From: Verrucomicrobia bacterium UBA1727
GTDB lineage: Bacteria; Verrucomicrobiota; Kiritimatiellia; RFP12; UBA1067
Reading direction: 5' to 3'
DNA length: 64,000 nucleotides
NCBI GenBank assembly: GCA_002315875.1
Contig: DCIL01000013.1
Location: forward strand, 3,168 to 67,167
Positions 1 to 64,000 of this stretch are shown here, one piece after another (positions within the stretch are counted from its first letter, which is position 1; the number at the start of each line of letters is the position of its first letter). The notes under the pieces are model-generated. The model ran no database searches and was not told the DNA's origin. It saw only the letters and a list, made by a program, of their open reading frames with translations. A program made the translations under genes and the position numbers.

Positions 1-227
1 ATGTAGTAGACGCGCTTGGTGTTCTGGCGGCCGTATTCCTCCTGGGTGTTGATCCAGCGCTCGACGATGCGGTCGCGGACGGCATTGGCGAAGGCGGTGT
101 AGCGGTCGCGATCGGTCGCGCGGCTATCGCCCTTGGCGAGCGAATACCTGAGATGCCAGGCGAAATCTTCCTTGAGTCCGTCGACGGACATGTCGACGCG
201 GCGGTCTTTTTTCTTTGTTGTCTTCAT
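1..227 (-). CDS. glgP: alpha-glucan (glycogen/maltodextrin) phosphorylase, N-terminal fragment running off the window
   Basis: Hand translation from ATG at 227..225 gives MKTTKKKDRRVDMSVDGLKEDFAWHLRYSLAKGDSRATDRDRYTAFANAVRDRIVERWINTQEEYGRQNTKRVYY. The RDR-I-VERW ... KRVYY pattern is the conserved N-terminal region of GT35 phosphorylases. Not in the ORF track because it is truncated. Confidence 0.7.
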   Translation of the reverse strand, partial: MKTTKKKDRRVDMSVDGLKEDFAWHLRYSLAKGDSRATDRDRYTAFANAVRDRIVERWINTQEEYGRQNTKRVYY

Positions 228-249
228 TGCTTTTTCGTCTTTGTATGGA

Positions 250-1203
250 TCAATTGAACAAACTCTTCAGCGAATCGGTCGCGCCCTTGAGCGCGTCACC
301 GGCGCCCTTGAGCGAATCGGTAGCACCCTTGAGCGCGTCCGTCGCGCCCTTCGTATCGAGCTTCTTGATGGCCTCGATTCCCTTGTTGAGATTCTCGACT
401 CCGGACTCAGAAAGCGCACCGGCCACGTTACCGAGGTCGACTCCGATGTCCTTCAAACTCACGCCGATCGCGCTGAGCGAGCGCATGAACGTCGCGAAAA
501 TGACGGCCTGGATCTCGTCCGGAGAAAGTCCGCCCTCCTTGCGTCCGAGCTCGGTGAGCACGATCGGCGGCATCGGCATCGTGAGCTTACCCCACTGCAC
601 CAGCACGCCGCGGACTTCGAGACGGTCGATGATGAACTTCTTAGACGGCTTCTTCGCCTCTGGCTTGGCTGGCTGAGCGTCGGCGGACTGATTCGTCTTG
701 GCCTTCTCAGCGACCTCGGCCGTCTTCGCCTTCTCGAGCTTCAGTTCGAGTTCCTTCGCCTGACGCTCCTCGTAGGCCACGCGCTGCTCGTCGTCCCGTA
801 GGTCATAGCCGCCGTTCGCGGAGGCGAGGAGTCGGTCGAAGTTGTTGAGTCCCTTGTCGTCCTTCACATAGGAAACGAAGACATTCTTCAGTTCGATGGT
901 CTCGACCACGATCACATCGCTCATCGCCGTCGACATGTCGACATCGATGGTGAAGTGCTCGATCGAGCAGGCGACCCGTTCGCTGTAGCCCTCGGGATTC
1001 TCGAGGCGGAGTCCGTCAAGGATCACGCGTCCGAGATACTGGTTGATGTGGAGGGCGTCCATCTTGAACTTCGTGCTCAGCACGCGCGGCACCACCGAAT
1101 TCACCACGGGACGCAACACGGTGGAATCCCAGACCGGGAGCGTCAGGACGACCGAAATCAGAAGCAATATCAGAATGCCGACTATCCAAAGAATCTTCTT
1201 CAT
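250..1203 (-). CDS. membrane-anchored protein, AsmA/DUF748-like N-terminus (function uncertain)
   Basis: 317-aa ORF. N-terminal TM helix MKKILWIVGILILLLISVVLTL, then a beta-rich region resembling AsmA-family N-termini, a charged KE-rich linker, and a C-terminal repeat (KGATDALKGATDSLKGAGDALKGATDSLK). Confidence 0.5.
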   Translation of the reverse strand: MKKILWIVGILILLLISVVLTLPVWDSTVLRPVVNSVVPRVLSTKFKMDALHINQYLGRVILDGLRLENPEGYSERVACSIEHFTIDVDMSTAMSDVIVVETIELKNVFVSYVKDDKGLNNFDRLLASANGGYDLRDDEQRVAYEERQAKELELKLEKAKTAEVAEKAKTNQSADAQPAKPEAKKPSKKFIIDRLEVRGVLVQWGKLTMPMPPIVLTELGRKEGGLSPDEIQAVIFATFMRSLSAIGVSLKDIGVDLGNVAGALSESGVENLNKGIEAIKKLDTKGATDALKGATDSLKGAGDALKGATDSLKSLFN

Positions 1204-1220
1204 ATTCGTTTTACCTCTTC

Positions 1221-1796
1221 TTATTTTACGTCTTCGACTGTGATTTTCGTACGATGTCCCGAGCCGATGGTTTCAACTTCCATCTGGTTGGCCATCCACC
1301 GCTCGCCAAATTTCTTGATTCGCGTTCCCCAAAGCCGGCGCACGGGCTTGTCGCCCTTCAGCTCCTCGGCCTGCATCATCGCCCCGGTCTTGCGATCGAC
1401 CCAAACGCGCACCGTGCGGTCTCCCTTTTTAAGAAGCACGACCGCACAGACCTGTCCGTGCACCGTCTCACCCTCACGGGTGGTGTCGAACGCAAAGTCA
1501 TTCCAGTAGAGGTAGTCGAGCGTGATGTCGGACCAGGTGACATCGGTATTGCAGATCGAGGAATTGCCGTCGTTGCCTGGAACGAACGGCGAGCCGTCGA
1601 TTGAAAGATCGGTCTTGCCTCCGCGGCGCTTGAGAACATAGTCGTGTTCCGCCTGCGAAATGCCGCGGCGATTGCGCAGGATGACGCGTCCGTTAAGCTC
1701 GACGTTCGCCGGCAGCATCCGCCGGCAGCTCATCACCAGCTCGGACGGAGTGGCGTTGGTCGACAGCAGGAACGATGCGAGAATCGCGGTGATCAT
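1221..1796 (-). CDS. LolA-like / outer-membrane lipoprotein-sorting-fold protein (putative)
   Basis: 191-aa ORF with a signal-like N-terminus. The C-terminal pattern (KGDRTVRVWVDRKTGAMMQAEELKGDKPVRRLWGTRIKKFGERWMANQMEVE) resembles LolA-like sorting-protein families. 4-nt overlap with the upstream TPR gene. Confidence 0.4.
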   Translation of the reverse strand: MITAILASFLLSTNATPSELVMSCRRMLPANVELNGRVILRNRRGISQAEHDYVLKRRGGKTDLSIDGSPFVPGNDGNSSICNTDVTWSDITLDYLYWNDFAFDTTREGETVHGQVCAVVLLKKGDRTVRVWVDRKTGAMMQAEELKGDKPVRRLWGTRIKKFGERWMANQMEVETIGSGHRTKITVEDVK

Positions 1797-2593
1797 TTCA
1801 GTTTTTCCTCCAGTTTCTTGTCCTCGGGACCTCCCGCGGACCGTCCCGTCTCATAATACTTCTTTGCCGCCGCGACATCATTCTGTTCGAGTTTGAGCCG
1901 CGCCATGTTGTAGTAGGCGAAATGATTCTTGGGATTCGCCATCATGCACTCCTCGAGCGATTTTTCCGCAGCCGCGATGTTGCCTCGCTTTTTCTCGAGC
2001 ATGGCCTTGAGACAAAAGGCGGTCGGCGACTTGGGTTTCGCCTCGAACATCTCCTTGACGATCTTCTCGGCTTCCTCGTATTCGCCGCGCTTCAAAGCGC
2101 GCATGAAGAGATCCTTGCGCGAATGGCCCTTGCGCGGATTGTTGAGTTTCATCCTCTCGGCGGATTTCCGTTCGATCTTCGCCTTCCTCTCCGCCGCGAG
2201 CTTCTTCTCGAGCTCCGTAGTGTCGCTCACTGCCACCGCCTTGGCGTTGTCCTTGATCTGCGAGAGCAACATCGAATCAATTGCCGCGCTCACATAGGCG
2301 CGCTTATTGCGCAAGGTGGCGAACTCCGGCTTCTTGGCACGGTCTGGATTCTCCGCCTCGATCTGATCAAGCTTCTTGAGCGCCTCGCGATACTTCTCGA
2401 CCGCTTCGCTGGTCTTGCCTTCGGCCGCCAGATCGGATGCGGTGTCGATGAGTTCGGAAGCCGGCTCCATCAGTTCCGAAAGCCGCGGTGGTTCCTTCTC
2501 TTCTTCTTCGGACGAGCCAAAAGGCCAGTACCAGCTCGCCTGAGCCGAAAGCGCAAGCGACGAAAACATCAATGCTGCCAGGGTCGATTTCAT
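1793..2593 (-). CDS. secreted TPR-repeat protein
   Basis: 266-aa ORF. Signal peptide MKSTLAALMFSSLALSAQA. TPR-like helices (AVEKYREALKKLDQ..., YEEAEKIVKEMFEAKP..., HFAYYNMARLKLEQNDVAAAKKYYE). 4-nt overlap with the rnfG stop. Confidence 0.7.
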   Translation of the reverse strand: MKSTLAALMFSSLALSAQASWYWPFGSSEEEEKEPPRLSELMEPASELIDTASDLAAEGKTSEAVEKYREALKKLDQIEAENPDRAKKPEFATLRNKRAYVSAAIDSMLLSQIKDNAKAVAVSDTTELEKKLAAERKAKIERKSAERMKLNNPRKGHSRKDLFMRALKRGEYEEAEKIVKEMFEAKPKSPTAFCLKAMLEKKRGNIAAAEKSLEECMMANPKNHFAYYNMARLKLEQNDVAAAKKYYETGRSAGGPEDKKLEEKLK

Positions 2594-3117
2594 TTGCCGG
2601 CCTTCTTCAGTTTCTTCGCGGCATCACCGATCGCCTTGATGACCGCCTTCGAGGTGATGGTAGCGGACGTAATCGCCTCGATCTTGCCGCCCTTCTTCTT
2701 GAGCTTGAGCGTGGTCGCGTCCTGTCCGCGGAACTGTCCGATGAACTCCGGCGTATTGAGCTTCATTCCGAGTCCGGGAGTTTCGGACGCCTTGAGCGTC
2801 TTGTAGGTGACAAGCGTCTTCTTGTCCTTCTCGAAACCGACCATCAGCACGATCTCGCCGCCGTAGCCGCCGCCGTCACCACCCTCCGCGGCATAGCCGA
2901 TGACCTTGTCCGCGGCATCCTTGCCGATGAAGACGCCGCTCGCTTCATCGATCTTGGCGACACCCTTTGGCATCACCGCCTTGACCGCCGCGACGCGATT
3001 CGCAGCTGCAGTCGCCTTGATCGGCTCGGCCGTGACATCGTTGACATACGCGAGCACCGACGCACAAACGCCGGAGATGATAGTTAGGCTGAGAACAAGT
3101 CCGAGAATTTTTTTCAT
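2590..3117 (-). CDS. rnfG: Rnf electron-transport complex subunit G (FMN-binding)
   Basis: 175 aa. N-terminal anchor, GYGGEIVLMVGF, ETPGLG, and the FMN attachment-type motif ITSATITSKAV typical of RnfG/NqrC. Confidence 0.85.
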   Translation of the reverse strand: MKKILGLVLSLTIISGVCASVLAYVNDVTAEPIKATAAANRVAAVKAVMPKGVAKIDEASGVFIGKDAADKVIGYAAEGGDGGGYGGEIVLMVGFEKDKKTLVTYKTLKASETPGLGMKLNTPEFIGQFRGQDATTLKLKKKGGKIEAITSATITSKAVIKAIGDAAKKLKKAGK

Positions 3118-3120
3118 AGT

Positions 3121-3160
3121 GGGAAGAGATTAGAAATGAGAGATGAGGTGGACATTGGAG
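3121..3160. repeat. purine-rich intergenic motif, copy A (GAGATGAG...AGGTGGACATTGG), upstream of rnfG
   Basis: gggaagagattagaaatgagagatgaggtggacattggag. Related to the copies at 4172..4213 and, inverted, 4617..4650. Confidence 0.7.
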
Positions 3161-3162
3161 TT

Positions 3163-4161
3163 TTACTTTTTTGAGCCGAAGGGTTTGGGGCCGGTCCAGC
3201 GGTTGATGAGCGGACAAAGCGCGTTCATGATGAGAATCGCGAAGGAGCAGCCCTCGGGATACGATCCGAGATGACGGATGAGCATGCAGACGAGTCCGCA
3301 GCCAAAACCGAAGATCACCTTTCCGAGCGCAGTAGTCGGCGAAGTGACGTAATCGGTCGCCATGAAGCACGCACCGATCATCACGCCGCCGGTCAGCACC
3401 TGCATGTGCGCGGGAGCGCCGCCGGCGAAGTATCCGTAAAGCCAGACGGTCGCCAGGAAGACGACTGGAATATGCCAGGTGATGACCTTGCGGCAGATGA
3501 GATACACCGCTCCAAGCGCGAGCGCAAGCGCGGAGACCTCACCGATGCAGCCCGGCATATTGCCGATGAGCATATCGGAAAGCGACGGAAAACTCGCGAG
3601 CGCTTTCTCGATGTGAGGGGTCGCCTGAGTGACGACATCGCAACCGTAGAGACGCTTCATCGCCGCAAGCGGAGTCGCCGTCGTCATCGCCTCAGGGGTC
3701 TTCCACCAGAGCGGCTTGAGCCAGGTGGTCATAGGACCGGTGAAGCTTATTAGCATGAAGGCGCGCGCGGCGAGGGCGGGGTTGAACGGATTCATGCCGA
3801 GTCCGCCGAAGACCTGCTTGCAGATGAAAATTGCAAAGACCGATCCGAGGACGGCCATCCAGAGGGGAAGTCCAGCCGGAAGATTCAAGGCGAGGAGGAG
3901 TCCCGTAACGACGGCCGAAAGATCGCCGATCGTATTCTCGCGCTTCATCGCGAGTCGGCAGATGGCCTCGGTCACGAGACAGGTCGCAACGCAGGTGGCG
4001 ATCGTCCAGACGGCAGGCAATCCGAAGAACCAGATGCCAGCCGCGGTGGTCGGCAGAAGCGCGATGATGACGTCGAGCATGATGCGCGAGACACTTGAAT
4101 GAGAGTGCGCGTGCGGAGAGCTCGACAGGATGAAGTGCTCGGCAGTATCTTTTGGTTTCAT
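3163..4161 (-). CDS. rnfD: Rnf complex subunit D
   Basis: Polytopic membrane protein of the RnfD/NqrB type (SSPHAHS..., VMLDVIIALLP, GGLGMNPFNPALAARAF, GCFMATDYVTSP). Start moved to the internal ATG at 4161 (MKPKDTAEHF...), because the upstream part of the 383-aa ORF overlaps the four-helix-bundle gene and is Arg-rich junk. Confidence 0.85.
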   Translation of the reverse strand: MKPKDTAEHFILSSSPHAHSHSSVSRIMLDVIIALLPTTAAGIWFFGLPAVWTIATCVATCLVTEAICRLAMKRENTIGDLSAVVTGLLLALNLPAGLPLWMAVLGSVFAIFICKQVFGGLGMNPFNPALAARAFMLISFTGPMTTWLKPLWWKTPEAMTTATPLAAMKRLYGCDVVTQATPHIEKALASFPSLSDMLIGNMPGCIGEVSALALALGAVYLICRKVITWHIPVVFLATVWLYGYFAGGAPAHMQVLTGGVMIGACFMATDYVTSPTTALGKVIFGFGCGLVCMLIRHLGSYPEGCSFAILIMNALCPLINRWTGPKPFGSKK

Positions 4162-4171
4162 GGCGTGGGAA

Positions 4172-4213
4172 GAGATGAGAGATGAGAGATGAGAAATGAC
4201 AGTGGAGGTTAGG
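4172..4213. repeat. purine-rich intergenic motif, copy B, between the four-helix-bundle gene and rnfD
   Basis: gagatgagagatgagagatgagaaatgacagtggaggttagg. It begins with GGGAAGAGAT like copy A. Its distal part (GAGATGAGAAA..GTGGA..GGTTAG) is mirrored by copy C. Confidence 0.7.
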
Positions 4214-4604
4214 TTCTTTGTTCTAAAGTGCTGAATTTCTGCAACATGGCGGTCAGCATACGACTGATTTCGTCCGCGAGCTGCCGTATGGAATCGTACT
4301 CGGAAATGTAACATTGGCGCTTAGCAATTTCAAGCTGTGTAAGCATCTCATATAAACTGCCGCGTGCAATTGAAAGAAAATGTGCATAATCACGATTTCC
4401 GGCACGCCCGCTGCCCTCGGCGATATTCGATGGAACGGAAACAACGGCACGACGCAACTGGTCGGTTAGCGCATACTTCTCTTGAGGTGGAAACAATCTC
4501 ACCTGGTCATAGACGAGCTGCACTAATTCCATGGCTTTCTGCCAAACTGCCAATTTCTCGAATAAAAACTCACCACTCTCCTTCATCTCCACCTTATCCT
4601 TCAT
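4209..4604 (-). CDS. four-helix-bundle protein (23S rRNA intervening-sequence / Avd-like family)
   Basis: 131 aa with the family hallmarks FEKLAVWQKAMELVQLVY, LTDQLRRAVVSVPSNIAEG, RDYAHFLSIARGSLYEMLTQLEIA. Inserted between rnfC and rnfD. The start could also be the second Met (4586). Confidence 0.85.
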   Translation of the reverse strand: MKDKVEMKESGEFLFEKLAVWQKAMELVQLVYDQVRLFPPQEKYALTDQLRRAVVSVPSNIAEGSGRAGNRDYAHFLSIARGSLYEMLTQLEIAKRQCYISEYDSIRQLADEISRMLTAMLQKFSTLEQRT

Positions 4605-4616
4605 TATCTCAAAATA

Positions 4617-4650
4617 CTAACCACCATTGTCCACCTATTTTCTCATCTCT
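4617..4650. repeat. purine-rich intergenic motif, copy C (inverted orientation), between rnfC and the four-helix-bundle gene
   Basis: The reverse complement reads agagatgagaaaataggtggacaatggtggttag. It shares GAGATGAGAAA, GGTGGACA[AT]TGG and GGTTAG with copies A and B, so B and C form an imperfect inverted repeat around the four-helix-bundle gene. Confidence 0.65.
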
Positions 4651-6043
4651 ACTTTCTCTCCCTCTCGGCGGCCGCGGCGGCTGCTTTCGCCTTCTCCGCC
4701 GCGATACGGGCACGGATCGAATTCTTCGCACGGCGGCAGAACTGGGTTATCGGACGATAGGCGGGACAACTGAAGCTGCACGCACCGCACTCGATGCACG
4801 TCATCACATGGAGATCCTCCGCCGCCTTGATGTCATCGGCCTCGACCGCCTTGGCGATCTCCGCGGCGTTGAGATTCATCGGACACGCCCTCACACAGCG
4901 TCCGCAATTGATACACGCCTGAGAGGAATACTGGAAAATGCGATTCTTCGAGAGAAGCAAAAGCCCCGATGTCGTCTTCGTCGTCGCGATCTCCAAGTTC
5001 GGCACCGCAAAGCCCATCATCGTGCCGCCGGAAATTACCTTCGCAGGAACTCCCTTCTCTCCTCCGCAAAACGCAACGAGATCGGAATACTTCGTTCCGC
5101 ACGGAGCGAGAATGTTCTTCGGCTCCTGGACCGCATCGCCCGAAACGGTCGTAACGCGCTCCAGAAGCGGCTCACCCTTCTCGACCGCGTCCGCGATCGC
5201 GGCGACCGTGCCGACGTTCTCGACGACGCAGCCGACGTCGATCGGCAAGGCCGGCGGCTCGGGAACGATGCGTCCGACCGTCGCGTAGATCTGATGCTTT
5301 TCGCTGCCCTGCGGATAGAGAACGGGGAGAACAACGATCTCGACATTGCCGGAGATGTCAGCAAACGCCTTCTCCATCGCGGCGATTGCATCCGGCTTGT
5401 TCGCCTCGATGGCGATCCGCACGGCACAATCTCCGAGAATCTTGCGCATGATCTCGACGCCGATGCGGATGCGGTCGGCGCGTTCGACCATCAGATGGTG
5501 GTCGGCGCAAAGATACGGCTCGCATTCCGCACCGTTGAGGATCAGATATTCGCAGCGCTTGCCGGGCGGAGGATTGAGTTTGACCGAGGTCGGAAACCCT
5601 GCACCGCCCATTCCGCAGATGCCGGCTTCTTCGATTCGCTTGAGAAGATCTTCGCGAGAGGCAGTGCGCCAATCAAGAGGTTGAAGGTTGAAGGTTGAAG
5701 GTTGAAGGTCGGAGGGCTTCTCAGCCGTCGTGTCGAGGATGACGGCGGGGGCGACACCGCCAGCGGCACCGGAACGCGCTTCGACGGACTTGACGAGTCC
5801 CGCGGCGGGGGCGCGCACGCAGACGGAGATGAAGCCGTTCTTCTCGCCGATGAGCTGTCCGCGCTCGACGTAGTCACCGGGCTTGACGATGCATTTGGCC
5901 GGCGCGCCGAGATGCTGGCTCATGGACACTACGAGCTCGGCGGGACACGGAAGCTTCTCAATCGGCTTTGCGCGAGCGAGTTCCTTGTTGTAGTCGGGAT
6001 GCACCCCACCCTTGAACTTGAAGGCACTCTTGACCGTTCTCAT
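4649..6043 (-). CDS. rnfC: Rnf complex subunit C (NADH-binding, 2x[4Fe-4S])
   Basis: Start set at ATG 6043 (MRTVKSAFKFKGGVHPDYNK...). Motifs GMGGAGFPT, LILNGAECEPYL, and two ferredoxin motifs CINCGRCVRACP and CIECGACSFSCP. The upstream part of the 624-aa track ORF overlaps the beta-helix gene. Confidence 0.9.
   Translation of the reverse strand: MRTVKSAFKFKGGVHPDYNKELARAKPIEKLPCPAELVVSMSQHLGAPAKCIVKPGDYVERGQLIGEKNGFISVCVRAPAAGLVKSVEARSGAAGGVAPAVILDTTAEKPSDLQPSTFNLQPLDWRTASREDLLKRIEEAGICGMGGAGFPTSVKLNPPPGKRCEYLILNGAECEPYLCADHHLMVERADRIRIGVEIMRKILGDCAVRIAIEANKPDAIAAMEKAFADISGNVEIVVLPVLYPQGSEKHQIYATVGRIVPEPPALPIDVGCVVENVGTVAAIADAVEKGEPLLERVTTVSGDAVQEPKNILAPCGTKYSDLVAFCGGEKGVPAKVISGGTMMGFAVPNLEIATTKTTSGLLLLSKNRIFQYSSQACINCGRCVRACPMNLNAAEIAKAVEADDIKAAEDLHVMTCIECGACSFSCPAYRPITQFCRRAKNSIRARIAAEKAKAAAAAAERERK
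5679..5709. repeat. heptanucleotide tandem repeat (GGTTGAA)x4 plus partial, inside rnfC
   Basis: Four perfect copies at 5679..5706 followed by GGT. Encodes ...LQPSTFNLQPL... in the rnfC frame. Confidence 0.95.
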
Positions 6044-7287
6044 TTCATCTCCTTGCAGACATTGTCGTGAACGCGATATCCGGCCGGCAACTTGTCCGGT
6101 CCATCCTTGCAGTAAATGAGTCCATACGGCATCACCTCGAAAGTATTGCCGGAAATGTCGATGTCGACAGTGTCCGTATCCATGGAATAGACGAGGAGCG
6201 GAGTGGACACTTCGCGTTTCGGACGCACCAACGGACCCCATCCGCCACCGACGCGGAGAGTACGATTGCCCGTGAACGAGCAGCGCTTGAAGCCCTTTCC
6301 TTTCGGAGCTCCCCTGCACCAGATCTCGAAGGCCTGGGTGCAGTCCGTCATCGTGCAGTCGCGGAAATGGATGTCGTCCCAACCGGTCAAACTCGGAACC
6401 CCCTGCATCGTCGTCGCAGTATCGTAAACACCCCTGAACGTGCAGCGCTCCACGATCGCATCGCGGCAGTTCGAGCCGAACTCGACGCCGTTGCCGTAGC
6501 GGATGTGAAAGCCGCGCCAGCAATTATAGCACTCGCTACCGCCGATATCCGCGAAGTCGCAATCCGAAATGCGAATATCCTCGCGGATCGTCCGACCGGA
6601 CCAACCACCCGCCATTCCATGCGCGCCCGTAGCCCGAATGAAAAGGTTGGACGCGGCAAAGTGCGAATTGAAGGAAACAGCGTGTTCATTCACGGCGATT
6701 GCAATCTCCTTCGCGAGCAGCGCGGGATTGTTCGTCGCGTGTACATAGATGTAGCCGTCGCGGCCGCAGAAGTCCCACGGCATGACGAGATCGCTGGGGT
6801 CAAAGCGCTTCCAGGGTTTCATCTCGCCGTCAACGATGAGGAACCCCGGATCTGGATCTCCACCTTTGAGGCCGGTGTGCGTCGCCTCGTTGGTAATGGC
6901 GACGCGCCAGAAACAGTGAGTGCAGTCCTCCCAGACGGACGGATCGGGCTTGATGATCTTGGTAGCGGTGATGACGGGCTTAGGGCCTTCGCCATAGGCC
7001 GTGAGGGTAGTGCGGTGAGCGGCGTCGCGGCCAGCAGGCAGGCGGACACCGCCGTAGAAGACATCGCCGCGGCGAAGAAGCGCGGTAGCGCCGGCAGGCA
7101 AAGAGGCGTTTAGTTTCTCGATCGTGCGCCAGGCCGTCGCCGGTGTCTTGCCGTCGGCGGAATCGCTGCCGGCGTTAGAAAGGTAGCGCACCTCACCGGC
7201 GAAGATATGACTGGCCGATAGGGTAAGAACAGCAAGCGTACAACAGCAAGTGAAGAGGCGGGGCATACAAGTGGAGAGGCGGGGCAT
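6040..7287 (-). CDS. secreted right-handed parallel beta-helix (pectate-lyase-fold) protein
   Basis: Start at ATG 7287, or the duplicated ATG at 7266. Signal-like MPRLSTCMPRLFTCCCTLAVLTLSAS. Beta-helix repeats (NLFIRATGAHGMAGGW, IRISDCDFADIGG, IVERCTFRGVYD, IHFRDCTMTDCTQAFEIW). 4-nt overlap with the rnfC start. Confidence 0.65.
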   Translation of the reverse strand: MPRLSTCMPRLFTCCCTLAVLTLSASHIFAGEVRYLSNAGSDSADGKTPATAWRTIEKLNASLPAGATALLRRGDVFYGGVRLPAGRDAAHRTTLTAYGEGPKPVITATKIIKPDPSVWEDCTHCFWRVAITNEATHTGLKGGDPDPGFLIVDGEMKPWKRFDPSDLVMPWDFCGRDGYIYVHATNNPALLAKEIAIAVNEHAVSFNSHFAASNLFIRATGAHGMAGGWSGRTIREDIRISDCDFADIGGSECYNCWRGFHIRYGNGVEFGSNCRDAIVERCTFRGVYDTATTMQGVPSLTGWDDIHFRDCTMTDCTQAFEIWCRGAPKGKGFKRCSFTGNRTLRVGGGWGPLVRPKREVSTPLLVYSMDTDTVDIDISGNTFEVMPYGLIYCKDGPDKLPAGYRVHDNVCKEMK

Positions 7288-7288
7288 A
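7247..7288. repeat. 21-nt tandem duplication spanning the start codon of the beta-helix gene
   Basis: caagtgaagaggcggggcata / caagtggagaggcggggcata (1 mismatch). Gives two in-frame ATGs and MPRLSTC-MPRLFTC. Confidence 0.9.
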
Positions 7289-7292
7289 AAAC

Positions 7293-8102
7293 TCAATGAC
7301 CAGTTTCGAAATGAGGGTCGACGGCCATGCACTTTGCGGGACACTTCGCCACGATCTGTTCGTCCGTCGGAGGGTTCTCGTAATTGACCTTGGCGAGGAA
7401 GCCGTTGAAGGTGAAGTGATTCGCCTCCTTGCCTCCCGAGTTCTTCTCGCAGAGATGACAGCCCATGCAGCCGACACCGCAGACCTTGCGCACCTCGGGT
7501 CCGCGCACGGGATTGTTGCAGAGCACATGGATCGTGGCGGACGCCGGCACGAGTTCGATGAGCTTCTTCGGACATGCCGTCACGCACTTGCCGCAGCCGA
7601 TGCAAAGACGCTTGTCGACCTTGGCGAGTCCGTCGTGAATCGAAATCGCGTGCTTCGGGCACACGTTCGCGCAAGCGCCATAGCCGAGACAGCCGAACTT
7701 GCAGCCCTTGTCGCCGCCCGCCGTTGCCGCCGCGACATTGCAGTCGCAGATGCCGTTATAGTCGCCGACGCGGATCGCCTCCGAGCGCGTGCCGCAGCAC
7801 TTGACGAGCGCGACCCGCTTCCCCGTGGCCGTCGCCTCGACTCCGAGGATCTTCGCGATCGCCGCGGAGCACGCCTCACCGCCGGCGGCGCACGCCCCGT
7901 TGGGAGCGGTGCCAGCGACCAGCGCCCGCGCGTAGCCGTCGCAGCCGGCGAAACCGCAGCCGCCGCAATTGGCGCCCGGCAGTTCCGCGGTGACCATGCC
8001 GATGCGCGGATCTTCCTGAACGCTCAGGTAGCGATCCGCGACCGCAAGCAGAACCGCCGCGACGAGACCGATGCCCGCAATGATGACGATGGCAATGACC
8101 AT
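7293..8102 (-). CDS. rnfB: Rnf complex subunit B (polyferredoxin)
   Basis: 269 aa. N-terminal TM, NCGGCGFAGCDGYA motif, several CxxCxxCxxxCP clusters (CLGYGACANVCP, CIGCGKCVTACP, CMGCHLCEK). Confidence 0.85.
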   Translation of the reverse strand: MVIAIVIIAGIGLVAAVLLAVADRYLSVQEDPRIGMVTAELPGANCGGCGFAGCDGYARALVAGTAPNGACAAGGEACSAAIAKILGVEATATGKRVALVKCCGTRSEAIRVGDYNGICDCNVAAATAGGDKGCKFGCLGYGACANVCPKHAISIHDGLAKVDKRLCIGCGKCVTACPKKLIELVPASATIHVLCNNPVRGPEVRKVCGVGCMGCHLCEKNSGGKEANHFTFNGFLAKVNYENPPTDEQIVAKCPAKCMAVDPHFETGH

Positions 8103-8106
8103 AACG

Positions 8107-9321
8107 TTATTTCAATTCCTTGTTTACCACCGCACAGATGCAGCAGTCGGACCACACGTTCTCCGCCGTCTCGATCATGTCGATGATGGTGTAGATCGGA
8201 AGGATCACGCCGAGAACACCGAGCGGACCACCCACGCCGGCCATGAGCGAAAGCGTCAGGAAGTAGCAACCCATCGGAACGCCCGCGTTGCCGATCGCGC
8301 AGAGGACGGCAATGCCGCACCAGACGACCATCATGCCGAGCGAGGGGAGCATTCCGCCGCACTTCATCACGAAGAGCGAGGTGACGAGAATGAAGGCCGC
8401 GCAGCCGTTCATGTTGATAGTGCAGCAAAGCGGCAGGATGAAACGGGCGACCTCGGGCTTCGCGCCCATGTTCTTCTCGGCGGTGGCGACCGTGACCGGC
8501 AGCGTCGCGGCGGACGACTTGGTAAAGAGCGCCATCAGAAGAGCCGGTGTCATCTGCTTCATGACCTTGTAGCCGTTGACGCCGCGCAGGAAGCAGAAAA
8601 GCGGCAGAATGAGGAAGATCTGAAGGACATTGGCGCCAAGCACGACGGCGACGTACTTTCCGATCGAACCGATTGCCATGCCGCCGAAATCGCGGGCGAG
8701 CTGCTCGGAGAACGCGACGATGCCCAAGGGAAGCGCCCAGATGAGGCCCTTGATGATCGTGAACATCACCTTCTGAAGCCCGGTCAGGCACTGGAGCAAC
8801 GCCTGCGCATGTTCATCCTTGCCGAGGAAAGCGAGAGAAACACCGAAGGCCGCGGCAATGAAGACGACCGGAAGCACGTTCCCCTCTAGGAAGGGCTTGA
8901 TCAGATTACTCGGCAGCGAATTGAGGATGTGTCCGTAGACCGAAAGCGGCTTGGCGCCGAGGTTCTGGACCATTCCGACCTGTGCGCCGGCCTTGATGGC
9001 ATCGTTGGAAAGCGCGTCCGGGGAGATGAGGAGGAAGAGTCCGAGACCGACGAGCGCGGCGATGAAGGAAGTTAGAACCGTGTAGGTGAAGGTCTTGCGG
9101 AAGATGCGTCCCGAACCCTCCTTGCCGAGTCCCGCGAGAGCAGTGATGACCGCGAGCGCGACCGTCGGAATCGCAACGAACTTGAAGCAGCTCGTATAGG
9201 CCGAAGCGAGGAAATCCATGAAATCATCGACCTTGCCCCAGCCGTTCTTGACGCTGAAGGTACCGATGACGGCGCCGATCACGAGCGCCAGTGTCCAGAT
9301 GATTATCTGCTTGAACTTCAT
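8107..9321 (-). CDS. dicarboxylate/amino-acid:cation symporter (DAACS/SDF family)
   Basis: 404-aa polytopic protein with SDF signatures TKSSAATLPVTV and CTINMNGCAAF. Sits between rnfA and rnfB. Confidence 0.75.
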   Translation of the reverse strand: MKFKQIIIWTLALVIGAVIGTFSVKNGWGKVDDFMDFLASAYTSCFKFVAIPTVALAVITALAGLGKEGSGRIFRKTFTYTVLTSFIAALVGLGLFLLISPDALSNDAIKAGAQVGMVQNLGAKPLSVYGHILNSLPSNLIKPFLEGNVLPVVFIAAAFGVSLAFLGKDEHAQALLQCLTGLQKVMFTIIKGLIWALPLGIVAFSEQLARDFGGMAIGSIGKYVAVVLGANVLQIFLILPLFCFLRGVNGYKVMKQMTPALLMALFTKSSAATLPVTVATAEKNMGAKPEVARFILPLCCTINMNGCAAFILVTSLFVMKCGGMLPSLGMMVVWCGIAVLCAIGNAGVPMGCYFLTLSLMAGVGGPLGVLGVILPIYTIIDMIETAENVWSDCCICAVVNKELK

Positions 9322-9355
9322 TTTATTTGTCCTTTTGTTTACCGAGTGAATTGAA

Positions 9356-9943
9356 TTAATAAGGAAGTTTTACGAGGCCGGAGAAGCCCATGAACGCGAG
9401 CGAGAGAAGTCCGCCCGTCACCAGCGCAATGGCAATGCCGCGGAACGAGCGCGGCGGATTGGCGTGGGCGAGCTTTTCGCGGATGCCAGAGAAGATCAGA
9501 AGCGCCACGCCGAAACCGACGGCCGCGGCAAAGGAGAAGAAGACGGACTCGAAGAATCCGCTCCCCTGCTTGCAGTTGATCTCCGCCACGCCCAATACCG
9601 CGCAGTTGGTGGTGATGAGCGGCAGGAAGATACCGAGCGCCGCGTGGAGCGGAGGAAGGAAGCGCTTCATCGCGATATCGATGAACTGCACGAGCGCGGC
9701 GATCACCAGAATGAATGCGAGCGTATGGATGTAGCCGAGGCCGTTGGGCTGCAGAAGCCAGTGATCGATTGCCCAGGTCACTCCCGCGGCAACTGTCATC
9801 ACGAAGATGACCGCGCCGGACATTCCGAGGGCCGTTTCGGTCTTCTTCGAGACCCCGAGGAACGGACAGCAACCGAGGAATCGGCTGAGGACGAAGTTAT
9901 TTACCAGGACCGCACCGACGAGAATCATCAGATAGTAGCTCAT
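9356..9943 (-). CDS. rnfA: Rnf complex subunit A
   Basis: Start set at ATG 9943 ([34 protein letters not shown]). [23 protein letters not shown]. These match the RnfA rather than the RnfE pattern. Confidence 0.85.
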
Positions 9944-9962
9944 AGCTTCCGTATAATACCAT

Positions 9963-10760
9963 TTATTCACCAAGTATATCAAGCGTATCGAGGTCGATAC
10001 TGCCCGTAAACACCTTCTTCACCGGACCGGTCAGCGTGATGTTGCGGAAAGCCCCGTCCACGTGTTCTCCGTCCACCAGCAGTTCAAACCCGCAGGCAGT
10101 GGAAACGCGCACGGGGAAAGCGAGTCCGTAATTGGCGACTCCGACCACCGCGGTAGCGACCGCACCGGTGCCGCACGCACCCGTCTCCGCCTCGACTCCG
10201 CGCTCGTAGGTGCGAACGTTAGCACGGTTAGGTGCACGGTAGGTGACGAAGTCCACATTGGTTCCTGCGGGGGCGAACTCGTCCGAAAGCCGGATGCGCC
10301 GCCCTTCGCCGTCCACATCGGTCTTCGCAAGGTTCTCGACTACGACAACCTTATGCGGTACGCCGGTGTTGACGAAGTCGCCTTTGAGATTCTTCGGATC
10401 GGGCATGCGGATGCAGACGAGCGATTCGGATTTGATTTCCGCCTCGACGACTCCCGCGAGCGTCTCGAAGCGCATGATGTCCGATGCCGCCGCACCGATT
10501 TCGCGCGCGAACGCGGCAACGCACCTGGCGCCATTGCCGCAGAGCTCGGCCTCGCTGCCGTCGGGATTGTAGAAACGCATCCGGAAGTCCGCCTCGCCTT
10601 CCGGCTTCTGCACGAGGATCACGCCCTCGCAACCGATGCCGGTGCCGCGGGCGGCCATGGTAGAAAGACAACGCCAATCGCCATGGAAGCGTCCGTCCCG
10701 GTCATCGATCATGATGAAGTCGTTGCCGGCTCCGTGCATCTTGACGAAATCGAGTTTCAT
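9963..10760 (-). CDS. dapF: diaminopimelate epimerase
   Basis: [23 protein letters not shown]..., the two catalytic Cys contexts ELCGNGARC and GACGTGAVA. Alternative start at 10775. Confidence 0.85.
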
Positions 10761-10765
10761 ATCGC

Positions 10766-12940
10766 TCACCACCATCCTTTCAATTCGGGAACCGACTCGC
10801 CGCCGGTCATCCGGATGAGATCCATAAGCACCTTGTACGCCTCGTTGAGAACGACATCGTCCTTCTTCGGCTCGTTGCGCTTGCGACGGCGCTTCTTCGC
10901 CGCGGTCTCCTCGTCATCGTCCTCATTCTCCTCGTCATCGAGTTCCCTGAGTTCGCGATCCTTGCGCATCTGCTCCTTGCGCGCGGCGTATTCGATGCTG
11001 ACGAACTCGCGTTCACTGATCTCCTTCATGCCACGGACGTTCTCAAGGTGACGGACGAAGCGCGGATCCTTCGAAGTGCGGTTGACGGAGCGTTCGCGCA
11101 GGACCGGAACGTAGGAGTTGAGATTCCAGGACATATCGTAGTCAGCCGGGAGAATACGGCTGAAGGGCAACGAGTAGGTGAGCTTGTCCTCACCAACATC
11201 CAGAGAATCGAGCAGCGACGGCAGATGAATGTCGGACGCAATGCCTTCGAGCTGCGTAGACCTGCCGTCGATACGATAAAAGCGCGCCGTGGTGATCTTG
11301 CAGGAGCCATATTGCTGCGGACCGAGTCCAAGCACTGTCTGCACCGTGCCCTTGCCGTGCGAGCGGCTGTCGCCGAGCACTACCGCACGACCAGTATCCT
11401 GAAGGTGCCCCGCAACGATCTCCGAGGCCGAGGCCGAGGCGCGGTCAATGAGCACCACTACCGGCTTCTTGAAGGCAATCGCTCCACCCGGAGGAATCGG
11501 GAGCGCGATGCAAGCACGGACGTCCCGAATCTGCACCACCGGTCCCGCCTGTACGAAGAGCGCCGACATGCGCACGGCCTCAGCCAGAGAGCCGCCACCG
11601 TTGCCGCGCAGGTCGAGCACGAGTCCCTGCACGCCCTGGGCATTGAAATCGGCGATGTGCTTCAAAACATCGAACGAGCAGCTCCTGAAGCCCTCCTGAT
11701 TCTGTTTCTTGTCCATCGTTCCGTAGAACGTGGGAAGATAGACATATCCAAGCTGAGCCGTAAGTCCGTCCATCGAAACGCGCTCAACGTGTCCCGTAGC
11801 GGCCTGATCTTCGAGCTTGAGCTCATCACGAACAAGTTCGATGCGCTTACGGGTGGCGCCGGACACATCCGAGCGCGGAATGATCTCGAGGGTGACGCGA
11901 GTGCCCTTCTTGCCGCGGATCTTGCGGATGGACTTCTTCATCGGCTGCCACATGACGTCTTCCATCTCGCCATCACCCTGCTTGACGCCGACGATCTTAT
12001 CACCCTCCTTGATGCGCCCGTCGCGATCCACGGGACCTCCCGCCATGATCTCGACGATCTTCAAGGCGCCGTCGTCCATCGACAGCACCGCACCGACTCC
12101 GCAGAGCGACAGACTCATCTCCATGTCGAAGTCCTCCTTGGTGTCCGGCGACATGTAATCGGTGTGCGGATCGTAAGCGCGGCAGAGCGCAGAAAGATAA
12201 TGCTGCAGCACCGCTTCCTCGTCCGGCTCGATAAGCACGGTCGCATACTGGCGATACTTCTTGACGAGATCCTGTTCGACGGTGGCCGGCGGCTTGTTCG
12301 TCACCGCCTCAACCGCATTCGTCCCTCCACCTACACCTACACCTACACCTACACCTACACCTACACCTACACCTACACCTTCCCCCTTCACCTTATTCCC
12401 TTTTCCTTTTTCCTTTTTCTCTGCATCAAGCTCGCGCGCGATCTTGGCGACCAGCACCTCGTTTTTCATACGCCGCCGCCAATGATCCTCGGCCTCGGCG
12501 CGCGTCTTCGGCCACGGCGCGTCCTTGCGCTTGATGCGATAGGATTCGTTGGTCGAGAAATCCCACTCCGCCTTCATCAGCAGATTGGTCGCGAAATCGA
12601 TACGCTCTTTGAGCCGCTCGACATAGAGGTTGTGGACATCAAAGCCGAACGAAATGTCGCCGGCCTTGATTTCATCGTCGAGCTTCAGCTCGCGCTTGGC
12701 GAACTTATCGAGATCGCCCTGCAGAAAGACGGAATGGTCGAAATCGTAATAGGTGACGAGATTCGTCCACGCCCGCCGCGAAATCTCATCATCAAGCTTG
12801 TGCTGCAGGACGTGGAGCTTCGGCAGCTTTCGTCCGAGATCTTTTCCGATATGTCCGTAATAATTGCGCGGCTCGACCGCGGCGGATGCCGCGAGCGCCG
12901 TCAGCAGAATTAACGAAAATGCAGTTCTGACCTTAACCAT
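10766..12940 (-). CDS. prc: tail-specific (C-terminal processing) protease, peptidase S41
   Basis: Start at ATG 12940 (MVKVRTAFSLILLTALAASA signal). Prc-type N-domain, PDZ-like segment (GAVLSMDDGALKIVEIMAGGPVDRDGRIKEGDKIV), S41 core (DLRGNGGGSL, VLIDRASASASEIVAG, SHGKGTVQ). Carries an inserted KG-rich plus (GV)n low-complexity segment. Confidence 0.85.
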   Translation of the reverse strand: MVKVRTAFSLILLTALAASAAVEPRNYYGHIGKDLGRKLPKLHVLQHKLDDEISRRAWTNLVTYYDFDHSVFLQGDLDKFAKRELKLDDEIKAGDISFGFDVHNLYVERLKERIDFATNLLMKAEWDFSTNESYRIKRKDAPWPKTRAEAEDHWRRRMKNEVLVAKIARELDAEKKEKGKGNKVKGEGVGVGVGVGVGVGVGVGGGTNAVEAVTNKPPATVEQDLVKKYRQYATVLIEPDEEAVLQHYLSALCRAYDPHTDYMSPDTKEDFDMEMSLSLCGVGAVLSMDDGALKIVEIMAGGPVDRDGRIKEGDKIVGVKQGDGEMEDVMWQPMKKSIRKIRGKKGTRVTLEIIPRSDVSGATRKRIELVRDELKLEDQAATGHVERVSMDGLTAQLGYVYLPTFYGTMDKKQNQEGFRSCSFDVLKHIADFNAQGVQGLVLDLRGNGGGSLAEAVRMSALFVQAGPVVQIRDVRACIALPIPPGGAIAFKKPVVVLIDRASASASEIVAGHLQDTGRAVVLGDSRSHGKGTVQTVLGLGPQQYGSCKITTARFYRIDGRSTQLEGIASDIHLPSLLDSLDVGEDKLTYSLPFSRILPADYDMSWNLNSYVPVLRERSVNRTSKDPRFVRHLENVRGMKEISEREFVSIEYAARKEQMRKDRELRELDDEENEDDDEETAAKKRRRKRNEPKKDDVVLNEAYKVLMDLIRMTGGESVPELKGWW
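12327..12380. repeat. hexanucleotide tandem repeat (CTACAC)x8 inside prc
   Basis: Eight perfect copies at 12331..12378 with partial flanks. Encodes the (GV)n tract. Confidence 0.95.
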
Positions 12941-13611
12941 CACATTGCCTCCATAAGCGCCGCCAGCCGCTCGACATCGGGCTGCGGCAAAACCGTACGT
13001 GTGGACGAAAAACTCTCGCTGATCTCCGCGGCGTTGATGACCATCACCCCGCCGACATCCGCCCTGCGGGCAACGAAGGTGTCGGACGCGAAGACGAGCA
13101 CCGGCAGGATACGTCCGGTCCATCCCGACTCGGCAAGCCGGTCGCGTAGCATCATCGCCTCGCGGAGCGCCTGTTTGAGGGGTGGACGCGAGGGAAGTCG
13201 TCCATCGACCAGGACGTGTCCGTCCTCCACCGTCACCGCACCGCTCCAGAACTTCGTCTCGACCGAGAAGACTCCGCTCGGACCGATTACGACGTGATCG
13301 ATGTGGTGGGACCCGACCGCGAAATCATTGAAGACGTGATAACCTTCGGAGAGGTTCTTCAAGATCTCCGAAACCTTCTCCTCACCGCGCGCACCCTTGA
13401 AGAACCGCTCGACGTGACGGAGTCCCTTATTGAGCGACCAGAGAATGTACACAATCGACGCGAAGAGCGCAATCGCCGCGTAAACGACGGAAACGAAAGC
13501 GAGCGCCACCGAGAAGCCCGCGGCAAAAACGCCGAGGAAGAGCGGCCACAGTCCCGTGATCATTCCCTTGACCCTGGCCCACTCGCCAGGCACTCCATGC
13601 ATCACAGCCAT
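12940..13611 (-). CDS. membrane-anchored NERD (nuclease-related) domain protein
   Basis: 223 aa. Two N-terminal TM helices, then the NERD pattern GARGEEKVSEILKNL..GYHVFNDF..IDHVVIGPSGVFSVETK. Its stop overlaps the prc start (TGATG). Confidence 0.7.
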   Translation of the reverse strand: MAVMHGVPGEWARVKGMITGLWPLFLGVFAAGFSVALAFVSVVYAAIALFASIVYILWSLNKGLRHVERFFKGARGEEKVSEILKNLSEGYHVFNDFAVGSHHIDHVVIGPSGVFSVETKFWSGAVTVEDGHVLVDGRLPSRPPLKQALREAMMLRDRLAESGWTGRILPVLVFASDTFVARRADVGGVMVINAAEISESFSSTRTVLPQPDVERLAALMEAM

Positions 13612-13613
13612 TT

Positions 13614-15341
13614 TCAGTTTCTCCTCTCCGAAATCTTGGATACGATTGCGTCAACCGTGAACCCGTAACGCTCCTCCAGCGCGGTGACAGGTCCATGCGG
13701 AACGAACTCATCCGGCCAGCCGAAGCGCAAGTCCGCACCGATCGTCTCGCCGAAACCACCCGCGAGGCATCCGTTCTCCAACGAAACGATGCGCTTGCCG
13801 TCCGCGCGCTGACGGTCGAGCAGCCCACGGTCGAAGGGCTTGAGCGACCGCGCGTAAACGACTCCCGCGCCCGTCCGCTCCGCTACCTCCATCGCCTTCA
13901 CGAGCTGATCGCCGGTCGCCCAGATCTGAGTGGCGGCGGTGGCGTTCATGACCTGCACCGAAAGTCCGTCTTCGGAGACATTGAGCGGCGCACCGACTTT
14001 GCCGCGCGGATAGCGGATCACCGTAGGACCCTTCCGCTTCAACGCCTCCGCAAGCAGCAGATCGAACTCGACCGCATCGCACGGTTGGACGATCGTGAGA
14101 TTGGGAACGGTCTTGAGCATTGCGTAATCGAAAAGTCCCTGATGCGTAACGCCATCCGCCCCGACCACTCCCGCACGATCCACGCAGAAGACGACCGGCA
14201 AGTTGGCGATCGCGACATCGTGCACGATCTGATCGATCGCACGCTGAAGGAAGGTAGAGTACACCGCGACGACGGGACGCATCCCGCCCGCCGCGAGGCC
14301 AGCGGCAAAGGCGACGAGATGTCCCTCGGCGATGCCGACATCATAGAAGCGCGTCGGAAATTCCTTGGCGAAACCGGCAAGTCCGGTGCCGGTCTTCATG
14401 CCCGCCGTGAGCGCGACGATGCGCTCGTCCGTGCGCGCATGAACGGACAGTGTCTCGCCGAAGACCTCGCTCCATCCGCGGCAGTTGGTGGTGGCGGCGG
14501 ACGGACCGCCGGCCGAAATTCCGTGCCAGGTCTCGGGATCGGCCTCAGCCGGGGCGTATCCCTTGCCCTTCTTCGTGACGACGTGCACCACCACGCTGCG
14601 CTTGTCGTTCTTCGCAACCGTAAACGCCGCGATGAGCTGCGCGACATCGTGTCCGTCCACCGGGCCCACATACCGCACCCCGAACTGCTCAAAAAGACGG
14701 TTCGCAAGGAAAAGCCCCTTGATGCGGCTTTCCATCCGATGGTAGGCCTCGCGAAGGAAGGTAAGTCCCAATCGATGGCCAGCACTCTCCGCGGCGGACT
14801 TGGCGCGATTGTAGCCGACGGACGAGAGGAGCCGTCCGAACATCCGCGCCATGGCGCCGACTGGACGCGAGATGCTCATTTCGTTGTCGTTGAGCACGAT
14901 GATCAGCTTGCGAGTCGAGGCCTTGAGATTGTTGAGCGCCTCGAAAGCGCAACCATTGGCAAACGCCGAGTCGCCGATCACCGCCACCACATGCTCGTCG
15001 CCACCGCGACGGTCGCGCGCCGCGGCAAGTCCCGCGGCAACTGAAATCGAAATTCCCGCGTGTCCTGAGACAGCAGCGTCCGCGGCACTTTCCGAAGGCA
15101 GCGGAAACGGGGCGATGCCATCAAGCTGGCGGAGAGTGTCGAAGCGCTCGGCGCGTCCGGTCAAAAGTTTCCACGCGTACGCCTGATGTCCGACATCCCA
15201 TACGACGCGATCCTTCATCGGATCAAAAACCTCCGCCAGCGAATACGCGATCTCCACCGCGCCCAGGGACGACGCAAGGTGTCCGCCCCGCTTGAGCGAG
15301 GTCTCGACTATCGTCTTGCGAAGCTCCTCTGTCGTCATCAT
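13614..15341 (-). CDS. dxs: 1-deoxy-D-xylulose-5-phosphate synthase
   Basis: Start at ATG 15341 (MMTTEELRKTIVETSLKRGGHLASSLGAVE). DVGHQAYAWKLLTGR, GDSAFANGCAFEALNN, transketolase-like pyrimidine-binding and C-terminal domains. Upstream ORF extension rejected because it overlaps the GT39-like gene. Confidence 0.9.
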   Translation of the reverse strand: MMTTEELRKTIVETSLKRGGHLASSLGAVEIAYSLAEVFDPMKDRVVWDVGHQAYAWKLLTGRAERFDTLRQLDGIAPFPLPSESAADAAVSGHAGISISVAAGLAAARDRRGGDEHVVAVIGDSAFANGCAFEALNNLKASTRKLIIVLNDNEMSISRPVGAMARMFGRLLSSVGYNRAKSAAESAGHRLGLTFLREAYHRMESRIKGLFLANRLFEQFGVRYVGPVDGHDVAQLIAAFTVAKNDKRSVVVHVVTKKGKGYAPAEADPETWHGISAGGPSAATTNCRGWSEVFGETLSVHARTDERIVALTAGMKTGTGLAGFAKEFPTRFYDVGIAEGHLVAFAAGLAAGGMRPVVAVYSTFLQRAIDQIVHDVAIANLPVVFCVDRAGVVGADGVTHQGLFDYAMLKTVPNLTIVQPCDAVEFDLLLAEALKRKGPTVIRYPRGKVGAPLNVSEDGLSVQVMNATAATQIWATGDQLVKAMEVAERTGAGVVYARSLKPFDRGLLDRQRADGKRIVSLENGCLAGGFGETIGADLRFGWPDEFVPHGPVTALEERYGFTVDAIVSKISERRN

Positions 15342-16762
15342 TTGCCTTTGCGCCTGAGAATCAAAAGCGTCGTCGCGTTCTGTCCGAAAGCGTCCACCTT
15401 GTCCGCCAGCTCGTACGAACGCTTGAGCGTCTGCCAGTATTCCATCTGCTTCTCGATGGACCGCTCGGTACACGCCGGCGGCTCGACTGCGAACGTGTAG
15501 CCGGAAAGCGCCGCGACCGGCGCATCCGCCGTTCCAAGGAGCCGCTTCCAACCGTCGTCATCAAGGATTGAAAACGGCCCCATCTCCAGTCCCCGCGGCA
15601 CTTTGCGCCCCGTCTCGATGGCAAGATAAAGGTCTTGGGTGAAAATCTTCTTTCCGCCTGGATCCATCTTCTCGATTCGCCGCGCCACGTCCCGAAGCTG
15701 TGCAAGTTCGGTGGAATCCTTCTTGAGCGACCAGAAGCGGTCCTGTCCGTTGACGGACCACCTCTCAAGTAGCGGCGAGCCGAACGCCGTGGCAAAGGCA
15801 AGGCCAAACACCAGCAGCAACGACTTGTCGCCGAACGCAGCGGAAGCCGAGAAGCGCACTGCCGCGAAGACGGCCAGAAGCGCCATCACCGGAACCTGAT
15901 AGTCCTCATACGGGAACGGTGCAAGCATCTGCAGCGTGAAGACGGCGGCGAAGGCGATGAAAAGCAGCCACTCCTTTCCTCCGCGGCGACTGAAGCCGAG
16001 ACCGAGAACGATGAAGATCGGCAGATACCAACGGACGAGCCGACTGAAGCTGCCAACCGTCCAGACGAGGTCAAAGCCACTGCGCGCGGCGTGATAACGC
16101 TGCGCCGCAATCAATCCGGCGAGTGAACCTGAATCTGCAAGGAACGGTCCGTAGACGAGAATAAGTCCGAGAAGTCCGCCAAGCGTGAAGAACGCAACCT
16201 CCCGCCAGTGACGGGCGAAGAGAAACCAACATCCGACAACCGCCAGCAATAGGCCGAGAGAAATCCGCGTGCCCGCGGCAAACGCGAAAGCCACCGCGGC
16301 AAAAAACACATGACGCGGAAGCAGGAAGAAGCCCATCAGCACCAGCAACGAGCCGAGCGCATACGTCTTGGGGATCGCCAGATAATAAAGGTGATAGAGA
16401 TTGACCGCAAGTAGGAGGAAAGCAATGAGAGCGGACTCTGCCTTGCGTTCTTCGGGTGCGAGACGGCGAGCAATGGCAACCGCGAAAAGAATGCCGGCAA
16501 GGCCGAGCACGAGAGTGAACACACGCGCGCCAAGTAAACCCCAGCTATTCCAGACCCAACTGAAGAAGGAATAGACGATCGGCATGAGCGGACCTTGCGT
16601 GTAGGCAAAATCGCGATACGGCATATGCCCATCAGCGACCATGTTGGCGGCATAAAGGTACCAGCCCTCGTCCTGATTAAGTCCGCCCATCCATACGGCG
16701 GCGGACGCCAAAACGACCATAGCGCCGATGGCCAGAATGGCATATATACGTCTTACTGTCAT
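15338..16762 (-). CDS. polytopic glycosyltransferase, GT39/ArnT-PMT-like
   Basis: 474 aa, about 10 TM helices, N-terminal loop motif NQDEGWYLYAANMVADGHMPYRDFAYTQGP typical of GT-C family ArnT/PMT_2-like enzymes, soluble C-terminal domain. Confidence 0.6.
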   Translation of the reverse strand: MTVRRIYAILAIGAMVVLASAAVWMGGLNQDEGWYLYAANMVADGHMPYRDFAYTQGPLMPIVYSFFSWVWNSWGLLGARVFTLVLGLAGILFAVAIARRLAPEERKAESALIAFLLLAVNLYHLYYLAIPKTYALGSLLVLMGFFLLPRHVFFAAVAFAFAAGTRISLGLLLAVVGCWFLFARHWREVAFFTLGGLLGLILVYGPFLADSGSLAGLIAAQRYHAARSGFDLVWTVGSFSRLVRWYLPIFIVLGLGFSRRGGKEWLLFIAFAAVFTLQMLAPFPYEDYQVPVMALLAVFAAVRFSASAAFGDKSLLLVFGLAFATAFGSPLLERWSVNGQDRFWSLKKDSTELAQLRDVARRIEKMDPGGKKIFTQDLYLAIETGRKVPRGLEMGPFSILDDDGWKRLLGTADAPVAALSGYTFAVEPPACTERSIEKQMEYWQTLKRSYELADKVDAFGQNATTLLILRRKGK

Positions 16763-16791
16763 TTAGGCGTATATTATACCATAAAACGCTG

Positions 16792-17805
16792 CTACGGACG
16801 CCGAGCGGAGAAAAGTAAAGAAGGGGCGGAGAGGTAGGGTCCGATACGGCGGCGAAAAGCCGACGAGGAGGTCTTCCAGGCCTGAAACTCGTCTTCGGGA
16901 CGTCCACCCCACGGCACGAGTCGCGCATGCACCAGTTCGTGCGCGAGAACCTCCACCTTCGAACCGAAGCCGTGACGACGGATGACTACCACTCCGTAAT
17001 CCTCGCCATACGAAAAGGTTGCCCCTCCGCAGAAAAGTCCTGGATTGCCATAGACACACGGCACCTCCGAGGGTCTGTCCCCAAAGATTCGCTCCACGAT
17101 ATCAAGCGCCTGCTGCCGCAAATCTTCTTCGACCGGTTTGATTTTACCAAGCGCATTCGCCAGCGGATCCACCCCTTCCCGGAAGGCATCCCATCCCGCA
17201 CGCATGATTAATACGCGGCGAAGATAATCTACGTCAGATTCGCCTTCTTTGCGCAAAAACCCACTCTTAACCAAATTTTCAATAACATTTTTTGGGGCCT
17301 GTCCCCAGAAATCGAGGAGTTCGAGCCAGATGACGGCGAGGGAGTGGAAGTCATCATCGAAGGTTACCTTGCGAGGGTCGGCCGCCTGATGAGGACTCAT
17401 GTACTTAGGAGTGCCGCGCTTGCCTGCCGGCTCCGCGGCAAGTTGTTCGGGCGTCGCGGCAATTCCAAGATCAGCGATCACCCAACGTCCGTCCGGCATG
17501 AGAAGAATGTTCGAGGGCTTCACATCGCGATGGACAATTCCCGCCAGGTGCAAGGCAGTGAGGCCGTGGGAGAGAGGGTTGAGAAGGTTGAGAGAGTTGA
17601 GAGGGTTGAGAGGGTTGAGAGGGGGGTGAGAGGTTGAGAGGAGGTCTTTTAAGGAACAGGTGGCTTGTTCGAGGCGCAGGACACCATTGGCGTAGCCGAA
17701 AGATTTTATAACGTTCGGATGCGACACGCGACTGAGGAGTTCCGCCTCGTGCGCGAGCCGATCCGGCCGCCCTTCCTTCGCCCTTTTCTCGTAATACTCA
17801 CTCAT
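16792..17805 (-). CDS. N-terminally truncated Hanks-type kinase-like domain fused to an HExxH-containing C-terminal domain
   Basis: 337 aa. Catalytic-loop HRDVKPSNILL, DLG (for DFG), GTPKYMSP activation segment. No Gly-rich loop or VAIK lysine, because the ORF begins at about helix C. C-terminus contains VLAHELVHARL. A 9-nt repeat insert encodes PLNPLNPLNSLNLLNPLS. Confidence 0.6.
   Translation of the reverse strand: MSEYYEKRAKEGRPDRLAHEAELLSRVSHPNVIKSFGYANGVLRLEQATCSLKDLLSTSHPPLNPLNPLNSLNLLNPLSHGLTALHLAGIVHRDVKPSNILLMPDGRWVIADLGIAATPEQLAAEPAGKRGTPKYMSPHQAADPRKVTFDDDFHSLAVIWLELLDFWGQAPKNVIENLVKSGFLRKEGESDVDYLRRVLIMRAGWDAFREGVDPLANALGKIKPVEEDLRQQALDIVERIFGDRPSEVPCVYGNPGLFCGGATFSYGEDYGVVVIRRHGFGSKVEVLAHELVHARLVPWGGRPEDEFQAWKTSSSAFRRRIGPYLSAPSLLFSARRP
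17575..17638. repeat. about seven copies of a 9-nt unit RRRGTTGAG inside the kinase-like CDS
   Basis: agggttgag aaggttgag agagttgag agggttgag agggttgag aggggggtgag aggttgag. Encodes PLNPLNPLNSLNLLNPLS on the minus strand. Confidence 0.9.
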
Positions 17806-17814
17806 CCGAATGTT

Positions 17815-18681
17815 TTAGAACTTGAGTTTGACGCCGACGCCGAAGAGGGTCATGTCCTTGAGCGCGTTGTTGGTTTTGCGGCGGTCCAACGCATCGCGTC
17901 CGTCACCGTTCAAAGTGATGAACTCCTGAATGAAGGCCGTCAGACTAAGCCAGTCCGTCAGCGCATATTCTGCATGCAAGGCAACGTCCATTGCCATTAT
18001 TCCAGGCGTATATTTGCCGTCAGCGGAGTTTCGATTCGGCCCGTACTGCGTAAAGAGATGGCGTCCGTCACCAAGCTCTACAAATGCAGCCGGCACAAGC
18101 GTGAGCTTCTCAAATAGACGGAAGGGACGCCGCAAGCCGAGTTCCCAATACGTCCACCTTTGGCCCTTGTCCGCCCAGCGGAAAATGCCGTACGGCACGA
18201 CATAAGGGTTCTTCAACGCCAAAGTGCCGCCCCAATGACACAAAGTCGGAATGTCGCCAACGCCTCCATGGAATACGAGCCAATTCCGGAAAGCCCGCGC
18301 ATCAAGCGACCAGCTGTCTGCCAGTTTGAACTCATATCCGTAATGGCACATGTAGACGCAAACGGTATACCACGGCCGATCGGCAATTGGACAGCCGGTC
18401 ATATCCAAGGCGGACGCAGCGAGGATGTTCCCACCAAAATTACCCCAAGCCCCGCCATTCCAATTCAAGCTCGCGTGCTGAAAAGAGCAGGAAGTGCTGG
18501 AAAGGATTACGCCGCGGAGATGGAAGCCATTGCGGTAGTCAATACTTGCCGAACCATGCAGGCGGCGTTGGATTTCTCTACTCCAGACGGACGACACCTC
18601 GTTGGTGTTTGCCTCTTCACAAAAGCCCGAAGAGACCACCGAGGTCATTGCAACTGCCAATAGAACTGTAAACTGCCTCAT
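17815..18681 (-). CDS. outer-membrane beta-barrel protein (putative porin-like)
   Basis: 288 aa. Signal peptide MRQFTVLLAVAMTSVVSSG, alternating amphipathic strands, aromatic-rich, C-terminal GVGVKLKF ending in Phe as in OMP barrels. Confidence 0.55.
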   Translation of the reverse strand: MRQFTVLLAVAMTSVVSSGFCEEANTNEVSSVWSREIQRRLHGSASIDYRNGFHLRGVILSSTSCSFQHASLNWNGGAWGNFGGNILAASALDMTGCPIADRPWYTVCVYMCHYGYEFKLADSWSLDARAFRNWLVFHGGVGDIPTLCHWGGTLALKNPYVVPYGIFRWADKGQRWTYWELGLRRPFRLFEKLTLVPAAFVELGDGRHLFTQYGPNRNSADGKYTPGIMAMDVALHAEYALTDWLSLTAFIQEFITLNGDGRDALDRRKTNNALKDMTLFGVGVKLKF

Positions 18682-18683
18682 AT

Positions 18684-20741
18684 CTATTTTATTCGGTTTT
18701 CCTGAGCGAAGATAAAAGCGTTGGTCGAGTTCAAAGAAGTGAGATGACCGGTGGCGGTGACCTTGCCGCTGGACGAGAGCGTCATCCAGCCGAGCGCCTT
18801 GAGCGCTGAGCCCGCCTGGGTGAGCGTGACCGGACGGCCTTCGCGATCTTTCACGACCTCACCTGAAACCAGCGAATGGGAATGTCCGTCAATACAGGCG
18901 GTAAGTCCGCTGGTGTTCTTAATCAATGCCTTGCTGGTAAACGGCTTTTCGCAAAGTCCGAGATGTGCCAAAAGAATGACGCTATTGCATTCGTTGGTGA
19001 GAAGTCCGATTGCAGAATCTACCTCAGAATACCAACGGCGGACATCTGTCTTTCCGATGAAATCATAGCTCACGTTCGCCGAGGCATTGGTTATAGGCCG
19101 CGGCACGGTAACGCCGACGAAGCCGACCCTCATAGCCCCGAGGTCGAGCATGTGAAACGACGGCAGCGGACGACTCATCGTACCCGCCGCGCGATTCGTC
19201 ACCGAGAGCGTGGCGGAAAGAATCGGAAACGATGCGGCCCTGACATTCGCCAACATTTTCTCCGCACCGTAGTCGAACTCGTGATTGCCGAGCGTCGCGA
19301 TATCGTAGCCGGCCTTTCCCATGATCTTGATGATCGAATCGTCCGCTCTCGCGGCAAAATCGCCCGCGTCCACGAGCGCAACGGGCGTACCGCTCACCTG
19401 CAGTGCCCTTTTCACCTCGGCAATCTGCGAAAACCTCACCTTGCCGTCCGTGAGATGTCCGTGCGAATCATTCGTCGAGAGAATTACCGCCTCGCCCTCG
19501 ACGGGACCCGCCTTCTCCCACGGATACGCCGTCCGCCAGTCCGCCGCATCAACGGCGAGCCGGTCTTCGCTGCGCACGAAGAAAACGCCGCAACCGTTCA
19601 GCGCGGCGGACGAAAACCACGAGCGATTGAAATGGAGATCCTGACGGAGATTCCACTTCGAGTCCCAAAGAACGACGTTGACGCCGTCCATCGGCAGCGC
19701 CTTGCCGCGCCACTGCTCGCCCGCCCGCAGGAAATACACTTCGCCGGGCTTGAGGACGATTTGCGGCGGGAACTCGTAATCGACGGACAACTTCTCACCT
19801 TGACGCGAGGCCGTGAGATGGCAGCCGGAGACGTCAATGGCGCGGCGGGACACATTGCGCAAGCAGATGAACGAGGGACTGATCGCTACCACACGAAAAT
19901 CGGGAGCGGACACTTCGCATCCGACCGAGCCCTGGCGCAACAATCTGCCGCGGACCATTCCCAGACGGTCACGCGGAATCGACACGCGGCGAACGGACGA
20001 ACCGCGTGTAGGTTCGCCGAGCTCGATCATTCCCGGATCAAGCAGATCGAGAACCGTACACGGATCCCACAGGAGCTGGCTCTTGTTGCCCTGCTCACAG
20101 TCCGGGTCGCGCTCTCGGTAGACGCGGGCGATCGGATCGTCCTCACTCCAATAATGATCGAGCACCAGCTGTCGGGGAAGATAGAGCATCCGTCCGAGCC
20201 CAAACGGCACCAGCACAATCTCGCCCGGCCATTCGCTGATAATCTTTCTGAAACTTTCAGGATTGCCTCCATCGAAGCGGCCCTCCACAATCCTGAGCGT
20301 GCGCACCTTCTCACGGACGAGGTCGCGTCCCGCCATCGCGGAAACGGCATCCGCCGGCGAGTCAAGGAGTCCGATAAGATTACGTGCGGAACCGATCGCC
20401 GAGAGCTCGACGGACTTCGCCGGCGCCGCGGCAAGGAGACGGCGATAGAGCGAAACGGACGACTCGTCGCCGAGCGGCACGTCGCGCCAGCCGTAATCGT
20501 GCATTACCGTCTTCGCGAACTCAAGAAGGCGCTCGCGCTTCGCATCCGCCGCGTCACGGCTGTCGAGCATTATTCCGATGAGCTTGCCGCGTCCCGCCTG
20601 CTCGACCTGCCGCACCAACTCAAGCGCGAAAAGATCGTCCGTCGAACTGCCGCCGAGGTCGGTATCGACGATGATACGCGGATAGACCGCTCCCTCCAGG
20701 GCAAGCGCGGCAACTGCGAAAAGAATGGAAAGGATGCGCAC
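18684..20741 (-). CDS. secreted three-domain fusion: nucleoside-hydrolase-like / lamin-tail domain / calcineurin-type metallophosphoesterase (5'-nucleotidase N-domain-like)
   Basis: 685 aa. Signal peptide. N-domain IIVDTDLGGSSTDDLFAL (DxDxxxDD-type IU-nucleoside hydrolase motif). Middle LTD-like segment (ICLRNVSRRAIDVSGCHLT...EFPPQIVLKPGEVYFL). C-domain motifs NDSHGHL, DAGDF, GNHEFDYG, LAHLG, IDGHSH. Confidence 0.6.
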   Translation of the reverse strand: MRILSILFAVAALALEGAVYPRIIVDTDLGGSSTDDLFALELVRQVEQAGRGKLIGIMLDSRDAADAKRERLLEFAKTVMHDYGWRDVPLGDESSVSLYRRLLAAAPAKSVELSAIGSARNLIGLLDSPADAVSAMAGRDLVREKVRTLRIVEGRFDGGNPESFRKIISEWPGEIVLVPFGLGRMLYLPRQLVLDHYWSEDDPIARVYRERDPDCEQGNKSQLLWDPCTVLDLLDPGMIELGEPTRGSSVRRVSIPRDRLGMVRGRLLRQGSVGCEVSAPDFRVVAISPSFICLRNVSRRAIDVSGCHLTASRQGEKLSVDYEFPPQIVLKPGEVYFLRAGEQWRGKALPMDGVNVVLWDSKWNLRQDLHFNRSWFSSAALNGCGVFFVRSEDRLAVDAADWRTAYPWEKAGPVEGEAVILSTNDSHGHLTDGKVRFSQIAEVKRALQVSGTPVALVDAGDFAARADDSIIKIMGKAGYDIATLGNHEFDYGAEKMLANVRAASFPILSATLSVTNRAAGTMSRPLPSFHMLDLGAMRVGFVGVTVPRPITNASANVSYDFIGKTDVRRWYSEVDSAIGLLTNECNSVILLAHLGLCEKPFTSKALIKNTSGLTACIDGHSHSLVSGEVVKDREGRPVTLTQAGSALKALGWMTLSSSGKVTATGHLTSLNSTNAFIFAQENRIK

Positions 20742-20743
20742 TT

Positions 20744-21820
20744 TTACGACCAGGGCATGTCGAGCTGCATGACCTTCGCCATATCCATGAACGTCGGACG
20801 TTCGGCGAGCTCGTGGTGTCCCTCGAGATGTCCCTCGGCATCGACGCGCGTCGTCTTCCAGCGGTAGAGTTCGCGCACGCGGTAGTCCTTGTTCTCATCG
20901 AGCGGCATCACCTCGGCGATGGAAATCACCTTGCGCGAGCCGTCCATGAGACGAGCGGTCTGCACGATCGCGTGCACCGCGCCCGCGACCTGCGAGCGAA
21001 TCGCCGAAAGCGGCATCTCGATGCCGCTCATGATCGCGCAGGTCTCGAGACGAGCGAGCGTATCCTGGGGAGTGTTCGCGTGAATCGTGGACATCGAGCC
21101 ATCGTGACCGGTGTTCATCGCCTGCAAGAGGTCAATCGCCTCGCCACCGCGGATTTCGCCGACGACGATGCGGTCGGGACGAAGACGCAGCGATGCGATG
21201 AGCAAGTTGCGGATGGAGAACTCGCCCTTGCCGTTCTTATCGGGCTTGCGCGTTTCAAAGTAGACCGAGTGGGGCTGCTTGAGCTGCAGTTCGGACGAGT
21301 CCTCAAGTACGAGAATGCGGTCCTTTTCGGGAATGAGCGAGGAAAGGCAGTTCAGCACCGTCGTCTTACCCGAGCCAGTTCCGCCGGAGACGATGATGTT
21401 CTTGCGGAGCTTCACCAGCGCGTTCAGAATCTTCGCGCCATCCTCGGTGAACGAGCCGAACTTCATCAGCGAATCGAGCGAGAGGGCGTCCTTCTTGAAC
21501 TTACGGATGGAGATGATCGTACCGACGCGCGAGATCGGAGGAATCGTCGCGTGCACACGGCTGCCGTCCGGCAGACGCGCGTCGAGGTCGGGATACATAT
21601 CATCGAGAATACGCTCGACCGAACGCGCGATGTTGACCGCGGCGGCCTTGAGCGAGGCCTCGTTGGGAAAGTGCTCGGGACACAGCTCGAGCTTGCCCTT
21701 GCGTTCGACGTAGATCTGGTTCGGTCCGTTGACGAGGATTTCCGAAACCGAATCGTCATCGAGATACTTCGCGACCGGCGCGAGAAACAGCTTCAAAAAC
21801 GATGCATCATTATTTGCCAT
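20744..21820 (-). CDS. CpaF/TadA-family secretion ATPase, short form (no N-terminal accessory domain)
   Basis: 358 aa. Walker [11 protein letters not shown], Asp box LVLEDSSELQL, Walker B DRIVVGEIRGGEA, His box NTGHDGSMSTIHAN. Core matches the other two CpaF copies in the window. Confidence 0.85.
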   Translation of the reverse strand: MANNDASFLKLFLAPVAKYLDDDSVSEILVNGPNQIYVERKGKLELCPEHFPNEASLKAAAVNIARSVERILDDMYPDLDARLPDGSRVHATIPPISRVGTIISIRKFKKDALSLDSLMKFGSFTEDGAKILNALVKLRKNIIVSGGTGSGKTTVLNCLSSLIPEKDRILVLEDSSELQLKQPHSVYFETRKPDKNGKGEFSIRNLLIASLRLRPDRIVVGEIRGGEAIDLLQAMNTGHDGSMSTIHANTPQDTLARLETCAIMSGIEMPLSAIRSQVAGAVHAIVQTARLMDGSRKVISIAEVMPLDENKDYRVRELYRWKTTRVDAEGHLEGHHELAERPTFMDMAKVMQLDMPWS

Positions 21821-21823
21821 GAG

Positions 21824-21877
21824 AGAGTTGAGAAAGTTGAGAGGGTTGAGAGGGTTGAGAAAATTGAGAGGGTTGGC
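21824..21877. repeat. six copies of the same 9-nt unit RRRRTTGAG, filling the intergenic spacer between the giant gene and the short cpaF
   Basis: agagttgag aaagttgag agggttgag agggttgag aaaattgag agggttggc. It starts 3 nt from the cpaF ATG (21820) and ends at the giant-gene stop (21878). Confidence 0.9.
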
Positions 21878-24800
21878 TTACTTACTTTCGAGGCGGAGCT
21901 GGAAGAAGCGGGCATTGGGAACTTCAGTGGCGGGCTTCCACGCGTCATCGAGATTCTCCTTGCCGTAGGTGACCGGCTCGATGATCGCGCGGTTGCGCGG
22001 TTCGGGCTCGTAGGTGATGACGGGCTTGCCCTGCTCGTCGACCGTGAGTTCGACCTTGAGCTCGACCTTCTCATCGGACGGATCAAAGCCCGCGGCATAG
22101 GTCTCGAGCACCGAAAGTTCACCATTCGCCGCCGGCGTCATTGCCGCGGCTTCGACCGCGGAGTGTCCCGACAGCATCATCTTCGCCGCGCTCGGCGAGC
22201 TCATCATGAACGACGTCACCGCCGGCTCATTGGTGAACGACTCGATGAAGTACGGATCCGCCCATTCGACCAACGGAGCCGTGCGCCCGAGTTCGTTCAC
22301 GAAGGCGTAGTCACCCATCTTCTTCACCTTGAGCATCATCTTGCCGCCCCAAGTGGCGCAGCACTCGCCACTCGCGAGAGCAACGTCCTTGACGAGCTCG
22401 AGTTCCTCGACCTCGGAAGATCCGCTCGCGACGCGATAGACATTGATGACGCCGTTCGTGCCGTAGGGCAGATAGACGGTGAGATAGTCCGCCGCTGCCG
22501 CCTGGACCGCGCTGTCGACGGATAGCTTCAGGTTCACGAATTCGACCGCGCCCGCCTTGCCGTGCGCCTCGACATAATCGATGATCGCCCGCGCGCCTGC
22601 CGAAGTGGGTTTCGCATTCACCGCGAAATCGATCCTCGTGCCGGAGAGCGCGGAAAGTCCGTCGATTACCGCGGCGAACGCACCCGCCGCGCTGTTGTCG
22701 ATGCGCACCTGATGCGTGTCGTCGAGCGGCGCACCCGGCAGGACGAACGGTGTCTCGTACGGACGGTAGTTCATGAAGATCGTGTTGACGACGCCGTTCG
22801 TCTCGAACTTGAGATTCTTCGGGCCGACCTCTTCGCCATAGAGATAGTCGATGGTCATCGTCAGCGGATCGATCGCGACCTCGACCTTATGGAAGGCGCG
22901 TCCGATCGAACCGACGCGGAAGAAGTTCGGATTCCAGTCGTCGAGGTCGGTCGCAAGGCGTCCATCAACGCCCTTCACGAACTGGCACGAAAGATTGGTC
23001 GCCGCAACCACGAAGGCGCCCGCGCGGGTCGAGAGATTGGTATACGCCACGGCCCCGAGGCCCGGAGGATTGCCGTTGCCGCCGTTGCCGCCCTGAATAA
23101 CGCCCTTGGTGAACGTCGCCTCGGTCGGTGCATCGCCAGCGACTGGATCGACGTGGACCATCCTGAACGGAATCGTGCCGTCGCCGCCGGGAGTGCGGAT
23201 ATTTCCGACCGAGCCATTCACTCCCTTTACGGTAATGCCCGCCATGTCGACCGTGAAGTTGCCGAGGTTGTCCGGCAGCGTCCACGGAATCGCCGGCGAG
23301 TTGGTCAACGTGGCGACGTAGGTATAGACACCGGTCTTGGTGTCGAGCGAACGCTTCACGGTGCCGACACGGTCGAATGCGTTGGTAAGACGGATGTACT
23401 TCTCGTCCAGCGTCCACTGCGCGTAGATGACGGTATTGGTGCGCACGACGCGCGTCGTCGGGAAGTCCCACGGCTCCGAGAAGTCCGCCTTCTTGTACCA
23501 GCCGCCGAAGAACCAGGCGTCCGCATAGAGGTCGCCGGGATTCGCCGCGAACGAGCGGGTGCGCACGTACTGGTCTTCCGGCTGCTCGCCGAGGCCGTGG
23601 GTCTCGAAGTGGACGCGGCAGTCGAGCGCCTGGATGGCCCAATACTCGCCGTTGGACATCAACTCGAACGAATAGCCCTCGCGGTTCTCGCCGGTGAGCC
23701 ACGAGTTGAGTTCCTCGCGGGTGTAGTCGCCGTAGCGGAAGTGGATGCGGTTAACGTCGTCATCGACCTCGCAGGGAATCGACACGCGACCGTTGCCGGA
23801 AAGACCGATGTGGCCGAGGACGAGTCCGTATCCCTCAAGCGTCAGCGTCATGTTGTTGCCGACCTTGAAGTAGCCGTTGGTGAACGCGATCTTGTTGGCC
23901 TCGGTCGTGGTGACGGCGGACATCCTGAGCTTCACCGAACTCGCAGAGCCCGCGCTCATCGTATAGTCCTTCTTGTCCATCGTCACCCGGTCGACAACGG
24001 CATACACCATGACGTCGCTTGAGGTCCGCCCCGATTCCTTGGCGAATTCGAGCGCATCAAAGAGGGACGAATACCGAGTCGTCGAATCGTCCACCTTCAC
24101 GATGACCCTGCCTCCGGACACCGAATACCTCCAGACGGGATCGCCGGTCGGTGTGCAGACACACTTCGAATCCATCCAGAAGGATTCGATCGCGGTGTCG
24201 AACCAGCCGCTCTCGAACCGAAGCGTGGCCCTGTAACCAACACCGACATTATACCCCTTGAAGGAAAGACGCGCGCGCGTCGGATCGGTATTCTCGGGAT
24301 CGGACATTATCGTCAGCTTGCTAAAGTCGTTGACTCTGATCTTGTCAAGCCGCGAACCGTTGGCGGCCTCGCGGAGCTGAATCTCGACATACGAGTAATC
24401 AAGAACCTCGAACATGGCACTATCCTTGAGGCAAAACTCATCCAGCTCGACGATCATCGGACGCGTGGTCTGCGAAGTAATGGCCTGGACCCTTATCACA
24501 CTGGACGTGCCGGCGAGGCGGTAAGTGTAATTCTCGCTTGAGAGATAAAGATGATTGTGGGCAGAATCGTATGACCAGCCATTGCCGGAACCGACGACGA
24601 CGTCAATTCCGTTCACGCTGACGCCCACCTTCGGCAGAATGTAGTATGGGCACTGAGTGTCAGCACTGTCCTCGCCGAAGACGCTGCCGCCCGCGACATA
24701 ATCGTCATTCGGACATTGGCTGAAATGACCGCCTTCAATCACTACGCTTTCAATCGTGTTGACGTCATAGTTTCCGCGGCCGATGGTTTCCGACGGCGCC

Positions 24801-27800
24801 TTCGGATTGTTCAACTCATACCGGCCGTCCCTGACAATGACCTTGCCCGCCTTGAGGATGCTCTGATCGGCCACAACCACATTCCGCGAGCTGGCGCCGA
24901 TGGACGCTGCGTATGGGCCGCCGACCGCCGTGAGACGATTGGTGCTTACATACGGCGTATTGAGGACGAGCGTAGACCCGTAACGAACCTCGATAGCCGC
25001 ACGGAAGGCCGTAGTGATTGCATTCAGCTCGGAATTGCCCTCGTAGGAAAGTTCGACCACTTCATCACCGGTGCAAGGAGCGTCGATCGTCATTGGCGAA
25101 TATTCGCTCAAGTTGGAGCTCTTGAGTCGGAACTGCTTGAGGCAAACCTTGCCCGGCTTGGTGATCATCACGTAAGTGCCGGCATCGAGGTCGGCCCCCG
25201 AAAGCACCATCTTATCGTGACCCGCCATCAATCCCGCCGCCGGATCGACCGTCAGCACCTTATCAACGTAGGTCCAGCCGGGACCGCTCTCATTCGCGAT
25301 ATCCATGCCGTTGACGCTCACGCCCTTGGCCTTGATGACCTCGGCGAGACGATATTCATTGCCGGCGACATGAATGACGCCGCGGCCGATCGAGAACTTC
25401 TCATCGCCAAGCATTTCAGAATCGATCTTCGCCTCGCTGACGGTGATGCCGTAAAAACCGAGCGCTATGTCGGAAGTCGCGGTTGCGTCCTTCTCGAAGG
25501 TGCGGGTGGCGCCGCTTATGGCGAGGAACGACTGAGCGATCGAGGCGTTGATCTGTCCCGAACTCGCAAGCGAAGGAAGCTCAAAGCTCGAATTGGACTT
25601 GAGAACGACCGCCGACGCCGCCGTCGAATAAAGCGCATTCGTGTAGTAGGGATACAGGCGCAGTTTGGCATTCGACTCGACCGTGAAGATCGGCTGGAAG
25701 GTCTTGAGCGTCAGTTCCTTCAGATTGAGCGACGGCGAGCTATCGGACTTGACCGTGATCGTAAAGCCCTCGACACGGTTCGAGCCAGCCACATTATAGT
25801 AATTGACGGAATTGAAAGTGAGGTTCGTAGTCGTCGGATCGTATGTCCAGCCCTCGCCCGTAAGATTGCAGCAATCGACGTCATCGACCGTAACGCCGGT
25901 CTTCTCCACGACCGCATACGGCCAGAAGGTATTGCCCGTCGAGATCTGCGCAACGCCAGCGGCAAGCCAGACACTCTCAAGCTCTTCGGCGTAGTATCCG
26001 CCGTAGATCTCCACCTTGGAAGCGGCTCCCGAACCCGAGACGTTGCCGAAGGCATATTGGTTTACGGACTGACTGAAGTCCCAGTGTCCGTTATTGACCC
26101 GGATCTGACCGAAGCTCTCACGCCCGATAGTGCCCACGACGGCGCAGGACCCCTGGCCGATCATTGACGCCGCGGCGTCGGGACTGCCCTCCGCACATTC
26201 GAGGATCAGCGACTGTCCCGCGAAGGTGCGAATAGCCGGCACACCGTTGTCGGCGTTCGAATAGCCCGCTCGCAGATAGTTATTTTCGCCCTTGATACGC
26301 ACCGTGACCGTGCGACTAAGGCCATCGTCAGCGCCGATCTGAATCGGCGAATATGGATTTTCGCCGCGCGTCAGGTCGAAGCGCACATCTTTAAGAACGA
26401 TCGTCATGTTGGTAACCGCGACCACGTTGTAATCAATCGAAGTTCCAGTAAGGACATATTCCTCGTTCGCATCAATGAGATAGACGACGTTGTTCACCAT
26501 CTTCCACCTCGGCTTATCCGCACTGTTATTGCGCAACTGCACGTCTTCGCCGTTGACCATGAGTCCGGAAGGTTTGCTGACCTGGTAGATGTAAGTCGCC
26601 GGCGCCTCGGCGATCTTGATTCGCATGCAGTCCGTATGAATCGGCGGCTTCGTCTCGGGAATATCGTTGAAGTAGCCACCGGACACCGTCAGGTTAACAA
26701 AGTTCTGGCTGCCGGTGAGCGTGTAATAGCCCGAGGTAATCAAAGTCGTGCCAGGCGTGCCGCCAACGAGTCCGATCGGCGGCACGGCAGCCGCTGAGGA
26801 GATCTTCACAACGGAATGCTCGGCCTCCGTCAAATCGTCCGCAAGCGTGAGCTCCGCCCCGGTGCCCACCGAAATCGCGGGCTTGTCGGACGCGCTCGAG
26901 TCGAGCGTAACCGTGCCGTAGGTAAGGATCGAAACCTTGGAATTGGCGCCGATTTCGACGACGGAGCCGACGGACGACTTGAGGCAAAGGTTATTGTAGT
27001 AGCCGCTCTTGTCCGGCGCATACTGCTCGTAACCGAGCTGGAGATTGACCTTGTCGAGATCGTTCGAGACGATGATGCGGATGTTGCGGATGGCTTGCGG
27101 CCCCGTGATGCGGTAGGTGCCGTTCTCCTCGATGATCAGCTTGCGATCCGACATATCGGACGCATCATACCGCCAGCCGACGCCCTTGGCGGTCTCAAGC
27201 TCATAACCCTCAACCGTAATGCCGCTCGTGCCCTCCCAAAGCGCATAGAGAATCTTCTCGGTATCGAAGTCCGAATAATACGGCTGGAGCGGTCCGACCG
27301 GCTTACCCTTGGCATCGAAATACATCGTGCCGTTCTCATCGTAATAGCCAAGGAAGATCTTATTCTCGACCTTAGGCGGAGAAAGCGCTTCGACTGCCTG
27401 ACCGAGTCCCACGACATAAATGTTATAAACGGTCTTTTCCTCGTCATCATAGATCTTGAGCGATCTTGAATTGACTCCCGCGAAAATGCCGTCGCTGCTG
27501 TATTTGATATCACCATCGGCATACGTGCCGATATCGAGCTGATTCTCCTTGCGGGCGCAAATGGTGCCGGAAGCGCCTCGACTGCCTGCGCTACCGCTCT
27601 GACCGCTCGACCCGTTGGACGGATTTCCAAAAAGACCCGAATGTGCCGGCGAACACGGAGTCTGGGGCTCAATGCCGACATACTGCCCCTGACCACCGGA
27701 AGGGTTTCCTTCGCCGCCATAGCCGCCCTGCGCCAAACCATCAACATACGTCCAACCAGCAATAGTAAAGGAAGCCGAATAGCCAAAGGCTCCCGAGCCG

Positions 27801-30049
27801 CCGGCAGCACCGCCGCCGCCGCCACCAGCACCGCCACAAACACCTTGTACGACCACACCTCCAGCGCCGCCGCCACCACCACCGCCGCCGCCGTTGGAGG
27901 CAATCGCAAACCAAACGCGACTATCACTACTATACAAATAATTACAATAACTTCCTGTGCCGCTCTTCGCAATAGTTCCTCCAGCGGCCGCCTCAATCGG
28001 CGTGTCATCTATTGGCGTGGTAACTGTCGCGCTGCCGACCACGCAAAGCCGACCCATACCCAAGCCGGCGGCTCCGTCCATTCCATCATTTCCATCAATT
28101 CCACTACGTGACCAATGCTCAATCGTAGAGATAGACACTGAAATACTTTCCCCCATGCTCACCGACTCAGCACCGTCACCGCCATTGCCGCCATTGCCAC
28201 CGATTCCAGGCGCCGCGCCGCCACCACCATTACCACCACGTCCGCTCGTTGCGGTGAGGGCCGCCCTAACCTCAGATAAGGTGTCAGTAATCTTCTGAAT
28301 CGAGGAGCTGGGACTGCCACCGGCAACACCGGCCGCCGCAGAGCCACCGGCGGCGATGAGCTTACCTTTGCCCGTGACGATCAGCGTGGAATTCGTCGGC
28401 ACGTAAATGCCGGCGTAAGCACCTTTCTGACCGGACGCATTGGCGCCGCGAACCGTCAAGGTCTTGCCCTCGGGAATGTCCAGAATCACCGTCGCCATAT
28501 TCTCCACCGAAAGCGCGCTCATTCCGATACTTGAGGCATCCAGAACGAGATCATCTTCAATCGTGTAGATCGTCTTATGCTCGAGTGTCGTACCGATGTC
28601 GGACGAGGTGAGGACGCACGGAGCACCGGGAACTACTTCCCACTTCGCGTAGAGATGTATTTCGCTTTCAAAGCTCGCGAAATACGGCGCAAGCGGTCCA
28701 CAGGCCTTGCCATTGGCATCAAAATACTGCTTGCCGTCCTCACCATAATAGCCGATGAAGTTCCTTCCTTGACGCACTGGCGGCGTCCTATCGGGGACTG
28801 GCTGGCCGATGCCGACATTCACCGTAGTGAAGACGGTAGTATCGGCGTTGTCGTGAAGTTTCAGAACTCTCGAATTGACTCCACTGAAGACGCCACTCGA
28901 CTGAAAATTCACGCCCGAAGTAGAGCCGATACTAAGCTGCAAGGAGGCGCAGGCGTAGATGGGTTTGCTTCCACCATTGGCGCCGGCACCACCGCCGCCG
29001 CCACCACGACCGTGCGTGGGATTACCAAAGAACGCTTGATCAGTAGTGGGATCCTGCGGATTGGCCTTCGCAAGATCACCCTGCTTGCCGTTAGCTCCTC
29101 CAGACCCGGCAACGCCGCCATATCCGCCCATCGCCCGATGACCATCCCCAAACCACTTCCAAAGGTCGTCAGATTTACAGTGCACCGCAGCACCAACGCC
29201 GCCAGTGCCGCCGCCGCCACCACCACCGGCACCACCGCCAATTCCGCAAGCAAGCACACCGCCAGAGCCGCCGCCGCCGCCACCACCGCCACCCCAGGAA
29301 GAGGCGCCCCATGATCCCCAACTGCCCGTATAATAAAATAAAGATTGATCATATTGATAATTAGGAACGATACCTCCATCCGCCGCCGTCGGGGTAGTTT
29401 GAATAGGTGTCGTAACTTTTACCTTGTTAACTACACACACAACACCAGCAGCGGTTCCAGCAGAACCAGAACTGCCATTTAAGCCATTTACGCCGCTGGA
29501 TGATGCATACGTTCCACCGGTAAAACTATGTACTTTACTCGCGCCCGTCGCACCACTACCGCCAAGGCCACCATTACCGCCGATGCCGGCACCAGCGCCA
29601 GCGCCTCCATTACCACCATTTCCAGCATAACTAGTAATCGTCACTGGGTTTATATCTACAGAACTAAGCACATTACCCGGCAGACCGCCAGCGCTGCCGG
29701 CTGCTGCATGGCCGCCTTCGGCCTCGAGCTCGCCTTCGCCGGTAATGATCAGCGTCGAACCTGGCGGCAAGTAGATTCCGGCCTTACCAGTCGTATCCAT
29801 GCCCCAGGCATTAGCACCCTTTACGGTCAGTTTCTTTCCCGCAGGAATATCGAGAATCACTGTGGAATTCTCCGCAACGACAAGCCCATGGGAACCTCCG
29901 GACAAAGTGAGATTCGCATTGATCGTGTAGATCGTCTTGTCCGCCAAGGTCTTGCCGACGTCGGACGAGGTGAGCACAACGCGCGGGAGCGCGGCGTAGG
30001 TCACCAACGCCGCGAGGACACTCAACATTGCCAAGAGGTATTTCTTCAT
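21878..30049 (-). CDS. giant (2723 aa) secreted repeat protein with Gly-tract modules and Listeria-Bacteroides (InlB B-type) repeats
   Basis: Signal peptide MKKYLLAMLSVLAALVTYA. Two tandem N-terminal modules of about 470 aa, each ending in F[IL]GYY.E.G..YFDA.GK..GPL.PY...LYA.WE. A third such repeat (FGGWYKKADFSEPWDF...VIYAQW). Beta-helix-like middle. Start overlaps the preceding small ORF by 4 nt. Confidence 0.8.
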   Translation of the reverse strand: MKKYLLAMLSVLAALVTYAALPRVVLTSSDVGKTLADKTIYTINANLTLSGGSHGLVVAENSTVILDIPAGKKLTVKGANAWGMDTTGKAGIYLPPGSTLIITGEGELEAEGGHAAAGSAGGLPGNVLSSVDINPVTITSYAGNGGNGGAGAGAGIGGNGGLGGSGATGASKVHSFTGGTYASSSGVNGLNGSSGSAGTAAGVVCVVNKVKVTTPIQTTPTAADGGIVPNYQYDQSLFYYTGSWGSWGASSWGGGGGGGGGSGGVLACGIGGGAGGGGGGGTGGVGAAVHCKSDDLWKWFGDGHRAMGGYGGVAGSGGANGKQGDLAKANPQDPTTDQAFFGNPTHGRGGGGGGAGANGGSKPIYACASLQLSIGSTSGVNFQSSGVFSGVNSRVLKLHDNADTTVFTTVNVGIGQPVPDRTPPVRQGRNFIGYYGEDGKQYFDANGKACGPLAPYFASFESEIHLYAKWEVVPGAPCVLTSSDIGTTLEHKTIYTIEDDLVLDASSIGMSALSVENMATVILDIPEGKTLTVRGANASGQKGAYAGIYVPTNSTLIVTGKGKLIAAGGSAAAGVAGGSPSSSIQKITDTLSEVRAALTATSGRGGNGGGGAAPGIGGNGGNGGDGAESVSMGESISVSISTIEHWSRSGIDGNDGMDGAAGLGMGRLCVVGSATVTTPIDDTPIEAAAGGTIAKSGTGSYCNYLYSSDSRVWFAIASNGGGGGGGGGAGGVVVQGVCGGAGGGGGGAAGGSGAFGYSASFTIAGWTYVDGLAQGGYGGEGNPSGGQGQYVGIEPQTPCSPAHSGLFGNPSNGSSGQSGSAGSRGASGTICARKENQLDIGTYADGDIKYSSDGIFAGVNSRSLKIYDDEEKTVYNIYVVGLGQAVEALSPPKVENKIFLGYYDENGTMYFDAKGKPVGPLQPYYSDFDTEKILYALWEGTSGITVEGYELETAKGVGWRYDASDMSDRKLIIEENGTYRITGPQAIRNIRIIVSNDLDKVNLQLGYEQYAPDKSGYYNNLCLKSSVGSVVEIGANSKVSILTYGTVTLDSSASDKPAISVGTGAELTLADDLTEAEHSVVKISSAAAVPPIGLVGGTPGTTLITSGYYTLTGSQNFVNLTVSGGYFNDIPETKPPIHTDCMRIKIAEAPATYIYQVSKPSGLMVNGEDVQLRNNSADKPRWKMVNNVVYLIDANEEYVLTGTSIDYNVVAVTNMTIVLKDVRFDLTRGENPYSPIQIGADDGLSRTVTVRIKGENNYLRAGYSNADNGVPAIRTFAGQSLILECAEGSPDAAASMIGQGSCAVVGTIGRESFGQIRVNNGHWDFSQSVNQYAFGNVSGSGAASKVEIYGGYYAEELESVWLAAGVAQISTGNTFWPYAVVEKTGVTVDDVDCCNLTGEGWTYDPTTTNLTFNSVNYYNVAGSNRVEGFTITVKSDSSPSLNLKELTLKTFQPIFTVESNAKLRLYPYYTNALYSTAASAVVLKSNSSFELPSLASSGQINASIAQSFLAISGATRTFEKDATATSDIALGFYGITVSEAKIDSEMLGDEKFSIGRGVIHVAGNEYRLAEVIKAKGVSVNGMDIANESGPGWTYVDKVLTVDPAAGLMAGHDKMVLSGADLDAGTYVMITKPGKVCLKQFRLKSSNLSEYSPMTIDAPCTGDEVVELSYEGNSELNAITTAFRAAIEVRYGSTLVLNTPYVSTNRLTAVGGPYAASIGASSRNVVVADQSILKAGKVIVRDGRYELNNPKAPSETIGRGNYDVNTIESVVIEGGHFSQCPNDDYVAGGSVFGEDSADTQCPYYILPKVGVSVNGIDVVVGSGNGWSYDSAHNHLYLSSENYTYRLAGTSSVIRVQAITSQTTRPMIVELDEFCLKDSAMFEVLDYSYVEIQLREAANGSRLDKIRVNDFSKLTIMSDPENTDPTRARLSFKGYNVGVGYRATLRFESGWFDTAIESFWMDSKCVCTPTGDPVWRYSVSGGRVIVKVDDSTTRYSSLFDALEFAKESGRTSSDVMVYAVVDRVTMDKKDYTMSAGSASSVKLRMSAVTTTEANKIAFTNGYFKVGNNMTLTLEGYGLVLGHIGLSGNGRVSIPCEVDDDVNRIHFRYGDYTREELNSWLTGENREGYSFELMSNGEYWAIQALDCRVHFETHGLGEQPEDQYVRTRSFAANPGDLYADAWFFGGWYKKADFSEPWDFPTTRVVRTNTVIYAQWTLDEKYIRLTNAFDRVGTVKRSLDTKTGVYTYVATLTNSPAIPWTLPDNLGNFTVDMAGITVKGVNGSVGNIRTPGGDGTIPFRMVHVDPVAGDAPTEATFTKGVIQGGNGGNGNPPGLGAVAYTNLSTRAGAFVVAATNLSCQFVKGVDGRLATDLDDWNPNFFRVGSIGRAFHKVEVAIDPLTMTIDYLYGEEVGPKNLKFETNGVVNTIFMNYRPYETPFVLPGAPLDDTHQVRIDNSAAGAFAAVIDGLSALSGTRIDFAVNAKPTSAGARAIIDYVEAHGKAGAVEFVNLKLSVDSAVQAAAADYLTVYLPYGTNGVINVYRVASGSSEVEELELVKDVALASGECCATWGGKMMLKVKKMGDYAFVNELGRTAPLVEWADPYFIESFTNEPAVTSFMMSSPSAAKMMLSGHSAVEAAAMTPAANGELSVLETYAAGFDPSDEKVELKVELTVDEQGKPVITYEPEPRNRAIIEPVTYGKENLDDAWKPATEVPNARFFQLRLESK
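27230..30000 (-). repeat. two tandem ~470-aa coding modules at the N-terminus of the 2723-aa protein (boundaries approximate)
   Basis: Module 1 starts VVLTSSDVGKTLADKTIYTINANL...VILDIPAGKKLTVKGANA. Module 2 starts CVLTSSDIGTTLEHKTIYTIEDDL...VILDIPEGKTLTVRGANA. Each contains GCC/GGC-type poly-Gly tracts (about 29.2-29.3 kb and 27.8-27.9 kb) and ends in a Listeria-Bacteroides repeat. Confidence 0.8.
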
Positions 30050-30396
30050 TTCTGGGGCTCCATCTTATATTGGACGGACGTCTTGCGGACATCCATGCGG
30101 GAAAGAACGGCGCTGAGCCGTTCGGTTGCATTGGTAAAGGAAAGCGCCACTTCAGTCGCGACTCCGCCGCGGGACGCAAGGACGATTCGATGCTCGGGAC
30201 GCCACCCGTAGGCGCGGACGTGGCCAGTAAAGCAAACCTCCGCCTGCGCGTGGGACTGAGCATAGACACCTTGAAACGCAAAAATCGGTTGCAGGTCGCC
30301 CGCCTTCTCGTAATCGAGCGGCGCGACCGGAACCGCCCCCGGCGGTTTCGGCATCGTCATCGACGCAAAGAAAAGAACTATGGCAAAAAGATTCAT
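30046..30396 (-). CDS. small exported/anchored hypothetical protein
   Basis: 116 aa. Hydrophobic N-terminus MNLFAIVLFFASM. Translationally coupled on both sides (1-nt overlap upstream, 4-nt downstream). No recognisable domain. Confidence 0.5.
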   Translation of the reverse strand: MNLFAIVLFFASMTMPKPPGAVPVAPLDYEKAGDLQPIFAFQGVYAQSHAQAEVCFTGHVRAYGWRPEHRIVLASRGGVATEVALSFTNATERLSAVLSRMDVRKTSVQYKMEPQK

Positions 30397-31151
30397 TATT
30401 TGTCGGCTGAAAGCGCAAGGAGTCGTGTGTCTCTACTTCCCATGATGGTCATTCCACAACCGGTCGAGCCGAGACACGAATCGTCCTGCGCAAAATCCGC
30501 CCCAGACAAGTCGCCCAGCATCTTCCAGTTCTTCGACCTTATGGAACCTGGGTCCGGTAGATCGATCCAAAGACGATCCGTACGCGTCGTGTTATACTTG
30601 TGCTTGCTCTGGCGCGAAAGCCAGTAGGTCTCGGCAATGCCCATCTTTGGGCAAAGCGGATTGCTCGTCGCCTGAAGGGCACGATGACGTACATAACCCG
30701 AGTTGCCGGTAACATAGCTGGCCGCGGTCCTCGCAAGCATATATGTGCGCTGACGGGCATAGTTGCCTGTGTCACTATACTGCCATTGTCCGGCGACGAA
30801 CATCGTCCACGGCGCATCCGTCGGATTCGACGCGATCGCGCGGGAACTGCCGCCATTCGGCAGGATACGCACCGAATTGGTCTCCATGAGCGTCATCGGC
30901 TCACGCTCGGCCTTGCGGCCCGGCTTGTCGATTGCGGACATGATCACGGAGGCCGCAGTGAGGTCTTTACGACGCTGGGAATCCTTGTAGGCGACGAGGC
31001 GCGCGGCATCGAGGCCGTGCTCGGCGAGCGAAAGCTGATCGCGCGCTTTCATCGTAAACTGCCAGATGAATGAAAAGATCAGGATGGCGACCGGCAATAC
31101 GATCACCGTCTCCATCAACACGCTCCCGCGATGTGAGCTTTTCATTTCCAT
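30396..31151 (-). CDS. TadE-like pseudopilin
   Basis: 251 aa. N-terminal TadE/TadG signature HRGSVLMETVIVLPVAILIF (G-x4-E-x-hydrophobic helix). Confidence 0.65.
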   Translation of the reverse strand: MEMKSSHRGSVLMETVIVLPVAILIFSFIWQFTMKARDQLSLAEHGLDAARLVAYKDSQRRKDLTAASVIMSAIDKPGRKAEREPMTLMETNSVRILPNGGSSRAIASNPTDAPWTMFVAGQWQYSDTGNYARQRTYMLARTAASYVTGNSGYVRHRALQATSNPLCPKMGIAETYWLSRQSKHKYNTTRTDRLWIDLPDPGSIRSKNWKMLGDLSGADFAQDDSCLGSTGCGMTIMGSRDTRLLALSADK

Positions 31152-31152
31152 G

Positions 31153-33285
31153 TCAATGCCTGATCAACCTTTCGGCGTCGTCAAAGTTAAGCGTCGTCGA
31201 GCCCTCGGTAAACGGCAACGGACCATGAACGGTGCCGATACGCTCCTGAAGCTGAGGCGCTGACTTCCTCAATTCCGAAGTCATCCAATTGCAGGTCATG
31301 CCGGACACGATCGGCACGTGAGCTCTCCACCCAGGCGCGGCGGCGTCGGACACACCCAGTCCGGCGAACTTGGCCTTCTCACCCCTCATCTCCGCCCCGA
31401 AACCATAGACAGAGCTGAACGCCGCGGCAAAATCACCACTCGGATTGAGCGGAGTCTTCGCCTTATTCCAGCCATCCATACCCGAAGCGCGGAAGGACAC
31501 GAGCGTCGGCTCCCAATCGGTCGTGCACATGCTGCCTTCGGGATGCGTGGCGGTGATGGTCGGCTGCAGTTCGTAAACGCCCTTCTCGCTGCGGGGAGCG
31601 CAACGCGCCGCGGCCACCGCATAGAGGAAATTCGGCGCCTGCGATCCCTCGAAGATAGTCGCCGTCGCGCTGTCTTCAGTCGAAATATGGGTATTGAAGA
31701 TCTGATAGATGCTCAGACCGTCCATACGATTGATGAATTCGCGCAGGGAGCTGGTGATGTCGGAACCAAACGCCTGCCCCTTCGAGCCGAATACGCGCAG
31801 CGGATTCGGATTGTCCCTCGCCAGCAAGACACGGATGGATCCGCGGCGATCAAAGTAGGCGGGCGAGAGCCGGCGGCCCTTCGCGCCAATCACCTCGCCA
31901 TAAATCGGCTTGCCGCCACGGACGATGAGATTACGACCGAAATTATTATCATAGCGCTTACCGAAGATCGTAGCGAATGCAGTACCCTTTTTATATCCGC
32001 CGATATGCGCCTTGCCAATGATTTTTACCGGCTCGAGACAGATGTGAAGTCCGAAAAGCCAGAGTTGTGCATAGCGCTTCCAAAAGAAGGAATACTCACC
32101 ACTCAGATATTTGGAGCCGTCGAAGTTAAGCACACGCTGAGGTCCATCATTGGGATCGTAAAAACCGTCTTTTACTCGTTGTGGTTTCAAAAACTGTATA
32201 GTGTCCAGATATTTAGCGTCTTCCGCTTGCATCTTGACTTCTTTATAAATAGTAACGGCGATCGCCGCCAGAAGCGCGGCCGTGGTAATAAGTGGGGAAA
32301 TGATATATGCCCTTCTGATGACCGCGATGGCAAGCAGCATCTTGAGGGCCTTGGCCCAGGTCATCTTGAATTTATCCATGTCCTCGGTGGTTTGACGGCC
32401 TATCCAAGGGGGGCCATCCATCTTGCCGACAGCATCGGGAGCAAGTACAAGCCACTTATCGGCCCCGAGCCCCAGCACAACCTTCGGATCCGGATTCGCA
32501 AAGCCCGCCGCAGTGAAAAGCATTTTCTCATCTTCCTTCGTACACTTGAGCGTCGGCAGAATCTCCGCCGCCCGCGGCACCACGACCTGGGAATACCAGT
32601 TCTGCTTACTCGGAGCCATGTTGAGCTCGAGAATCTCGTTCGCCGCCTGATCGACGGCGCGGTCGTGTTCGTAGACCATGGCATCCAGCGCCATCACGCA
32701 CTTCTTCATGCGCTCGCCGCACTGTTCGATGCGCAATTTTGCAGGATTGATGTAGGAAGTCAGGTTCTGTGAGACGACCCGAACCTCATTGATTCCCACC
32801 ATTCGCTTGAGCCCGTTGTACTTCTCGTAATACGGGGTCGTTGTTTCGCCAGCCGTCCACTTGCCAACGCCCCAATGTTGATTCTCTATCTTCTTCTTAT
32901 CACAGCACGAATTGGCGTTGAATTTGCGACAGACATTGCGATCGTCATCAAGTTGCTTCGTGGCCTCGTTGGCGAGCCGCGCCATCGTGTAGTCCGCCCG
33001 GGCGCGCTCGCGCTCGACATAGGACCAGCCGAGAATCTGATTGACGAGACCGATGCGGCTGAAGTAGTCGGACTGGACGACCGCCGCGGAATAGGCCGCC
33101 GCGTCCGCGGCGTTCTGGAGCTCGGCCTTGCGCACCAGCGTCTCCTGCACCGCGTAGATGCAGACGGCGAGCACGAAAAGCGGCAGCATGAACGCGAGCG
33201 AAAGCGCAAGCACGACGCCCTGCTCGTCGTAAACGAGCGAGCGTGCACGCGCGGAGAGGACGGAGGCGAGGCCGAACTGTCTCAT
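31153..33285 (-). CDS. tadG: TadG-like large pilus-assembly/pseudopilin protein
   Basis: 710 aa. N-terminal hydrophobic helix followed by LQNAADAAAYSAAV, the characteristic TadG-family motif. Confidence 0.6.
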   Translation of the reverse strand: MRQFGLASVLSARARSLVYDEQGVVLALSLAFMLPLFVLAVCIYAVQETLVRKAELQNAADAAAYSAAVVQSDYFSRIGLVNQILGWSYVERERARADYTMARLANEATKQLDDDRNVCRKFNANSCCDKKKIENQHWGVGKWTAGETTTPYYEKYNGLKRMVGINEVRVVSQNLTSYINPAKLRIEQCGERMKKCVMALDAMVYEHDRAVDQAANEILELNMAPSKQNWYSQVVVPRAAEILPTLKCTKEDEKMLFTAAGFANPDPKVVLGLGADKWLVLAPDAVGKMDGPPWIGRQTTEDMDKFKMTWAKALKMLLAIAVIRRAYIISPLITTAALLAAIAVTIYKEVKMQAEDAKYLDTIQFLKPQRVKDGFYDPNDGPQRVLNFDGSKYLSGEYSFFWKRYAQLWLFGLHICLEPVKIIGKAHIGGYKKGTAFATIFGKRYDNNFGRNLIVRGGKPIYGEVIGAKGRRLSPAYFDRRGSIRVLLARDNPNPLRVFGSKGQAFGSDITSSLREFINRMDGLSIYQIFNTHISTEDSATATIFEGSQAPNFLYAVAAARCAPRSEKGVYELQPTITATHPEGSMCTTDWEPTLVSFRASGMDGWNKAKTPLNPSGDFAAAFSSVYGFGAEMRGEKAKFAGLGVSDAAAPGWRAHVPIVSGMTCNWMTSELRKSAPQLQERIGTVHGPLPFTEGSTTLNFDDAERLIRH

Positions 33286-33911
33286 TTGGACGCCACCTCC
33301 CCCTGAACTGTCGGCATCGCGAGGCCGGGTGAAGTCAAAATGCGAACGCTACGTCCCTTAAGCACCAGCGACGGTACGCCGTGACAATCGACCGTCATAT
33401 CACCATCGGCCGTCCTGAGCACCTGGGCAATGATCGGAACATGGAGCGGACACTTGAAGGATACTTCGCAAAAGAGGCGGCCGATCTCCTTCTTGGCATT
33501 CACCTCCTCGAGCTTGATTGAGACCTGATCTTCAATCCAGCCCGCACCCCAGATCGGAAACCATCCGTCCGGCTGCAGTGAAGACGAGCGGAAATCGTTA
33601 GCCGGCAACTTCGTCGAGCCGAGACTGAACGAGCCGTTCTTGACATTCGACTTCAGATTGTCGAGATTATAGGAATTGTAGCTCCAGGAAACGGGAGTGA
33701 GGATGCGCTGGGCCGCGGCAAGCGCCTCGGCATTGCGCGTGCCAGACTCAGTCACTTCGGCCACGCGGACCGCTACCTGAGCCGCATGCTCGACCATGAG
33801 CCGCGCGTAGGCAACAAAGATAAACTGGAAACAAGCGAGGAAGAGCATCAGCACGACCGGCACTGCGATCACGGCCTCCATCAGCATCGACCCTGGACGA
33901 AGGCGCTTCAT
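33282..33911 (-). CDS. tadE: TadE-like pseudopilin
   Basis: Start at ATG 33911 (MKRLRPGSMLMEAVIAVPVVLMLFLACFQF), in an ATGA overlap with the prepilin peptidase stop. TadE-type G-x4-E hydrophobic N-terminus. Confidence 0.65.
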   Translation of the reverse strand: MKRLRPGSMLMEAVIAVPVVLMLFLACFQFIFVAYARLMVEHAAQVAVRVAEVTESGTRNAEALAAAQRILTPVSWSYNSYNLDNLKSNVKNGSFSLGSTKLPANDFRSSSLQPDGWFPIWGAGWIEDQVSIKLEEVNAKKEIGRLFCEVSFKCPLHVPIIAQVLRTADGDMTVDCHGVPSLVLKGRSVRILTSPGLAMPTVQGEVASK

Positions 33912-34432
33912 ACGCACACCCTCCTGACCAGAACCCAGACGAGACCGACCGCTATCGCCACGCCGAACGGCACGCGACACGCCTCGGAATCGCGCGGCGG
34001 CAACGCTGCGCGCCCCGCGATGCGATCGTAACGGAAATCAAAGACACACCTGAGTAGATGCTTGAGCCGAGAAGAATCCACCCGACGCAGAATCATCATC
34101 GAAAAGGCGAGTACGAGACCAGCGACAGACACGACGAGCATCAACTCGACCGCGTAGCCGGAGCCGGCGAAGAGTCCCGCCGAAGTCATCATCTTCACGT
34201 CCCCCGGACCAGCCGCCCTCAGGAGAAACGGCAGGAGGAGAAAGAGAAAGCAGCAGAATCCCGAAAGGAGCGTTCCGCATCCATACGGGATTCCGCGGCC
34301 AAAGGCCAGAGCCACCGCAACCGCCGCGCCGCCGAGCGTCAAGACGTTCGGCAGGCGGCGAGTGCGGAGATCGTTCACCGCGAGGGCGATGGCCCACGCG
34401 CTGCCGATCATAAGCTCAAGCCAAGTCAACAC
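33908..34432 (-). CDS. tadV: A24-family prepilin peptidase (TadV/CpaA type)
   Basis: 174 aa polytopic. First catalytic Asp context AVNDLRTRRLPN, second GPGDVKMM (GxGD motif). Confidence 0.8.
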   Translation of the reverse strand: MLTWLELMIGSAWAIALAVNDLRTRRLPNVLTLGGAAVAVALAFGRGIPYGCGTLLSGFCCFLFLLLPFLLRAAGPGDVKMMTSAGLFAGSGYAVELMLVVSVAGLVLAFSMMILRRVDSSRLKHLLRCVFDFRYDRIAGRAALPPRDSEACRVPFGVAIAVGLVWVLVRRVCV

Positions 34433-34437
34433 GGCAA

Positions 34438-34782
34438 TTAGAGGCCGATGTTGACGCTACCGCTGATATCGCCCTTGCCACCGCTGATGCTGATGTTCTT
34501 GCCGCTCGAGCTCTTGCCGCCCGAGCTGCCGCCGGCCGCATCGCCGTGGAACGCCTTAGCGCTGGCATCAGCGTTGGAGATTCCCGACGCCGTGGCGCTC
34601 TTGGCCTCAGCCTGCTTGCTGGCAGCACCCGACGGATCGGTCATCGCCGTAGCGGCAACGCCGAACTCGTTCTTGATGGTGTCACCGAACATCATGACCG
34701 CCACGACGACCGCCGCCGCGATCATAACCGCGATAATGACGTACTCCATCATCACCGCACGCATCTTCTTGATCTGCTTCAT
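34438..34782 (-). CDS. long Flp-like pilin with Gly/Ser-rich C-terminal tail
   Basis: Start at ATG 34782. MKQIKKMRAVMMEYVIIAVMIAAAVVVAVMMF has the Flp E-Y plus hydrophobic-helix core, but Arg/Ala where the processing Gly is expected. C-terminus GGSSGGKSSSGKNISISGGKGDISGSVNIGL. Confidence 0.6.
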   Translation of the reverse strand: MKQIKKMRAVMMEYVIIAVMIAAAVVVAVMMFGDTIKNEFGVAATAMTDPSGAASKQAEAKSATASGISNADASAKAFHGDAAGGSSGGKSSSGKNISISGGKGDISGSVNIGL

Positions 34783-34816
34783 TGTTTGTTTTTCCTTTCT
34801 TGTTTTTGTTTTCTCG

Positions 34817-34835
34817 TTTTGGGGACCTCCCAAAA
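34817..34835 (-). other. small hairpin between the two flp genes
   Basis: TTTTGGG-GACCT-CCCAAAA (7-bp stem, 5-nt loop), 14 nt after the short flp stop. No U-run follows on the minus strand, so it is not a classical terminator. Confidence 0.35.
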
Positions 34836-34848
34836 TCGAAATCTTCTT

Positions 34849-35025
34849 TTACGGATAGGGCATCGCCACCACTGAAATGACGCGATGGAAAAACCCTGCC
34901 ATCTCATTGCCGAGATCTCCGAGCTTGCCGTCCGGCGAGACGATGGAGAACGACAGGAGCATCGCCATCGGCACCAGCGAGCAGAGGAGTATCACGTACT
35001 CAAGCATGATAGCGCCTCGTTTCAC
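34849..35025 (-). CDS. flp: canonical Flp-type pilin (58 aa), not in the supplied ORF track
   Basis: Hand translation: GTG(35025) KRGAIMLEYVILLCSLVPMAMLLSFSIVSPDGKLGDLGNEMAGFFHRVISVVAMPYP TAA(34851..34849). G/AIML-EY fits the G/XXXXEY Flp processing motif. The GTG start overlaps the upstream TGA (GTGA). The first in-frame ATG is at 35007. Confidence 0.7.
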   Translation of the reverse strand: MKRGAIMLEYVILLCSLVPMAMLLSFSIVSPDGKLGDLGNEMAGFFHRVISVVAMPYP

Positions 35026-37430
35026 TTCTTCCCTTCTCCTTTTTCACTTTTCCCTTTTCCATCAACTTTTTCACTTTTCCCTTTTCCTTTTTCCTTCTTT
35101 ATCCTGTCCGCTTCAAGCGCCATCGCGTGGAACTTCCAATGCGGCAGAACCATCGGGTCGCCAGGAATCGCCTCCTTCAAGATGGCGATGGACGACTTGC
35201 GCAGATCTTCGTCGGTCTCGCTGTCGCCATACGCAAGTTCGATCTCCTCAATCTTCTGACGACGGATCTTGACAAGCGAACGAAGGCGCTTGACATCTTC
35301 TTGCTTCACGTCTTTCATATCGCTCATGAGAATCTTGCATCCGAGGGCAAGCAACGCCGCGCGAGAATCCTTGCCTTCGGCAATCACCTTGTCAAGGTGT
35401 CTGATACCGGTAGCGAGACGTCCGAAGCGCCACTCGATATCCTTGCGAAACTCCGACACCATACCCCGATTGAACTCCTGAAACTCCTTTGAAACCAGAA
35501 AATCGTGCGCCCGGCGGAGTGTGACGAAGAAGTCACGGGCGACGAACAGCAAGGGCGTAAAGCCCGAACCGTTCAATTCGGAAAGCGGCACGTCCTCGGG
35601 ATAGGCAAGCGGTAACTCGTGCAGATACGACCACATCCATTCAATGCCAACCACCTCGTCATAATCGCTGACCGGCTTGGTGCGACGACGATTCGGAGGT
35701 TCCATGTCGAAGGTATCGCAACCGAGCACGGATTTCCAGTATTCCTGCCGCATAAAGTCAGCCGAGACCTTCTGTAACATTTCCTTCGGCGGCTTGGCCC
35801 GCTTGAACTGACGTATGATCGAACTCAGTCGCGCGGCCACGAGCTTTACCTGTGCATGTCGCTTGACGAAATAACTGCGCAGCGTCAGCAAGTGATCGCT
35901 GACAAGGCAGTCATCGACCGAGGGAATTTCGACGTGACGATGGATGAGATCGGGCTGCATCTCGACGATGCACGTCTCGTTGGAGGCGATCTGACGGCAG
36001 GAGTTGAGCAGATCGCCAAGCGGATCGCCCACCTGTCCGGCATAGATACGCAGGAAGCCGCCCGAATCACGTTCGATCTTCCTGATGTTGTTGTAGAGCG
36101 CTTCGAGAGCCGCCACATCGGTAGAACACTTGCCGACCACGCCGTTGATCTGCTTCACCGCGGCCTGATATTCGCGTAAGGACTTCACCGATTCAACCAG
36201 TTCCTCCTTGAGCGGCTTGATCCACTCGCGCTTCTCCTCCTTGAGCCACTTCTCATCCCCAATGCCGAAGTCCACGATCCTTTTTTCGATATTCTCGAGT
36301 TCGCCTTCCGTGGTGCCGTGGCCGGAGAGCATCTTCTGGAGCGAAAAGTAGAGGTTCAGCATCTGCTCGGTCTGATCTTCCTCGGCCATTCGCTCGCGCG
36401 ACTTCTCCGGACGCCACGACCATTCCTCGGGCACGTCGGCGCGCAGGCGGCCCATGACATCGAGCGCATCGGCGAAGCCGGATGAACGCTGGGTACGGAC
36501 GATCTCCTTCAACATTTCCCAATCCCGGTAGGTATGATGCCATCTTTCGATATACCCACGATAGAGGGCAATGATATCCTTATGATCCTGAGCGCCGCGG
36601 GCGTCATGAATTTCTTCCAGCTTCGCAATTCCCTCATCGAAGCGGTCCTGAGCGATGAGTGACATGATTTCCTGGCCGACTTCAGTCCACTCGGGAACCC
36701 GCAGCTGGAGAAGCGCATAAATGCCGACACAGATCGCCGCGGTGACGAGCGCAAGAATGACCTGAAGTGAGGCATTGGAGCGCACGTGAAGAACGGTGCG
36801 GTCGAGGAACCGGTAATCCCAAATGGAGAAGCCGATCACATCGCCGTTCTTGACCATGCGCGCCTTATCCGTCAGCCGCTCGCCGTTCACGAACGTGCCG
36901 TTGCGGCTCGCGAGATCCTTCACCCAAAGCGAACCGCGCTCGTCAATCGAAAGCTCCGCCTGATGGGCGGCAACGATGTCGCTTTTGATCACGAGATCAT
37001 TGTCGGGCGCCGAGCCGACCTTGAAGAGCTTCTTGGTGACGGAGACCATCTTGCCCTTGGCCTCGCCGTTCATGCCCTCGAGCCGGTGATACTTCTCGCG
37101 CGCCTTCTCAATCTTCGCGACCGTCTTGACAGTGATCTCGGAATCGCCGACCGCGATCCGGTCGCCGACCGCAAGTTTGCCACCTGTGAACGGACGCGCA
37201 TTCTTAAAGATGGGAGCGCCGTCGATCGGTTCGATCTTGACCGAAAGGTCGCCGTGGGCAATCATCACGGCATGACGCGGGAGCATCGTCATGTCGGCGT
37301 CGGAAGGACGCCACCGCGCGCTTTCACCGCGGCCGATTTCCACCGGACCTTGAAAGTCGTCGGCCGTGAGCGTGTAGAGGGGCTTGCCCCCCGACACGAA
37401 AGTAAGTTGCAGGACTTGCTTCTTAGCCAT
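35022..37430 (-). CDS. double-FHA-domain membrane protein with large helical C-terminal domain (module-1 component Y)
   Basis: 802 aa. FHA1 (VEIGRGES...LPRHAVMI...IAVGDSEITV). Canonical FHA2 (FKVGSAPDNDLVI..AAHQAEL..LASRNGTFVNGERL). One TM (VILALVTAAICVGIYALL). Helical C-domain and a KG-rich tail from a 27-nt repeat. Confidence 0.75.
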   Translation of the reverse strand: MAKKQVLQLTFVSGGKPLYTLTADDFQGPVEIGRGESARWRPSDADMTMLPRHAVMIAHGDLSVKIEPIDGAPIFKNARPFTGGKLAVGDRIAVGDSEITVKTVAKIEKAREKYHRLEGMNGEAKGKMVSVTKKLFKVGSAPDNDLVIKSDIVAAHQAELSIDERGSLWVKDLASRNGTFVNGERLTDKARMVKNGDVIGFSIWDYRFLDRTVLHVRSNASLQVILALVTAAICVGIYALLQLRVPEWTEVGQEIMSLIAQDRFDEGIAKLEEIHDARGAQDHKDIIALYRGYIERWHHTYRDWEMLKEIVRTQRSSGFADALDVMGRLRADVPEEWSWRPEKSRERMAEEDQTEQMLNLYFSLQKMLSGHGTTEGELENIEKRIVDFGIGDEKWLKEEKREWIKPLKEELVESVKSLREYQAAVKQINGVVGKCSTDVAALEALYNNIRKIERDSGGFLRIYAGQVGDPLGDLLNSCRQIASNETCIVEMQPDLIHRHVEIPSVDDCLVSDHLLTLRSYFVKRHAQVKLVAARLSSIIRQFKRAKPPKEMLQKVSADFMRQEYWKSVLGCDTFDMEPPNRRRTKPVSDYDEVVGIEWMWSYLHELPLAYPEDVPLSELNGSGFTPLLFVARDFFVTLRRAHDFLVSKEFQEFNRGMVSEFRKDIEWRFGRLATGIRHLDKVIAEGKDSRAALLALGCKILMSDMKDVKQEDVKRLRSLVKIRRQKIEEIELAYGDSETDEDLRKSSIAILKEAIPGDPMVLPHWKFHAMALEADRIKKEKGKGKSEKVDGKGKSEKGEGKK
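35040..35096. repeat. two copies of a 27-nt CT-rich unit at the 3' end of the double-FHA gene
   Basis: ctttttcacttttcccttttcc occurs twice, 27 nt apart. Encodes GKGKSEKVD / GKGKSEKGE. Shares a 20-nt identity with 12396..12415 in prc. Confidence 0.85.
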
Positions 37431-38644
37431 CAGTTCCCCCTAAATCCCCTGAGTATCTTCTTGCGGCGTACGTCATCCCAGGCATTGAACTTGTCAAGCG
37501 CCTCCTTGCGAATCTGGTGCGCGACAAATCCGTTGCCCTCGCGCACGGCGCAGATGAAGGAAAACGCGCGACGATTATACCAGATCTCCTGCTCTGCGCG
37601 AAACCGAAGCCACTCGCGAAACGCATCATTGAGAAGAGCCCTGTCATTGTCGCGCTTGGCGCGTACGATGAGCGACTTGATGTTCTGTTCGATCTCGTTC
37701 CACTGCGCCATTGCGAAATTGTGCGATAGCATGTTGCGCACCCTGCGGAGCAAGCGGGTGGGGTCTCCCTCTGTGATTTTTTCCGGCACCTCAAAGTGAA
37801 AAGAACACAAGGTGTTGTTGATCTTAAAACACCGTTCGTTTCGAATCACATTGAGCGCTCGCGTCCAATCGCGGCTACGCACCTCGCGAATGCAGACGAA
37901 GTCGCGGTCGTTGTCGCGGAAGTAAATGAAACTTCCGGCCCAGACATTGCCGTCGTGCGGACGGAAGTAGTCGCCCTCAATCGCTGGCCAGCCGGCTCCG
38001 TTGGTCTTGATGAAGCCGATATGCTCGGTGGCGGACTGGAAACGCCACCCCGCATCAGTCTGTTTCTTCTTCCAGGCGGCGAACGACTCCTGCAAGGTGT
38101 GATCCCACCAGTTGGAAATCGTATGCGAACTAAAGGCAAGTACGAACGGGCATTCGTAATAGCGGCCGATCTTCGTCTCGACAGCCGCGGTCATGTTCGA
38201 CGGATTGGCAAAGCCGCGCATACCCTCGCAATTCGGGAAATAAAGCTCGAACGCCGGATCGACGTTGCGATAGGCGAAAGTGATCGAGCCATCATCAAAG
38301 TTATAATCGTAGGCGCCGGGCCAGGTAAAGACGCTTTCGGTGAGCGAAAGTCTGTACTGCGCAAAAATAAAGACACCGACAGCAACAATACCAGCGATGA
38401 ACCAACGACGGACCATGCGCTTGGTGCGCGGATCGGCATTGAGCTTACGAAGCTCCTTGATCTCCGCTTCGGACGCCATGCGCTCGGGGCGATCACGACG
38501 CCGCGCAGTCGGCTCGTCAGCGCCTTCCGCAGAAGACGGTTCTGCGGCGGGGACACTCTCGGTTACCGGCTCGGGGGCAACCTCGTCCTCATCTACCGTC
38601 TCGTCCAGCGTAATGTCTTCGCCCTTGTCTTCGGTCATCGTCAC
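37430..38644 (-). CDS. bitopic membrane protein with acidic N-terminus (module-1 component X), function unknown
   Basis: 404 aa. Acidic Thr-containing N-terminus (DITLDETVDEDEVAPEP), one TM (WFIAGIVAVGVFIFAQY), Trp/aromatic-rich domain. Overlaps both neighbours. Confidence 0.5.
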   Translation of the reverse strand: MTMTEDKGEDITLDETVDEDEVAPEPVTESVPAAEPSSAEGADEPTARRRDRPERMASEAEIKELRKLNADPRTKRMVRRWFIAGIVAVGVFIFAQYRLSLTESVFTWPGAYDYNFDDGSITFAYRNVDPAFELYFPNCEGMRGFANPSNMTAAVETKIGRYYECPFVLAFSSHTISNWWDHTLQESFAAWKKKQTDAGWRFQSATEHIGFIKTNGAGWPAIEGDYFRPHDGNVWAGSFIYFRDNDRDFVCIREVRSRDWTRALNVIRNERCFKINNTLCSFHFEVPEKITEGDPTRLLRRVRNMLSHNFAMAQWNEIEQNIKSLIVRAKRDNDRALLNDAFREWLRFRAEQEIWYNRRAFSFICAVREGNGFVAHQIRKEALDKFNAWDDVRRKKILRGFRGN

Positions 38645-39426
38645 ATTCCCCCCTTCGCCATCTGAAACTTAAGAATCACCGGTGTAATGATGATCACGAA
38701 CACGGCCGGCATGATGAACATCGCCATCGGCATGATCATGATTGAGGGCGCCCGCTGCGCCTTCTGCTCGGCAATGTTGAAACGCACCTTGCGCATTTCC
38801 TCGCCCTGAATCTCCATGGTCTTCGAAATCGGCGCACCCATCTCGCTGCCGAGCGCGATCGCCGATGCGAAACTCGTGAACTCCTTGATCTTGAGACGCT
38901 GCGCCATGTTAAGGAGCGCATCGATACGTCCGACGCCGAGTTCCGTCTCGCGAAGCATCATCTGAAACTCGTCCGTCAGCGGACCGCGAATGCCAAGGCC
39001 GACGAAGTAGCGGAGCGAAGCACCGAAGTCGAGACCCGCGCGCATCGCCGAAGTCAGAAGGTCAATCGCGAAGGGCAAGGCGCGGAGAATGGCCTCCTGA
39101 CGATCCTTAGCCATCGACTGAATCGAACTCTTGGGCAGCACCCAGCCCATGAAGAGCCCCAACGGAATCGCCATCACCAGCGTCATCGCCCGCTTGGGCT
39201 CGGGTACGCCCATCGCGAGGAACGTGCAGAAGCCCATGAGAAAAGTCGCCGCGGCAACCTGACAGCAGTACACCTGATGAGGAGCAAGCCGCAGGTTGGC
39301 AATCTGGGTGAGATCGGAAATCTCCTGATCCTTTGCCGCGGACGAGAGCGCCTTGCCGACCCCCATGCCGTTGAGCATGGCTATCGGTTTCTCAAGGAGA
39401 CGGAAAATAGTCGGCAATTCCTGCAT
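38641..39426 (-). CDS. tadC: TadC-like inner-membrane platform protein (T2SS-F family)
   Basis: 261 aa. T2SSF-type core LPFAIDLLTSAMRAGLDFGASL ... LGSEMGAPISKTM, C-terminal TM helices. Confidence 0.75.
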   Translation of the reverse strand: MQELPTIFRLLEKPIAMLNGMGVGKALSSAAKDQEISDLTQIANLRLAPHQVYCCQVAAATFLMGFCTFLAMGVPEPKRAMTLVMAIPLGLFMGWVLPKSSIQSMAKDRQEAILRALPFAIDLLTSAMRAGLDFGASLRYFVGLGIRGPLTDEFQMMLRETELGVGRIDALLNMAQRLKIKEFTSFASAIALGSEMGAPISKTMEIQGEEMRKVRFNIAEQKAQRAPSIMIMPMAMFIMPAVFVIIITPVILKFQMAKGGM

Positions 39427-39427
39427 T

Positions 39428-40345
39428 TTACACCTCCACCGCCGTAATCTTCTTGATGACCGTGTAACCGACTGTGATCAGCACCGCGTCCACACCGATG
39501 GCGATCCACCCCGTAGTCGTAGTCAAGAGCGGCAACATCAGTTCGGTATCGACCGCAAGCAGCAGCAGGAAGGCCGCCACCGGCGCAAGGGACATCGCCA
39601 GCGCCTCGAAGCGTCCCTGCGCGGTGAGCGCCGAGAGCTTGCGGTGGAAGTCATCACGCGAACGAATGGTCGAAGTCATCTTCTCCAAGACCTCGGCGAG
39701 CGAGCCGCCGGACGTCATCGTAAGCCGGATCGAGACGATCATCAGCTGCAGATCCTCACAGGGAATGCGCCGGTACATGCGCGAGAGCGCTTCGGCGAGA
39801 TCGACACCGAGATGGTATTCGCGCTGGACGATGCGAAGCTCTCCGAAAAGCGGCTCGGCCGCGTTCTTCGCATAGACCTCGAGCGCCTGCGGCAGGGCCT
39901 GACCGGCCTTGAGGCCGTTGGAAAGTCCCATCGAAAAGTCAAGCATCTGGGCCTGGAAGGCAAGCGCGCGCTTCTGCACCTTTGAAACGTAGTGCTTGCG
40001 CGGCAGACGCGAGGCGATGAACCCGGCGGCCACGATGGCGATGGCGATGATCGCGAGATTGAAGACCTCGAACGCAATCAGCGTCGCGAGCACGATGACC
40101 ACCGCAAAGAACGCGAAACCGACCTGAAGGCGGAAGAGCTGTCCGCTCGTGATGAAGTAGGAGAGCGAGTTGCCCATGCCGCTCTGCTTGGCTTCGTCGG
40201 CATCGAGCTTCTCGGCCCGCTCCTCGGTCAGCGCCCGAATCCACACGGCGAGGGACATGACGCCGAGGCCGATCGCCACGAACATCAGCGCGTAAACGCC
40301 GTAGCGATTGAGAAGTTCAAAATTTATGGACGCGAGAATGCTCAT
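39428..40345 (-). CDS. tadB: TadB-like inner-membrane platform protein (T2SS-F family)
   Basis: Start at ATG 40345 (MSILASINFELLNRYGVYALMFV). T2SSF core FSMGLSNGLKAGQALPQAL ... MTSGGSLAEVLEKM. Confidence 0.75.
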   Translation of the reverse strand: MSILASINFELLNRYGVYALMFVAIGLGVMSLAVWIRALTEERAEKLDADEAKQSGMGNSLSYFITSGQLFRLQVGFAFFAVVIVLATLIAFEVFNLAIIAIAIVAAGFIASRLPRKHYVSKVQKRALAFQAQMLDFSMGLSNGLKAGQALPQALEVYAKNAAEPLFGELRIVQREYHLGVDLAEALSRMYRRIPCEDLQLMIVSIRLTMTSGGSLAEVLEKMTSTIRSRDDFHRKLSALTAQGRFEALAMSLAPVAAFLLLLAVDTELMLPLLTTTTGWIAIGVDAVLITVGYTVIKKITAVEV

Positions 40346-40352
40346 TTTTTCG

Positions 40353-42101
40353 TCAACCCTCCGGCACGAAGACACCCATATCCAACCTGAGGTCGCCGCT
40401 CTTGCGCAGCTCGTCCACAAAGACCGGAATGTTGCCTGTCGGATTGTGCTTGCCCACTACCTTGAAGTTTTCGTCAAAGCCCTCCTGATCGAACGAGAAG
40501 ATGTCCTGCATCGTCACGATGTCACCTTCGCGGCCTGTTATCTCGGTGATCTTCACCACCTTGCGGCTGCCGTCCGGCAGACGCGTCTGCTGCACGATGA
40601 GGTCGATAGCGCTCGCGATCTGCTCGCGGATAGCGGACGACGGCAGGTCAAACCCCGCCATCATCACCATGTTCTCGAGACGACCGAGCGCATCGCGCGG
40701 CGTGTTCGCGTGCAGAGTCGTAAGCGACCCGTCGTGACCGGTGTTCATCGCCTGCAACATGTCGAGCGCCTCCGCACCGCGGCATTCACCGACGACGATG
40801 CGGTCGGGACGCATACGCAGCGTGTTGATGACGAGATCGCGAATCGAGACGCGGCCCTTGCCTTCAACGTTCGCCGGACGCGCCTCGAGACGGCAGAGGT
40901 TCTCGTGATCGAGCTTGAGTTCCGCCGAGTCCTCGACGGTGATGACGCGCTCGCCGTAGGGGATGAACTGAGAAAGGATGTTGAGAAGCGTCGTCTTGCC
41001 CGAGCCCGTACCGCCCGAGACGACGATGTTCTTCCTCACACGCACGGCCTCGCGCAGGAACTCCGCCATGCCGTTGGTCATCGAACCGAACTTGACGAGA
41101 TCTTCAGGACCGAGCTTCTTATCGGAGAACTTACGGATCGTCACGTCGGACCCGTCGAGCGCCAGCGGCGGAATGATCGCGTTCACACGCGAACCGTCCG
41201 GCAAACGGGCGTCAACCATCGGCGACGCGGCGTCCACATGTCGGCCGAGCGGTTCGACGATACGCTGGATGACGACCTGGAGCTGCGCTTCATCGCGAAA
41301 CTTCGTAGTGGCGCGCTTGATGAGTCCCTTCTGTTCCACAAAGACGTTCTCGGGACCATTGATCATGATTTCGGAAATCGTCTTGTCGCGAATGAGCGGC
41401 GAGAGCGGACCGAATCCGACGATCGAATCAAGGAGCGCCTGACGAAGCTGCGGCACCGGCACGGAATCGGGAATGATGTGCTGGAGCTCGCGCAACACTT
41501 CATCGAGCATCGCTTCGGCCTTGGCGGCCATTTCCTTGCCCGAAATCGCGTCTTCGCCGGAAATGTTCATGCGCTCGAGGATGCGGTCGTTGATCTTGCG
41601 CATGACCTGCAGCACCTGAGGCGTGAAAAGATCTCCGTTCGATCCCTCCGGCTCGTAAAGCGGCAACCGCGGTTTGCCGTTCTCGTCCTTGGGCTGCTCC
41701 TTGTAGACCGCCTTCGAGACGGTCGGCTTGGCGACCGGCGGCGGCTCCGTGGCAGTGACGGGAGCAGGCGCGGACTCCGCCTTTTTAGAGGTCATCGAGG
41801 CAAGCGCTTCGGGATTGGCGATGAAGCGCAACGTCGCCGGCCCGATTCGGATCAGGTCCAGCTGCTGCACGGCGGTGATCGCCTCGATTCGCTGATCGTT
41901 GACGAAGGTGCCGGAATGACTGCCGGAATCCTCGATAAACCAGGCCGAGCCGAGCTTGCGCAACACGGCGTGACTGCGGGAAACCGTCTTCGCCGGCACG
42001 CGGAGATCCGCCGAATCGGAGCGACCGATGACCAGCGTGTCGCGTCCCTCGACGCTCACGTTCGTCTTGTTTCCATCAACTGTCAGTTCGATGAACATCA
42101 C
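40353..42101 (-). CDS. cpaF: FHA-domain / CpaF(TadA) secretion ATPase fusion
   Basis: 582 aa. N-terminal canonical FHA ([45 protein letters not shown]). Pro/Ala linker. CpaF core with [52 protein letters not shown] overlap with the secretin stop. Confidence 0.85.
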
Positions 42102-43666
42102 TTGTCCTCTTCAAACCAGCGCCAGAAATAGAACACCTTGTACCACGGATCCGACTGACGGATACGCTCCTTGACCGCCTTCGGAAGCTCGCGGCTCGCC
42201 GTGCGCTCGAGGTGTCCCGTCTCCTCGCTCGGACGGCGACGGAGCGGATCAAACTCGTCCGCGTATTCCGGCGAAATGAGCACCAGCGTATAATCGTCCG
42301 AGACATTCTCTTGACCATACGAGGTAAACCAGCTGACAATCGGAATGTAGCGAAGAACCGCAAAACCGGAAGGAGGCGTCTCAGTATGACTGACCTTATG
42401 GGAACCGCCAATAGCAATGGTCTCGCCGAGACAGGCGACGACCGGCATGCTGGCCGCTACCTTACTCTGGGTGTAATCGTCCCCCGACGGTTGAGGATTG
42501 CCGGAATCCTCGAGATCAAGATCAAGTTTCACTTCGTCAGCGTGGGTAAGCACGCCCTCGACGGTGATCTTGAAACCATACGAAACCTCCTTGACATTGC
42601 CACCGTTAACACCCGTCACCTTCATCATCAGCGTGCCACCATCTTGAAACGTGGCCTTCGCCGCCTTCTCTCCGTTGGAGTTGAAGGTGACATGACCTGA
42701 CTTGCGATGGGTGGCAAGGCCGTTCGATGCCAGGAAATTGAGCATGCCATTGACGCCGCCAGTAAAGCCCAGACGGGCGGTACGAAGATTCGCATTGCCA
42801 TCGGGATCAGCGTCTCCAAAAATGCGCATCAGCTGCGTCCACATCTCGAAGTTGCCGAGCTCGCCCTTCACCGCACCGGAATTGCCGAAGGCCTCGATGG
42901 CATTTTTGCTGATAGTGAGAAAGACGACGCCGACATCGATGAGACGGTCGACCACGTAGAAGTTGGTGATGCAGGGAACGGACCCGGCGCGGGTATTGCC
43001 GCCGGTCATAGCGAGCCACGTCTGACGGCCGACGATCTTCTCGACTTCGGCGACATCCTTCTTGTTGAAGAAGTAGCCGGTGATCGTCATCACACCGCCG
43101 GCGTACTTCATCTCGATGCAGCCGGGATTATCACTCGTCGCTTCGGTCACCATGCGGTAGCCGCTCTGCTCGAGGATCTTGCCGAACTTGGCGAGCAGAT
43201 CCTTGCCGGGCGTGAAGACGACGTAGTCGAAGCAATACTGCTGATAGCGCGAGAGCACGAGGTGATAGAGATCCCAGTGCTCGGTCTTCGAGATTTCGCC
43301 GCGGAGACAGATCTTGCCGTTGTTGACCATGATCTCGACCTCGGGCACTTCCTCGAGATCGCGACCGAGCGCCTTGATGATCGGCTGCAGGGCGTCCACG
43401 ACCGTCACCGAATAGCTCTTGATGTTGTCAGTGCCCATGAGCTCGACGATCGCCGTGCCGGCGCTCACGCCCATGACGTTGTAGCTCTTGTTGCCGGACC
43501 GGCGGAGCTTGACGCAGGTCGACTCGCAGCGGACTTCCTGAATCGGGAAGGTCGCGGCAACTTCGATCGTATCGCCGATGACGACCGACACCTGCTCCTG
43601 ATCGTCACCCGCGCCCCAGAGGACGGCGCTGGCGGTCATTACGAACAATGCGATGAGTTTCTTCAT
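42098..43666 (-). CDS. cpaC: CpaC/RcpA-type secretin
   Basis: 522 aa. Signal peptide. CpaC-type N-terminal beta domain (VSVVIGDTIEV...YNVMGVSAGTAIVEL). Secretin core (IDVGVVFLTISKNAIEAFG ... GETIAIGGSH ... LRYIPIVSWF). About 60-aa charged/aromatic C-terminal extension. Confidence 0.75.
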   Translation of the reverse strand: MKKLIALFVMTASAVLWGAGDDQEQVSVVIGDTIEVAATFPIQEVRCESTCVKLRRSGNKSYNVMGVSAGTAIVELMGTDNIKSYSVTVVDALQPIIKALGRDLEEVPEVEIMVNNGKICLRGEISKTEHWDLYHLVLSRYQQYCFDYVVFTPGKDLLAKFGKILEQSGYRMVTEATSDNPGCIEMKYAGGVMTITGYFFNKKDVAEVEKIVGRQTWLAMTGGNTRAGSVPCITNFYVVDRLIDVGVVFLTISKNAIEAFGNSGAVKGELGNFEMWTQLMRIFGDADPDGNANLRTARLGFTGGVNGMLNFLASNGLATHRKSGHVTFNSNGEKAAKATFQDGGTLMMKVTGVNGGNVKEVSYGFKITVEGVLTHADEVKLDLDLEDSGNPQPSGDDYTQSKVAASMPVVACLGETIAIGGSHKVSHTETPPSGFAVLRYIPIVSWFTSYGQENVSDDYTLVLISPEYADEFDPLRRRPSEETGHLERTASRELPKAVKERIRQSDPWYKVFYFWRWFEEDK

Positions 43667-43694
43667 TTACAACTCCTGATGGCTTTGAATTTCG

Positions 43695-44456
43695 TTACTT
43701 CAGCGGCACTTCCGGCAGCTCGACCGCCGTCAGGTTCTCGCGCACCTTGCGGAAGGTCGACGAATCGACGACGCCGCCGTCCTTGCGGTTGCGCGCGGTG
43801 CGGTCGTTGCGCTTGCGGAGCACGGGATAGAGCTCTGCCTGCTGCTGGGCCGCGACCAGGATTTCCGCCTGCTGCGGCGGGAGCGCCACGAGAATCGTCG
43901 AGGAGCCGCCGGTCTGGGGCTCGCGGAACTGTCCGTTCGCACCGACGATGCCCATCACGCGCACGCAGGGCATGAGCAGCGTCGTCTGCTTCGTCGCCTC
44001 GCCCATGTCGTCCGTACCCTTGCCGTCCGTCCAGCTCGCAAGAATCGCAATCTCGTCGTCCGGCAGGAGCATGGCGATGAGCGTAGGATTCGCGAACGTC
44101 ACCGGAATCACCCACTCGCCATCGTGAATCGTCTCCGCGAGCGAGGCATTCATGCGCACGTCGCTCACGAGCACGAATTCGTCCATCGCGATCGCGCGCG
44201 GAATGCGCTGACCGTAGGCGATGGCGACCTCGCCCCACTTGAGCGCATTCTTCGGCGCCGCCGCCACCGGAATGACGCGGTAGCTCAAGTCACCTTCGCG
44301 CAACTCCTGCATCGCCACGAGATCGTGGTTAGCGATACAGACCGCCATCATCTCCTCCTGTCCGGCGATTTCCTTGTCGGACAGCATCTTCGAAACGGCG
44401 TAGACCGCCGCGAGGCCCAGAATCACGGCCGCGATGAGCGGCATTGAGTTTTTCAT
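43695..44456 (-). CDS. cpaB: CpaB/RcpC Flp-pilus assembly protein (SAF domain)
   Basis: 253 aa. N-terminal anchor MPLIAAVILGLAAVYAV, SAF-like segment (VCIANHDLVAMQELREGDL), C-terminal TILVALPPQQAEILVAAQQQAELYPVLR typical of CpaB. Confidence 0.75.
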   Translation of the reverse strand: MKNSMPLIAAVILGLAAVYAVSKMLSDKEIAGQEEMMAVCIANHDLVAMQELREGDLSYRVIPVAAAPKNALKWGEVAIAYGQRIPRAIAMDEFVLVSDVRMNASLAETIHDGEWVIPVTFANPTLIAMLLPDDEIAILASWTDGKGTDDMGEATKQTTLLMPCVRVMGIVGANGQFREPQTGGSSTILVALPPQQAEILVAAQQQAELYPVLRKRNDRTARNRKDGGVVDSSTFRKVRENLTAVELPEVPLK

Positions 44457-44459
44457 CTC

Positions 44460-47400
44460 TTACTCCTTAGTTGTATATTCGATGTTGAAATTGTCACCAT
44501 AGAGATAGGAACTGCGTTCGAATCCGACGAGATCGATCGAGCCGAGCTGCGAACTCGTCAGATGGTAGGACTCACCCGCCGCATACGTCTGCGGATTGAG
44601 CGGCGAGTTGGAGATCATGTGGATCTGGTCCAGCGTCGTCGCGTAAGAGTAGTCCGGCACCGTCGGCGTAAGCCCGTCGTTGAGAATCACCCAGACGCCG
44701 TCATGGAAGCCGAAGTGCGGCAGATCGTTGCCTCCGACCGTGCGGAAGGACGCCCACTGCGGATGCTTGTAGCCGGCATTGACATCGATGTCGAGGGTGG
44801 GACCGCCCAAGCTGATCTCGGTATTCGGGAGATAGGAATTCGCCGTGAGATAGATGTTGCCGCCGGCCTCGATGACGCCGCCCATAGTTCCGATCTCACC
44901 GTTCGCGATCACCTTGAGGTTACCACCGGCGGACACATTGCCGCCGCTGCCGACGATCCATCCGCCCTTGGTGCGGTTGATTGAAAGACTGCCCGCCGCA
45001 TTGGCATCCAACCTGCCGGTCGCATTGGCGACGATGGGACTATCCTCCGTGCCGATCGTACCCGCCGTCAACGAGAGATTGCCACGGTCGGCATCGAAGA
45101 CGCTTTCGTAGATCTCGTTCGCATTGACCGCAAGATTGCCGTTGATCGTCGAGGCGCGGCTCTTAGAAAGCTTCGTGGCATTGACATTGAGATCTCCGTC
45201 GGCATTGTCGATCGTGAGCTGATTGTCGTTCACGAGCTCGAGATTGAGATCGCCGTTGTTGAAAAGCGTGACCTTCTCACCTGTGGCCTCGATCTTCGTC
45301 TCTCTGCCGAGATGATTGTCGGCAGCAGTGAGCTCGACGTTGCCCTCGGCGACGATGTAGTTCGGATCCTCCGCAGTGGACGCCGTGACAATGCGATCAT
45401 CGCCGATGATGTCACCCTCGGCTGACACCTTCATCGACTTGACATCGACCTCAGTGAGACGGAGCGCCTGGTCGTTGATAGCCACGAGATCGCCCGCCGC
45501 CGTCGCACCGAGCGACTCGACGTGACCTGCCCTGACCCAGACATTGCCGGAGCCGCCGTTGAGCACCGCGTCCTTGGCGGACAGGGACTCGAAATCAAGT
45601 CCGACAAGCGACGCGAACTGGGCGCTGCCCGCCGTCTCTGCGACGATCGTGGACTGGAAGATGTTGTTCGGATTGTCGAGCTTGATGCTGTCCGTCGCCG
45701 TCACCGTCGCCTTGCCGGCAACCGCAACCGCACCTTCCTGCGAAAGCGCACCGTTCACGCCGATATTCGCGTCTCCGCCGACGATCAGATCGTCCATCAC
45801 GAGATCGCGGTCGTTCTGAATCGTGAAGTTCGCGTGCGCCGCGCCCGCGATCTTGCCGACCGAGCCGTCCGCCACCGTCACCGATGCCCCGCTGTCCTCC
45901 GCCTTGAGCGTAGCGGACTGAGCAACGACGCGATTGAGCGCGGCATCTCCCTCGAAATCGATATTGATCGTATCCTCGGCGGTGAGATTGACCGTCGCCG
46001 CCTTGACTTCGGACTTGCTGCCGGCCTCGCTGCTGATCGACTTGGCCGCAAGTTCGATCGTGCCGTTCTCGCTGTTGGCGATAACATCGGCAATCGTCAG
46101 CGGCACGGTGTTGCCGATCATCACATCACCCTCAGTCGCCTTGGCCGAAGTCACACCATTAAGTTCATTGACTCCCCCGAGATAGACATCGCCCGTCTTC
46201 GCCACGAAGTCCGCCTTCGCCTGCGCGATCACCTTCGAGTCAGCATCCCCGTTGATGCCCTCCAGACCGGTAACCGAAAGATCGCCCGCGACATCGAGCG
46301 TTCCGATATCGAGAAGCTGCACCGCCGTCACATCGAGCTTTCCGGCGTTCTTGACGCTCGTCTTGGCGGCCGTATCGACCGTGAGCGCGAGATCGTTCTT
46401 GTTGACGAGATTGATGTCGTCGCCGGACTTCACGCTCGCCACGGCGCCGAGCTCGTTGTCCTCGTTCGTAAGCTCGACCTTGCCCTCGGCCACGATCTTG
46501 TTGGGATGCGCCTCGGTCGCCTGGGTCTTGACCTTATCAACCCCGGTGAGATCGCCGGCGATGTCGAGCACCATCGAACGCACGTCGATCTCCTTGAGGA
46601 CGAGCGACTTGCCGTTCTCGAAATAAAGATCCGCCGCGGTCGTCGCCGCAAGCGTGTTGACCATTCCGTTCTCCACGACGATATCACCATTGCCGCCGTT
46701 GAGCTGCGCGTTCTCAACATTGAGTCCGTCGAACTTGAGTCCGTTCTCGGAACTGATGTTGAGATCCTTCGCGTTCTCGATGACGATCTTCGATCCGAAG
46801 TGGTTGAAGGGGTTAAGAAGCGTTATGTCTCCCGCCGCTGCAAACGTCGCCGTACCGCCAACCGAGACGCGAGTATCATAAACGAGCGGCTCCTGCTGTG
46901 TGATGTTGCCGTCCGCCCGAATCGCCGCGGTGCCGTTCGCCTCGATATAACCGAGCTCGAGATTCTGGTCGTTCATGAACTCAAAGTTGCGATCCACCTT
47001 GGCGGAAATATTCTTCACCGCACCGTCCGTAACCTTGAGCGAAGAGCCGGCGTCAGTGGCCTCGAACTTCGCATAGTTCGCGACGACATGGTCGAGCGTG
47101 GCATCGCCCTTGAAGTTGATGTCGATGTCCTCCAGCGCCTCGAGATTCGCCGAGCCCGCCGCCATCTTGATCTGCCGTCCGTCGCTCTTGATGTTCTTGG
47201 CGGTTACGTTGAGCGTGCCGTCCCCCGTCTTCGCCATCATGTCACCGAGATGGATGTCACCCTCGTTGTTGATCGCGATGTTGCCGCGCTCCGCCCTGGC
47301 CGCGACAATGCCGGTCATCTCGTTCTTGCCCTGGAGCAGCACGTCGCCGTTGACCGTATTCGCACTGAACGCACCGGTCGTGACCTTCGAGCTCTCGTCG

Positions 47401-50400
47401 CCCACGACTCCGTTCTCCGCGGCAATATCAATTGAATCGGCCTTGAACTGACCGACGTAGAGCTGCTTGCCCGCCACAACCTTGAGATCGCCGGCGATCG
47501 TGGCGTCCACCGTATCCTCGGCGTCGAGACCGAGCGTGACCGAACCGTTGTTGACGATCTTGACCGTCTCACCGGAATCGATGTTGAGACGCTCGCCGAA
47601 GTTGTTCGCCGCGTCGGTCAGAACGACCTTGCCGGAGGCGACGACCTTGTTCGGATTCTCCAGCGTCGATTTATCTGCGGTGAGGACGCCTTCCTGCGTG
47701 ACATCACCCGTGGCCTGGATCTCCATGCGGCCGACGGTGGACTCCTTGAGGACGAGCGACTGATTGTTGATCACCTTCAGATCCGCCTCGGTCTTCGCCT
47801 GAAGGGTGTCCACCAGACCCGAACGCACGAGGATGTTCTTCGTCTTGCCATCGAGCACGGCGTCCACCGCCGTGAGCGAATCGAAGTCGAGGCCTTCCGC
47901 CGCGGTGAACTTCGCCGTGCCGAGCGTTTCCGCGGCAATGCGCGAGCCGAAGTGGTTGTTCTCGTTCACGAGCTCGATACCCTCGGTAGCGACGACCGTG
48001 CTCTTGCCGTTAACCGAGATCTTGTCCGTCTGAGAAAGGACGCCATCAACCGAAACCTTCGCGCTCCCGCCGACCGTGACCGCCCCGAGGGCGAGCGACT
48101 TGTCGTTAGCGAAGTCGAGATTCTTCGAAACCGCGCCCGCGAAGGTCTTGACCGAGCCGTCCGCCACCGTGAGCGACGAGCCGTCGACATCGGTATTGAG
48201 CGTCGCGTTCTGAGCGACGACGCGATTGAGCTTCGCGCTACCCTTGAAGTTGACGGCGATGTCTTCAGCGGCACCGAGATTGACGGACGCGCCAGTCATC
48301 TCGATCTTGCTATCGCCCTCGCTCTTTATAGAATTGGCGGAAACGGTGACCGAGCCCTCGTCCGCATTGGCAATCATATCGCCCACGAGAAGGTCGCCGT
48401 CATTCCTCAGTCCGACGCTGCCCTTCTCGGCCTTGGCGGACGCCACCCCACCGATCTGGTTGGCGCCCGCGAACACGAGGTCGCCCTGCTCGGCCACGGC
48501 GGTGAACGCGCCCGGGGTCGTCACCTTGGAATCGACATCACCGTTAACGCCGTTCTTGGCGTAGATGTCGATGGCGTTCGCGGTAATCTCGCCGACGAGC
48601 AGCTCACTCATCGCCTTGGTCTTGAGATTGCCGGCGACCGTGGCGCTGAAAAGTCCCTCGGCGTCAATCGTCAGATCAAGGTCTTCGCCGTTATGGAGAT
48701 TCACCTCCTTTTCGGAAGTGACGCTTGCTACCTTGAGCTGGTTCTCATCGGACGTGAGCGAGATTGCGCCGGAGGCGACGAGCTTGTTCGGATTCTCCGC
48801 GGTCGCCGCGGTCACGATCTTCTTGTCACCGGTGATCTCGCCTTCGACGCCGAGCTTGAGCGAACCGGCGGTGATCTCGTTAAGCTGAAGATCCTGGCTG
48901 TTCACGGCCTTGAGATTGCCCTTGACCGTGCCTGCGAGGGTGTCAACCTTGCCGTTCCGGACGAGCACATCGCCGTTCTCGCTCGCGACCACCGCGTCCC
49001 GCGCGACGAGCGAGTTGAAATCGAGGCCCTCGCTCGAAGCGAAGCTCGCCTTGGTGGAGGTCTCGGCGACGAGGCGCGAGGCGAAGACGTTCTGCTGGTT
49101 CTCGAGCGTGATGTCGTCCGTCGCCTTGACCGTGGTGAGTCCGCCGACCTTGACCGCGCCGTCCTGAGCGATCTTGCCGTCGACCGTGAGATTGAAATCG
49201 CCCTTCTTCTCCGCAAGGTCGCCGACCGTCACCTCGCCGAGGGTGAGGTTGCGGTTGTTGACGATGGTAAGATTCTTCTTCACCTCGCCCGCGAAGCGTC
49301 CCATCGCGCCGTCCGCCACCGTGATCGACGCGCCCTCGTTCTTGGCGGCGAGCGTCACGTTGTCAGCCGCAACGGTATTGAGATTGCCGTCGCCCTTGAA
49401 CGTGAGGTTGACGTCCGTCGCGCCGAGATTTACGGACGATGCCGTCAGCTCGATCTCGCGATCTTCGCTGACGATGGAATCGGCCATGAGATCGATCGAG
49501 CTTTCCTCGCCCTTTGCGGTGACATCGCCGATTCTGAGCGTATCCGCCGCGACGATGCCGACGCTGCCGGCATCCGCCTGGGCAGTAACGATGCCGGCGA
49601 ACTCATTTGCGCCAGCGAGCATGATGTCGCCGCCGGTCGCCTTCGCGTCGAAGTTGCCGGTGATGATCTTCGAATCGGAGTCGCCCGTAAGACCGTTCGC
49701 CGCTACGACCTTCACGTTGTCGGCCTTCATCTGTCCCACGTTGAGTTCCGTCCCCGCCTTGACGTTCAGGTCGCCGTTGATCTTGGTGCTGAGCGGACCT
49801 TCCGCGTTGATCTCGAGATTGAGCGCGTTGCCGTTGACGAGTGTGACCGCGTCGCCGCCGTCGACCTTGAGCGTATCGCCGAGCACGTTCTCGTCGTTAA
49901 CGAGCGCGATCTCACCGGACGCCTTGAGGCTGTTGGGAGAATCCGCCGTCGCACCGTGCGTCGTGATCTTCGCCGCGCCGTACACCCAGCCCTCGTTCTC
50001 GATCTCAAAGGTCTTCACGTCGAGCTCGCGAAGCGCGAGATTCGTCTGGTTCTTGACCTTGAGCTTGCCGCCGGCCGTGGCCTTGAGCGATTCAACCGAG
50101 CCGTTGTTGATGACGATATCGTTGTCATCGGCGGTGCCCGCGCGCAGATCTGCCGCGGACGCACTGAGCGAGTCGAACTCGAGGCCGCGGTCTTCGGTAG
50201 TGACGAACGTCGCCGCACCGCCGGCCTGGGCGAGGATGCGCGAGCCGAAGTAGTTGTAGGGATTGTCGAGACGGATGTCCTTCGTCGCGGTGAAATTGGC
50301 AGTGCCACCGATGTTGAGCGCGCTTGAGGCGTCCGCATAGCCGCCCTGCGAGATCGTGCCGTCCGCAGAGACCGCAGCATCGCCGCCGACCGAGAAGCTG

Positions 50401-53400
50401 CCGAGGACGACGGACTTGGAGTTCGCGATCGAAAGATCCTTCGCCACGGACACGGCGAGATTGTCGACCGAACCGTTCGCGACCGTGACGGACGCTCCCT
50501 CGTCCGTCACAACGAGATTGGCATTGCGGGCGGCGAGCTCATCCATATTGAGCGTGCCGGCCACATTGAGCGTGACGTCGCCAGGCGCGCCCGCCGAAAC
50601 GCTGGCCGCCGTGAGCGTTACCTTGCCGTCGCTCACCACGTTCGCGCCGCGAAGTCCGATTGAACCCGAAGTGGCGTTCGCGGTCATGTCGCCGATAAGC
50701 AGCGTGCGGCTGTTGATGACGCCGATGTTGCCCTCCTTGGCGGTAGCGGTGACCTTGCCGTAGAGCGCATTGTTCTCGCTCGCGAGATAGACATCGCCCG
50801 ATTTCGCGACCGCATCCAGCGTGCCTTCGGCGCGAACGACCGAATTCTCGTCGCCGTAAAGCCCGGTCTTGCCCTCGAGGCGGACGTTGTAACCGGCGAC
50901 GGATCCGAGCGTGAGTTCCTGTTCTTCGACGCCCACGACGGTGACGTCGCGGAGAGCGTCCTCGGACCCGGCCATCACCGAGACGCGACCGAGATTCCAC
51001 GACTCGCGCGTCTCCTTAGATTGCATCTGATCGAGATCGAGGATGAAGTCGGCGTTGCGCGAGAGGAAGGTCGTGCCGGTATCGGCATCGACGATCGCGT
51101 CCTCACCGAAGCTGATCTTCTGCGAGGCGTCGAGCGTGATGTTGTCGCCGGTGATCTGTCCATCGACCTTGATGTCACCGGTCGTGGCGAGCGTGATGTC
51201 GCCGGCCTTCGCCGTTACGTTATCGACCGTAACGTCGGTGGAGTTGCGGAAGGTCACGCCGTCGCGCGCGTTCGCACCGAAGATCATGACGTCGTGGGAG
51301 GGACCGTTCTCGTTGTCGAGCTTGACCGCGCCCTTCGCGCTGCTTGCCCAGAGCGAGCCCGAGGTGCGGCGCACGTATTCGTCACCGGGAATGCGGTTCT
51401 GGTCGGTGGTGACGATGCGGCGGTTGTTGGAATCGACGCCCTTGGTGCCGTCGAGCTCGACGTCGCCGGCGGTGATGTTGCCTTCCATCACGAGCTTCTT
51501 TTCGGTCGAAACGTAGGCCGTGCCCTGCGCGCGCACCTCGCCGAGACGTCCGGACCAATCGCTCTTGTCCGCCCCCTGGGTGTCGATGACGACGTTGCCC
51601 TTGTCCGCAATCGCAGTGAGCGTGCCCGCGACGAAGGCGGACGACGCCGCAACCGAGATGCTGCCGTTCTTGGACTCGAACTCGACATTGTTGCCCGAGA
51701 CGCGGCGGATGTCGATCGTGCCCCAGTTCTTGAAGTTGAGATCGGCGGTGTCGCTCGCGGCAAGGCGAATCTCGCCAAGAACGTCATTGACCGTCTTCGA
51801 AAATTCGATCGTTGCGTTATCGGCGGCGGCGATGACCGTCGCGTTGCCCTGGGTGCGGATCGCGCTGTTGAGCTTGATCGAGCCCTCGGTTTCGCGAAGG
51901 TAATAGTCGCCCGTCATGATATCACCGCCGAGATCGGTCGCCGTGAGCGTGCCCTCGGTCTTGTTGCCGACGATGGTGAGCCCGCCCGGCGCATCGTAGC
52001 GGAGATCGGCGATGGTCGTGTAGGTGTCTTCGCCGGTCGTTTCGCGAATCGAACTGACGACGAGCGTCTGCGGCGCCTTCACGTAGAACTTCGCATCGTC
52101 CTTAAGCCCGACCGCGAACGTTCCGCCGTCGAGCGAGAGCGTATAGAGCTGCGACGGATCGGTGATATCGCCGGTTTCATAGCCGCCGATGAAGTCACGA
52201 CGCTGCGAGGACTTGCCGCCGGTGTCGAGCGCGAGCGTGTTGGCGTAGAGATCGCCCGCGAGACGGAAGGTCTCGGGATCGAGATAGGCGTTCGCGCGCA
52301 ACTTGATGTCGCCGGCCAAACCGAAGATGGAGTCGACGAAGACATGGTCGTTCTTGCCGAGCGAGACGTTGATGGAATTGTAGAAGCCCATCGTCGAGGC
52401 CTTGATGGTGACCTGATTGTCGGACGTGAGATCGGCGCCGGAGAAGATCAGCGACCGCGAACCGGCATCGATCGTACCCTTGCCGGAAAGCGTGATCGTG
52501 TTCTTCTTGGCCGCGGAAATGATGAGGCCGGTATCAGACGCATCGAGCACCGTCTCAGGCAGGACCACGTTCAGGTCGCCCACGCCCTGCAGCACGACGC
52601 TCGCGCGATTGCCGGTGCGCGAACCGGGCGCGGCGACCTTGAGCGCCATCGACTCGTCGACCGTAAGCGTCGAGCCGAGATTGTAGATACGCATGTACTC
52701 AAGATGCGCCCAGGTGCCGAAGTCGCCGTCGAGATCGGAAAGCTTGTAGTCGCGCTCGCGCATATCCAGGGACATCGCGCGCACGTAGCCGTTGCCGGTC
52801 GAGGTGATCTTGGGCAGCTGATAGGCGTTGGGCTTGCCCTGGTCGTCGAAGCCCTTCGTGAAGTCCGGCAAAACCTGCGAAAGCTCGCCGAAGACGTAGA
52901 GGTCGCCCTCGTGCTCGAGCTCGATGCCCGTATCGTAGGTGGCCGCACCGGTGGACGAGATGATGGCGTTTTCCTCGACCACGAGATCGCCGCTACCGCC
53001 TTGTCTGAGTTTCACGTTGCGCGCGTCGATGTTGATACGGTTGTCACCGGCATCGTCAAAGCGCTGGCCAATCACGAGATCGCCGCGGGACAGATTCTCG
53101 AGCGCGACCTGTCCATTCTCGGCCGCAATCTGGAAGTCACCGTTGAACGCCATGCCGTTCAAGGTCCTGATCGAGATGTCACCGGTTTCAGCGGCAATAC
53201 CGCGATTTTCGCCGACCGGATTCGCGGTAAACGAGTTGGCGTAGACCGACACGTTTTCGCCGGCCACGATGCTGCCGCGAAGATCAACCGAGACCGTCGG
53301 AGCACTGACCGAAATGCTGCCGCCCGCATTGAGAATGCCGAGCCGACCGTTCCAGCCGTTGATCGCCCCCTGCATCTCGATATCGCCGTTTTCGGCCGAA

Positions 53401-54821
53401 AGCGAGAGAGTGCCACTGGAGCCCATGGAGATCGTCTGCCGGCCGCTGTGGGCGGACGGATTGAAGATGAGCGAACCCTTGTACTCCGCAAGCGTAATGC
53501 TCTTCGCGGACTTGATGACGTAATCGTTATCGGAAATGCCCTCGCCGCCCAAAGCCACCGAACCTTCGTCAGAGGTGACCTTTACACCGCCCAGGAAACG
53601 GTTGCCTGCTGCCGAAAGCGAGACCGACCCCTTGGCATGAGCTTCAATCATACCCTCGGCACCGAGCGAACCTGAATCCGACAGCGTAATCGTACCTTTG
53701 GTAGCGGTGATGTAGGCAGTTGCCAACGATGAATTGTAGAACTTGGTCTTGCCGGTAAGCTCAATATTGCCATTAAGCGCCTTGATTACGATTTCCGGCG
53801 AGGTCACCGTTCCTTCGGCAATGGAAAGGTCGCCGACGACCATGTTATCCGCCGCCACGATCTTGGCACCGCTCGCAAAGTATCCGGAGACTTCCAGATC
53901 CTCCAGGAACTTGCCTTCCTTCACGTCCATGTAGTTGAGAAAACCGATATTCCTCTCCGGATCATCTTTGCTGCCATTATGAATATAGGAGGCAACGGTC
54001 ACCAGGTTGCCATTGCCAACGTAGGTCGGGCTGTTCACATGGCCAAAGGACTCGATCTTGTTGCCCACGAGCGCAAGACCAGTCACACTCATGCCAACCT
54101 CGGAATCGATGTAGATGCCTTTACCTTCTACGCCGTCAGTCGAAAAGCTCGCCGACCAATGGCTGGAGACATCAAGCGGGGTCGCCGCGGCAAGTCCGAG
54201 ATATCCATTTAGGTCGACCGCTGCGCCGCTCGTAAAGGAGATACCCGAAGGATTGATGATCCAGACATTGACCTTGGAAGCATGGAGGTTCGGTAAATTG
54301 CCTTGTTGAAAAATCATCGAGAGGTCGGTGGCGGCACCCGTGACTGCAGTGCTCATCGAATTGCCGATGAAACCAGAAATAGTCGTTGGCGTTCCGCCGT
54401 CGACGATATTGTAGATCGTGCCGCCGCTCTCGCCGACTAAATTACAAAAAATCAACTGTTTATCTTGATCTACACTGAGTTTTGACCACTTTACGACACC
54501 AGGTCGGTCATTGTTGATCAGTTCAACTATAGTGGTCTTCTCAAGCTCTTCAAGGCCGAGCTTGATGCCAACCATAGAGGTAAAGAACTCCGCCGCCTTA
54601 AGAAGGCCCGGTGCATTAGGATCCATGACGGTGGCGTTACTCGCCTCGCGAAAGAGATTGCCGTCGCATGCGTTCTTGCCATTACTCGATATTGCAACCT
54701 CGGCTTTCTCGTACCATTCTGGAGCTTTTCCAAAGGCCGGGGTGATTGAGCCGAACGCGGCAATGAGCGCTACGGTCAGACGGACAGGTTTCGGGAAAAC
54801 GTTTCTTAACATGACATGCAC
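44460..54821 (-). CDS. giant (3453 aa) two-partner-secretion exoprotein (TpsA, FhaB/filamentous-hemagglutinin type)
   Basis: Signal peptide, then a TPS secretion domain (VVKWSKLSVDQDKQLIF...TIYNIVDGGTPTTISGFIG...VWIINPSGISFTSGAAVDLNGYLGLAAATP). Long beta-helical repeats, including 5 tandem units of about 384 aa. Non-repetitive C-terminus of about 250 aa. Confidence 0.8.
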   Translation of the reverse strand: MHVMLRNVFPKPVRLTVALIAAFGSITPAFGKAPEWYEKAEVAISSNGKNACDGNLFREASNATVMDPNAPGLLKAAEFFTSMVGIKLGLEELEKTTIVELINNDRPGVVKWSKLSVDQDKQLIFCNLVGESGGTIYNIVDGGTPTTISGFIGNSMSTAVTGAATDLSMIFQQGNLPNLHASKVNVWIINPSGISFTSGAAVDLNGYLGLAAATPLDVSSHWSASFSTDGVEGKGIYIDSEVGMSVTGLALVGNKIESFGHVNSPTYVGNGNLVTVASYIHNGSKDDPERNIGFLNYMDVKEGKFLEDLEVSGYFASGAKIVAADNMVVGDLSIAEGTVTSPEIVIKALNGNIELTGKTKFYNSSLATAYITATKGTITLSDSGSLGAEGMIEAHAKGSVSLSAAGNRFLGGVKVTSDEGSVALGGEGISDNDYVIKSAKSITLAEYKGSLIFNPSAHSGRQTISMGSSGTLSLSAENGDIEMQGAINGWNGRLGILNAGGSISVSAPTVSVDLRGSIVAGENVSVYANSFTANPVGENRGIAAETGDISIRTLNGMAFNGDFQIAAENGQVALENLSRGDLVIGQRFDDAGDNRINIDARNVKLRQGGSGDLVVEENAIISSTGAATYDTGIELEHEGDLYVFGELSQVLPDFTKGFDDQGKPNAYQLPKITSTGNGYVRAMSLDMRERDYKLSDLDGDFGTWAHLEYMRIYNLGSTLTVDESMALKVAAPGSRTGNRASVVLQGVGDLNVVLPETVLDASDTGLIISAAKKNTITLSGKGTIDAGSRSLIFSGADLTSDNQVTIKASTMGFYNSINVSLGKNDHVFVDSIFGLAGDIKLRANAYLDPETFRLAGDLYANTLALDTGGKSSQRRDFIGGYETGDITDPSQLYTLSLDGGTFAVGLKDDAKFYVKAPQTLVVSSIRETTGEDTYTTIADLRYDAPGGLTIVGNKTEGTLTATDLGGDIMTGDYYLRETEGSIKLNSAIRTQGNATVIAAADNATIEFSKTVNDVLGEIRLAASDTADLNFKNWGTIDIRRVSGNNVEFESKNGSISVAASSAFVAGTLTAIADKGNVVIDTQGADKSDWSGRLGEVRAQGTAYVSTEKKLVMEGNITAGDVELDGTKGVDSNNRRIVTTDQNRIPGDEYVRRTSGSLWASSAKGAVKLDNENGPSHDVMIFGANARDGVTFRNSTDVTVDNVTAKAGDITLATTGDIKVDGQITGDNITLDASQKISFGEDAIVDADTGTTFLSRNADFILDLDQMQSKETRESWNLGRVSVMAGSEDALRDVTVVGVEEQELTLGSVAGYNVRLEGKTGLYGDENSVVRAEGTLDAVAKSGDVYLASENNALYGKVTATAKEGNIGVINSRTLLIGDMTANATSGSIGLRGANVVSDGKVTLTAASVSAGAPGDVTLNVAGTLNMDELAARNANLVVTDEGASVTVANGSVDNLAVSVAKDLSIANSKSVVLGSFSVGGDAAVSADGTISQGGYADASSALNIGGTANFTATKDIRLDNPYNYFGSRILAQAGGAATFVTTEDRGLEFDSLSASAADLRAGTADDNDIVINNGSVESLKATAGGKLKVKNQTNLALRELDVKTFEIENEGWVYGAAKITTHGATADSPNSLKASGEIALVNDENVLGDTLKVDGGDAVTLVNGNALNLEINAEGPLSTKINGDLNVKAGTELNVGQMKADNVKVVAANGLTGDSDSKIITGNFDAKATGGDIMLAGANEFAGIVTAQADAGSVGIVAADTLRIGDVTAKGEESSIDLMADSIVSEDREIELTASSVNLGATDVNLTFKGDGNLNTVAADNVTLAAKNEGASITVADGAMGRFAGEVKKNLTIVNNRNLTLGEVTVGDLAEKKGDFNLTVDGKIAQDGAVKVGGLTTVKATDDITLENQQNVFASRLVAETSTKASFASSEGLDFNSLVARDAVVASENGDVLVRNGKVDTLAGTVKGNLKAVNSQDLQLNEITAGSLKLGVEGEITGDKKIVTAATAENPNKLVASGAISLTSDENQLKVASVTSEKEVNLHNGEDLDLTIDAEGLFSATVAGNLKTKAMSELLVGEITANAIDIYAKNGVNGDVDSKVTTPGAFTAVAEQGDLVFAGANQIGGVASAKAEKGSVGLRNDGDLLVGDMIANADEGSVTVSANSIKSEGDSKIEMTGASVNLGAAEDIAVNFKGSAKLNRVVAQNATLNTDVDGSSLTVADGSVKTFAGAVSKNLDFANDKSLALGAVTVGGSAKVSVDGVLSQTDKISVNGKSTVVATEGIELVNENNHFGSRIAAETLGTAKFTAAEGLDFDSLTAVDAVLDGKTKNILVRSGLVDTLQAKTEADLKVINNQSLVLKESTVGRMEIQATGDVTQEGVLTADKSTLENPNKVVASGKVVLTDAANNFGERLNIDSGETVKIVNNGSVTLGLDAEDTVDATIAGDLKVVAGKQLYVGQFKADSIDIAAENGVVGDESSKVTTGAFSANTVNGDVLLQGKNEMTGIVAARAERGNIAINNEGDIHLGDMMAKTGDGTLNVTAKNIKSDGRQIKMAAGSANLEALEDIDINFKGDATLDHVVANYAKFEATDAGSSLKVTDGAVKNISAKVDRNFEFMNDQNLELGYIEANGTAAIRADGNITQQEPLVYDTRVSVGGTATFAAAGDITLLNPFNHFGSKIVIENAKDLNISSENGLKFDGLNVENAQLNGGNGDIVVENGMVNTLAATTAADLYFENGKSLVLKEIDVRSMVLDIAGDLTGVDKVKTQATEAHPNKIVAEGKVELTNEDNELGAVASVKSGDDINLVNKNDLALTVDTAAKTSVKNAGKLDVTAVQLLDIGTLDVAGDLSVTGLEGINGDADSKVIAQAKADFVAKTGDVYLGGVNELNGVTSAKATEGDVMIGNTVPLTIADVIANSENGTIELAAKSISSEAGSKSEVKAATVNLTAEDTINIDFEGDAALNRVVAQSATLKAEDSGASVTVADGSVGKIAGAAHANFTIQNDRDLVMDDLIVGGDANIGVNGALSQEGAVAVAGKATVTATDSIKLDNPNNIFQSTIVAETAGSAQFASLVGLDFESLSAKDAVLNGGSGNVWVRAGHVESLGATAAGDLVAINDQALRLTEVDVKSMKVSAEGDIIGDDRIVTASTAEDPNYIVAEGNVELTAADNHLGRETKIEATGEKVTLFNNGDLNLELVNDNQLTIDNADGDLNVNATKLSKSRASTINGNLAVNANEIYESVFDADRGNLSLTAGTIGTEDSPIVANATGRLDANAAGSLSINRTKGGWIVGSGGNVSAGGNLKVIANGEIGTMGGVIEAGGNIYLTANSYLPNTEISLGGPTLDIDVNAGYKHPQWASFRTVGGNDLPHFGFHDGVWVILNDGLTPTVPDYSYATTLDQIHMISNSPLNPQTYAAGESYHLTSSQLGSIDLVGFERSSYLYGDNFNIEYTTKE
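45000..50760 (-). repeat. five tandem, diverged ~1.15 kb (~384 aa) coding repeats inside the TpsA gene (boundaries approximate)
   Basis: Recurrent landmarks at about 50.70-50.75, 49.52-49.58, 48.37-48.43, 47.23-47.30 and 46.09-46.14 kb (x-G-[NS]-[IV]-G-[IV]...L-[LR]-[IV]-GD[MV]-[TI]-A) and five [EDH]-[NS]-PN-[KSY] landmarks. Copies are similar at protein level, not identical at DNA level. Confidence 0.8.
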
Positions 54822-54830
54822 TCCTTTCCC

Positions 54831-56792
54831 TTAGAACTGCATCCTGGTTGAAAGATAGAACTCGAAGTCGCGATCCTGATCGTCAAGATACGCCTTGCGA
54901 AGCGGAATCGCGAAGTCGGCGCCGAGCGTGAAGTAGCGCGTGAGCGAGAACCTGAGACCGAGACCGCAGGAAGCGAGCCACTCGTCATCAAGATAATAGC
55001 TGGCCAGATATTCGGTGCTGTTGTAGCGCATCCAGCCGGCATCGACGAACGCGATGAACTGCCAACGCGAGATCGGCAGGCAGTTCTTGCGATCCATGAA
55101 GAGCTTCAGCACCGGATCCGTCCAGATCGGCGTGCGGAACTCGATCGTGCCGTTGAAGCCCCAGTCGCCCTGGTAACCGCGGGTGCGGTAACCGCGGACT
55201 GTATCGTGGCCGCCGAGCGTAAGCTTTTCGGACGAGGTAAGCGTCTGGTCGGTCCAGCTGCCGTGAATCTTGCCGAAGACGGTCCACTTCTGCCACTCGG
55301 GTACGTCCGTCGAAAGAACATCGGTGATGGCCTGAAGGCGGGCGACGTTGAACGAGACGACGTAATACTTATCCTCGGCACCGTAAACGTAGTCGGAAAG
55401 TCGGTTGCCGCTGTGGTAGCAGTTGAAGAGGAACTGCGCATCGGCCCAGAGACGACCGCCGGCCTGATCGGCCTTCTTGTCGGCGTATACGAGCCCGATC
55501 GTCGCCGGCAGCGTGCGCGCCGCACGCTGATACTGAGTCAGGTCGGAGATGTCAAAACGATCCCTCGACTCGCGGAACATCACGCCCGCATCGATGGAGA
55601 CCGTGCGCCGATCGCTGTCGTAGAGATTGACCGAGAGCTTGGTGCCGGCGAACCAGCCCTTGCCGATGAGGTCAAAGTCGGTCAGCACCTCTTCGTTCTT
55701 GAGATCGGAGTAACCGCCGTAGAAGTTGAGGTAGCCGCCGCGCCAGAAGGTGAACGGCAGCAGGTAGCCGCCCGAGATCCACCAGAGATCAGCGTTCTGG
55801 CTCAAGCCGGGCGAAACCGTCAAGATGTCATCGTGCTTCGTGAGGTTCGTCAGCTGCAACGCCCCGGTGAACTGCCATTCGCCGATCTCGTGCATGCCGT
55901 AGTTGTTGACCTCGACATTGCCATGAATCGGAATCGAGTCGTCGACATTGAGCACGATGTCGCCGATCTTCGTGTCTTCGCCGCGAACCTCGACACCCGC
56001 ATGGACACGGTAGTCGGGATGGTTGTTCAACGCGCGCATCGTATCGTTGATCGCCTCCACCCGGAAGACATCGCCCTTCTTGATGCCCTTGATCTTCTTC
56101 ACGACCTGCTCGTTGGAGTGGAACCAGCTGTTGGTCTCGCCGCCGAAATGGACGATCACATCACCGAAGCGACCGGGATCGACCTTGATCGTATACTGGC
56201 CGTTGCGCGAATTGTAGGCGTTATCATCGGCCGTCACCGTCGCGAGCGGATACCCAAGCCGCACCACCGCCGCCTGCGCCTCCTTCAAAAGCCGCGGCTC
56301 GCTCTCTTCGTTGAGCACCACGCCGCGGAAGATCGGATCGAGCAACGAGAAGACATCGTGCTCATCGCAGAACTCCTCATCGCCGCGAAGACGGATGCGC
56401 TTGATGACGCCGCCGGGATTAGGAATCCAACGCGAGGGACGACGCGACATCGCCACCCCGTCGGACGGCTTGGAGGACGCCTGACGCACCTTGAGCTCGC
56501 GGCGGGTCATGAAGTCGACAGAAACCGTCACCGTGCCCGAAGCGCTCGCCGTAGGCACGAACGCCAGCTTGACCGAATAGCCCTTCTGATCGAGCTCGAC
56601 CGCCAGCTCGCCGACGATCTTCTCGACCTCGACGGCAATGAGATCCTTGCCGACGATGCGCTCGGTCAGCATCGTGCGTACACGACGCTTCTCCTGAACG
56701 GACGCCGTGCCTACCGTCTTGACGCGGTCGATGCCCTGCGCGAACACCGACCCCGCCAGCAGCAGGCAAAATAGTATCGCTAAGCGTTTCAT
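54831..56792 (-). CDS. TpsB outer-membrane transporter (ShlB/FhaC/HecB family, POTRA + barrel)
   Basis: 653 aa. Signal peptide MKRLAILFCLLLAGSVFAQG, POTRA-like N-region, Omp85-type barrel with a terminal ...YLSTRMQF. Located immediately upstream of the TpsA gene (9-nt gap). Confidence 0.75.
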   Translation of the reverse strand: MKRLAILFCLLLAGSVFAQGIDRVKTVGTASVQEKRRVRTMLTERIVGKDLIAVEVEKIVGELAVELDQKGYSVKLAFVPTASASGTVTVSVDFMTRRELKVRQASSKPSDGVAMSRRPSRWIPNPGGVIKRIRLRGDEEFCDEHDVFSLLDPIFRGVVLNEESEPRLLKEAQAAVVRLGYPLATVTADDNAYNSRNGQYTIKVDPGRFGDVIVHFGGETNSWFHSNEQVVKKIKGIKKGDVFRVEAINDTMRALNNHPDYRVHAGVEVRGEDTKIGDIVLNVDDSIPIHGNVEVNNYGMHEIGEWQFTGALQLTNLTKHDDILTVSPGLSQNADLWWISGGYLLPFTFWRGGYLNFYGGYSDLKNEEVLTDFDLIGKGWFAGTKLSVNLYDSDRRTVSIDAGVMFRESRDRFDISDLTQYQRAARTLPATIGLVYADKKADQAGGRLWADAQFLFNCYHSGNRLSDYVYGAEDKYYVVSFNVARLQAITDVLSTDVPEWQKWTVFGKIHGSWTDQTLTSSEKLTLGGHDTVRGYRTRGYQGDWGFNGTIEFRTPIWTDPVLKLFMDRKNCLPISRWQFIAFVDAGWMRYNSTEYLASYYLDDEWLASCGLGLRFSLTRYFTLGADFAIPLRKAYLDDQDRDFEFYLSTRMQF

Positions 56793-57406
56793 TTCTTCTT
56801 CACATCCTTCCTGACGGACTCGTTCTTGATGCCGGTCTGGATGATCGACTTGGTCTTCACGTCAAAGGTGTAGTTGCCGCGCTCATCGAGATGGAAGCGC
56901 TCGCGCAGCGCCTTGTCCGCATCGCGCGCAAGCTGCCCGCGCTCGGAAATAAGCCCTTCGAGAACCTGCTGCTGAATCGCATAGCGCAAGCGCTTGGTAA
57001 TGAGATCCAGCGCCGGCTTCGCCTCTTCCTCGCTCTTGAACTTGAGGTGCTTGAGCCGCTTGTTCTCGCCCTTCCAGGTCTTCTCCTCCAGAAGCTGGTA
57101 GATCGTCATATCCTCGTTGTCGAAGACATACTGCTGGCGCTGAAGGATGCGGTAGTCCTTCACCAACCGCTCGTTGACGTTCGAAAGCGCAATCCGCTTC
57201 TCCCACTCAAGCCGCGCCGCCACCGTCGCGTCTTCCAGCGCGCGCTGACGAACGAGCGTCATCGAGACGAAATACTCGGTATTCGTCTCGTCCAGTTTGG
57301 CAATCACCTTCGGAAACTCCGACTTCGCCGCCTTGTCCGCAGGCGCGGCACAAGCAACCATGGGCAGAATTCCACAAAGAACCACCATCAACTTACGAAC
57401 TTTCAT
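56789..57406 (-). CDS. putative lipoprotein, coiled-coil, function unknown (first gene of the TPS/Tad operon)
   Basis: 205 aa. Signal/lipobox-like LPMVAC, helical charged body. AGGGAG Shine-Dalgarno 5 nt upstream (57412..57417). 4-nt overlap with the tpsB start. Confidence 0.55.
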   Translation of the reverse strand: MKVRKLMVVLCGILPMVACAAPADKAAKSEFPKVIAKLDETNTEYFVSMTLVRQRALEDATVAARLEWEKRIALSNVNERLVKDYRILQRQQYVFDNEDMTIYQLLEEKTWKGENKRLKHLKFKSEEEAKPALDLITKRLRYAIQQQVLEGLISERGQLARDADKALRERFHLDERGNYTFDVKTKSIIQTGIKNESVRKDVKKK

Positions 57407-57441
57407 TCAAGCTCCCTATTAGTTTCAATAAATTTGTAAGA

Positions 57442-57450
57442 ATTTTACCA
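57442..57450 (-). promoter_or_regulatory. extended -10 element TGGTAAAAT (putative promoter of the TPS/Tad operon)
   Basis: Minus strand TGGTAAAAT, 21 nt downstream of the palindrome. If the TSS is about 7 nt past the hexamer, the palindrome centre is near -41.5. Confidence 0.4.
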
Positions 57451-57468
57451 CATGAAAGAGACGCGGTC

Positions 57469-57484
57469 TGTGCTAATTATCACA
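57469..57484 (-). promoter_or_regulatory. CRP/FNR-type palindrome TGTGA-N6-GCACA (putative binding site of the adjacent Crp/Fnr regulator)
   Basis: Minus strand reads TGTGATAATTAGCACA (plus strand TGTGCTAATTATCACA), 9 of 10 half-site positions matching TGTGA-N6-TCACA. It abuts the crp-like stop codon and lies upstream of the 57406 start. Confidence 0.5.
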
Positions 57485-58159
57485 TTATCGTAAAATCGTA
57501 AACACGTCACGGTCGTAGGAAAAATGCCCGGACTTCGCCAGCTGACGCAAGCAACGCGCCAACGCTGAGCGACTCACCCCAAGGTAATCAGCGAATTCAC
57601 TCTCGGTCGAGCCGATGGCGAACGTCTTGGTGCCCTCCTGCCGACAACGATTCTGTAAGTAAAGAAGAACTCGGTCTTCGATCTTTGGACAACTCAAGAT
57701 GGCGATCTTGCGCCAAGCCGCCTGCAGCTCCTCACGGACGACACACGATAAATTATCGTATAGACGCCCCCCCCCATTTTTCACGCATTTATACAATGCG
57801 GAAAGGGGAAGAGAGGCGAGAACGCAATCGCCATGAGCCGCAACGAGCGCAGGATACGCCGAAATCGGCTGCGACGCACCGACGAGCGAGGCCCCGATGA
57901 CACCGCCGGGATGGACAATGCGCACCAAATGACGCTTGCCCTTGAAGGCAGAATCGTAGACATGGAGATTGCCGGAAAGGAGTATGCCCATTTGAGTAGA
58001 AGGTCTCAACTCGTCTGCCAAGACATTACCGTCACTGAACTCCATACGGTGCACGCCAAGCTGTTTCACCATTTTCTCGGCCTCAGACCGGGAAAAACCA
58101 CTGAATAACGCCGACGAACAAATCGTCTGCAGCTCATTGTCTGTGAATTCCTCTGCCAT
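57485..58159 (-). CDS. Crp/Fnr-family transcriptional regulator
   Basis: 224 aa. cNMP-binding-type beta-roll (GNVLADELRP...GILLSGNLHVY...LVRIVHPGGVIG) and C-terminal HTH (ESEFADYLGVSRSALARCLRQLAKSGH). Confidence 0.8.
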   Translation of the reverse strand: MAEEFTDNELQTICSSALFSGFSRSEAEKMVKQLGVHRMEFSDGNVLADELRPSTQMGILLSGNLHVYDSAFKGKRHLVRIVHPGGVIGASLVGASQPISAYPALVAAHGDCVLASLPLSALYKCVKNGGGRLYDNLSCVVREELQAAWRKIAILSCPKIEDRVLLYLQNRCRQEGTKTFAIGSTESEFADYLGVSRSALARCLRQLAKSGHFSYDRDVFTILR

Positions 58160-58170
58160 AGTTTGCGGGA

Positions 58171-58179
58171 ATTATAACA
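58171..58179 (-). promoter_or_regulatory. extended -10 element TGTTATAAT (putative crp-like gene promoter, near-leaderless)
   Basis: Minus strand GTCCACAAGGCCTCTTTTTTATGTTATAATTCCCGCAAACTATG. Perfect TATAAT with an upstream TG. TCCACA sits 17 nt upstream as a weak -35. The ATG is only 11 nt after the hexamer. Confidence 0.3.
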
Positions 58180-58180
58180 T

Positions 58181-58227
58181 AAAAAAGAGGCCTTGTGGAC
58201 ATTCTGTCCAACGAGGCCCCTTTTTTG
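58181..58227 (-). terminator. intrinsic (rho-independent) terminator, potentially bidirectional
   Basis: Hairpin GGCCTTGTGGACA-TTC-TGTCCAACGAGGCC (about 13 bp with one bulge), flanked by an A6 run on one side and a T6 run on the other. On the minus-strand RNA the stem is followed by CUCUUUUUU. Lies 18 nt after the stop of 58245..59087. Confidence 0.75.
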
Positions 58228-58244
58228 TCCAATGACGATTTCGC

Positions 58245-59087
58245 TTACTTGGAGCTGTTGTAGTACTCCAGGATGCGTTTGAGCTCGCCCGTGCGGCGGA
58301 TGGTCTTCATGCCGTTATCAAAAGCATCGATCATACGCTTGGCAAGTTCGGGATTCTTGCCGGAAACGCGGAAAAGGACATCCACCTGGTCAATCGGCTC
58401 CGAAGTGCGGAAGCCCTGGACCATGCGTCGAGCGGTGTGATGCTGCACCTGAAGGATATCTTCGTTATTGGTCACGAAGGCATCAATCTCGCCGCGTTCC
58501 GCCAGCAAGCACGCCTGTTCCTCGGAGTCATGACCGGCTACGACGCGGATATGCTTGGGATCATCCTTCCATTTCTTGCGCAGCTCTCTGATGCACTTCG
58601 AATCGAGGTCATCATCCTCCACACCGATGCGGAGCTTGTCGAGAGATTCGGGACCGGCATAACGCCACTTGCTCGTCCGCGGCAGATAGAGAAGGAGCCG
58701 ATGGGAGCCGATAGGTGTCTTTGCGGTCGGATGCTTGCTCAAGTAGGGATGCTCACCGTAGTTGACGCAGACTGCTGTCGGATCCTCGTCCAGGAACTGC
58801 ACGTAATCCGAGATGTCGTCACCCCTGCACACGAACTTCGCCTTCGGGAAAATCGCGCGGATGATGTCGAGGAAAAGTCCGTTGCGATTCGTGATCGGGT
58901 CGACGCAGGAATAGGGACGCCACTGGTAGAAGTAGACCGTCGGCGCGAGATCGGAGACCTCACGATTCGCCATATCCGCCGACACGGTGGACGTTTTCTT
59001 CATCCCGTCCACTGCGTCGAGGAGCAATTTCAGTCCGAACAGAACCGCTACGGACACGATTAACAGTATGTTGATTTTCTTGATCAT
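58245..59087 (-). CDS. periplasmic substrate-binding-protein-like (type 2 PBP fold, family-3-like), membrane anchored
   Basis: 280 aa. N-terminal anchor. Segments GLFLDIIRAIFPKAKF, LRIGVEDDD, EIDAFVTNNEDI, LKRILEYY resemble SBP_bac_3-type proteins. Last gene before the terminator. Confidence 0.45.
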   Translation of the reverse strand: MIKKINILLIVSVAVLFGLKLLLDAVDGMKKTSTVSADMANREVSDLAPTVYFYQWRPYSCVDPITNRNGLFLDIIRAIFPKAKFVCRGDDISDYVQFLDEDPTAVCVNYGEHPYLSKHPTAKTPIGSHRLLLYLPRTSKWRYAGPESLDKLRIGVEDDDLDSKCIRELRKKWKDDPKHIRVVAGHDSEEQACLLAERGEIDAFVTNNEDILQVQHHTARRMVQGFRTSEPIDQVDVLFRVSGKNPELAKRMIDAFDNGMKTIRRTGELKRILEYYNSSK

Positions 59088-60907
59088 TTGCTGGCCTCCT
59101 GGTTCTTACCCTTCTGCGCCTTCGCCTTCGAAGCGGATTCAAGGCGCTGGCGTTCCCTGACCGCCCACTTGTAGAACGAATTATTAACGCCCCCGAGTTC
59201 GATCATTTCATCGAGGATCTTCTTCGCGGCCACCGGATCCTCCACCGTCAACAGACGATATTTCTGATAATTGCCGCGATAGAACTCGTCCATCCGCTTG
59301 TGAGCGGTGCGCGCGAGCGCCTTCCACTCCGCGAGCGAACCATCACCGATGCCGATCTGCTCGCAAAGCTGCGCAATGGCCTCGAGCTTCGCCAGATCGA
59401 AACCATTGGCATTCTTCTTATGGGCGGCGATGATCTGAGCGGCAAGCTTCTTACTGATTTCGGCCACGACGGACTGCTCGCGCTTTGAAATCGCCTCGAA
59501 CGGTGTTTCGTGATAGAGATCACGCATTCTCACGTAGGTGTCGCCCAGATTCCTGATGGACGCGACCGACGCCTTTCCATTCGACATCAGAACGTTACGC
59601 GCGGCGACATAGGCGCACATCGCGTCCCACCGCTCGTTGTTGCTGTCGATTTCGCGCTTGAAGAAATCACTGCGCGCGAAGACGTTGCGGTTGGTGAAGG
59701 AGATGTATTTCGCCTCCAGTTCCGGACTTCCGATCGTAGACGGATCCACCGCACCCACGGCCGAAGCCGCAAGGAAGCGTTCTGGCAGAGTGTAACTGGC
59801 GTAAACGCACATTTCCCTGGCATCCTCGAGATACTGATCGGCATCAGACATCGTGCAGACCTCGCGATCGACGACGGAGATGGCCTTCTTGAGCTCGTCC
59901 CAGCGCATTGACGCAGCGCACTCCTGGATATTGCGAACATCCTTGACGAACTTCAGCAATCGCTGCACGGTCTGATCCTTGGCGAAGCGCTGATGGCTCG
60001 CCATATTGATTATGTCGAGCGAGGCCTGAGTGGGCTGGGCCGTCAAGATCGTCGGCATCGAGCGTAAGAAGGAGTAGAGCACCAGTCTCGCATCATCCTC
60101 GGTTCCGCTCCCGGGCTCGAAGAGCTTGTTGGGAACGTCAACCTGCACCGCGCCGCGCGGCTGGGAGAGCAGTCCGTTGAGATAACTGACCCGGAACTGA
60201 ATCACGACCGCGGCGGCGAAGATCGCCAGCAAAACGGCGACCGCAAGGACGATCTTCCGACGCAACCACCGCGAAGGCCACTTGAAGGGATTCGCCGACT
60301 TGATCGCCTCCGCACCGTCCTTGGCCGAAAAGCACATACCCTCGAAACCGTTGCAGGAGAAAAGCGTGCCGGCCCCGACCTGAAGGCGCTGCCGATCGTC
60401 GCCAAGCCCTGAAACCACGTCGATTCCATCCGTAACCGGGAAGAACTCGAAGAGATCTTCGTCGGAAATCGGAGGATTCACCGCCGGGCGCTTGTCTTCG
60501 CCGGGTACGATTCCGACGACGTTGCGCCCCGCGACCACCTGGTCCATGACCGGCTTAGAATCCTGATAGCGCCAGATGATGACACCACCCGAAGCGACCT
60601 CGTCGCGTTCGAGGCAGAACATGAATTCGCCGATGGCGCAGTTCATTCCCGCCAGAAGCTGGACGTTGGGAAGCGACTTCGGCCCGCACACCACGGGATG
60701 CTCGAGCGACGATGACGCGAGGAGCCATCCGTCCTCGTTGCGAACGAGCGCGCCGACCACGGCATTGCCGGCCGTGGGCGAGACCGCGATCTCAACCGTG
60801 CCGTCGGGACGCTTGGCGATGAGTTGAGGACGGGTCTCGGCGCTCAGATCGAGCGTGAAGAGTTCGGCGCCGTCCGCGGCAAGATAGACATGTAGAAGTT
60901 CCATCAC
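59084..60907 (-). CDS. membrane protein, degenerate FHA-like N-domain + TM + helical C-domain (module-2 component Y)
   Basis: 607 aa. Same architecture and position as 35022..37430 (cytoplasmic beta-rich N-region, one TM IVLAVAVLLAIFAAAVVIQF, long helical C-domain, K-rich tail), but the canonical FHA GR/SxxH/NG residues are not evident. Confidence 0.5.
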   Translation of the reverse strand: MMELLHVYLAADGAELFTLDLSAETRPQLIAKRPDGTVEIAVSPTAGNAVVGALVRNEDGWLLASSSLEHPVVCGPKSLPNVQLLAGMNCAIGEFMFCLERDEVASGGVIIWRYQDSKPVMDQVVAGRNVVGIVPGEDKRPAVNPPISDEDLFEFFPVTDGIDVVSGLGDDRQRLQVGAGTLFSCNGFEGMCFSAKDGAEAIKSANPFKWPSRWLRRKIVLAVAVLLAIFAAAVVIQFRVSYLNGLLSQPRGAVQVDVPNKLFEPGSGTEDDARLVLYSFLRSMPTILTAQPTQASLDIINMASHQRFAKDQTVQRLLKFVKDVRNIQECAASMRWDELKKAISVVDREVCTMSDADQYLEDAREMCVYASYTLPERFLAASAVGAVDPSTIGSPELEAKYISFTNRNVFARSDFFKREIDSNNERWDAMCAYVAARNVLMSNGKASVASIRNLGDTYVRMRDLYHETPFEAISKREQSVVAEISKKLAAQIIAAHKKNANGFDLAKLEAIAQLCEQIGIGDGSLAEWKALARTAHKRMDEFYRGNYQKYRLLTVEDPVAAKKILDEMIELGGVNNSFYKWAVRERQRLESASKAKAQKGKNQEASK

Positions 60908-61977
60908 TTCCCCTCCTTTGCGACGAGCGTCGCGAGTTTCTCAGAAGCGCGGCGACGGTCCAGCGACTCGTCGACCAGCGTCGCGTGATCGATGATGAAT
61001 CGCGCCTGATTGCGGGCGCCCTCGATATCGTTCATCGCCATGAGCTTGTCGAATTGAACGAACCACTCGTTGACGTTCTTCTTGCGGATCTGCAGGAACC
61101 TGCGATACTGCTTGAAGTCGGGGGTATTGAGGATCTGATACTCGCGACGGATTGACGAAAGCGCCTTGATCGCCTCACGGAAGTGGGTGATTGCAGGCAG
61201 CAGCGCAGCTTCCGGCTCCTGGTCCACTCGCGCGGCGAAGAGCTTCCACATCGCCAATTCCCGCCCGGACTTGGCCAACATCTCCGCCGTCACCTCGGAA
61301 CTTATGTTCGATGAGTCAATGACCGCACGTTCGATGGACTCGCGCGCATCCGGCAACGTCAACATCTCGCTGACATGGCGAATGTAGTTGTCGATGGTCC
61401 TACGGCCCTCGTCATCCTCGTCGCGAATGACACCGACGACAACATACGCGACGTCCGCCATCAGGAAGGCAATCGCCTGGCCTTCGTACGGTCCGACGTC
61501 AATGATCATGCGCTCCGCAGGCACGCCGGGCTTGACCGCCACCGTCTCACTGCCGAGCAACTCGACGACCACCTGCGTGAAGTTGGTGTTGACGAGACCG
61601 TGCCTGGCCACCCGCTCGTGAATGTGATGAATGAGCAGCGACTTGTTGATGTCCAGCGCGGCATAGGCCAGGGACGGAACTCTGCGCACGAAAACATCGA
61701 TATACGGCAGCTCGTCACCTTCCCCGCGGTACATCACCGCCGAATCTCCGTCGGTGCCCCACACCTTCCAGCCGGGAGGTGTCTTCGCCTTGAAGTAACG
61801 CGTACTGATTTCGCTGACCACGGGACGGTCAAGCTCGTCCATCGCATCCCGGAAAGCGGTATAGCGATCGTAGACGAGATATATCGCGATGAAGAAACCG
61901 AGGAAGAGTACGCTCCAGACGGTTACCCTGGAGGACATCAGCGTCGGCACTATTACTGGCTTGGTTGAATTATTCAT
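60904..61977 (-). CDS. bitopic membrane protein (module-2 component X), function unknown
   Basis: 357 aa. One N-terminal TM (VWSVLFLGFFIAIYLVY). Mixed alpha/beta, then helical C-terminus. Same position after tadC as 37430..38644. Confidence 0.5.
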   Translation of the reverse strand: MNNSTKPVIVPTLMSSRVTVWSVLFLGFFIAIYLVYDRYTAFRDAMDELDRPVVSEISTRYFKAKTPPGWKVWGTDGDSAVMYRGEGDELPYIDVFVRRVPSLAYAALDINKSLLIHHIHERVARHGLVNTNFTQVVVELLGSETVAVKPGVPAERMIIDVGPYEGQAIAFLMADVAYVVVGVIRDEDDEGRRTIDNYIRHVSEMLTLPDARESIERAVIDSSNISSEVTAEMLAKSGRELAMWKLFAARVDQEPEAALLPAITHFREAIKALSSIRREYQILNTPDFKQYRRFLQIRKKNVNEWFVQFDKLMAMNDIEGARNQARFIIDHATLVDESLDRRRASEKLATLVAKEGK

Positions 61978-61978
61978 A

Positions 61979-62869
61979 TCATTTATTCATGAACTGGATG
62001 ATAAGCGGAGCGAACAGCACAATGAAGATTCCCGGCAGGATCAGCACCAGCAGCGGGAAGCTCATCGCCACCACCGCCTTCTGCGCCTTGGTCTGGGCCG
62101 CAACCCGCGAGGAATGACGGATGAGATCCGATGCCGCGCCGAGGTTCTCGAAGACGGAAGTTCCCATCTCGAGGGACTGCGCCAGGGTCGAAAAGACGGC
62201 GTTGGCCTCGGAGACGTCGATGCGCCGCGCGATGTTGTTGAGCGCCATCGGCAGGGAAGTGCCGATCGCGACCTCGCTCTGACAGCGCACAAGCTCATCG
62301 CGGACCGGTCCGCGCGGAGTCACCTGAACGACGCTGCTGATCGCCGATTGGAGATCGCCGCCTGCCTGCGTCACCAGCCGCATCACGTCGAGCGCCACCG
62401 GCAACTCGTGCACGAAACGCGCCGTCCGCTGCTTCGCCGCGTCCTTAAGCGCCGAATCCGGCCACTTGTAGAGCATGATGCCGAAAAGGAGCGAGACGAC
62501 GATCAGAAGCCCACCCGAAAGATGCAAGATGGTGCCCATGATCATGATGAAGGTCACGGCCAGCAGCGGAAAGATGTAGCGGGCGACGAAGATCTCGGCC
62601 GCCGTCGCGCCATCGAGGAAGGTCGCGCCGGACTGGGCAACGAGCTTCTCGTATTCCGCCAGCTTCCGGTCGAGTTCGCGATCCTTGTACCGCCGCGAGG
62701 TCACGAAGGCCGCCGGCAGCGCGAGAAGCATACGCGCCCCGCCGCCCTCCGACTTCGCGCTCGACTTGACCGTGCGGTCGAGCTTCGCAAGCGAACGGAC
62801 GAGCAGATACGCGAGCATCGCCGCCGCCACGCCGGCCGCCACATACGCTATCGTTATGTCGATATTCAT
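61979..62869 (-). CDS. TadC-like platform protein, second copy (T2SS-F family)
   Basis: 296 aa. LPVALDVMRLVTQAGGDLQSAI ... LAQSLEMGTSVFENL, terminal TM helices. Confidence 0.7.
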   Translation of the reverse strand: MNIDITIAYVAAGVAAAMLAYLLVRSLAKLDRTVKSSAKSEGGGARMLLALPAAFVTSRRYKDRELDRKLAEYEKLVAQSGATFLDGATAAEIFVARYIFPLLAVTFIMIMGTILHLSGGLLIVVSLLFGIMLYKWPDSALKDAAKQRTARFVHELPVALDVMRLVTQAGGDLQSAISSVVQVTPRGPVRDELVRCQSEVAIGTSLPMALNNIARRIDVSEANAVFSTLAQSLEMGTSVFENLGAASDLIRHSSRVAAQTKAQKAVVAMSFPLLVLILPGIFIVLFAPLIIQFMNK

Positions 62870-62879
62870 AAGCTCTCCT

Positions 62880-63626
62880 TCAGACCTTGATTTCCACGAT
62901 CTTGCGGATCCAGAGATACGCGAGCCCCTGCATGCACAGCAGAAGTCCGATCGTCGCCCAGCCGGCGAACGTGGTCACCATCGGCACGATGAACTGCGGA
63001 TTGACCGCGCCGAGGATGAGCATCATCGCGAACGGCAAGATGCTCATCACCAGTGCCTGCATACGCCCTTCGGTGGTCATCGCCTTGAGTTCCGCCTCGA
63101 ACGCCATGTTGTCACGCAGAAGCTTCGAAAGCATGCGGTAACTGTCCGCCAGGTTGCCGCCGTGGGCGACACCGATTTCCGAGGCGGTAGCGATCATGCG
63201 GATGTCATTGGTCGGCAGACGCTCCGCCAGATTGACGAAGGCGGCGGCAACCGAATACCCGAGACGCGTATCGTAGATGACGCGCGCGAATTCCTCACCG
63301 ACCCCCGGCGGGAAGTGCTCGAGATTGCGCAGCAGCGCCTGCGGCAGCGTGAGGCCGGCGGTAAGCGAGTTCGCAATCATGTCGAGCGCGTCCGGCAGCC
63401 CCTTGCGGATGAGCATCACGCGGCGGGCGCGCATCATGTTGCGGACGAACGACGGCATCGAAGATCCGTCATCCTTCGCGGCCTTCACGAGCATCGCCTC
63501 GGCATTGGATAGCAGCGCCTGCTCGCGCTGCTGCTGCGAAATGTCAAGCAGCAACTTCACGACGCAGCCGACCAGGCCGGCGAACACGAAGAGGCATACT
63601 GCGATGATCAGGATATCGAGCGACAT
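62880..63626 (-). CDS. TadB-like platform protein, second copy (T2SS-F family)
   Basis: 248 aa. LPDALDMIANSLTAGLTLPQAL ... ASEIGVAHGGNLADSYRML, terminal TM helices. Confidence 0.7.
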   Translation of the reverse strand: MSLDILIIAVCLFVFAGLVGCVVKLLLDISQQQREQALLSNAEAMLVKAAKDDGSSMPSFVRNMMRARRVMLIRKGLPDALDMIANSLTAGLTLPQALLRNLEHFPPGVGEEFARVIYDTRLGYSVAAAFVNLAERLPTNDIRMIATASEIGVAHGGNLADSYRMLSKLLRDNMAFEAELKAMTTEGRMQALVMSILPFAMMLILGAVNPQFIVPMVTTFAGWATIGLLLCMQGLAYLWIRKIVEIKV

Positions 63627-63637
63627 TGCTTTCTCCC

Positions 63638-64000
63638 TTATTCGACTCCGGCGAAGACCGACTCGTCGAGCTTGACGCCGCGGAGACGGAAGTCATCGTA
63701 GAACGTGGGCTTGGCGACGGCGACGTGACGGCCGACGACCTTGAGCGTCTTCTCGTCGACTCCCTCGCGCTTGAACTCGAAGATCGTTCTGAGCTTGGCG
63801 TTGCCGTTCTCATCGAGTCCGCAAACTTCGGCGATCTCGATCGTCTTGCGCGAGCCGTCCGAAAGACGCGCGGTCTGCACGATGATGTTGACGGCGCTCG
63901 CGATCTGAGCGCGGATCGCCGAAAGCGGCATGTCCATGCCTGCCATCATGCACAGCGTCTCGAGACGCGCAACCGTATCCGTCGGCGTGTTGGCGTGAAC
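63638..64000 (-). CDS. CpaF/TadA-family ATPase, third copy, C-terminal fragment (runs off window end)
   Basis: Frame continues to the window edge: ...HANTPTDTVARLETLCMMAGMDMPLSAIRAQIASAVNIIVQTARLSDGSRKTIEIAEV..., collinear with the C-termini of the other two CpaF copies. Confidence 0.8.
   Translation of the reverse strand, partial: VHANTPTDTVARLETLCMMAGMDMPLSAIRAQIASAVNIIVQTARLSDGSRKTIEIAEVCGLDENGNAKLRTIFEFKREGVDEKTLKVVGRHVAVAKPTFYDDFRLRGVKLDESVFAGVE

What the first reader, a model, noticed from the sequence alone, without database searches (positions are those of the whole stretch)
16792..57484. A roughly 40 kb, single-strand Tad/Flp pilus super-operon wired with FHA domains and loaded with giant exoproteins
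From the predicted promoter at about 57.44 kb down to at least 16.79 kb there are 22 co-directional genes with no intergenic gap larger than 66 nt and at least ten start/stop overlaps. The core is a recognisable Tad (type IVc) machine: cpaB, cpaC secretin, cpaF, tadB, tadC, two flp genes, tadV and three TadE/TadG-type pseudopilins.

It is embedded with components that canonical flp-tad/cpa loci (Aggregatibacter, Caulobacter) do not carry:
- an FHA domain fused to CpaF
- a double-FHA membrane protein and an acidic bitopic partner
- a TpsB/TpsA two-partner secretion pair
- a 2723-aa Gly-tract repeat protein
- a second, short CpaF
- a secreted nucleoside-hydrolase/LTD/phosphoesterase fusion
- an outer-membrane barrel
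- a truncated kinase-like protein

Taken together this looks like a composite envelope machine (pilus plus dedicated giant cargo or adhesins plus phospho-threonine-type signalling) rather than a plain adhesion pilus. To my recollection, the Tad-like systems described with FHA/kinase-type accessories are the Myxococcus Kil contact-killing clusters. Whether this locus is related cannot be judged by eye.
Basis: partly seen in the sequence, partly recalled or inferred. Interest (0 to 1): 0.85.

Follow-up and report, generated by a model that had tools for sequence, protein, structure and literature searches.

The report
Phospho-regulated two-motor Tad pilus locus
This is a real Tad-type adhesion-pilus gene cluster of an uncultured gut bacterium of the Lentisphaerota/Kiritimatiellota group, of an apparently undescribed subtype that carries phosphothreonine-reader domains, a protein kinase and a second, stripped-down motor ATPase; the giant secreted proteins next to it are add-ons found only in this lineage.

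Summary
There are 22 tightly packed minus-strand genes (largest gap 66 nt). They include a complete Tad core, an FHA-CpaF fusion, a double-FHA membrane protein, a TpsB/TpsA pair, a 2723-aa protein, a short second CpaF, a nucleotidase-type phosphoesterase and a truncated kinase.

Comparison with 12 related loci splits the cluster in two.

- **Conserved across Victivallales and Kiritimatiellae gut MAGs:** CpaB, secretin, FHA-CpaF, TadB, TadC, a bitopic partner (with its own FHA domain in most relatives), the double-FHA protein, Flp pilins, TadV and TadE/TadG/TadF-like pseudopilins.
- **Conserved in the Victivallales-type loci as well:** a 3HB-less short CpaF next to an intact Hanks kinase.
- **Not conserved:** TpsBA occurs only in the closest relative. 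The 2723-aa protein has no full-length homologue. The phosphoesterase and the putative outer-membrane protein are unique to this contig.

In this contig the kinase is a decayed chimera and the partner protein has lost its FHA domain.

Relatedness to Myxococcus Kil is limited to shared FHA modules and gene order. The ATPase never groups with any Kil lineage in the tree, and FHA-CpaF is already a published architecture class.

Verdict: a new variant of a known kind. The "dedicated giant cargo" reading is not supported.

The parts
57407..57484 (-). 78-nt AT-rich gap between a Crp/Fnr-type regulator gene (57485-58159) and the first gene. A possible promoter or leader.
   Evidence: Contains an extended -10-like TGGTAAAAT. 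The sigma-70 scan did not call it. Function is not established.
56789..57406 (-). g01: 205-aa protein that looks like a lipoprotein (signal peptide ending ...MVAC). No family assigned.
   Evidence: No Pfam or NCBIfam hit. N-terminus. No homologue found in related loci.
54831..56792 (-). g02: TpsB-type Omp85 transporter of two-partner secretion.
   Evidence: ShlB/FhaC 76.9 bits, Omp85 36.2 bits, weak POTRA_2. Absent from the stretches held for all 12 related loci; in L003 that stretch ends inside the TpsA gene, so the position upstream of it was not seen.
44460..54821 (-). g03: 3453-aa TpsA-like exoprotein with DUF5649 repeats.
   Evidence: DUF5649 142.9 bits in 6 stretches. TPS domain sub-threshold at 25.3 bits, with an NPSGI motif at residue 190. 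No VENN-type pretoxin motif. Shared only with L003 (37% identity over the C-terminal 818 aa), where it also ends 3 nt before cpaB.
43695..44456 (-). g04: CpaB/RcpC.
   Evidence: TIGR03177 76.2 bits (cutoff 71), RcpC 31.7 bits. Conserved in 9 of the 12 related loci; the stretches held for L012, L091 and L092 end short of its position.
42098..43666 (-). g05: secretin (CpaC/RcpA type), 522 aa.
   Evidence: Secretin domain 34.5 bits at residues 315-467. Only the C-terminal domain matches solved secretins such as InvG.
40353..42098 (-). g06: FHA-CpaF motor ATPase, 581 aa. Layout: FHA, linker, three-helix bundle (3HB), N-terminal domain (NTD), ATPase domain.
   Evidence: FHA 58.5 bits and T2SSE 217 bits. 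TadA-family TIGR03819 324 bits. Exact protein found on JGI contig EMG_10000202. Alignment.
39428..40345 (-). g07: TadB-type platform protein.
   Evidence: T2SSF 47.3 bits. Gene call of 305 aa in L001.
38641..39426 (-). g08: TadC-type platform protein.
   Evidence: T2SSF 52.7 bits.
37430..38638 (-). g09: bitopic membrane protein, 402 aa. An acidic cytoplasmic tail with a DETVDEDE motif, a TM segment at about residues 75-99, and a conserved C-terminal domain of about 300 aa.
   Evidence: Hydropathy. Homologues follow TadC in every related locus. In L004, L006, L009, L011, L013, L014 and L091 they carry an N-terminal FHA domain (Pfam 29.7 bits in L091) that is missing here, in L003 and in L089.
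35022..37430 (-). g10: 802-aa protein. Layout: FHA, FHA, one TM helix, then an all-alpha domain of about 540 aa.
   Evidence: Pfam FHA 67.2 bits at residues 137-201. hhalign gives 99.2% probability across both FHA domains. AlphaFold model has pLDDT 82, with FHA 5-105, FHA 115-209, TM 220-244 and helices 248-786. The top 50 PDB matches are all FHA domains.
34849..35025 (-). g11: 58-aa Flp-type prepilin (MKRG/AIMLEY).
   Evidence: Identified by motif only; no Pfam hit. A homologue follows g10 in L003, L004, L006, L009, L011, L013 and L091.
34438..34782 (-). g12: 114-aa Flp-like pilin (R/AVMMEY) with a Gly/Ser-rich tail.
   Evidence: Flp_Fap 22.1 bits, below the 32.2 cutoff. Homologues of 81-98 aa in relatives.
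33908..34411 (-). g13: TadV/CpaA-type prepilin peptidase.
   Evidence: Peptidase_A24 50.9 bits.
33282..33911 (-). g14: TadE pseudopilin.
   Evidence: TadE 34.4 bits. G/SMLMEA motif.
31153..33285 (-). g15: TadG-type large minor pilin, 710 aa.
   Evidence: Tad (PF13400) 24.7 bits, above the 22.3 cutoff. Only the N-terminal ~280 aa or less is conserved with relatives of 558-615 aa.
30396..31151 (-). g16: TadF-like third pseudopilin, 251 aa.
   Evidence: TadE E 0.021. G/SVLMET motif. The gene in the same position in L004 (E 0.001) and L013 (E 0.039) also has a weak TadE match.
30046..30396 (-). g17: 116-aa conserved small protein of unknown function.
   Evidence: Weak tblastn matches to the 147-148-aa gene in the same position in L006 and L011.
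21878..30049 (-). g18: 2723-aa Gly-rich surface or exoprotein. An orphan.
   Evidence: Only a weak Flg_new repeat. No NCBIfam hit. The best database matches cover at most 10% of the protein. Absent from the related loci; the stretch held for the nearest relative, L003, ends before its position.
21820..21875 (.). Array of a 9-bp repeat (GAGAGGGTT on the + strand), 6 copies, filling the 57-nt gap before g19.
   Evidence: TRF. The same array occurs only once more in the window, inside g22.
20744..21820 (-). g19: short CpaF paralogue, 358 aa. NTD plus ATPase domain only; no disordered region and no three-helix bundle.
   Evidence: T2SSE 194.6 bits. Residues 14-353 align to C. crescentus CpaF 149-489. 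Walker A, Walker B and His box are intact. Only 41% identical to g06. Homologues of 69-78% identity lie in L004, L006, L009, L011, L089 and L091.
18684..20741 (-). g20: secreted 685-aa protein with a UshA/CpdB/Nt5e-type metallophosphoesterase domain, a weak lamin-tail domain, and a possible nucleoside-hydrolase-like N-terminus.
   Evidence: Metallophos 24.5 bits, LTD 21 bits. Nt5e E 4.5e-16 at residues 414-669. IU_nuc_hydro E 0.079. Not found in relatives.
17815..18681 (-). g21: 288-aa secreted protein, possibly an outer-membrane protein.
   Evidence: No family hit. Signal peptide and C-terminal GVGVKLKF. Structure prediction failed.
16792..17805 (-). g22: chimeric kinase remnant. Residues 1-165 are a Hanks kinase without its N-lobe, interrupted by a 9-bp-repeat-encoded NPL tract. 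Residues 171-323 are homologous to an HExxH membrane protein.
   Evidence: Pkinase profile positions 35-191 only. Alignment with the intact kinases of relatives. hmmsearch 33.5 bits, E 3.7e-11, to the 261-285-aa HExxH family. Repeat at 17572-17641.

Best explanation
The locus encodes a Tad (type IVc) pilus machine of a subtype shared by gut and rumen Lentisphaerota (Victivallales) and Kiritimatiellota.

**Shown.** The conserved core is CpaB, secretin, FHA-CpaF, TadB, TadC, two bitopic inner-membrane proteins whose N-termini carry FHA domains (one domain in g09-type, two in g10-type), Flp pilins, TadV and three pseudopilins. Victivallales-type loci add a second CpaF paralogue that lacks the three-helix bundle, next to a Hanks Ser/Thr kinase, plus an HExxH membrane protein in five of them (L004, L006, L009, L091, L092). 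No TadZ/CpaE is present.

**Inferred mechanism.**
- The kinase phosphorylates threonines in the acidic cytoplasmic tail of the g09-type protein (conserved DET-x-D-[DE]-D motif), or in another component.
- The FHA domain of CpaF, which keeps the phosphate-contacting Arg and Ser, reads that mark. This docks or activates the long motor on the TadB/TadC platform.
- The g09 and g10 proteins link the platform to the periplasmic CpaB-secretin conduit. They would take the scaffolding place that TadZ and the lipoproteins hold in classical systems.
- The short CpaF, laid out like PilT (NTD plus ATPase only), acts as a second motor, most plausibly for retraction.

**This contig is a derived, rearranged copy.** All parts were brought onto one strand. 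A TpsB/TpsA pair was placed upstream, an orphan 2723-aa surface protein was inserted before the short CpaF, and a secreted nucleotidase-type enzyme plus a putative outer-membrane protein were inserted between the short CpaF and the kinase. The kinase has degenerated, and g09 has lost its FHA domain.

The added exoproteins most likely act beside the pilus in surface attachment and nutrient scavenging, exported by their own routes (TPS or Sec). They are probably not pilus cargo.
For: **Domain assignments:**

**Synteny.** The core order CpaB, secretin, FHA-CpaF, TadB, TadC, g09, g10 is found in L003, L004, L006, L009, L010, L011, L013, L014 and L089; L091 and L092 show the same order as far as their stretches reach (cut in the secretin), and L012 holds only TadB to g10. 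Organism titles are Victivallales, Kiritimatiellae and 'Verrucomicrobia' MAGs from rumen and gut.

**Short CpaF and kinase.** They are adjacent in L004, L006, L009, L011, L089, L091 and L092. The kinases of the five aligned loci (L004, L006, L009, L011, L089) keep the catalytic Lys, HRD and DFG; the L091 kinase has DLD in place of DFG. The short CpaF family is abundant: more than 120 clusters at 90% identity, and one protein listed in 230 blocks of the collection.

**g19 lacks the 3HB but keeps its catalytic motifs**. The literature treats 3HB-NTD-CAD as the minimal CpaF, and treats Tad as a single-ATPase system (PMC12019362).

**FHA domains.** g09 homologues carry an FHA domain. g10 has two FHA domains, a TM helix and an alpha domain.

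**The extras are lineage-specific**.

**g22 is a chimera of a kinase remnant and an HExxH protein**.
Against: - No transcript, phosphorylation or pilus data exist.
- The FHA domain of CpaF lacks the usual Asn of the S-x-N-G-T loop. The second FHA of g10 lacks the phosphate-binding Arg in the nine family members aligned. Some of these FHA domains may therefore bind without phosphate, as in T3SS YscD/PrgH.
- Kiritimatiellae loci show no kinase or second ATPase within 10 kb, so these two parts are not universal.
- The kinase is defective in this contig, so the proposed gating cannot work here with the local gene alone.
- The TpsA-cpaB junction (a 3-nt gap) is kept in two organisms. That leaves room for a functional link between the TPS pair and the pilus in this sub-lineage.
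- The retraction role of the short CpaF rests only on analogy with PilT.
Confidence: 0.65

Rival explanations
1. The locus is a Kil-type apparatus, homologous to the Myxococcus/Bdellovibrio Tad-like contact-dependent killing machine, and is used by a gut bacterium to attack neighbouring cells.
For: - It shares with Kil an FHA-fused ATPase, several FHA accessory proteins and the absence of TadZ (PMC8460266 main text and Supplementary file 1).
- In Kil-like loci of a Myxococcota MAG (L022) and a Bdellovibrionaceae MAG (L030), TadC is followed by FHA proteins, including a double-FHA one. The position is the same as here.
- The tandem FHA module of g10 aligns to the L022 protein at 99.2% probability.
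Against: - The PVC FHA-CpaF clade is monophyletic (100% bootstrap) but joins Myxococcales, Bdellovibrionales or Bradymonadales in only 0-4% of replicates. Identity to KilF (44%) is lower than to betaproteobacterial CpaFs (50%).
- FHA-CpaF is a general architecture class (PMC12019362).
- Homology of the accessory proteins ends with the FHA domains. The Kil-type proteins are TPR proteins, with KilD described as cytoplasmic, whereas these are bitopic with a non-TPR alpha domain.
- Kil has one ATPase.
- No needleless T3SS is present in the window.
- Some related loci have carbohydrate-active enzyme genes nearby, which fits a saccharolytic lifestyle.
Confidence: 0.12
2. The whole 40 kb works as one composite machine, in which the Tad apparatus exports or displays the giant proteins (TpsA, g18) as dedicated cargo.
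For: - Gaps are tiny and some starts overlap, including g17/g18 (-4 nt) and TpsA/cpaB (+3 nt).
- The TpsA-cpaB junction is conserved in L003.
- No terminator-like sites lie in the gaps.
Against: - The Tad core occurs without these genes in 11 of 12 related loci, including L089.
- g18 has no full-length homologue anywhere.
- TpsA has its own transporter, TpsB.
- Tight spacing and a single strand are properties of the whole 64-kb window, housekeeping genes included.
Confidence: 0.1
3. The pilus serves uptake or scavenging of extracellular nucleic acid. The secreted nucleotidase/nucleoside-hydrolase fusion would process what the retractile pilus brings in.
For: - g20 combines a 5'-nucleotidase/2',3'-cyclic phosphodiesterase-type domain, a lamin-tail domain and a DTDxxxDD-like N-terminus, and sits inside the cluster.
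- Tad pili are implicated in DNA uptake in Micrococcus luteus, as stated in PMC12019362, and in Liberibacter (PMC8513845, title seen).
- A second, PilT-like ATPase would suit a retractile pilus.
Against: - g20 is absent from every related locus.
- No ComEA, ComEC or DprA-type genes were found among the window genes scanned.
- The nucleoside-hydrolase assignment is not significant (E 0.079).
Confidence: 0.05

Closest known systems
Classical Tad/Flp (type IVc) pili: Aggregatibacter tad, Caulobacter cpa, Pseudomonas rcp/tad
   Same: CpaF-family ATPase, a TadB/TadC pair, CpaB/RcpC, a secretin, Flp-type pilins, a short A24 prepilin peptidase and TadE/TadF/TadG minor pilins. All were detected by profile or motif.
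   Different: - No TadZ/CpaE and no recognisable TadD/CpaD/RcpB.
- The ATPase carries an FHA domain.
- Two extra bitopic proteins with FHA/TM layout follow TadC.
- There is a second CpaF paralogue without the three-helix bundle.
- A Hanks kinase and an HExxH membrane protein accompany the system in relatives.
- The pilins of the second class lack Gly at position -1.
Myxococcus xanthus Kil system and Kil-like loci of Bdellovibrionales and Bradymonadales (PMC8460266, PMC12075869)
   Same: An FHA-fused ATPase, an over-representation of FHA proteins next to the platform genes, no TadZ, and TadE/F/G-type minor pilins that could form a tip complex.
   Different: - The ATPase does not nest in the Kil clade.
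- The accessory proteins share only the FHA modules.
- There are two ATPases instead of one.
- The hosts are anaerobic gut PVC bacteria, not known predators.
- No associated T3SS* was seen.
- The Kil papers report the system as restricted to predatory lineages.
Class III (FHA-bearing) CpaF orthologues, mostly betaproteobacterial, e.g. Achromobacter xylosoxidans (PMC12019362)
   Same: The same FHA, linker, 3HB, NTD, ATPase layout as g06. In my tree the PVC clade is sister (63% bootstrap) to the group that holds these sequences and the Kil sequences.
   Different: That paper describes the ATPase architecture only. It does not describe the g09/g10 FHA membrane proteins, the kinase or the short paralogue, and it treats 3HB-NTD-ATPase as the minimal CpaF, which g19 falls below.
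Threonine-phosphorylation control of the type VI secretion system (PpkA kinase / Fha1 / TagH), and the FHA-fold cytoplasmic domains of T3SS YscD/PrgH
   Same: A Hanks kinase together with FHA proteins attached to an envelope-spanning machine. The FHA, single TM helix, periplasmic domain topology of g09/g10 resembles YscD/PrgH (Pfam Yop-YscD_cpl hits; YscD among the fold matches).
   Different: No sequence relation beyond the FHA fold, and the machine is a type IV filament. Phospho-dependence is untested, and the second FHA of g10 lacks the phosphate-binding Arg.
Two-partner secretion (type Vb): FhaC/FHA, ShlB/ShlA
   Same: g02 is a ShlB-family Omp85 protein placed directly before a giant beta-helical-type repeat protein with a TPS-like N-terminus.
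   Different: The TPS domain is below Pfam's threshold. The passenger is built of DUF5649 repeats. There is no CdiA-type toxin motif and no immunity gene.

Membership tests
Tad/Flp (type IVc) pilus | CpaF/TadA-family hexameric ATPase | tested here: met
   g06: T2SSE 217 bits, TIGR03819 324 bits. g19: 194.6 and 305 bits. Best solved relative is C. crescentus CpaF, E 4e-88.
Tad/Flp (type IVc) pilus | Two separate single-T2SSF platform proteins (TadB and TadC) | tested here: met
   g07 47.3 bits and g08 52.7 bits to PF00482.
Tad/Flp (type IVc) pilus | CpaB/RcpC and a secretin | tested here: met
   TIGR03177 76.2 bits, above cutoff 71. Secretin 34.5 bits, above 27.5.
Tad/Flp (type IVc) pilus | Flp-type prepilin (short leader, G/xxxxEY) and a short TadV-type A24 peptidase | tested here: met
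   g11 has MKRG/AIMLEY. g12 is sub-threshold for Flp_Fap (22.1 against 32.2 bits) and has R instead of G before AVMMEY. Peptidase_A24 50.9 bits in a 167-aa protein.
Tad/Flp (type IVc) pilus | TadE/TadF/TadG minor pilins | tested here: met
   TadE 34.4 bits (g14). Tad 24.7 bits (g15). g16 is weak (E 0.021) with a G/SVLMET motif.
Tad/Flp (type IVc) pilus | TadZ/CpaE ParA-like protein | tested here: not met
   No ParA/CpaE-type hit in any product of the locus, among the flanking genes scanned, or in the gene tables of related loci.
Myxococcus Kil system | FHA domain fused to the ATPase, plus further FHA proteins in the cluster | tested here: met
   g06 FHA 58.5 bits. g10 has two FHA domains. g09 homologues have one FHA domain. 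The feature is not specific to Kil (PMC12019362).
Myxococcus Kil system | ATPase falls in the clade of Myxococcales, Bdellovibrionales and Bradymonadales | tested here: not met
   Neighbour-joining tree on 231 columns from the published Kil supermatrix. The PVC clade is monophyletic (100%) and groups with individual Kil lineages in 0-4% of 200 replicates. The test has low depth resolution: Kil monophyly itself was not recovered.
Myxococcus Kil system | KilD / MXAN_4648-type FHA-TPR proteins (KilD is described as cytoplasmic) | tested here: not met
   g09 and g10 are bitopic. hhalign homology stops at the FHA domains. The only TPR signal is TPR_14 at E 0.017.
Myxococcus Kil system | Single ATPase | tested here: not met
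   Two CpaF paralogues, 41% identical, here and in 7 related loci.
Myxococcus Kil system | Contact-dependent prey killing, and dependence on a needleless T3SS | not testable with these tools
   Requires phenotyping and the whole genome. No T3SS genes were found among the window genes scanned.
Two-partner secretion (type Vb) | TpsB Omp85 transporter with POTRA and a ShlB-type barrel, adjacent to its substrate gene | tested here: met
   ShlB 76.9 bits, Omp85 36.2 bits, POTRA_2 21.4 bits (below cutoff). A 9-nt gap to g03.
Two-partner secretion (type Vb) | N-terminal TPS domain in the substrate | tested here: inconclusive
   PF05860 25.3 bits (cutoff 33.5), E 1.7e-5, at residues 174-281. The NPNGI-equivalent NPSGI is at residue 190. 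No PDB sequence match.
Hanks-type Ser/Thr protein kinase (g22) | Complete catalytic core: Gly-rich loop, beta-3 Lys, HRD, DFG | tested here: not met
   g22 starts at helix alphaC, has DLG for DFG, and has a repeat-encoded NPL tract in place of helix alphaE. HRDVKPSN is kept. The kinases of L004, L006, L009, L011 and L089 are complete; the L091 kinase has DLD in place of DFG.
CpaF architecture classes I-III (PMC12019362) | Three-helix bundle preceding the NTD (the stated minimal architecture) | tested here: not met
   For g19, residues 14-353 align to CpaF 149-489, with no residues opposite the 3HB region. g06 does meet it and fits class III.

The most novel reading that the evidence does not exclude
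Lentisphaerota (Victivallales), with a reduced form in Kiritimatiellota, carry an undescribed Tad subtype. In it, pilus dynamics are divided between two motors: a long FHA-CpaF switched on by threonine phosphorylation, and a 3HB-less, PilT-like short CpaF acting as a dedicated retraction motor. Two FHA/TM proteins replace TadZ as the scaffold. This would be the first Tad system with separate extension and retraction ATPases, and a second, independent case (after Kil) of an FHA-wired Tad machine. It is common in human and animal gut metagenomes.
Probability: 0.3. Interest if true: 0.75.

Novelty: new variant of a known kind. Interest (0 to 1): 0.6.

Why it matters
Tad pili are currently described as single-motor machines whose one ATPase both extends and retracts the fibre, and 3HB-NTD-ATPase is regarded as the smallest working CpaF. 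A widespread gut-bacterial Tad subtype with a second, 3HB-less CpaF next to a kinase, and with four FHA domains spread over the motor and two membrane adaptors, would give a natural system to ask two questions: how direction and timing of Tad pili are controlled, and whether FHA wiring evolved independently of predation. The organisms (Victivallis and relatives) are common in human and ruminant guts, and some are cultured, so the question is testable. For this particular contig, the result also corrects an attractive over-reading: the giant exoproteins are recent neighbours, not parts of the machine.

Tried and rejected
1. **PDB sequence search with the TpsA N-terminus:** only chance-level hits.
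2. **Fold search with the full g10 model:** the listed top 50 matches were all FHA domains and nothing informative came out for the alpha domain.
3. **Single-sequence AlphaFold of g21, to test the outer-membrane-barrel claim:** pLDDT 27.7, unusable.
4. **hhalign of the g10 family against the Kil-like double-FHA proteins of L022 and L030:** no alignment beyond the FHA domains.
5. **A Biopython bootstrap run timed out**. I replaced it with my own numpy neighbour-joining bootstrap. That tree lacks deep resolution, since Kil monophyly was not recovered.
6. **The 9-bp repeat arrays flanking g19-g21.** I considered them a possible insertion or recombination scar. The motif is absent from all related loci and occurs sporadically in 68 unrelated metagenome contigs. 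It is a generic microsatellite and gives no provenance.
7. **Rfam and tRNA scans of the window:** nothing found, so no riboswitch or integration-site evidence.
8. **CdiA-type toxin motifs in TpsA** (VENN and similar): none. BLASTP self-comparison found no long internal repeats in g03 or g18.
9. **Literature searches** for a Tad system in Victivallis or Kiritimatiellota, and for Tad systems with two ATPases: none found in the held library. That library omits most subscription journals.
10. **An exact-protein look-up with the GTG start of g06 failed.** The ATG one codon downstream is the start on record.

Full report
**Source and setting**

The window is part of a 92.7-kb contig of JGI metagenome 3300001598 (EMG_10000202). 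The 581-aa FHA-CpaF is found there exactly, and also in a Logan assembly. G+C is 55-63%. Codon-position G+C and profile hits show that every gene examined across the 64 kb is read from the minus strand. That includes housekeeping genes on both sides: Rnf subunits, DapF, a dicarboxylate symporter, tail-specific protease, a NERD protein, Dxs, and upstream a Crp/Fnr regulator. Strand uniformity therefore says nothing about operon limits.

**Observation check**

The 22 ORFs between 16792 and 57406 are real. With conservative start codons the largest gap is 66 nt, and eight junctions overlap by 1 or 4 nt. Neighbouring gaps are 78 nt to the regulator gene upstream and 29 nt to a 10-TM protein gene downstream.

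Terminator-like hairpins are not enriched (6 found against 12.7 expected, and 18 against 19.4). None lies in an intergenic gap. The promoter proposed at 57.44 kb is only an AT-rich gap with a TGGTAAAAT motif, and the consensus scan did not call it. No Rfam family or tRNA is present.

**Domain assignments**

The Tad core is confirmed above curated thresholds:
- CpaB (TIGR03177).
- A secretin.
- An FHA+T2SSE ATPase.
- Two T2SSF platform proteins.
- An A24 peptidase of 167 aa.
- TadE and TadG-type minor pilins.

Some parts rest on weaker evidence. The 58-aa pilin carries the Flp motif G/AIMLEY. The 114-aa pilin is sub-threshold and unusual in having Arg, not Gly, before AVMMEY, a trait shared by its relatives. 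A third pseudopilin (g16) is supported by a weak TadE hit and a G/SVLMET motif.

The extras check out as follows:
- TpsB is solid (ShlB 76.9 bits).
- The 3453-aa protein has six DUF5649 repeats, a sub-threshold TPS domain (25.3 bits, E 1.7e-5) with NPSGI, and no CdiA-type toxin motif.
- The 685-aa protein has a UshA/CpdB/Nt5e-type phosphoesterase domain and a weak lamin-tail domain. The nucleoside-hydrolase N-terminus is not significant.
- The 288-aa 'barrel' has no family hit, and its single-sequence model failed. It remains a guess based on a signal peptide and a C-terminal GVGVKLKF.
- No TadZ/CpaE is present.

**The 802-aa protein and its partner**

The g10 family is rare in word-indexed searches: nine full-length relatives in 5.8 billion proteins. 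An AlphaFold model built on that alignment is confident (mean pLDDT 82). It shows two FHA sandwiches (residues 5-105 and 115-209), one TM helix (220-244) and an all-alpha domain (248-786). Only the FHA parts match solved structures: GarA, OdhI, YscD and others. By topology the FHA domains are cytoplasmic and the alpha domain periplasmic; this is an inference.

The upstream 402-aa protein is bitopic, with an acidic N-terminal tail. Its homologues in L004, L006, L009, L011, L013, L014 and L091 carry an N-terminal FHA domain (Pfam 29.7 bits in L091). That domain is missing here, in L003 and in L089. These three still share a DET-x-D-[DE]-D motif in the tail. The ancestral system therefore had four FHA domains: one on the ATPase, one on g09 and two on g10.

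Only the ATPase FHA keeps both the Arg and the Ser that contact phosphate in canonical FHA domains. The second FHA of g10 has Ser in place of that Arg in all nine aligned family members.

**Two ATPases**

g19 aligns to Caulobacter CpaF residues 149-489. In a multiple alignment it has nothing opposite the three-helix bundle, yet it keeps Walker A, Walker B and the His box. It is 41% identical to g06 and forms its own 100%-supported clade.

A 2025 study sorts CpaF orthologues into classes I-III, calls 3HB-NTD-ATPase the minimal architecture, and reports that removing the 3HB abolished expression in Caulobacter. It describes Tad as a single bifunctional-ATPase system (PMC12019362). g06 fits class III. 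g19 falls below the stated minimum and has the NTD-plus-ATPase layout of PilT-type retraction motors.

The short form is common. More than 120 clusters of 354-375 aa at 67% identity or more were found, some named Victivallis or Lentisphaeria, and one protein is listed in 230 blocks of the collection. Among the 150 nearest 50%-identity representatives, about 22 also begin the NTD within the first 35 residues. The architecture therefore recurs but is a minority.

**Comparative synteny**

Twelve related loci were read. Full-length g10 relatives occur only in Victivallales, Kiritimatiellae and 'Verrucomicrobia' MAGs from rumen and gut.

- **Shared core.** CpaB, secretin, FHA-CpaF, TadB, TadC, g09-type and g10-type are found wherever the stretch held covers their position; L012, L091 and L092 are cut upstream. 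Flp-type pilins, TadV and the minor pilins are found in most loci whose stretch reaches that far, some only weakly.
- **Victivallales-type loci** (L004, L006, L009, L011, L091, L092) have two convergent arms. The second arm ends with short CpaF overlapping a 284-299-aa Hanks kinase. The aligned kinases of L004, L006, L009 and L011 keep the Lys, HRD and DFG; the L091 kinase has DLD in place of DFG. In L004, L006, L009, L091 and L092 the first arm ends with a 261-285-aa HExxH membrane protein.
- **L089** (FHA-CpaF 66% and short CpaF 78% identical to the window) has short CpaF and kinase directly before cpaB.
- **Kiritimatiellae loci** are collinear with the window but show no kinase or second ATPase within 10 kb.

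None of these loci has TpsB, TpsA, g18, g20 or g21. Only L003, the nearest relative (FHA-CpaF 81%), has a 3380-aa DUF5649 protein, and it too ends 3 nt before cpaB. g18 has no homologue covering more than 10% of its length.

**The kinase gene in this contig**

g22 begins at helix alphaC, so it has no Gly-loop and no catalytic Lys. It has DLG for DFG. Its alphaE region is replaced by an NPL tract encoded by a 9-bp repeat. Residues 171-323 are homologous to the HExxH protein that is a separate gene elsewhere (33.5 bits, E 3.7e-11) and keep HELVH.

The gene is thus a chimeric remnant. It sits just where g20 and g21 have been inserted between short CpaF and the kinase. The same 9-bp array fills the gap before g19, and the two arrays are the only ones in the window. 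The motif is a generic microsatellite elsewhere.

**Relation to Kil**

The Kil papers list an FHA-fused KilF, several FHA proteins (MXAN_3104, KilD, MXAN_4648, MXAN_4649), one ATPase and no TadZ. They regard Kil as restricted to predatory Myxococcales, Bdellovibrionales and Bradymonadales.

Kil-like loci that my FHA search happened to fetch (a Myxococcota MAG, L022, and a Bdellovibrionaceae MAG, L030) show TadC followed by three FHA proteins. The second and third also carry TPR repeats, and the third has two FHA domains. That position parallels g09/g10, and the tandem FHA module aligns at 98-99% probability. Nothing beyond it aligns.

The PVC FHA-CpaFs form a separate clade. It is weakly sister (63%) to the group holding both Kil and beta/gamma-proteobacterial sequences, and never sits inside a Kil lineage. 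Identity to KilF is 44%, against 50% to Verminephrobacter or Thauera.

Together with the class III literature, this makes the FHA-ATPase fusion a shared architecture rather than evidence of Kil membership.

**Mechanism proposed**

*Shown:* gene content, domain layout, conservation pattern, and decay of the kinase and of the g09 FHA domain in this contig.

*Inferred:*
- g09 and g10 form an inner-membrane scaffold that couples TadB/TadC and the motors to the CpaB-secretin conduit.
- The kinase creates pThr marks, and the acidic g09 tail is a candidate substrate. The ATPase FHA domain reads these marks to gate assembly.
- The short CpaF provides a second, probably retraction, motor.
- In the window's lineage the pilus genes were joined onto one strand and acquired a TPS exoprotein pair, an orphan giant surface protein, and a secreted nucleotidase-type enzyme with a putative outer-membrane partner. 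These are plausibly all used at the cell surface but exported independently of the pilus.

**Verdict**

The thing is a new variant of a known kind. The conserved Lentisphaerota/Kiritimatiellota subtype is more interesting than the 40-kb 'super-operon' as such.

Noticed in passing
window 17572-17641 and 21820-21875: Two arrays of the same 9-bp repeat (GAGAGGGTT on the + strand), the only ones in the window (0.01 expected by chance). One lies in frame inside the kinase remnant, where it encodes NPL repeats. The other fills the gap before the short CpaF gene. As direct repeats they bracket g19-g21 and the 5' part of g22. Recombination between them would delete the second ATPase.
   Followed up: partly
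window 16792-17295 (g22 residues 171-323); L004 12615-13400; L006 11207-12034; L091 11911-12768: A conserved 261-285-aa protein with an ETLAHEMVHA (HExxH) motif and C-terminal hydrophobic segments belongs to the Victivallales-type Tad loci and has no Pfam family. In the window it survives only as the C-terminal half of the kinase remnant.
   Followed up: partly
window 34438-34782; L004 19439-19960; L091 5314-5831: The longer Flp-like pilins of this clade have Arg or His, not the near-invariant Gly, immediately before the AVMMEY segment. The short 58-65-aa pilins that follow g10 have the usual Gly. The window's copy also has a Gly/Ser-rich tail of about 30 aa that relatives lack.
   Followed up: no
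window 35020-35094: A 7-bp repeat (about 10 copies) at the 3' end of g10 encodes a Lys/Gly/Glu-rich tail (KGKGKSEKVDGKGKSEKGEGKK). The tail is absent from all relatives.
   Followed up: no
window 58245-61977: Three tightly packed minus-strand ORFs (280, 607 and 357 aa) upstream of the Crp-type regulator have no Pfam or NCBIfam hit. The 607-aa one has a single central hydrophobic segment (residues 214-244), a layout reminiscent of g10. They are not found next to the Tad core in related loci.
   Followed up: no
window 1-16762 and 57485-64000: Every gene examined across the 64-kb window is on the minus strand, including an Rnf cluster (RnfD, RnfC, RnfB-like and FMN-binding subunits), DapF, an SDF symporter, Tsp protease, a NERD nuclease-like protein and Dxs.
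   Followed up: yes
P0289-P0295: The best-scoring 50%-identity representatives for the short CpaF are 821-1605-aa proteins that match the query in 2-4 separate stretches. These may be tandem fusions of CpaF-like ATPase units, or merged gene calls.
   Followed up: no
window 15338-16762: A 474-aa protein with about 10 hydrophobic segments and no family hit lies 29 nt downstream of g22. It may or may not be co-transcribed with the cluster.
   Followed up: no

Follow-up and report, generated by a model that had tools for sequence, protein, structure and literature searches.

What are the two genes that follow tadC in this Tad pilus locus, and do the two copies of the locus describe one machine or two? 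The original prediction held that a module, cpaF-tadB-tadC-X-Y, occurs twice in the window (the whole 64,000-nucleotide stretch analysed). Our preferred answer, to which we give a probability of roughly 0.55, is that X and Y serve as scaffold and adaptor subunits in the inner membrane of Tad machines of the TadZ-less, FHA type, present here as two complete loci that diverged anciently.

Two complete tad loci

The repeated gene order is real and its ORFs are found as predicted, all on the minus strand. Locus 1 comprises the following features.

43695..44456, minus strand: RcpC/CpaB (NCBIfam pilus_cpaB, E 2.4e-21, plus Pfam RcpC)
42098..43666, minus strand: CpaC/RcpA secretin (Pfam Secretin, E 1.9e-8)
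40353..42101, minus strand: FHA-CpaF1 motor ATPase (Pfam FHA, residues 24-87, E 9e-16; T2SSE, 230-505, E 3e-64)
39428..40420, minus strand: TadB1 platform protein (Pfam T2SSF, E 2.4e-12)
38641..39426, minus strand: TadC1 platform protein (Pfam T2SSF, E 5e-14)
37430..38644, minus strand: X1, bitopic, 404 aa as first described (no Pfam or NCBIfam family)
35022..37430, minus strand: Y1, 802 aa as first described (Pfam FHA, E 1.8e-18, the sole domain matched)
34438..34833, minus strand: Flp-type pilin (Pfam Flp_Fap, E 1.7e-4, under the gathering score; hydrophobic N-terminus)
33908..34432, minus strand: A24 prepilin peptidase (Pfam Peptidase_A24, E 2.4e-13)
30396..33980, minus strand: pseudopilin block, made up of the next three features
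33282-33980, minus strand: TadE-like pseudopilin (Pfam TadE, E 2.4e-8)
31153-33285, minus strand: TadG-like pseudopilin (Pfam Tad, TadE/G-like, E 3e-5)
30396-31151, minus strand: 251-aa protein without a match

The real start of TadB1 is probably an ATG ~75 nt inside the ORF. Within the run of genes from tadB and tadC to X and Y, overlapping stop and start codons amount to translational coupling.

Locus 2 runs off the end of the window, where it is represented by these features.

63638..64000, minus strand: C-terminal 120 codons of CpaF2 (by translation; the gene runs past the window end)
62880..63626, minus strand: TadB2 (Pfam T2SSF, E 1.3e-13)
61979..62869, minus strand: TadC2 (Pfam T2SSF, E 1.8e-14)
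60904..61977, minus strand: X2, bitopic, 357 aa (TM helix ~20-37; no FHA domain)
59084..60907, minus strand: Y2 (two degenerate FHA-fold domains, a TM helix and an all-helical domain in the AF2 model)
58245..59087, minus strand: Z, 280 aa, signal-anchored, following Y2 and specific to module 2

It had been proposed that the secretin, pilins and peptidase are linked to module 1 only, and that two motors might therefore share one outer-membrane conduit. The extended contig (L001) contradicts both statements. There the full CpaF2 measures 533 aa (8388-9989; T2SSE, E 3.5e-58) and is directly preceded, past the window end, by an A24 peptidase, TadE/TadG-like pseudopilins, RcpC and a second secretin. 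Module 2 is thus a complete second tad locus with its own set of these parts, and the shared-conduit reading was rejected. The core RcpC-secretin-CpaF-TadB-TadC-X-Y is conserved in both loci.

Between the loci, identity is 55% for CpaF, 31% for TadB, 27% for TadC, 25-27% for the secretin, 29% for the peptidase and 21% for CpaB (E 0.003); judged by these alignments, the known components are true paralogues. The two loci diverged anciently, because identities fall from 55% (CpaF) to 21% (CpaB) and each module has its own orthologues across many species.

X and Y as constant partners of TadC

A lasting association of X and Y with tadB and tadC is supported. A search with TadC1 retrieved 111 relatives. 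X and Y immediately follow tadC in 68 of 74 TadC-anchored loci of Lentisphaerota, Kiritimatiellota and Verrucomicrobiota (PVC), and the other six end at contig edges; among uncut loci the figure is 68/68, in a survey that, being anchored on TadC, covered X and Y beside tad genes. The module-2 survey started from Y2, without recourse to a tad gene, and found X2 directly upstream in 31/31 loci and a TadC2-like gene in 27/27. Beyond PVC, the best-scoring TadC1 relatives belong to Myxococcota and one Desulfobacterota MAG, and in loci of both phyla tadC is again followed by a pair, an FHA-TM protein and an FHA-TM-TPR protein. X and Y are probably built-in parts of the Tad machine. Public annotation calls them only “FHA domain-containing protein” or “hypothetical.”

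Architecture of Y and X

Y1 consists of an FHA-like domain 1 (~1-100), FHA domain 2 (137-201), a TM helix (~222-243) and a helical C-terminal domain of 560 aa that is predicted to be periplasmic; when scanned alone, its N-terminus gives two Pfam FHA stretches. Orthologues in three further loci (L004-L006) are 44%, 25% and 25% identical, and an HMM of the C-domain matches 73 loci. The K-rich tail noted earlier is real in Y1 but not conserved in its family. Y2 has no family in Pfam or NCBIfam. Its AF2 model (pLDDT 80) shows FHA folds at 2-100 and 108-192, a TM helix at 212-247 and an all-helical region at 268-605; every top Foldseek match in the PDB is an FHA domain (prob 1.0).

In X1 (AF2 model; pLDDT 82, pTM 0.71), residues 1-56 form a disordered tail that is acidic and rich in Thr, 72-101 the TM helix, ~118-270 a periplasmic alpha-beta domain resembling PsbP/DcrB, and 295-398 a helical bundle. 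Foldseek pairs X1 with PsbP, DcrB, SciW and BT_1490 in the PDB at prob 1.0 and target-normalised TM-scores of 0.5-0.65. Orthologues occur in 76 loci, and nearly all of those inspected have an N-terminal FHA domain; it was lost in X1 itself. For the C-terminal domain of X, homology extends from PVC to Myxococcota loci (hhalign 93%, E 2.5e-7). X2, whose 357-aa start is backed by a conserved N-terminus, has no match in Pfam, NCBIfam or the PDB.

Are the two pairs related, as had been presumed? For Y the answer is partly yes. Across both tandem FHA domains and up to the TM helix, Y1 and Y2 align colinearly (hhalign 77%, E 2e-5), with a score of 53.6 against a null of 19.2 +/- 3.0 (maximum 26.4), which supports homology of these N-terminal modules at the profile level. 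A Lentisphaerota protein (P0171) joins a Pfam-detectable FHA domain to a Y2-type C-terminus, and its locus (L093) combines FHA-CpaF, an X2-like X and this FHA-bearing Y; protein and locus bridge the Y1 and Y2 families. The remaining parts are silent: BLASTP finds no similarity between X1 and X2 or between Y1 and Y2, the X families without the TM helix score at noise level (hhalign prob 6.7%, z ~2.8), the Y C-terminal domains reach prob <=8%, and cross-family controls score similarly to these X and Y C-domain pairs. Such figures are what non-orthologous displacement would produce, with X2 and Y2 as unrelated bitopic proteins that have independently come to occupy the same position with a convergent layout. 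We regard this as unlikely, given the colinear FHA alignment, the FHA fold of Y2, the bridging protein and locus, and the five flanking genes that are clear paralogues. Moreover, undetectable similarity is to be expected in the faster-evolving X and Y, because the CpaB paralogues are already at the detection limit (E 0.003). To treat X and Y as one family nevertheless rests partly on position and architecture.

FHA domains, TadZ and kinases

Whether module 2's CpaF also carries an FHA domain had been left as a question. It does, in decayed form: the CpaF2 N-terminus is a degenerate FHA domain (hhalign 94%, E 1.4e-7), and all module 2 FHA domains have lost their binding residues. The CpaF1 domain retains its GR and SRSH motifs, and the X-family consensus retains GR...S..H...N. 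Across the Y family, FHA2 has a Ser (invariant G-S-A) in place of the phosphate-binding Arg, so that reading of pThr by Y is doubtful. No ParA/TadZ-like ORF is found in the window or in the extended contig, and in both the secretin abuts cpaF.

In 19 PVC loci a Hanks-kinase-like ORF is found ~1 kb beyond Y, and Pfam Pkinase is matched in one more (L005). These observations invite a different reading, in which X and Y act as signalling adaptors and not as structural parts: a signal from the envelope or from contact, received by the periplasmic domains or a linked Hanks kinase, would lead to phosphorylation-dependent activation of FHA-CpaF, much as PpkA and Fha1 control the Pseudomonas T6SS. The canonical pThr residues that X-family and CpaF1 FHA domains retain speak for it, as do kinase-like genes adjoining Y in at least 20 loci and the PsbP/DcrB-like and TPR-like domains, which are typical ligand- or protein-binding sensor modules. 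A PpkA-Fha1-like role for the FHA proteins was also proposed in the discussion of the Kil system (PMC8460266). Yet X2 and Y2 are kept in every locus despite FHA domains without binding residues, X1 has no FHA domain, Y FHA2 lacks its Arg family-wide, and 1:1 synteny with tadBC plus translational coupling is more typical of stoichiometric subunits. We consider a purely signalling role possible but less probable than the structural one.

Comparison with known systems

Both loci have the Flp pilin, A24 peptidase, TadE/G, RcpC/CpaB, secretin, CpaF/TadA and TadB/TadC of canonical Tad/Flp/Cpa systems (Aggregatibacter tad, Caulobacter cpa). They differ from these in the missing TadZ/CpaE, the FHA domain on the ATPase, and the extra bitopic X and Y, which have no canonical counterpart.

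The closest parallel is the Tad-like contact-killing apparatus Kil of Myxococcus xanthus (Seef et al. 2021, PMC8460266), the only studied representative of the TadZ-less, FHA-rich kind of Tad system. In place of M. xanthus sequences, we compared the loci with those of other Myxococcota MAGs and with the published domain table (PMC8460266). Kil cluster 2 reads KilB-KilG-KilH-MXAN_4649 (FHA, PrgH-like)-MXAN_4648 (FHA, TPR) (PMC8460266 supplementary file 1). As here, FHA is fused to the CpaF/KilF ATPase, TadZ is absent, and an RcpC(KilB)-TadB(KilG)-TadC(KilH) block precedes MXAN_4649, which has FHA, and MXAN_4648, which has FHA and TPR. By this analogy the X/Y pair, which the original prediction called undescribed, is not wholly so: annotation names no function, but an equivalent gene pair exists in the Kil cluster, listed as FHA proteins with function unknown (PMC8460266). 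The systems also differ. Kil is split into two clusters, whereas here one operon-like locus is present twice; the hosts are PVC bacteria of gut and rumen that are not known to be predators; TadG-like pseudopilins occur; X1 lacks FHA; and module 2 has decayed FHA domains and the extra protein Z. Between PVC and Myxococcota loci, the Y C-terminal domains have no similarity detectable by hhalign.

TadD is a TPR protein, and the Y C-domains show weak TPR matches. TadD, RcpB and TadG are absent from Kil, according to its authors (PMC8460266). The periplasmic TPR-like domain of Y might act mainly as a pilotin or secretin-assembly factor that replaces the missing TadD and RcpB, and not as a scaffold for the platform. 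We find this quite improbable: Y sits in the inner membrane with its FHA domains on the cytoplasmic side, its gene follows tadC and is not beside the secretin, and all TPR matches are under Pfam thresholds.

Other systems share single traits. T3SS SctD (YscD/PrgH) likewise has a cytoplasmic FHA domain, a single TM helix and a periplasmic domain, and Pfam Yop-YscD_cpl matches the FHA domains of Y1, CpaF1 and X relatives. Outside the FHA domain no sequence match to SctD was seen, and in place of ring-building motifs X1 has, in its periplasmic part, a PsbP/DcrB-like domain followed by a helical bundle. X1 ~118-270 shares the alpha-beta sandwich of PsbP/DcrB/DUF1795 (Eag chaperone) proteins (Foldseek prob 1.0), with no Pfam match to place it there by sequence; unlike them, it belongs to a pilus machine, where it is tethered to the inner membrane and continues into a helical bundle. 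T6SS Fha1/TagH with PpkA/PppA offers the same combination of FHA proteins, linked Hanks kinases and an envelope-spanning nanomachine. Fha1 is soluble, whereas X and Y are anchored in the membrane and have large domains outside the cytoplasm, and neither a phosphatase nor a TagH-type C-terminus was seen here.

X and Y as proposed scaffold and adaptor subunits

The topology we propose follows from the presence of one TM helix, from the positive-inside rule and from FHA domains being cytoplasmic. X would have an FHA domain in the cytoplasm (lost in X1, absent from X2) and, beyond its one TM helix, a PsbP/DcrB-like protein-binding domain in the periplasm, topped by a helical bundle. Y would have two FHA domains in the cytoplasm and, across the membrane, a TPR-like helical domain of 350-560 aa in the periplasm, again with one TM helix between them. 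Together they may flank or surround the TadB/TadC platform. Positioning and recruiting the motor is the task of TadZ/CpaE in canonical systems. Here the cytoplasmic FHA modules of X and Y, together with that fused to CpaF, would do so, while the periplasmic domains would form an alignment scaffold that extends towards RcpC and the secretin.

In module-1-type machines assembly may further be gated by Ser/Thr phosphorylation, a suggestion made because canonical pThr residues persist in the CpaF and X FHA domains and Hanks kinases are frequently linked. The FHA-less X1, the missing Arg of Y FHA2 and the window's own kinase gene, 17 kb off, count against such gating. Since the FHA domains of module 2 have decayed, the scaffold role alone would remain there, with a third protein, Z, added.

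Protein Z

Z follows Y2 in 22/22 Y2-anchored loci with room for it and is missing from module-1-type loci; after X and Y it is the third accessory gene to be conserved, and it is confined to module 2. Z has no family in Pfam or NCBIfam and is at most a putative SBP-like protein: its best PDB sequence matches, SBP domains, stand at E ~0.5. The terminator placed after the Z gene was missed by a consensus scan, but both the hairpin and the T-run are present.

Two tad loci on one contig

The original prediction held that a module of five genes, cpaF-tadB-tadC-X-Y, occurs twice in the window, X being a bitopic and Y a TM protein encoded after tadC. Every named gene was found, in this order and on the minus strand, and in both modules the CpaF/TadA-type ATPase and the two T2SSF platform proteins are recognised by Pfam (T2SSE, T2SSF).

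Genes of the two modules (suffixes 1 and 2 give the locus of origin)
40353-42101, minus strand: FHA-CpaF (CpaF1), Pfam FHA E 9e-16, T2SSE E 3e-64
39428-40420, minus strand: TadB of module 1, T2SSF
38641-39426, minus strand: TadC of module 1 (TadC1), T2SSF
37430-38644, minus strand: X1, 404 aa, no family
35022-37430, minus strand: Y1, 802 aa, FHA only
63638-64000, minus strand: last 120 codons of CpaF2 (full protein 533 aa, continuing in L001)
62880-63626, minus strand: TadB2, T2SSF
61979-62869, minus strand: TadC2, T2SSF
60904-61977, minus strand: X2, without Pfam or NCBIfam match
59084-60907, minus strand: Y2, without Pfam or NCBIfam match

It had also been proposed that only module 1 is linked to a secretin, pilins and a peptidase, and hence that two motors share one conduit. 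That impression came from where the window ends: module 2 is a complete tad locus in its own right, with a set of its own. Both loci encode an RcpA/CpaC secretin and RcpC/CpaB, the locus-2 copies lying past the window end on the same contig, JGI 3300001598|EMG_10000202 of 92,657 bp (L001), where a secretin (496 aa), RcpC (267 aa), three pseudopilins (TadE-like, 264 aa; TadG-like, 391 aa; TadE-like, 883 aa), a 286-aa protein and an A24 peptidase are encoded upstream of CpaF2. Peptidase_A24, TadE and Tad domains are present in both loci; the Flp_Fap match is a weak one, its 21.8 bits falling short of the 32.2 cutoff. The two loci have a core of seven genes in common (RcpC-secretin-CpaF-TadB-TadC-X-Y); in locus 1 the pilin/peptidase/pseudopilin block follows this core, in locus 2 it precedes it. 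Judged by identity (CpaF 55%, TadB 31%, TadC 27%, secretin ~26%, peptidase 29%, CpaB 21% at E 0.003), their recognisable components are genuine but old paralogues. In L004, the closest relative of locus 1, tadB is split between two called ORFs (9088-9999; 150 and 133 aa), which may reflect a frameshift or an assembly error.

Whereas a canonical Tad locus encodes the ParA-like localisation ATPase TadZ/CpaE before the motor, neither locus here does so: no deviant-Walker-A ORF was found in the window or L001, and the secretin gene abuts cpaF in both.

X and Y are fixed to tadC

Tad pili are widespread and serve in colonisation and predation; the question addressed here is what replaces TadZ and the alignment proteins of the PilMNO/GspLM type in their FHA-type (Kil-like) branch. 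The protein collection holds 111 relatives of TadC1. Six genomic contexts, in which TadC identity falls from 75% to 37%, all read TadB-TadC-X (426-585 aa)-Y (738-821 aa, with FHA), with orthologue identities of 47/29/23% for X and 44/25/25% for Y. As an alignment of the Y1 C-domain contains no stretch conserved enough to anchor a survey of loci, the TadC1-family alignment was used instead, against one genome per GTDB species; it returned 469 relatives, of which the best 80 were surveyed, X and Y being called by HMMs of their C-terminal domains with the FHA domains left out. These best 80 comprise metagenome-assembled genomes (MAGs) of Victivallales, Lentisphaeria, Kiritimatiellae and Verrucomicrobia (here PVC, for Lentisphaerota, Kiritimatiellota and Verrucomicrobiota), mostly from gut and rumen, together with five Myxococcota loci and one of Desulfobacterota. 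X and then Y directly follow tadC in 68 of the 74 PVC loci among them, and all six others are cut by the contig end. Comparative genomics thus supports the proposal that X and Y are integral partners of the Tad machine: one gene pair is fixed to tadB/tadC across three phyla, with FHA-TM-PsbP-like and FHA-FHA-TM-helical candidates as its products.

The public names of these proteins are just "FHA domain-containing protein" or "hypothetical protein." A word-indexed protein search with the Y1 C-domain returned only the query, though orthologues of 44% identity sit in the same collection, and a charged helical protein should not be taken for an orphan on the grounds that such a search draws a blank.

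Relation to the Kil system of Myxococcus xanthus

The Myxococcota and Desulfobacterota loci, and L010, share the order RcpC, TadB, TadC, FHA-TM protein, FHA-TM-TPR-like protein. The protein in the X position (432-470 aa) starts with an FHA domain and has its single TM helix at ~150-165; the one in the Y position (574-856 aa) has one FHA domain or two, a single TM helix and weak TPR matches. This is the order of M. xanthus Kil cluster 2, which is listed as KilB (RcpC), KilG, KilH, MXAN_4649 ("FHA; PrgH-like") and MXAN_4648 ("FHA; TPR") (Seef et al., PMC8460266, supplementary file 1). The same paper draws attention to KilF, an ATPase fused to an FHA domain, to the many FHA proteins whose function is unknown, and to the Tad accessory proteins that Kil lacks (PMC8460266). 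In L010 (8328-15038) and the Myxococcota-type loci L087-L092, TadB-TadC-X-Y directly follows RcpC with no secretin or CpaF between, matching the two-cluster split of Kil.

Both loci of our contig share with Kil an FHA domain at the N-terminus of the motor ATPase (CpaF1, E 9e-16; degenerate in CpaF2) and, by architecture and position, FHA-domain membrane proteins directly after TadB/TadC. PVC and Myxococcota X proteins have homologous C-terminal parts (hhalign 93%, E 2.5e-7; score 57.3 against a null of 14.5 +/- 2.2); the C-terminal domains of Y, compared between the same groups, have no detectable similarity beyond FHA. The loci are a variant of Kil-like Tad, and X and Y, which had been called undescribed, are not wholly so, their Kil counterparts being already listed as FHA proteins of unknown function. 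No paper characterising MXAN_4649 or MXAN_4648 was found, nor any on Tad systems in Lentisphaerota or Kiritimatiellota. The two M. xanthus genes turn the role of X and Y into a hypothesis testable in a tractable organism. Kil performs contact-dependent killing of prey at contact sites, whereas the hosts here are uncultured gut and rumen PVC bacteria.

Is module 2 of the same kind?

Indexed search puts the Y2 family at 13 proteins; when 1.84 billion representatives were searched exhaustively, 54 proteins scored better than E 1e-3. The gene order around Y2 does not vary: pseudopilins-RcpC-secretin-CpaF (531-538 aa)-TadB-TadC-X2 (356-357 aa)-Y2 (586-606 aa)-Z (280-304 aa). Among loci from JGI metagenomes anchored on Y2 only, and counting those with enough flanking DNA, X2 precedes Y2 in 31/31, a TadC2-like gene does so in 27/27, and Z follows in 22/22.

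The original prediction treated X1/X2 and Y1/Y2 as copies of the same two proteins; the rival explanation is that module 2 recruited non-homologous proteins into these positions. BLASTP found nothing between X1 and X2 or between Y1 and Y2. With the two CpaB copies themselves barely detectable as similar, the lack of a hit is not by itself evidence against homology. Comparing the X and Y families by hhalign with small profiles gave nothing significant either, and larger profiles helped the N-terminal module of Y only. There, with enlarged profiles, the Y1 and Y2 families align at 77% (E 2e-5) over 181 colinear columns, through both FHA domains up to the membrane, with a score of 53.6 where permutations gave 19.2 +/- 3.0 and at most 26.4. 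An AlphaFold2 (AF2) model of Y2 (pLDDT 80) has all-beta domains at 2-100 and 108-192, a TM helix at 212-247 and an all-helical part at 268-605; its best PDB matches by Foldseek are all FHA domains (Ki-67, GarA, OdhI, Rv0020c; prob 1.0, TM-score normalised to target 0.56-0.66). A bridge protein, P0171 (739 aa, "Lentisphaerota bacterium ZTH"), has FHA domains that Pfam detects (E 1e-14) and a C-terminal half that matches the Y2 profile (E 1.8e-6 library-wide). Its locus reads RcpC-secretin-FHA-CpaF-TadB-TadC-X (346 aa)-Y, and its X matches the X2 HMM (E 6e-10, single comparison).

The kinship of Y1 and Y2 is supported for the tandem FHA module; the C-terminal domains score low (prob <=8% between the PVC families; the Myxococcota Y against Y2, 38%, E 3e-4), and a motif (…G.P.D/SP…W) recurs in them at a similar position. 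X1 and X2 align at 46% (E 2e-4) with the TM helix and at 6.7% without it, the latter scoring 27.5 against a null of 17.6 +/- 3.5 (maximum 27.3). Neither the global nor the greedy mode of hhalign improved the comparison of the X periplasmic domains, and cross-family controls in the comparisons of X and of Y C-domains gave comparable noise scores. On the strength of their position, topology and size, together with the weak colinear alignment and the bridge locus, we lean, by a modest margin, toward homology of X1 and X2. X2, the Y C-domains and Z fall into no family in Pfam, NCBIfam or PDB profile searches.

Contig extension, proposed as a way of seeing whether the second CpaF also carries an FHA domain, revealed a degenerate one: the N-terminus of the CpaF2 family aligns with the FHA domain of the CpaF1 family (hhalign 94%, E 1.4e-7). 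From the alignments of the Y2 and CpaF2 families it follows that module 2 is a derived FHA-type Tad locus, its FHA domains decayed below Pfam detection.

Domains of Y and X

Y1 has two FHA domains (two Pfam stretches when the N-terminus is scanned alone), followed by a juxtamembrane motif (FLDR.V.H.R), one TM helix and a helical domain of 560 aa. In the second FHA domain of the Y family an invariant Gly-Ser-Ala takes the place of Gly-Arg, which makes canonical phosphothreonine binding by Y doubtful; Y1 also has Pro and Ala at Ser positions of the pThr pocket. The pocket residues are kept in CpaF1 (GR, SRSH) and in the FHA domains of the X family, and lost in Y2 and CpaF2. For the helical domain of Y, a pilotin-like role is an alternative to the scaffolding one proposed below; Foldseek gives only weak TPR-like matches for this part of Y2, and large extracytoplasmic domains on both X and Y are among the grounds for a scaffold.

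Most members of the X1 family begin with a canonical FHA domain (consensus GRSRS…DVSG.H…NLS…T.VDG) and a long low-complexity linker. X1 itself and its closest relative lack the domain and carry an acidic Thr-rich tail instead (at 38480-38644, minus strand, and L004 10795-11020), which could be a kinase substrate or an FHA ligand. The tail of the L004 protein is a DVT[TA]DVT repeat.

In an AF2 model of X1 from an alignment of 15 sequences (pLDDT 82, pTM 0.71), residues 1-56 are disordered, 72-101 form a long TM helix, 118-270 fold into an alpha-beta domain of nine strands (pLDDT above 90) and 295-398 form a helical bundle. With Foldseek, the alpha-beta domain matches PsbP/CyanoP, DcrB, SciW/EagT6 (DUF1795), LpqN/MTC28 and BT_1490 in the PDB at prob 1.0 (TM-score normalised to target given as 0.5-0.65 for the group, and individually as 0.65 for 2xb3, 0.60 for 9grx_0, 0.44-0.48 for 6e8a). 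The periplasmic domain of X1 is thus predicted to have a generic extracytoplasmic protein-binding fold, PsbP/DcrB-like. SctD (YscD/PrgH) of type III secretion has periplasmic ring-building motifs, whereas the modelled X1 has the PsbP/DcrB-like domain instead; such motifs are ruled out for X by the fold, with no SctD/PrgH among its Foldseek matches. Nor did Foldseek or the PDB profile search find a ferredoxin-like domain of the GspL/GspM or PilN/PilO kind in X1 or Y2 (PilN only at E 0.41).

A proposed role for X and Y

We propose that X and Y would together form an inner-membrane scaffold around the platform, docking the CpaF hexamer and reaching RcpC and the secretin. The proposal draws on three features: the motor and both partners carry cytoplasmic FHA domains, TadZ is missing, and both partners have large extracytoplasmic domains. 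A purely regulatory role is the rival here, and it has the FHA domains and a kinase in its favor. In 19 PVC loci a Hanks-type kinase-like ORF is encoded on the strand opposite to Y, ~1 kb past it; in L005 Pfam finds Pkinase at this place (kinase-linked loci: L014, L015, L017, L024, L025, L031, L032, L035, L037, L040-L047, L049, L051, L005). The window has a partial counterpart farther away:

16792-17805, minus strand: Pkinase ORF, profile positions 35-191 of 263 only, 17 kb downstream of Y1

X and Y come strictly after tadB/tadC, with translational coupling; this, and their retention across three phyla and, after FHA decay, in module 2, argues instead for stoichiometric subunits. The decayed FHA domains of module 2 are in this respect a natural experiment, which argues for a role in the structural core. 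In some lineages, those with module-1-type and Kil-type systems, Ser/Thr phosphorylation would add a layer of control.

A broader reading, to which we give a probability of about one in four, goes further. X and Y would be the missing inner-membrane alignment and stator-like subcomplex of the whole TadZ-less Tad branch (PVC gut bacteria, Myxococcota, Desulfobacterota), in which a ring of FHA-TM-PsbP-like (X) and FHA-FHA-TM-TPR-like (Y) proteins docks the FHA-CpaF hexamer by FHA-mediated, kinase-gated contacts and links through the periplasm to RcpC and the secretin. On this reading the loci of gut Lentisphaerota and Kiritimatiellota would encode contact-dependent weapons or adhesion devices of the Kil type, not ordinary adhesive Flp pili, with the adjacent giant proteins of two-partner secretion as possible cargo or tip partners. 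Gut and rumen Lentisphaerota and Kiritimatiellota, abundant but unstudied, have up to two FHA-type Tad machines.

Neighboring genes

Other features around the two loci
21878-30049, minus strand: 2723-aa protein, two similar Gly-rich N-terminal modules, Listeria-Bacteroides repeat match just under the Pfam cutoff
20744-21820, minus strand: third T2SSE-family ATPase, 358 aa, of PilT-like size, without FHA domain
18684-20741, minus strand: metallophosphoesterase with lamin-tail domain
44460-54821, minus strand: TpsA, 3453 aa, DUF5649 repeats
54831-56792, minus strand: TpsB, ShlB/POTRA
56789-57406, minus strand: lipoprotein-like protein, 205 aa
57485-58159, minus strand: CRP/FNR-type regulator, cNMP_binding and HTH_Crp_2
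58205-58240, minus strand: nested GC-rich hairpin between an A-run and a T-run
58245-59087, minus strand: Z, 280 aa, signal-anchored

The gene of the 2723-aa protein comes directly after the pseudopilins of locus 1, on their downstream side, and its product could serve as an adhesin or a tip-associated partner. Just after this giant gene comes the 358-aa ATPase, which the metallophosphoesterase adjoins. The two-partner secretion (TPS) pair (44460-56792, minus strand) sits between both tad loci. A general linkage of TPS and tad was rejected: TPS flanks RcpC only in the window, L004 and L006 (directly upstream), and not in ~80 other loci surveyed. The lipoprotein-like protein and the regulator, which is preceded by a sigma-70-like promoter, lie between Z and this pair.

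Z overlaps the stop codon of Y2, follows Y2 in 22/22 loci and is absent from module-1-type loci. The SBP-like fold ascribed to it has PDB matches at E ~0.5 as its sole hint. The hairpin after Z, seen by eye, is plausible as a bidirectional terminator; a consensus terminator scan, which returned none on the minus strand after Z, missed it because its loop is long.

Follow-up and report, generated by a model that had tools for sequence, protein, structure and literature searches.

A two-partner secretion cassette heads a predicted Tad/Flp pilus operon of an uncultured Lentisphaeria bacterium from the gut

Two-partner secretion (TPS) genes and pilus genes have been found together before. In Bordetella, the fhaB-fimABCD-fhaC operon already combines TPS and pilus-assembly genes under one regulator, with a filamentous TpsA adhesin co-expressed (PMC11019879); the initial annotation of the locus described here overlooked this case in calling TPS systems normally autonomous. 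Our locus would share this arrangement of one operon and one regulator. It differs in its pilus, which is of the Tad/Flp type IVc rather than a chaperone–usher fimbria, and in its gene order: The fim genes lie between fhaB and fhaC, whereas here tpsB and tpsA come first and the Tad genes follow, with tpsA putatively translationally coupled to cpaB. As in FhaB/FhaC, ShlA/ShlB, and HMW1/HMW1B, an Omp85 transporter with VRGY and FxDxG motifs adjoins a very large exoprotein, and the exoprotein has the N-terminal signal peptide and TPS motifs of classical systems (here NPSGI for NPNGI). Unlike in those systems, the TPS domain has diverged strongly and stays below the Pfam threshold, DUF5649 repeats and an unmatched C-terminal domain follow it, and the pair is non-autonomous, lying behind a co-oriented lipoprotein gene and joined to a pilus operon. 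The order of tpsB followed by a giant tpsA is also that of CdiB/CdiA/CdiI. Identity with CdiBAI was rejected, as TpsA contains no VENN, ELYN, or related pretoxin motif; unlike in CDI, its C terminus is conserved rather than polymorphic, and the next gene is cpaB rather than a small immunity gene.

On the pilus side, the locus matches Aggregatibacter tad and Caulobacter cpa in encoding CpaB/RcpC, a secretin, a TadA-type ATPase, TadB/C, Flp-like pilins, a prepilin peptidase, and TadE/TadG-like pseudopilins. It departs from canonical Tad loci in that the ATPase is FHA-fused, TadZ/CpaE, RcpB, and TadD are not detected, the machinery genes precede the pilin genes, and a TPS cassette heads the operon. 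Several of these traits recall the Kil system of Myxococcus xanthus, whose hexameric ATPase bears a fused N-terminal FHA domain and which has further FHA proteins; the FHA-fused Tad-type ATPase, the extra FHA proteins, the conserved function-unassigned genes, and the undetected TadZ are common to both (PMC8460266). Kil is a Tad-like apparatus for contact-dependent prey killing, and the resemblance seen here is one of gene content; unlike Kil, our locus belongs to gut Lentisphaerota and occupies one gene cluster rather than two. We know of no TPS partner reported for Kil. The TPS system and the Tad pilus are each of a well-known kind, and their layout here is a variant on known kinds; the tpsBA–cpaB arrangement itself was not found described in the searchable literature.

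The window—the whole 64-kb stretch of DNA analyzed—derives from an uncultured, Victivallales-related gut Lentisphaeria bacterium, and the locus was assembled independently from several samples. In its open reading frame list, the lipoprotein gene, tpsB, the giant exoprotein gene, and cpaB run head to tail on the minus strand; the first three form a TPS cassette at the head of a predicted Tad/Flp pilus operon. From upstream to downstream, the features are:

57485..58159, minus strand: Crp/Fnr-family transcription regulator gene (Pfam cNMP_binding 33.6 bits, HTH_Crp_2 29.9 bits)
57469..57484, minus strand: CRP-type palindrome TGTGATAATTAGCACA, beginning straight after the stop codon of the crp-family gene
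57442..57449, minus strand: extended −10-like element TGgTAAAAT, read from the sequence of a 78-nt intergenic region
56789..57406, minus strand: predicted lipoprotein gene (205 aa; signal peptide ...LPMVAC), first of the operon
54831..56792, minus strand: tpsB, Omp85-family TPS transporter, 653 aa (Pfam ShlB and Omp85)
44460..54812, minus strand: tpsA, predicted 3450-aa secreted repeat exoprotein (gene call and domain profiles)
44457..44467, minus strand: putative coupling junction (AAGGAG, TAA stop, spacer GAG), abutting the cpaB ATG
43695..44456, minus strand: cpaB (RcpC/CpaB), first Tad gene (TIGR03177 76.2 bits, cut-off 71; Pfam RcpC 31.7 bits)
42098..43666, minus strand: Tad secretin gene (CpaC/RcpA-like), 522 aa (Pfam Secretin 34.5 bits)
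40353..42098, minus strand: FHA-domain::CpaF/TadA ATPase fusion gene, 581 aa (Pfam FHA 58.5 bits, T2SSE 217.4 bits)
38641..40345, minus strand: tadB and tadC platform genes (Pfam T2SSF 47.3 and 52.7 bits)
35022..38638, minus strand: two accessory genes, for a 402-aa function-unassigned protein and an 802-aa FHA-domain protein (FHA 67.2 bits)
33282..35007, minus strand: two Flp-like pilin genes (52 and 114 aa), A24 prepilin peptidase gene, and tadE (Peptidase_A24 and TadE matches)
30396..33285, minus strand: genes for a TadG-like pseudopilin (710 aa; Pfam Tad 24.7 bits) and a TadE-like 251-aa protein

Spacing between genes ranges from −4 to +28 nt as far as the gene for the 802-aa FHA protein and is at most 66 nt as far as tadE; the TadG-like and TadE-like genes are the probable end of this tightly packed array, with a 346-nt gap after them. 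The Tad genes encode CpaB/RcpC, secretin, TadA-type ATPase, TadB, TadC, Flp-type pilin, prepilin peptidase, and TadE pseudopilins (TadE 34.4 bits; both pilins with an ..EYVI.. hydrophobic N terminus, judged by eye). The secretin gene is followed at once by the FHA::ATPase gene; Pfam showed no N-terminal secretin domain in the secretin, and no ParA/CpaE-type (TadZ/CpaE) match was found among the scanned proteins between 30396 and 57406. Both accessory genes are syntenic in relatives L007–L015 and L176.

Upstream of cpaB, the end of the lipoprotein gene and the start of tpsB share 4 nt (ATGA), and the lipoprotein has no family match in Pfam or NCBIfam. The initial annotation had described this overlap, a 3-nt tpsA–cpaB gap, tpsB at 54831–56792, a giant reading frame at 44460–54821, a cpaB ATG at 44456, and TPS genes that separate a promoter-like region near 57.44 kb from the Tad genes; sequence and gene order bear all of this out. 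It had also begun the giant gene, at 3453 aa, from position 54821. The reading frame stands, but the GTG there falls within an AAGGAG ribosome-binding site, and the ATG at 54812 is the likely start, yielding 3450 aa in agreement with the gene call of the source contig.

TpsB is clearly an ShlB/FhaC-family protein by its profile matches. It scores 76.9 bits against Pfam ShlB (PF03865; cut-off 22.7; residues 278–614) and 36.2 bits against Omp85, with POTRA matches just under their cut-offs (POTRA_2 21.4 bits against 24; POTRA 19.0 bits against 21.3). Omp85 proteins carry two signature motifs, (V/I)RG(Y/F) in loop 6 and (F/G)xDxG in the barrel; in TpsB these are VRGY (residue 532) and FVDAG (residue 582).

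The tpsA gene starts 18 nt after tpsB and encodes, in order, a Sec signal peptide at the N terminus (MLRNVFPKPVRLTVALIAAFGSITPAFG), a divergent TPS domain (~100–330), DUF5649 repeats (142.9 bits over six stretches, Pfam), and a C-terminal domain of ~150 aa, in a protein poor in Cys and rich in Gly, Ala, Thr, Asn, and Asp. The first 400 residues match a single Pfam family, PF05860 (25.3 bits, E 1.7e-5; profile positions 77–178 of 252), at a score below the cut-off of 33.5. An orthologue, P0038 (34% identical), independently matches the same family, also sub-threshold (27.6 bits, E 3.5e-6). Aligned with hhalign to the bona fide TPS domain of the L144 protein, TpsA gives a probability of 70.8% over the NPxG core: Its VNVWIINPSGISF aligns to NVYIVNPAGVLF of the canonical domain, an NPNG(I/M)-type motif, and VVKWSKLSV and YNIVDGGTPTTISG align to the upstream motifs. 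These individually weak but converging lines point to a divergent yet recognizable TPS domain. The annotated TPS pair accordingly holds on the TpsB side by its ShlB score and on the TpsA side by motifs and orthologue, but not by the Pfam gathering score. By family resemblance only, TpsA may be an adhesin. The C-terminal domain (PQW..FRTVGG, HDGVWV, LGSIDLVG), common to P0038 and the L006 TpsA, matches nothing in Pfam or PDB; it belongs to the best-conserved stretches of TpsA, at 51% identity to P0038 over the last 150 aa against ~31% at the N terminus.

At the tpsA–cpaB junction the sequence reads ...ACT AAG GAG TAA gag ATG, with the tpsA stop at 44460–44462, the spacer at 44457–44459, and the cpaB ATG at 44454–44456. 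The ribosome-binding site of cpaB, AAGGAG, is formed by the last two tpsA codons (Lys-Glu). M1-K2-N3 is invariant or nearly so in a set of 20 CpaB homologues, which confirms the start codon of cpaB; 37 homologues were found. The same junction (...EYTTKE*, AAGGAG TAA nnn ATG) occurs in a second species (L176/L177), where the spacer alone differs (ACC), and this recurrence excludes an artifact of assembly. No minus-strand terminator-like site was seen at the junction; since the genes are also tightly packed on one strand, co-transcription of the cassette with the Tad genes is the simplest reading. The annotated view that transcripts from the upstream promoter must cross the TPS genes to reach cpaB agrees with our scan for internal promoters: By sigma-70 consensus, which may not suit Lentisphaeria, no promoter-like site lies near the tpsA 3′ end, and the nearest on the minus strand is 2.4 kb upstream of cpaB. 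Nor is any promoter-like motif conserved across aligned tpsA 3′ ends. The further claim of "stoichiometric" coupling goes beyond what shared transcription or layout implies; the layout suggests only that cpaB is co-expressed with, and translationally coupled to, tpsA.

Immediately before the operon promoter region comes the regulator gene, which has its own promoter-like site at 58199–58171. The pattern TGTGA-N6-KCACA has a single match in the window, TGTGATAATTAGCACA, against 0.2 expected by chance. Its center would lie ~41.5 nt upstream of the transcription start, a class-II-like distance that depends on the start inferred from the −10-like element. That element, TGgTAAAAT, is the putative operon promoter element and corresponds to the "57.44 kb promoter" annotated earlier. 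Of the 164 related loci scanned, none had a comparable CRP-like box within 600 nt upstream of cpaB.

The adjacency of TPS genes to cpaB singled out by the initial annotation is conserved in relatives L176, L006, and L144. In the sister species L176/L177, the 3-nt junction is kept, and CpaB is 76% and the core Tad proteins 67–81% identical to ours, against 34% for TpsA, whose rate of evolution far exceeds that of the Tad proteins. In L006, a 50% relative, a giant TPS-domain gene lies 74 nt upstream of cpaB. In L144, a distant, AT-rich Lentisphaeria contig placed outside the window/L176/L006 clade in the CpaB tree, the order is tpsB–tpsA–lipoprotein–cpaB, and TpsA is without the C-terminal domain of the long TpsA proteins. 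The TpsA proteins adjoining cpaB differ greatly in length (3450, 3380, 3429, and 1024 aa). The TPS pair is absent from ~165 of ~170 related Tad loci, so the Tad machine works without one. In ~37 loci without the pair, the slot upstream of cpaB holds a PP2C and a Ser/Thr kinase gene; in Victivallis-type loci it is empty or holds unrelated genes. The link between TPS and pilus could be merely regulatory, or neutral.

We favor, with a probability of about 0.6, the reading that a CRP-type promoter drives an accessory adhesin cassette together with the pilus genes on one transcript, and that the two are translationally coupled. Transcription would start just downstream of the Crp-family gene and proceed through lipoprotein–tpsB–tpsA into cpaB–secretin–FHA::cpaF–tadBC–...–flp–tadV–tadE/G. 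Sec would export TpsA, and TpsB would recognize its divergent TPS domain and thread it to the cell surface in the form of a very long β-helix-type fiber with DUF5649 repeats. Ribosomes ending tpsA would stop 3 nt short of the cpaB start, on a ribosome-binding site supplied by the gene they had just translated, and we propose that the embedded junction therefore ties synthesis of CpaB, and probably of downstream gene products, to transcription and translation of the full 10.4-kb tpsA. The net outcome would be a giant adhesin-like fiber and a pilus produced together in response to one signal.

An unlikely alternative is neutral or regulatory hitch-hiking, in which the cassette sits in a permissive slot and borrows a local promoter, the exoprotein is functionally unrelated to the pilus, and the Tad genes are perhaps transcribed from a promoter inside tpsA. 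The variable contents of the cpaB-upstream slot, with TPS genes in few loci, and the fast evolution of TpsA are consistent with it. Against it, TPS genes precede cpaB on two or more separate branches of the CpaB tree, where the TpsA proteins are very different, the embedded 3-nt junction persists in species whose TpsA sequences differ at 66% of positions, and the aligned tpsA 3′ ends offer no conserved promoter-like motif. It is very improbable that the giant protein is no TPS substrate at all but a large repeat protein with a different export route, its Omp85-family neighbor being coincidental. The sub-threshold Pfam score leaves room for this reading, as do a sequence-profile search of PDB in which the N terminus matched no solved TpsA structure, AlphaFold2 models of the TPS domain that were unusable (pLDDT 33.4 from one sequence, 35.0 from two), and an unusual ~100 residues between signal peptide and TPS motifs. 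It is countered by the position of tpsA directly behind an ShlB-family gene, the Sec signal peptide, the three aligned TPS motifs, and the orthologue's own TPS match. Moreover, the DUF5649 repeats are shared with the TpsA proteins of L144 (TPS 82 bits) and L006 (precomputed TPS match), whose TPS domains score in full, and profile searches of TpsA detected no C-terminal barrel, RTX, or sorting-signal family.

A closer integration than our favored accessory cassette is improbable. TpsA would then be a structural or functional part of a Kil-like, contact-dependent Tad machine controlled through FHA domains and a Ser/Thr kinase: Its C-terminal domain might stay periplasmic like the FhaB prodomain, docking on CpaB or the secretin or gating pilus assembly, or the fiber might capture the pilus target. 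The absence of that domain from L144 TpsA and of any Pfam or PDB match for it, and the lack of TpsA in most members of the Tad family, weigh against such a role. If it holds, surface fiber and pilus would be one composite contact-dependent apparatus, serving adhesion or an attack on neighboring cells, and tpsA–cpaB translational coupling would let the machine be built only after the fiber is fully made. In its favor, the C-terminal domain is conserved in three long, otherwise very divergent cpaB-adjacent TpsA proteins, and the FHA-fused ATPase and second FHA protein are reported hallmarks of Kil (PMC8460266). The Ser/Thr kinase and phosphatase genes of related loci are a further Kil-like trait.

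The locus carries a two-partner secretion (TPS) pair directly before cpaB, the first gene of a Tad pilus operon. The initial annotation had claimed this placement, with a gap of 3 nt from the tpsA stop to the cpaB ATG, and both are borne out by the ORFs and the junction sequence. The relevant features are:

56789–57406, minus: predicted lipoprotein gene, 205 aa (ORF list and translation)
54831–56792, minus: tpsB, the TPS transporter gene, a 653-aa ORF with a 4-nt ATGA overlap with the lipoprotein stop (ORF list)
44460–54821, minus: giant ORF tpsA, the exoprotein gene; 44460–54812 from its ATG start (ORF list)
44460–45070, minus: C-terminal domain of TpsA, ~150 aa (TpsA residues ~3250–3450)
43695–44456, minus: cpaB (ORF list and translation); CpaB matches TIGR03177 at 76.2 bits (cut-off 71)
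40353–42098, minus: ATPase gene with an N-terminal FHA fusion
35022–37430, minus: second FHA protein gene, ~800 aa; kept in the module of related loci L007–L015 and L176

The remaining Tad genes follow on the minus strand. Secretin, FHA::TadA-type ATPase fusion, TadB, TadC, and a 402-aa protein without assigned function come after CpaB; further downstream are the second FHA protein (802 aa), two Flp-like pilins, an A24 prepilin peptidase, TadE, and a TadG-like protein. Neighboring genes lie −4 to +28 nt apart as far as the 802-aa FHA gene, and no gap before tadE exceeds 66 nt.

At the tpsA–cpaB junction (...ACT AAG GAG TAA gag ATG), the cpaB ribosome-binding site, AAGGAG, is formed by the final two sense codons of tpsA. 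The cpaB start is genuine, since an alignment of 20 homologues shows little or no variation at M1, K2, and N3. For tpsA, the GTG at 54821 falls within the gene's own AAGGAG site, and a start at 54812 (ATG) yields 3450 aa, the same as the source-contig gene call; we correct the predicted start to this ATG. The window derives from a 92.7-kb JGI metagenome contig. Because identical CpaB occurs on contigs from three further samples, two of which also show the giant upstream gene, the arrangement is no assembly artefact. Samples carrying this organism are JGI 3300001598 and 3300020112, SRR5323921, and SRR1221442. A search of the window locus for DNA tandem repeats returned none.

TpsB matches Pfam ShlB at 76.9 bits (cut-off 22.7) and Omp85 at 36.2 bits and contains the VRGY and FVDAG motifs; its POTRA matches lie slightly below their cut-offs. 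TpsA has a Sec signal peptide, few Cys residues, a composition rich in G/A/V/T/D/S/N, and DUF5649 repeats (Pfam, 142.9 bits), a family found in a single paper of the literature searched, a study of fibrillar adhesins (PMC8286594). PF05860 (TPS) is the sole family matching its first 400 aa, at 25.3 bits (E = 1.7e-5; gathering score 33.5). An exhaustive HMMER search with TpsA residues 1–420 against 1.84 billion representative proteins yielded one full-length homologue—P0038, the orthologue from a sister species—which is 34% identical, colinear over 3,400 aa, and independently matches PF05860 at 27.6 bits (E = 3.5e-6), likewise sub-threshold. The other matches in that search were repeat noise, such as a BspA-type LRR protein. 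When the two-sequence TpsA profile was compared by hhalign with the full-scoring TPS domain of locus L144, the probability was 70.8%, and the three classical TPS motifs line up in a three-way alignment, TpsA having NPSGI where NPNGI is classical. AlphaFold2 models of the N-terminus from one- and two-sequence alignments stayed at pLDDT 33–35, too low to be usable. PDB sequence profile searches did not reach the solved TpsA structures and gave no meaningful match for the TPS region, for TpsB, or for the C-terminal domain. The initial reading of the N-terminus as a TPS domain thus draws support from the motifs, the orthologue, and the L144 alignment and falls short on the PF05860 score; we regard the region as probably a divergent TPS domain scoring below the Pfam gathering score.

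Anyone repeating these searches should note that the 3450-aa TpsA (44460–54812) is invisible to word-index homology search: queries with its N-terminal 450 aa and C-terminal 800 aa found no homologue, because the database's 90%-identity cluster for TpsA has a 40-aa fragment as its representative. A contact-dependent inhibition (CDI) reading of the TPS pair was rejected on three grounds: TpsA lacks a pretoxin motif, its C-terminus is conserved, and an immunity gene is absent.

Upstream of the cassette, a Crp-family regulator gene is followed by a 78-nt gap and then the lipoprotein gene. This gap holds TGTGATAATTAGCACA, the sole TGTGA-N6-KCACA match in the 64-kb window, where chance alone would give 0.2, and an extended −10-like element, TGgTAAAAT; the box is centered ~41.5 nt upstream of the transcription start that this element implies. 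This predicted promoter agrees with the one placed at 57.44 kb by the initial annotation, and, by analogy with class II CRP promoters, the layout suggests that the neighboring Crp-family regulator may control it. No terminator-like site occurs on the minus strand at the tpsA–cpaB junction, and the closest minus-strand promoter-like match lies 2.4 kb upstream of cpaB. The aligned tpsA 3′ ends of the window and L176, the locus encoding P0038, contain no conserved promoter motif; only the protein motifs are shared. Among TPS-less relatives, a CRP-type promoter upstream of cpaB was found at 0 of 164 loci.

We examined ~170 loci of this Tad family, drawn from eight look-up gene tables, 80 GTDB species-genome loci, and 80 metagenome loci. 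The FHA-type family is widespread in gut and rumen MAGs of Lentisphaeria, Kiritimatiellae, and Verrucomicrobia, and CpaB homologues place the organism among Lentisphaeria/Victivallales. The order CpaB–secretin–FHA::ATPase–TadB–TadC–unknown–FHA protein–Flp is kept across the family; unlike the module itself, the slot upstream of cpaB is variable. In Victivallis-type loci it consists of non-coding sequence plus unrelated or divergent genes; at ~37 loci it is occupied by a Ser/Thr kinase gene, frequently with a PP2C phosphatase gene before it, suggesting that the Tad machine's FHA domains receive phospho-signals. The kinase-slot loci (L014, L047, L054, L061, L065, L075, and ~30 others) encode kinases of 880–2400 aa, some of them containing multiple kinase domains or Sel1 repeats. 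Suspected TPS pairs, in which a 650–680-aa ORF and then a 1,000–2,400-aa ORF precede cpaB, were assigned by Pfam to PP2C phosphatases and Ser/Thr kinases.

A TPS exoprotein occupies the slot in four lineages—the window, L176/L177, L006, and L144—so the adjacency seen in the window is kept in relatives. In L176/L177, CpaB is 76% identical to that of the window, TpsA is P0038, and the junction is identical in form (...EYTTKE* AAGGAG TAA nnn ATG). L176 is part of contig Ga0207380_10278868, which extends ~4.2 kb further upstream, and L006 is part of contig Ga0207380_11589887, of which bases 1–5704 lie upstream of the locus. In L006 (CpaB 50% identical), the exoprotein is 3429 aa long, matches TPS in the precomputed Pfam annotation, and stops 74 nt before cpaB; that spacer contains a tandem array of AGGTTGA (9926–9972, 6.7 copies, 95% matches), which could be a slippage-prone, phase-variable element. 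L144, an AT-rich contig (CpaB 41% identical), has the order promoter region, tpsB (ShlB, 54.4 bits), tpsA (1024 aa; TPS, 82.1 bits, cut-off 33.5; DUF5649), TRL-family lipoprotein, cpaB. A possible fifth TPS–Tad lineage is represented by L181–L183, where a G/A/V/T/D-rich, beta-helix-like repeat protein (1–2409; C-terminal ≥800 residues, the N-terminus lying beyond the contig end) stops 91 nt before a distant cpaB (34% identical). All remaining loci were screened with BLAST and phmmer, which detected no further TPS genes. All TPS–Tad carriers found are known from metagenomes only.

In a neighbor-joining CpaB tree (250 aa, without support values), the window groups with L176 and L006 in one clade beside the Victivallis group, and L144 lies far off among TPS-less loci; taken at face value, this tree implies either two or more origins of the arrangement or an ancient origin followed by many losses. 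Between the window and L176, core Tad proteins are 67–81% identical, two accessory proteins 44–47%, and TpsA 34%, making tpsA the fastest-evolving gene of the set. Despite this, the final six tpsA codons are conserved, as is the junction.

In the best-supported model, the TPS genes would be an accessory adhesin cassette sharing one transcript with the Tad genes, with cpaB translation coupled to tpsA. From co-transcription and coupling it would follow that fibre and pilus appear together under one signal, and Tad protein output would depend on the 10.4-kb tpsA being fully transcribed and translated. The anatomy of the locus and its conservation are observed directly, and we infer the expression, coupling, and adhesin role of the cassette. 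The initial annotation went further in proposing stoichiometric coupling, which operon membership does not entail; its observation is confirmed and its interpretation is partly supported.

Slot variability upstream of cpaB also matches a cassette that merely hitch-hikes there with no functional tie to the pilus, but the recurrence of the arrangement and the conserved junction fit that account less well. A tighter tie, in which the TpsA C-terminal domain contacts the Tad envelope complex, has as its analogy the FhaB prodomain, which is periplasmic. The domain (motifs PQW..FRTVGG, HDGVWV, LGSIDLVG, and a final EYTTKE) is common to three long, otherwise very divergent Tad-linked TpsA proteins, those of the window, P0038, and L006; the L144 TpsA is without it. 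We consider such contact improbable. The domain has no match in Pfam or PDB, and a metagenome scan with its alignment found no relatives, in a collection that seemingly does not contain the source contigs.

TPS exoproteins and Tad pili are two main bacterial attachment tools and are treated as separate systems. In the window both would be read from one transcript, with translation coupled across the junction; this, together with recurrence in separate Lentisphaeria lineages, suggests selection for producing the pilus and the giant surface fibre jointly. Each part belongs to a known family (TPS, Tad/Flp, or Crp) and is an ordinary member of it; the novelty lies in the gene neighborhood, with a conserved junction that would couple translation, in uncultured bacteria of the gut. 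In full-text literature searches, neither a TPS pair within a tad/cpa operon nor any study of Lentisphaerae Tad systems came up. Bordetella fhaB/fimABCD/fhaC combines TPS and pilus genes in one operon, but its pilus is a chaperone-usher fimbria, whereas that of the window is Tad (PMC11019879). An FHA-fused ATPase and further FHA proteins are reported hallmarks of Kil, the Myxococcus Tad-like contact-dependent killing apparatus, and the window module likewise has both (PMC8460266); the Ser/Thr kinases at related loci fit this Kil-like picture. The comparison delimits, in gut PVC bacteria, a family of Kil-like Tad systems with an FHA fusion; in this family the slot before cpaB takes either signalling genes (PP2C and Ser/Thr kinase) or a TPS cassette, and the slot genes are concrete candidates for triggers and partners of such machines. 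The locus would become far more interesting if the cassette proved to be integrated, physically or functionally, with a contact-dependent machine of the Kil type.

Two further features adjoin the operon. After the TadE/TadG genes and a 346-nt gap, a second giant secreted protein is encoded (21878–30049, minus; 2723 aa) with a signal peptide, a Gly-rich N-terminal region, and a weak Flg_new repeat; it is followed by genes for a T2SSE-type ATPase (20744–21820), a metallophosphoesterase/LTD protein (18684–20741), and a Ser/Thr kinase (16792–17805). Immediately upstream on the same strand (58245–63626, and L001 1–8548) lies a second Tad module, without FHA, comprising CpaB, a secretin, an ATPase, two T2SSF proteins, and three proteins without assigned function. 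As this module is upstream of the Crp-family gene, the contig has tandem Tad systems with that gene between them.
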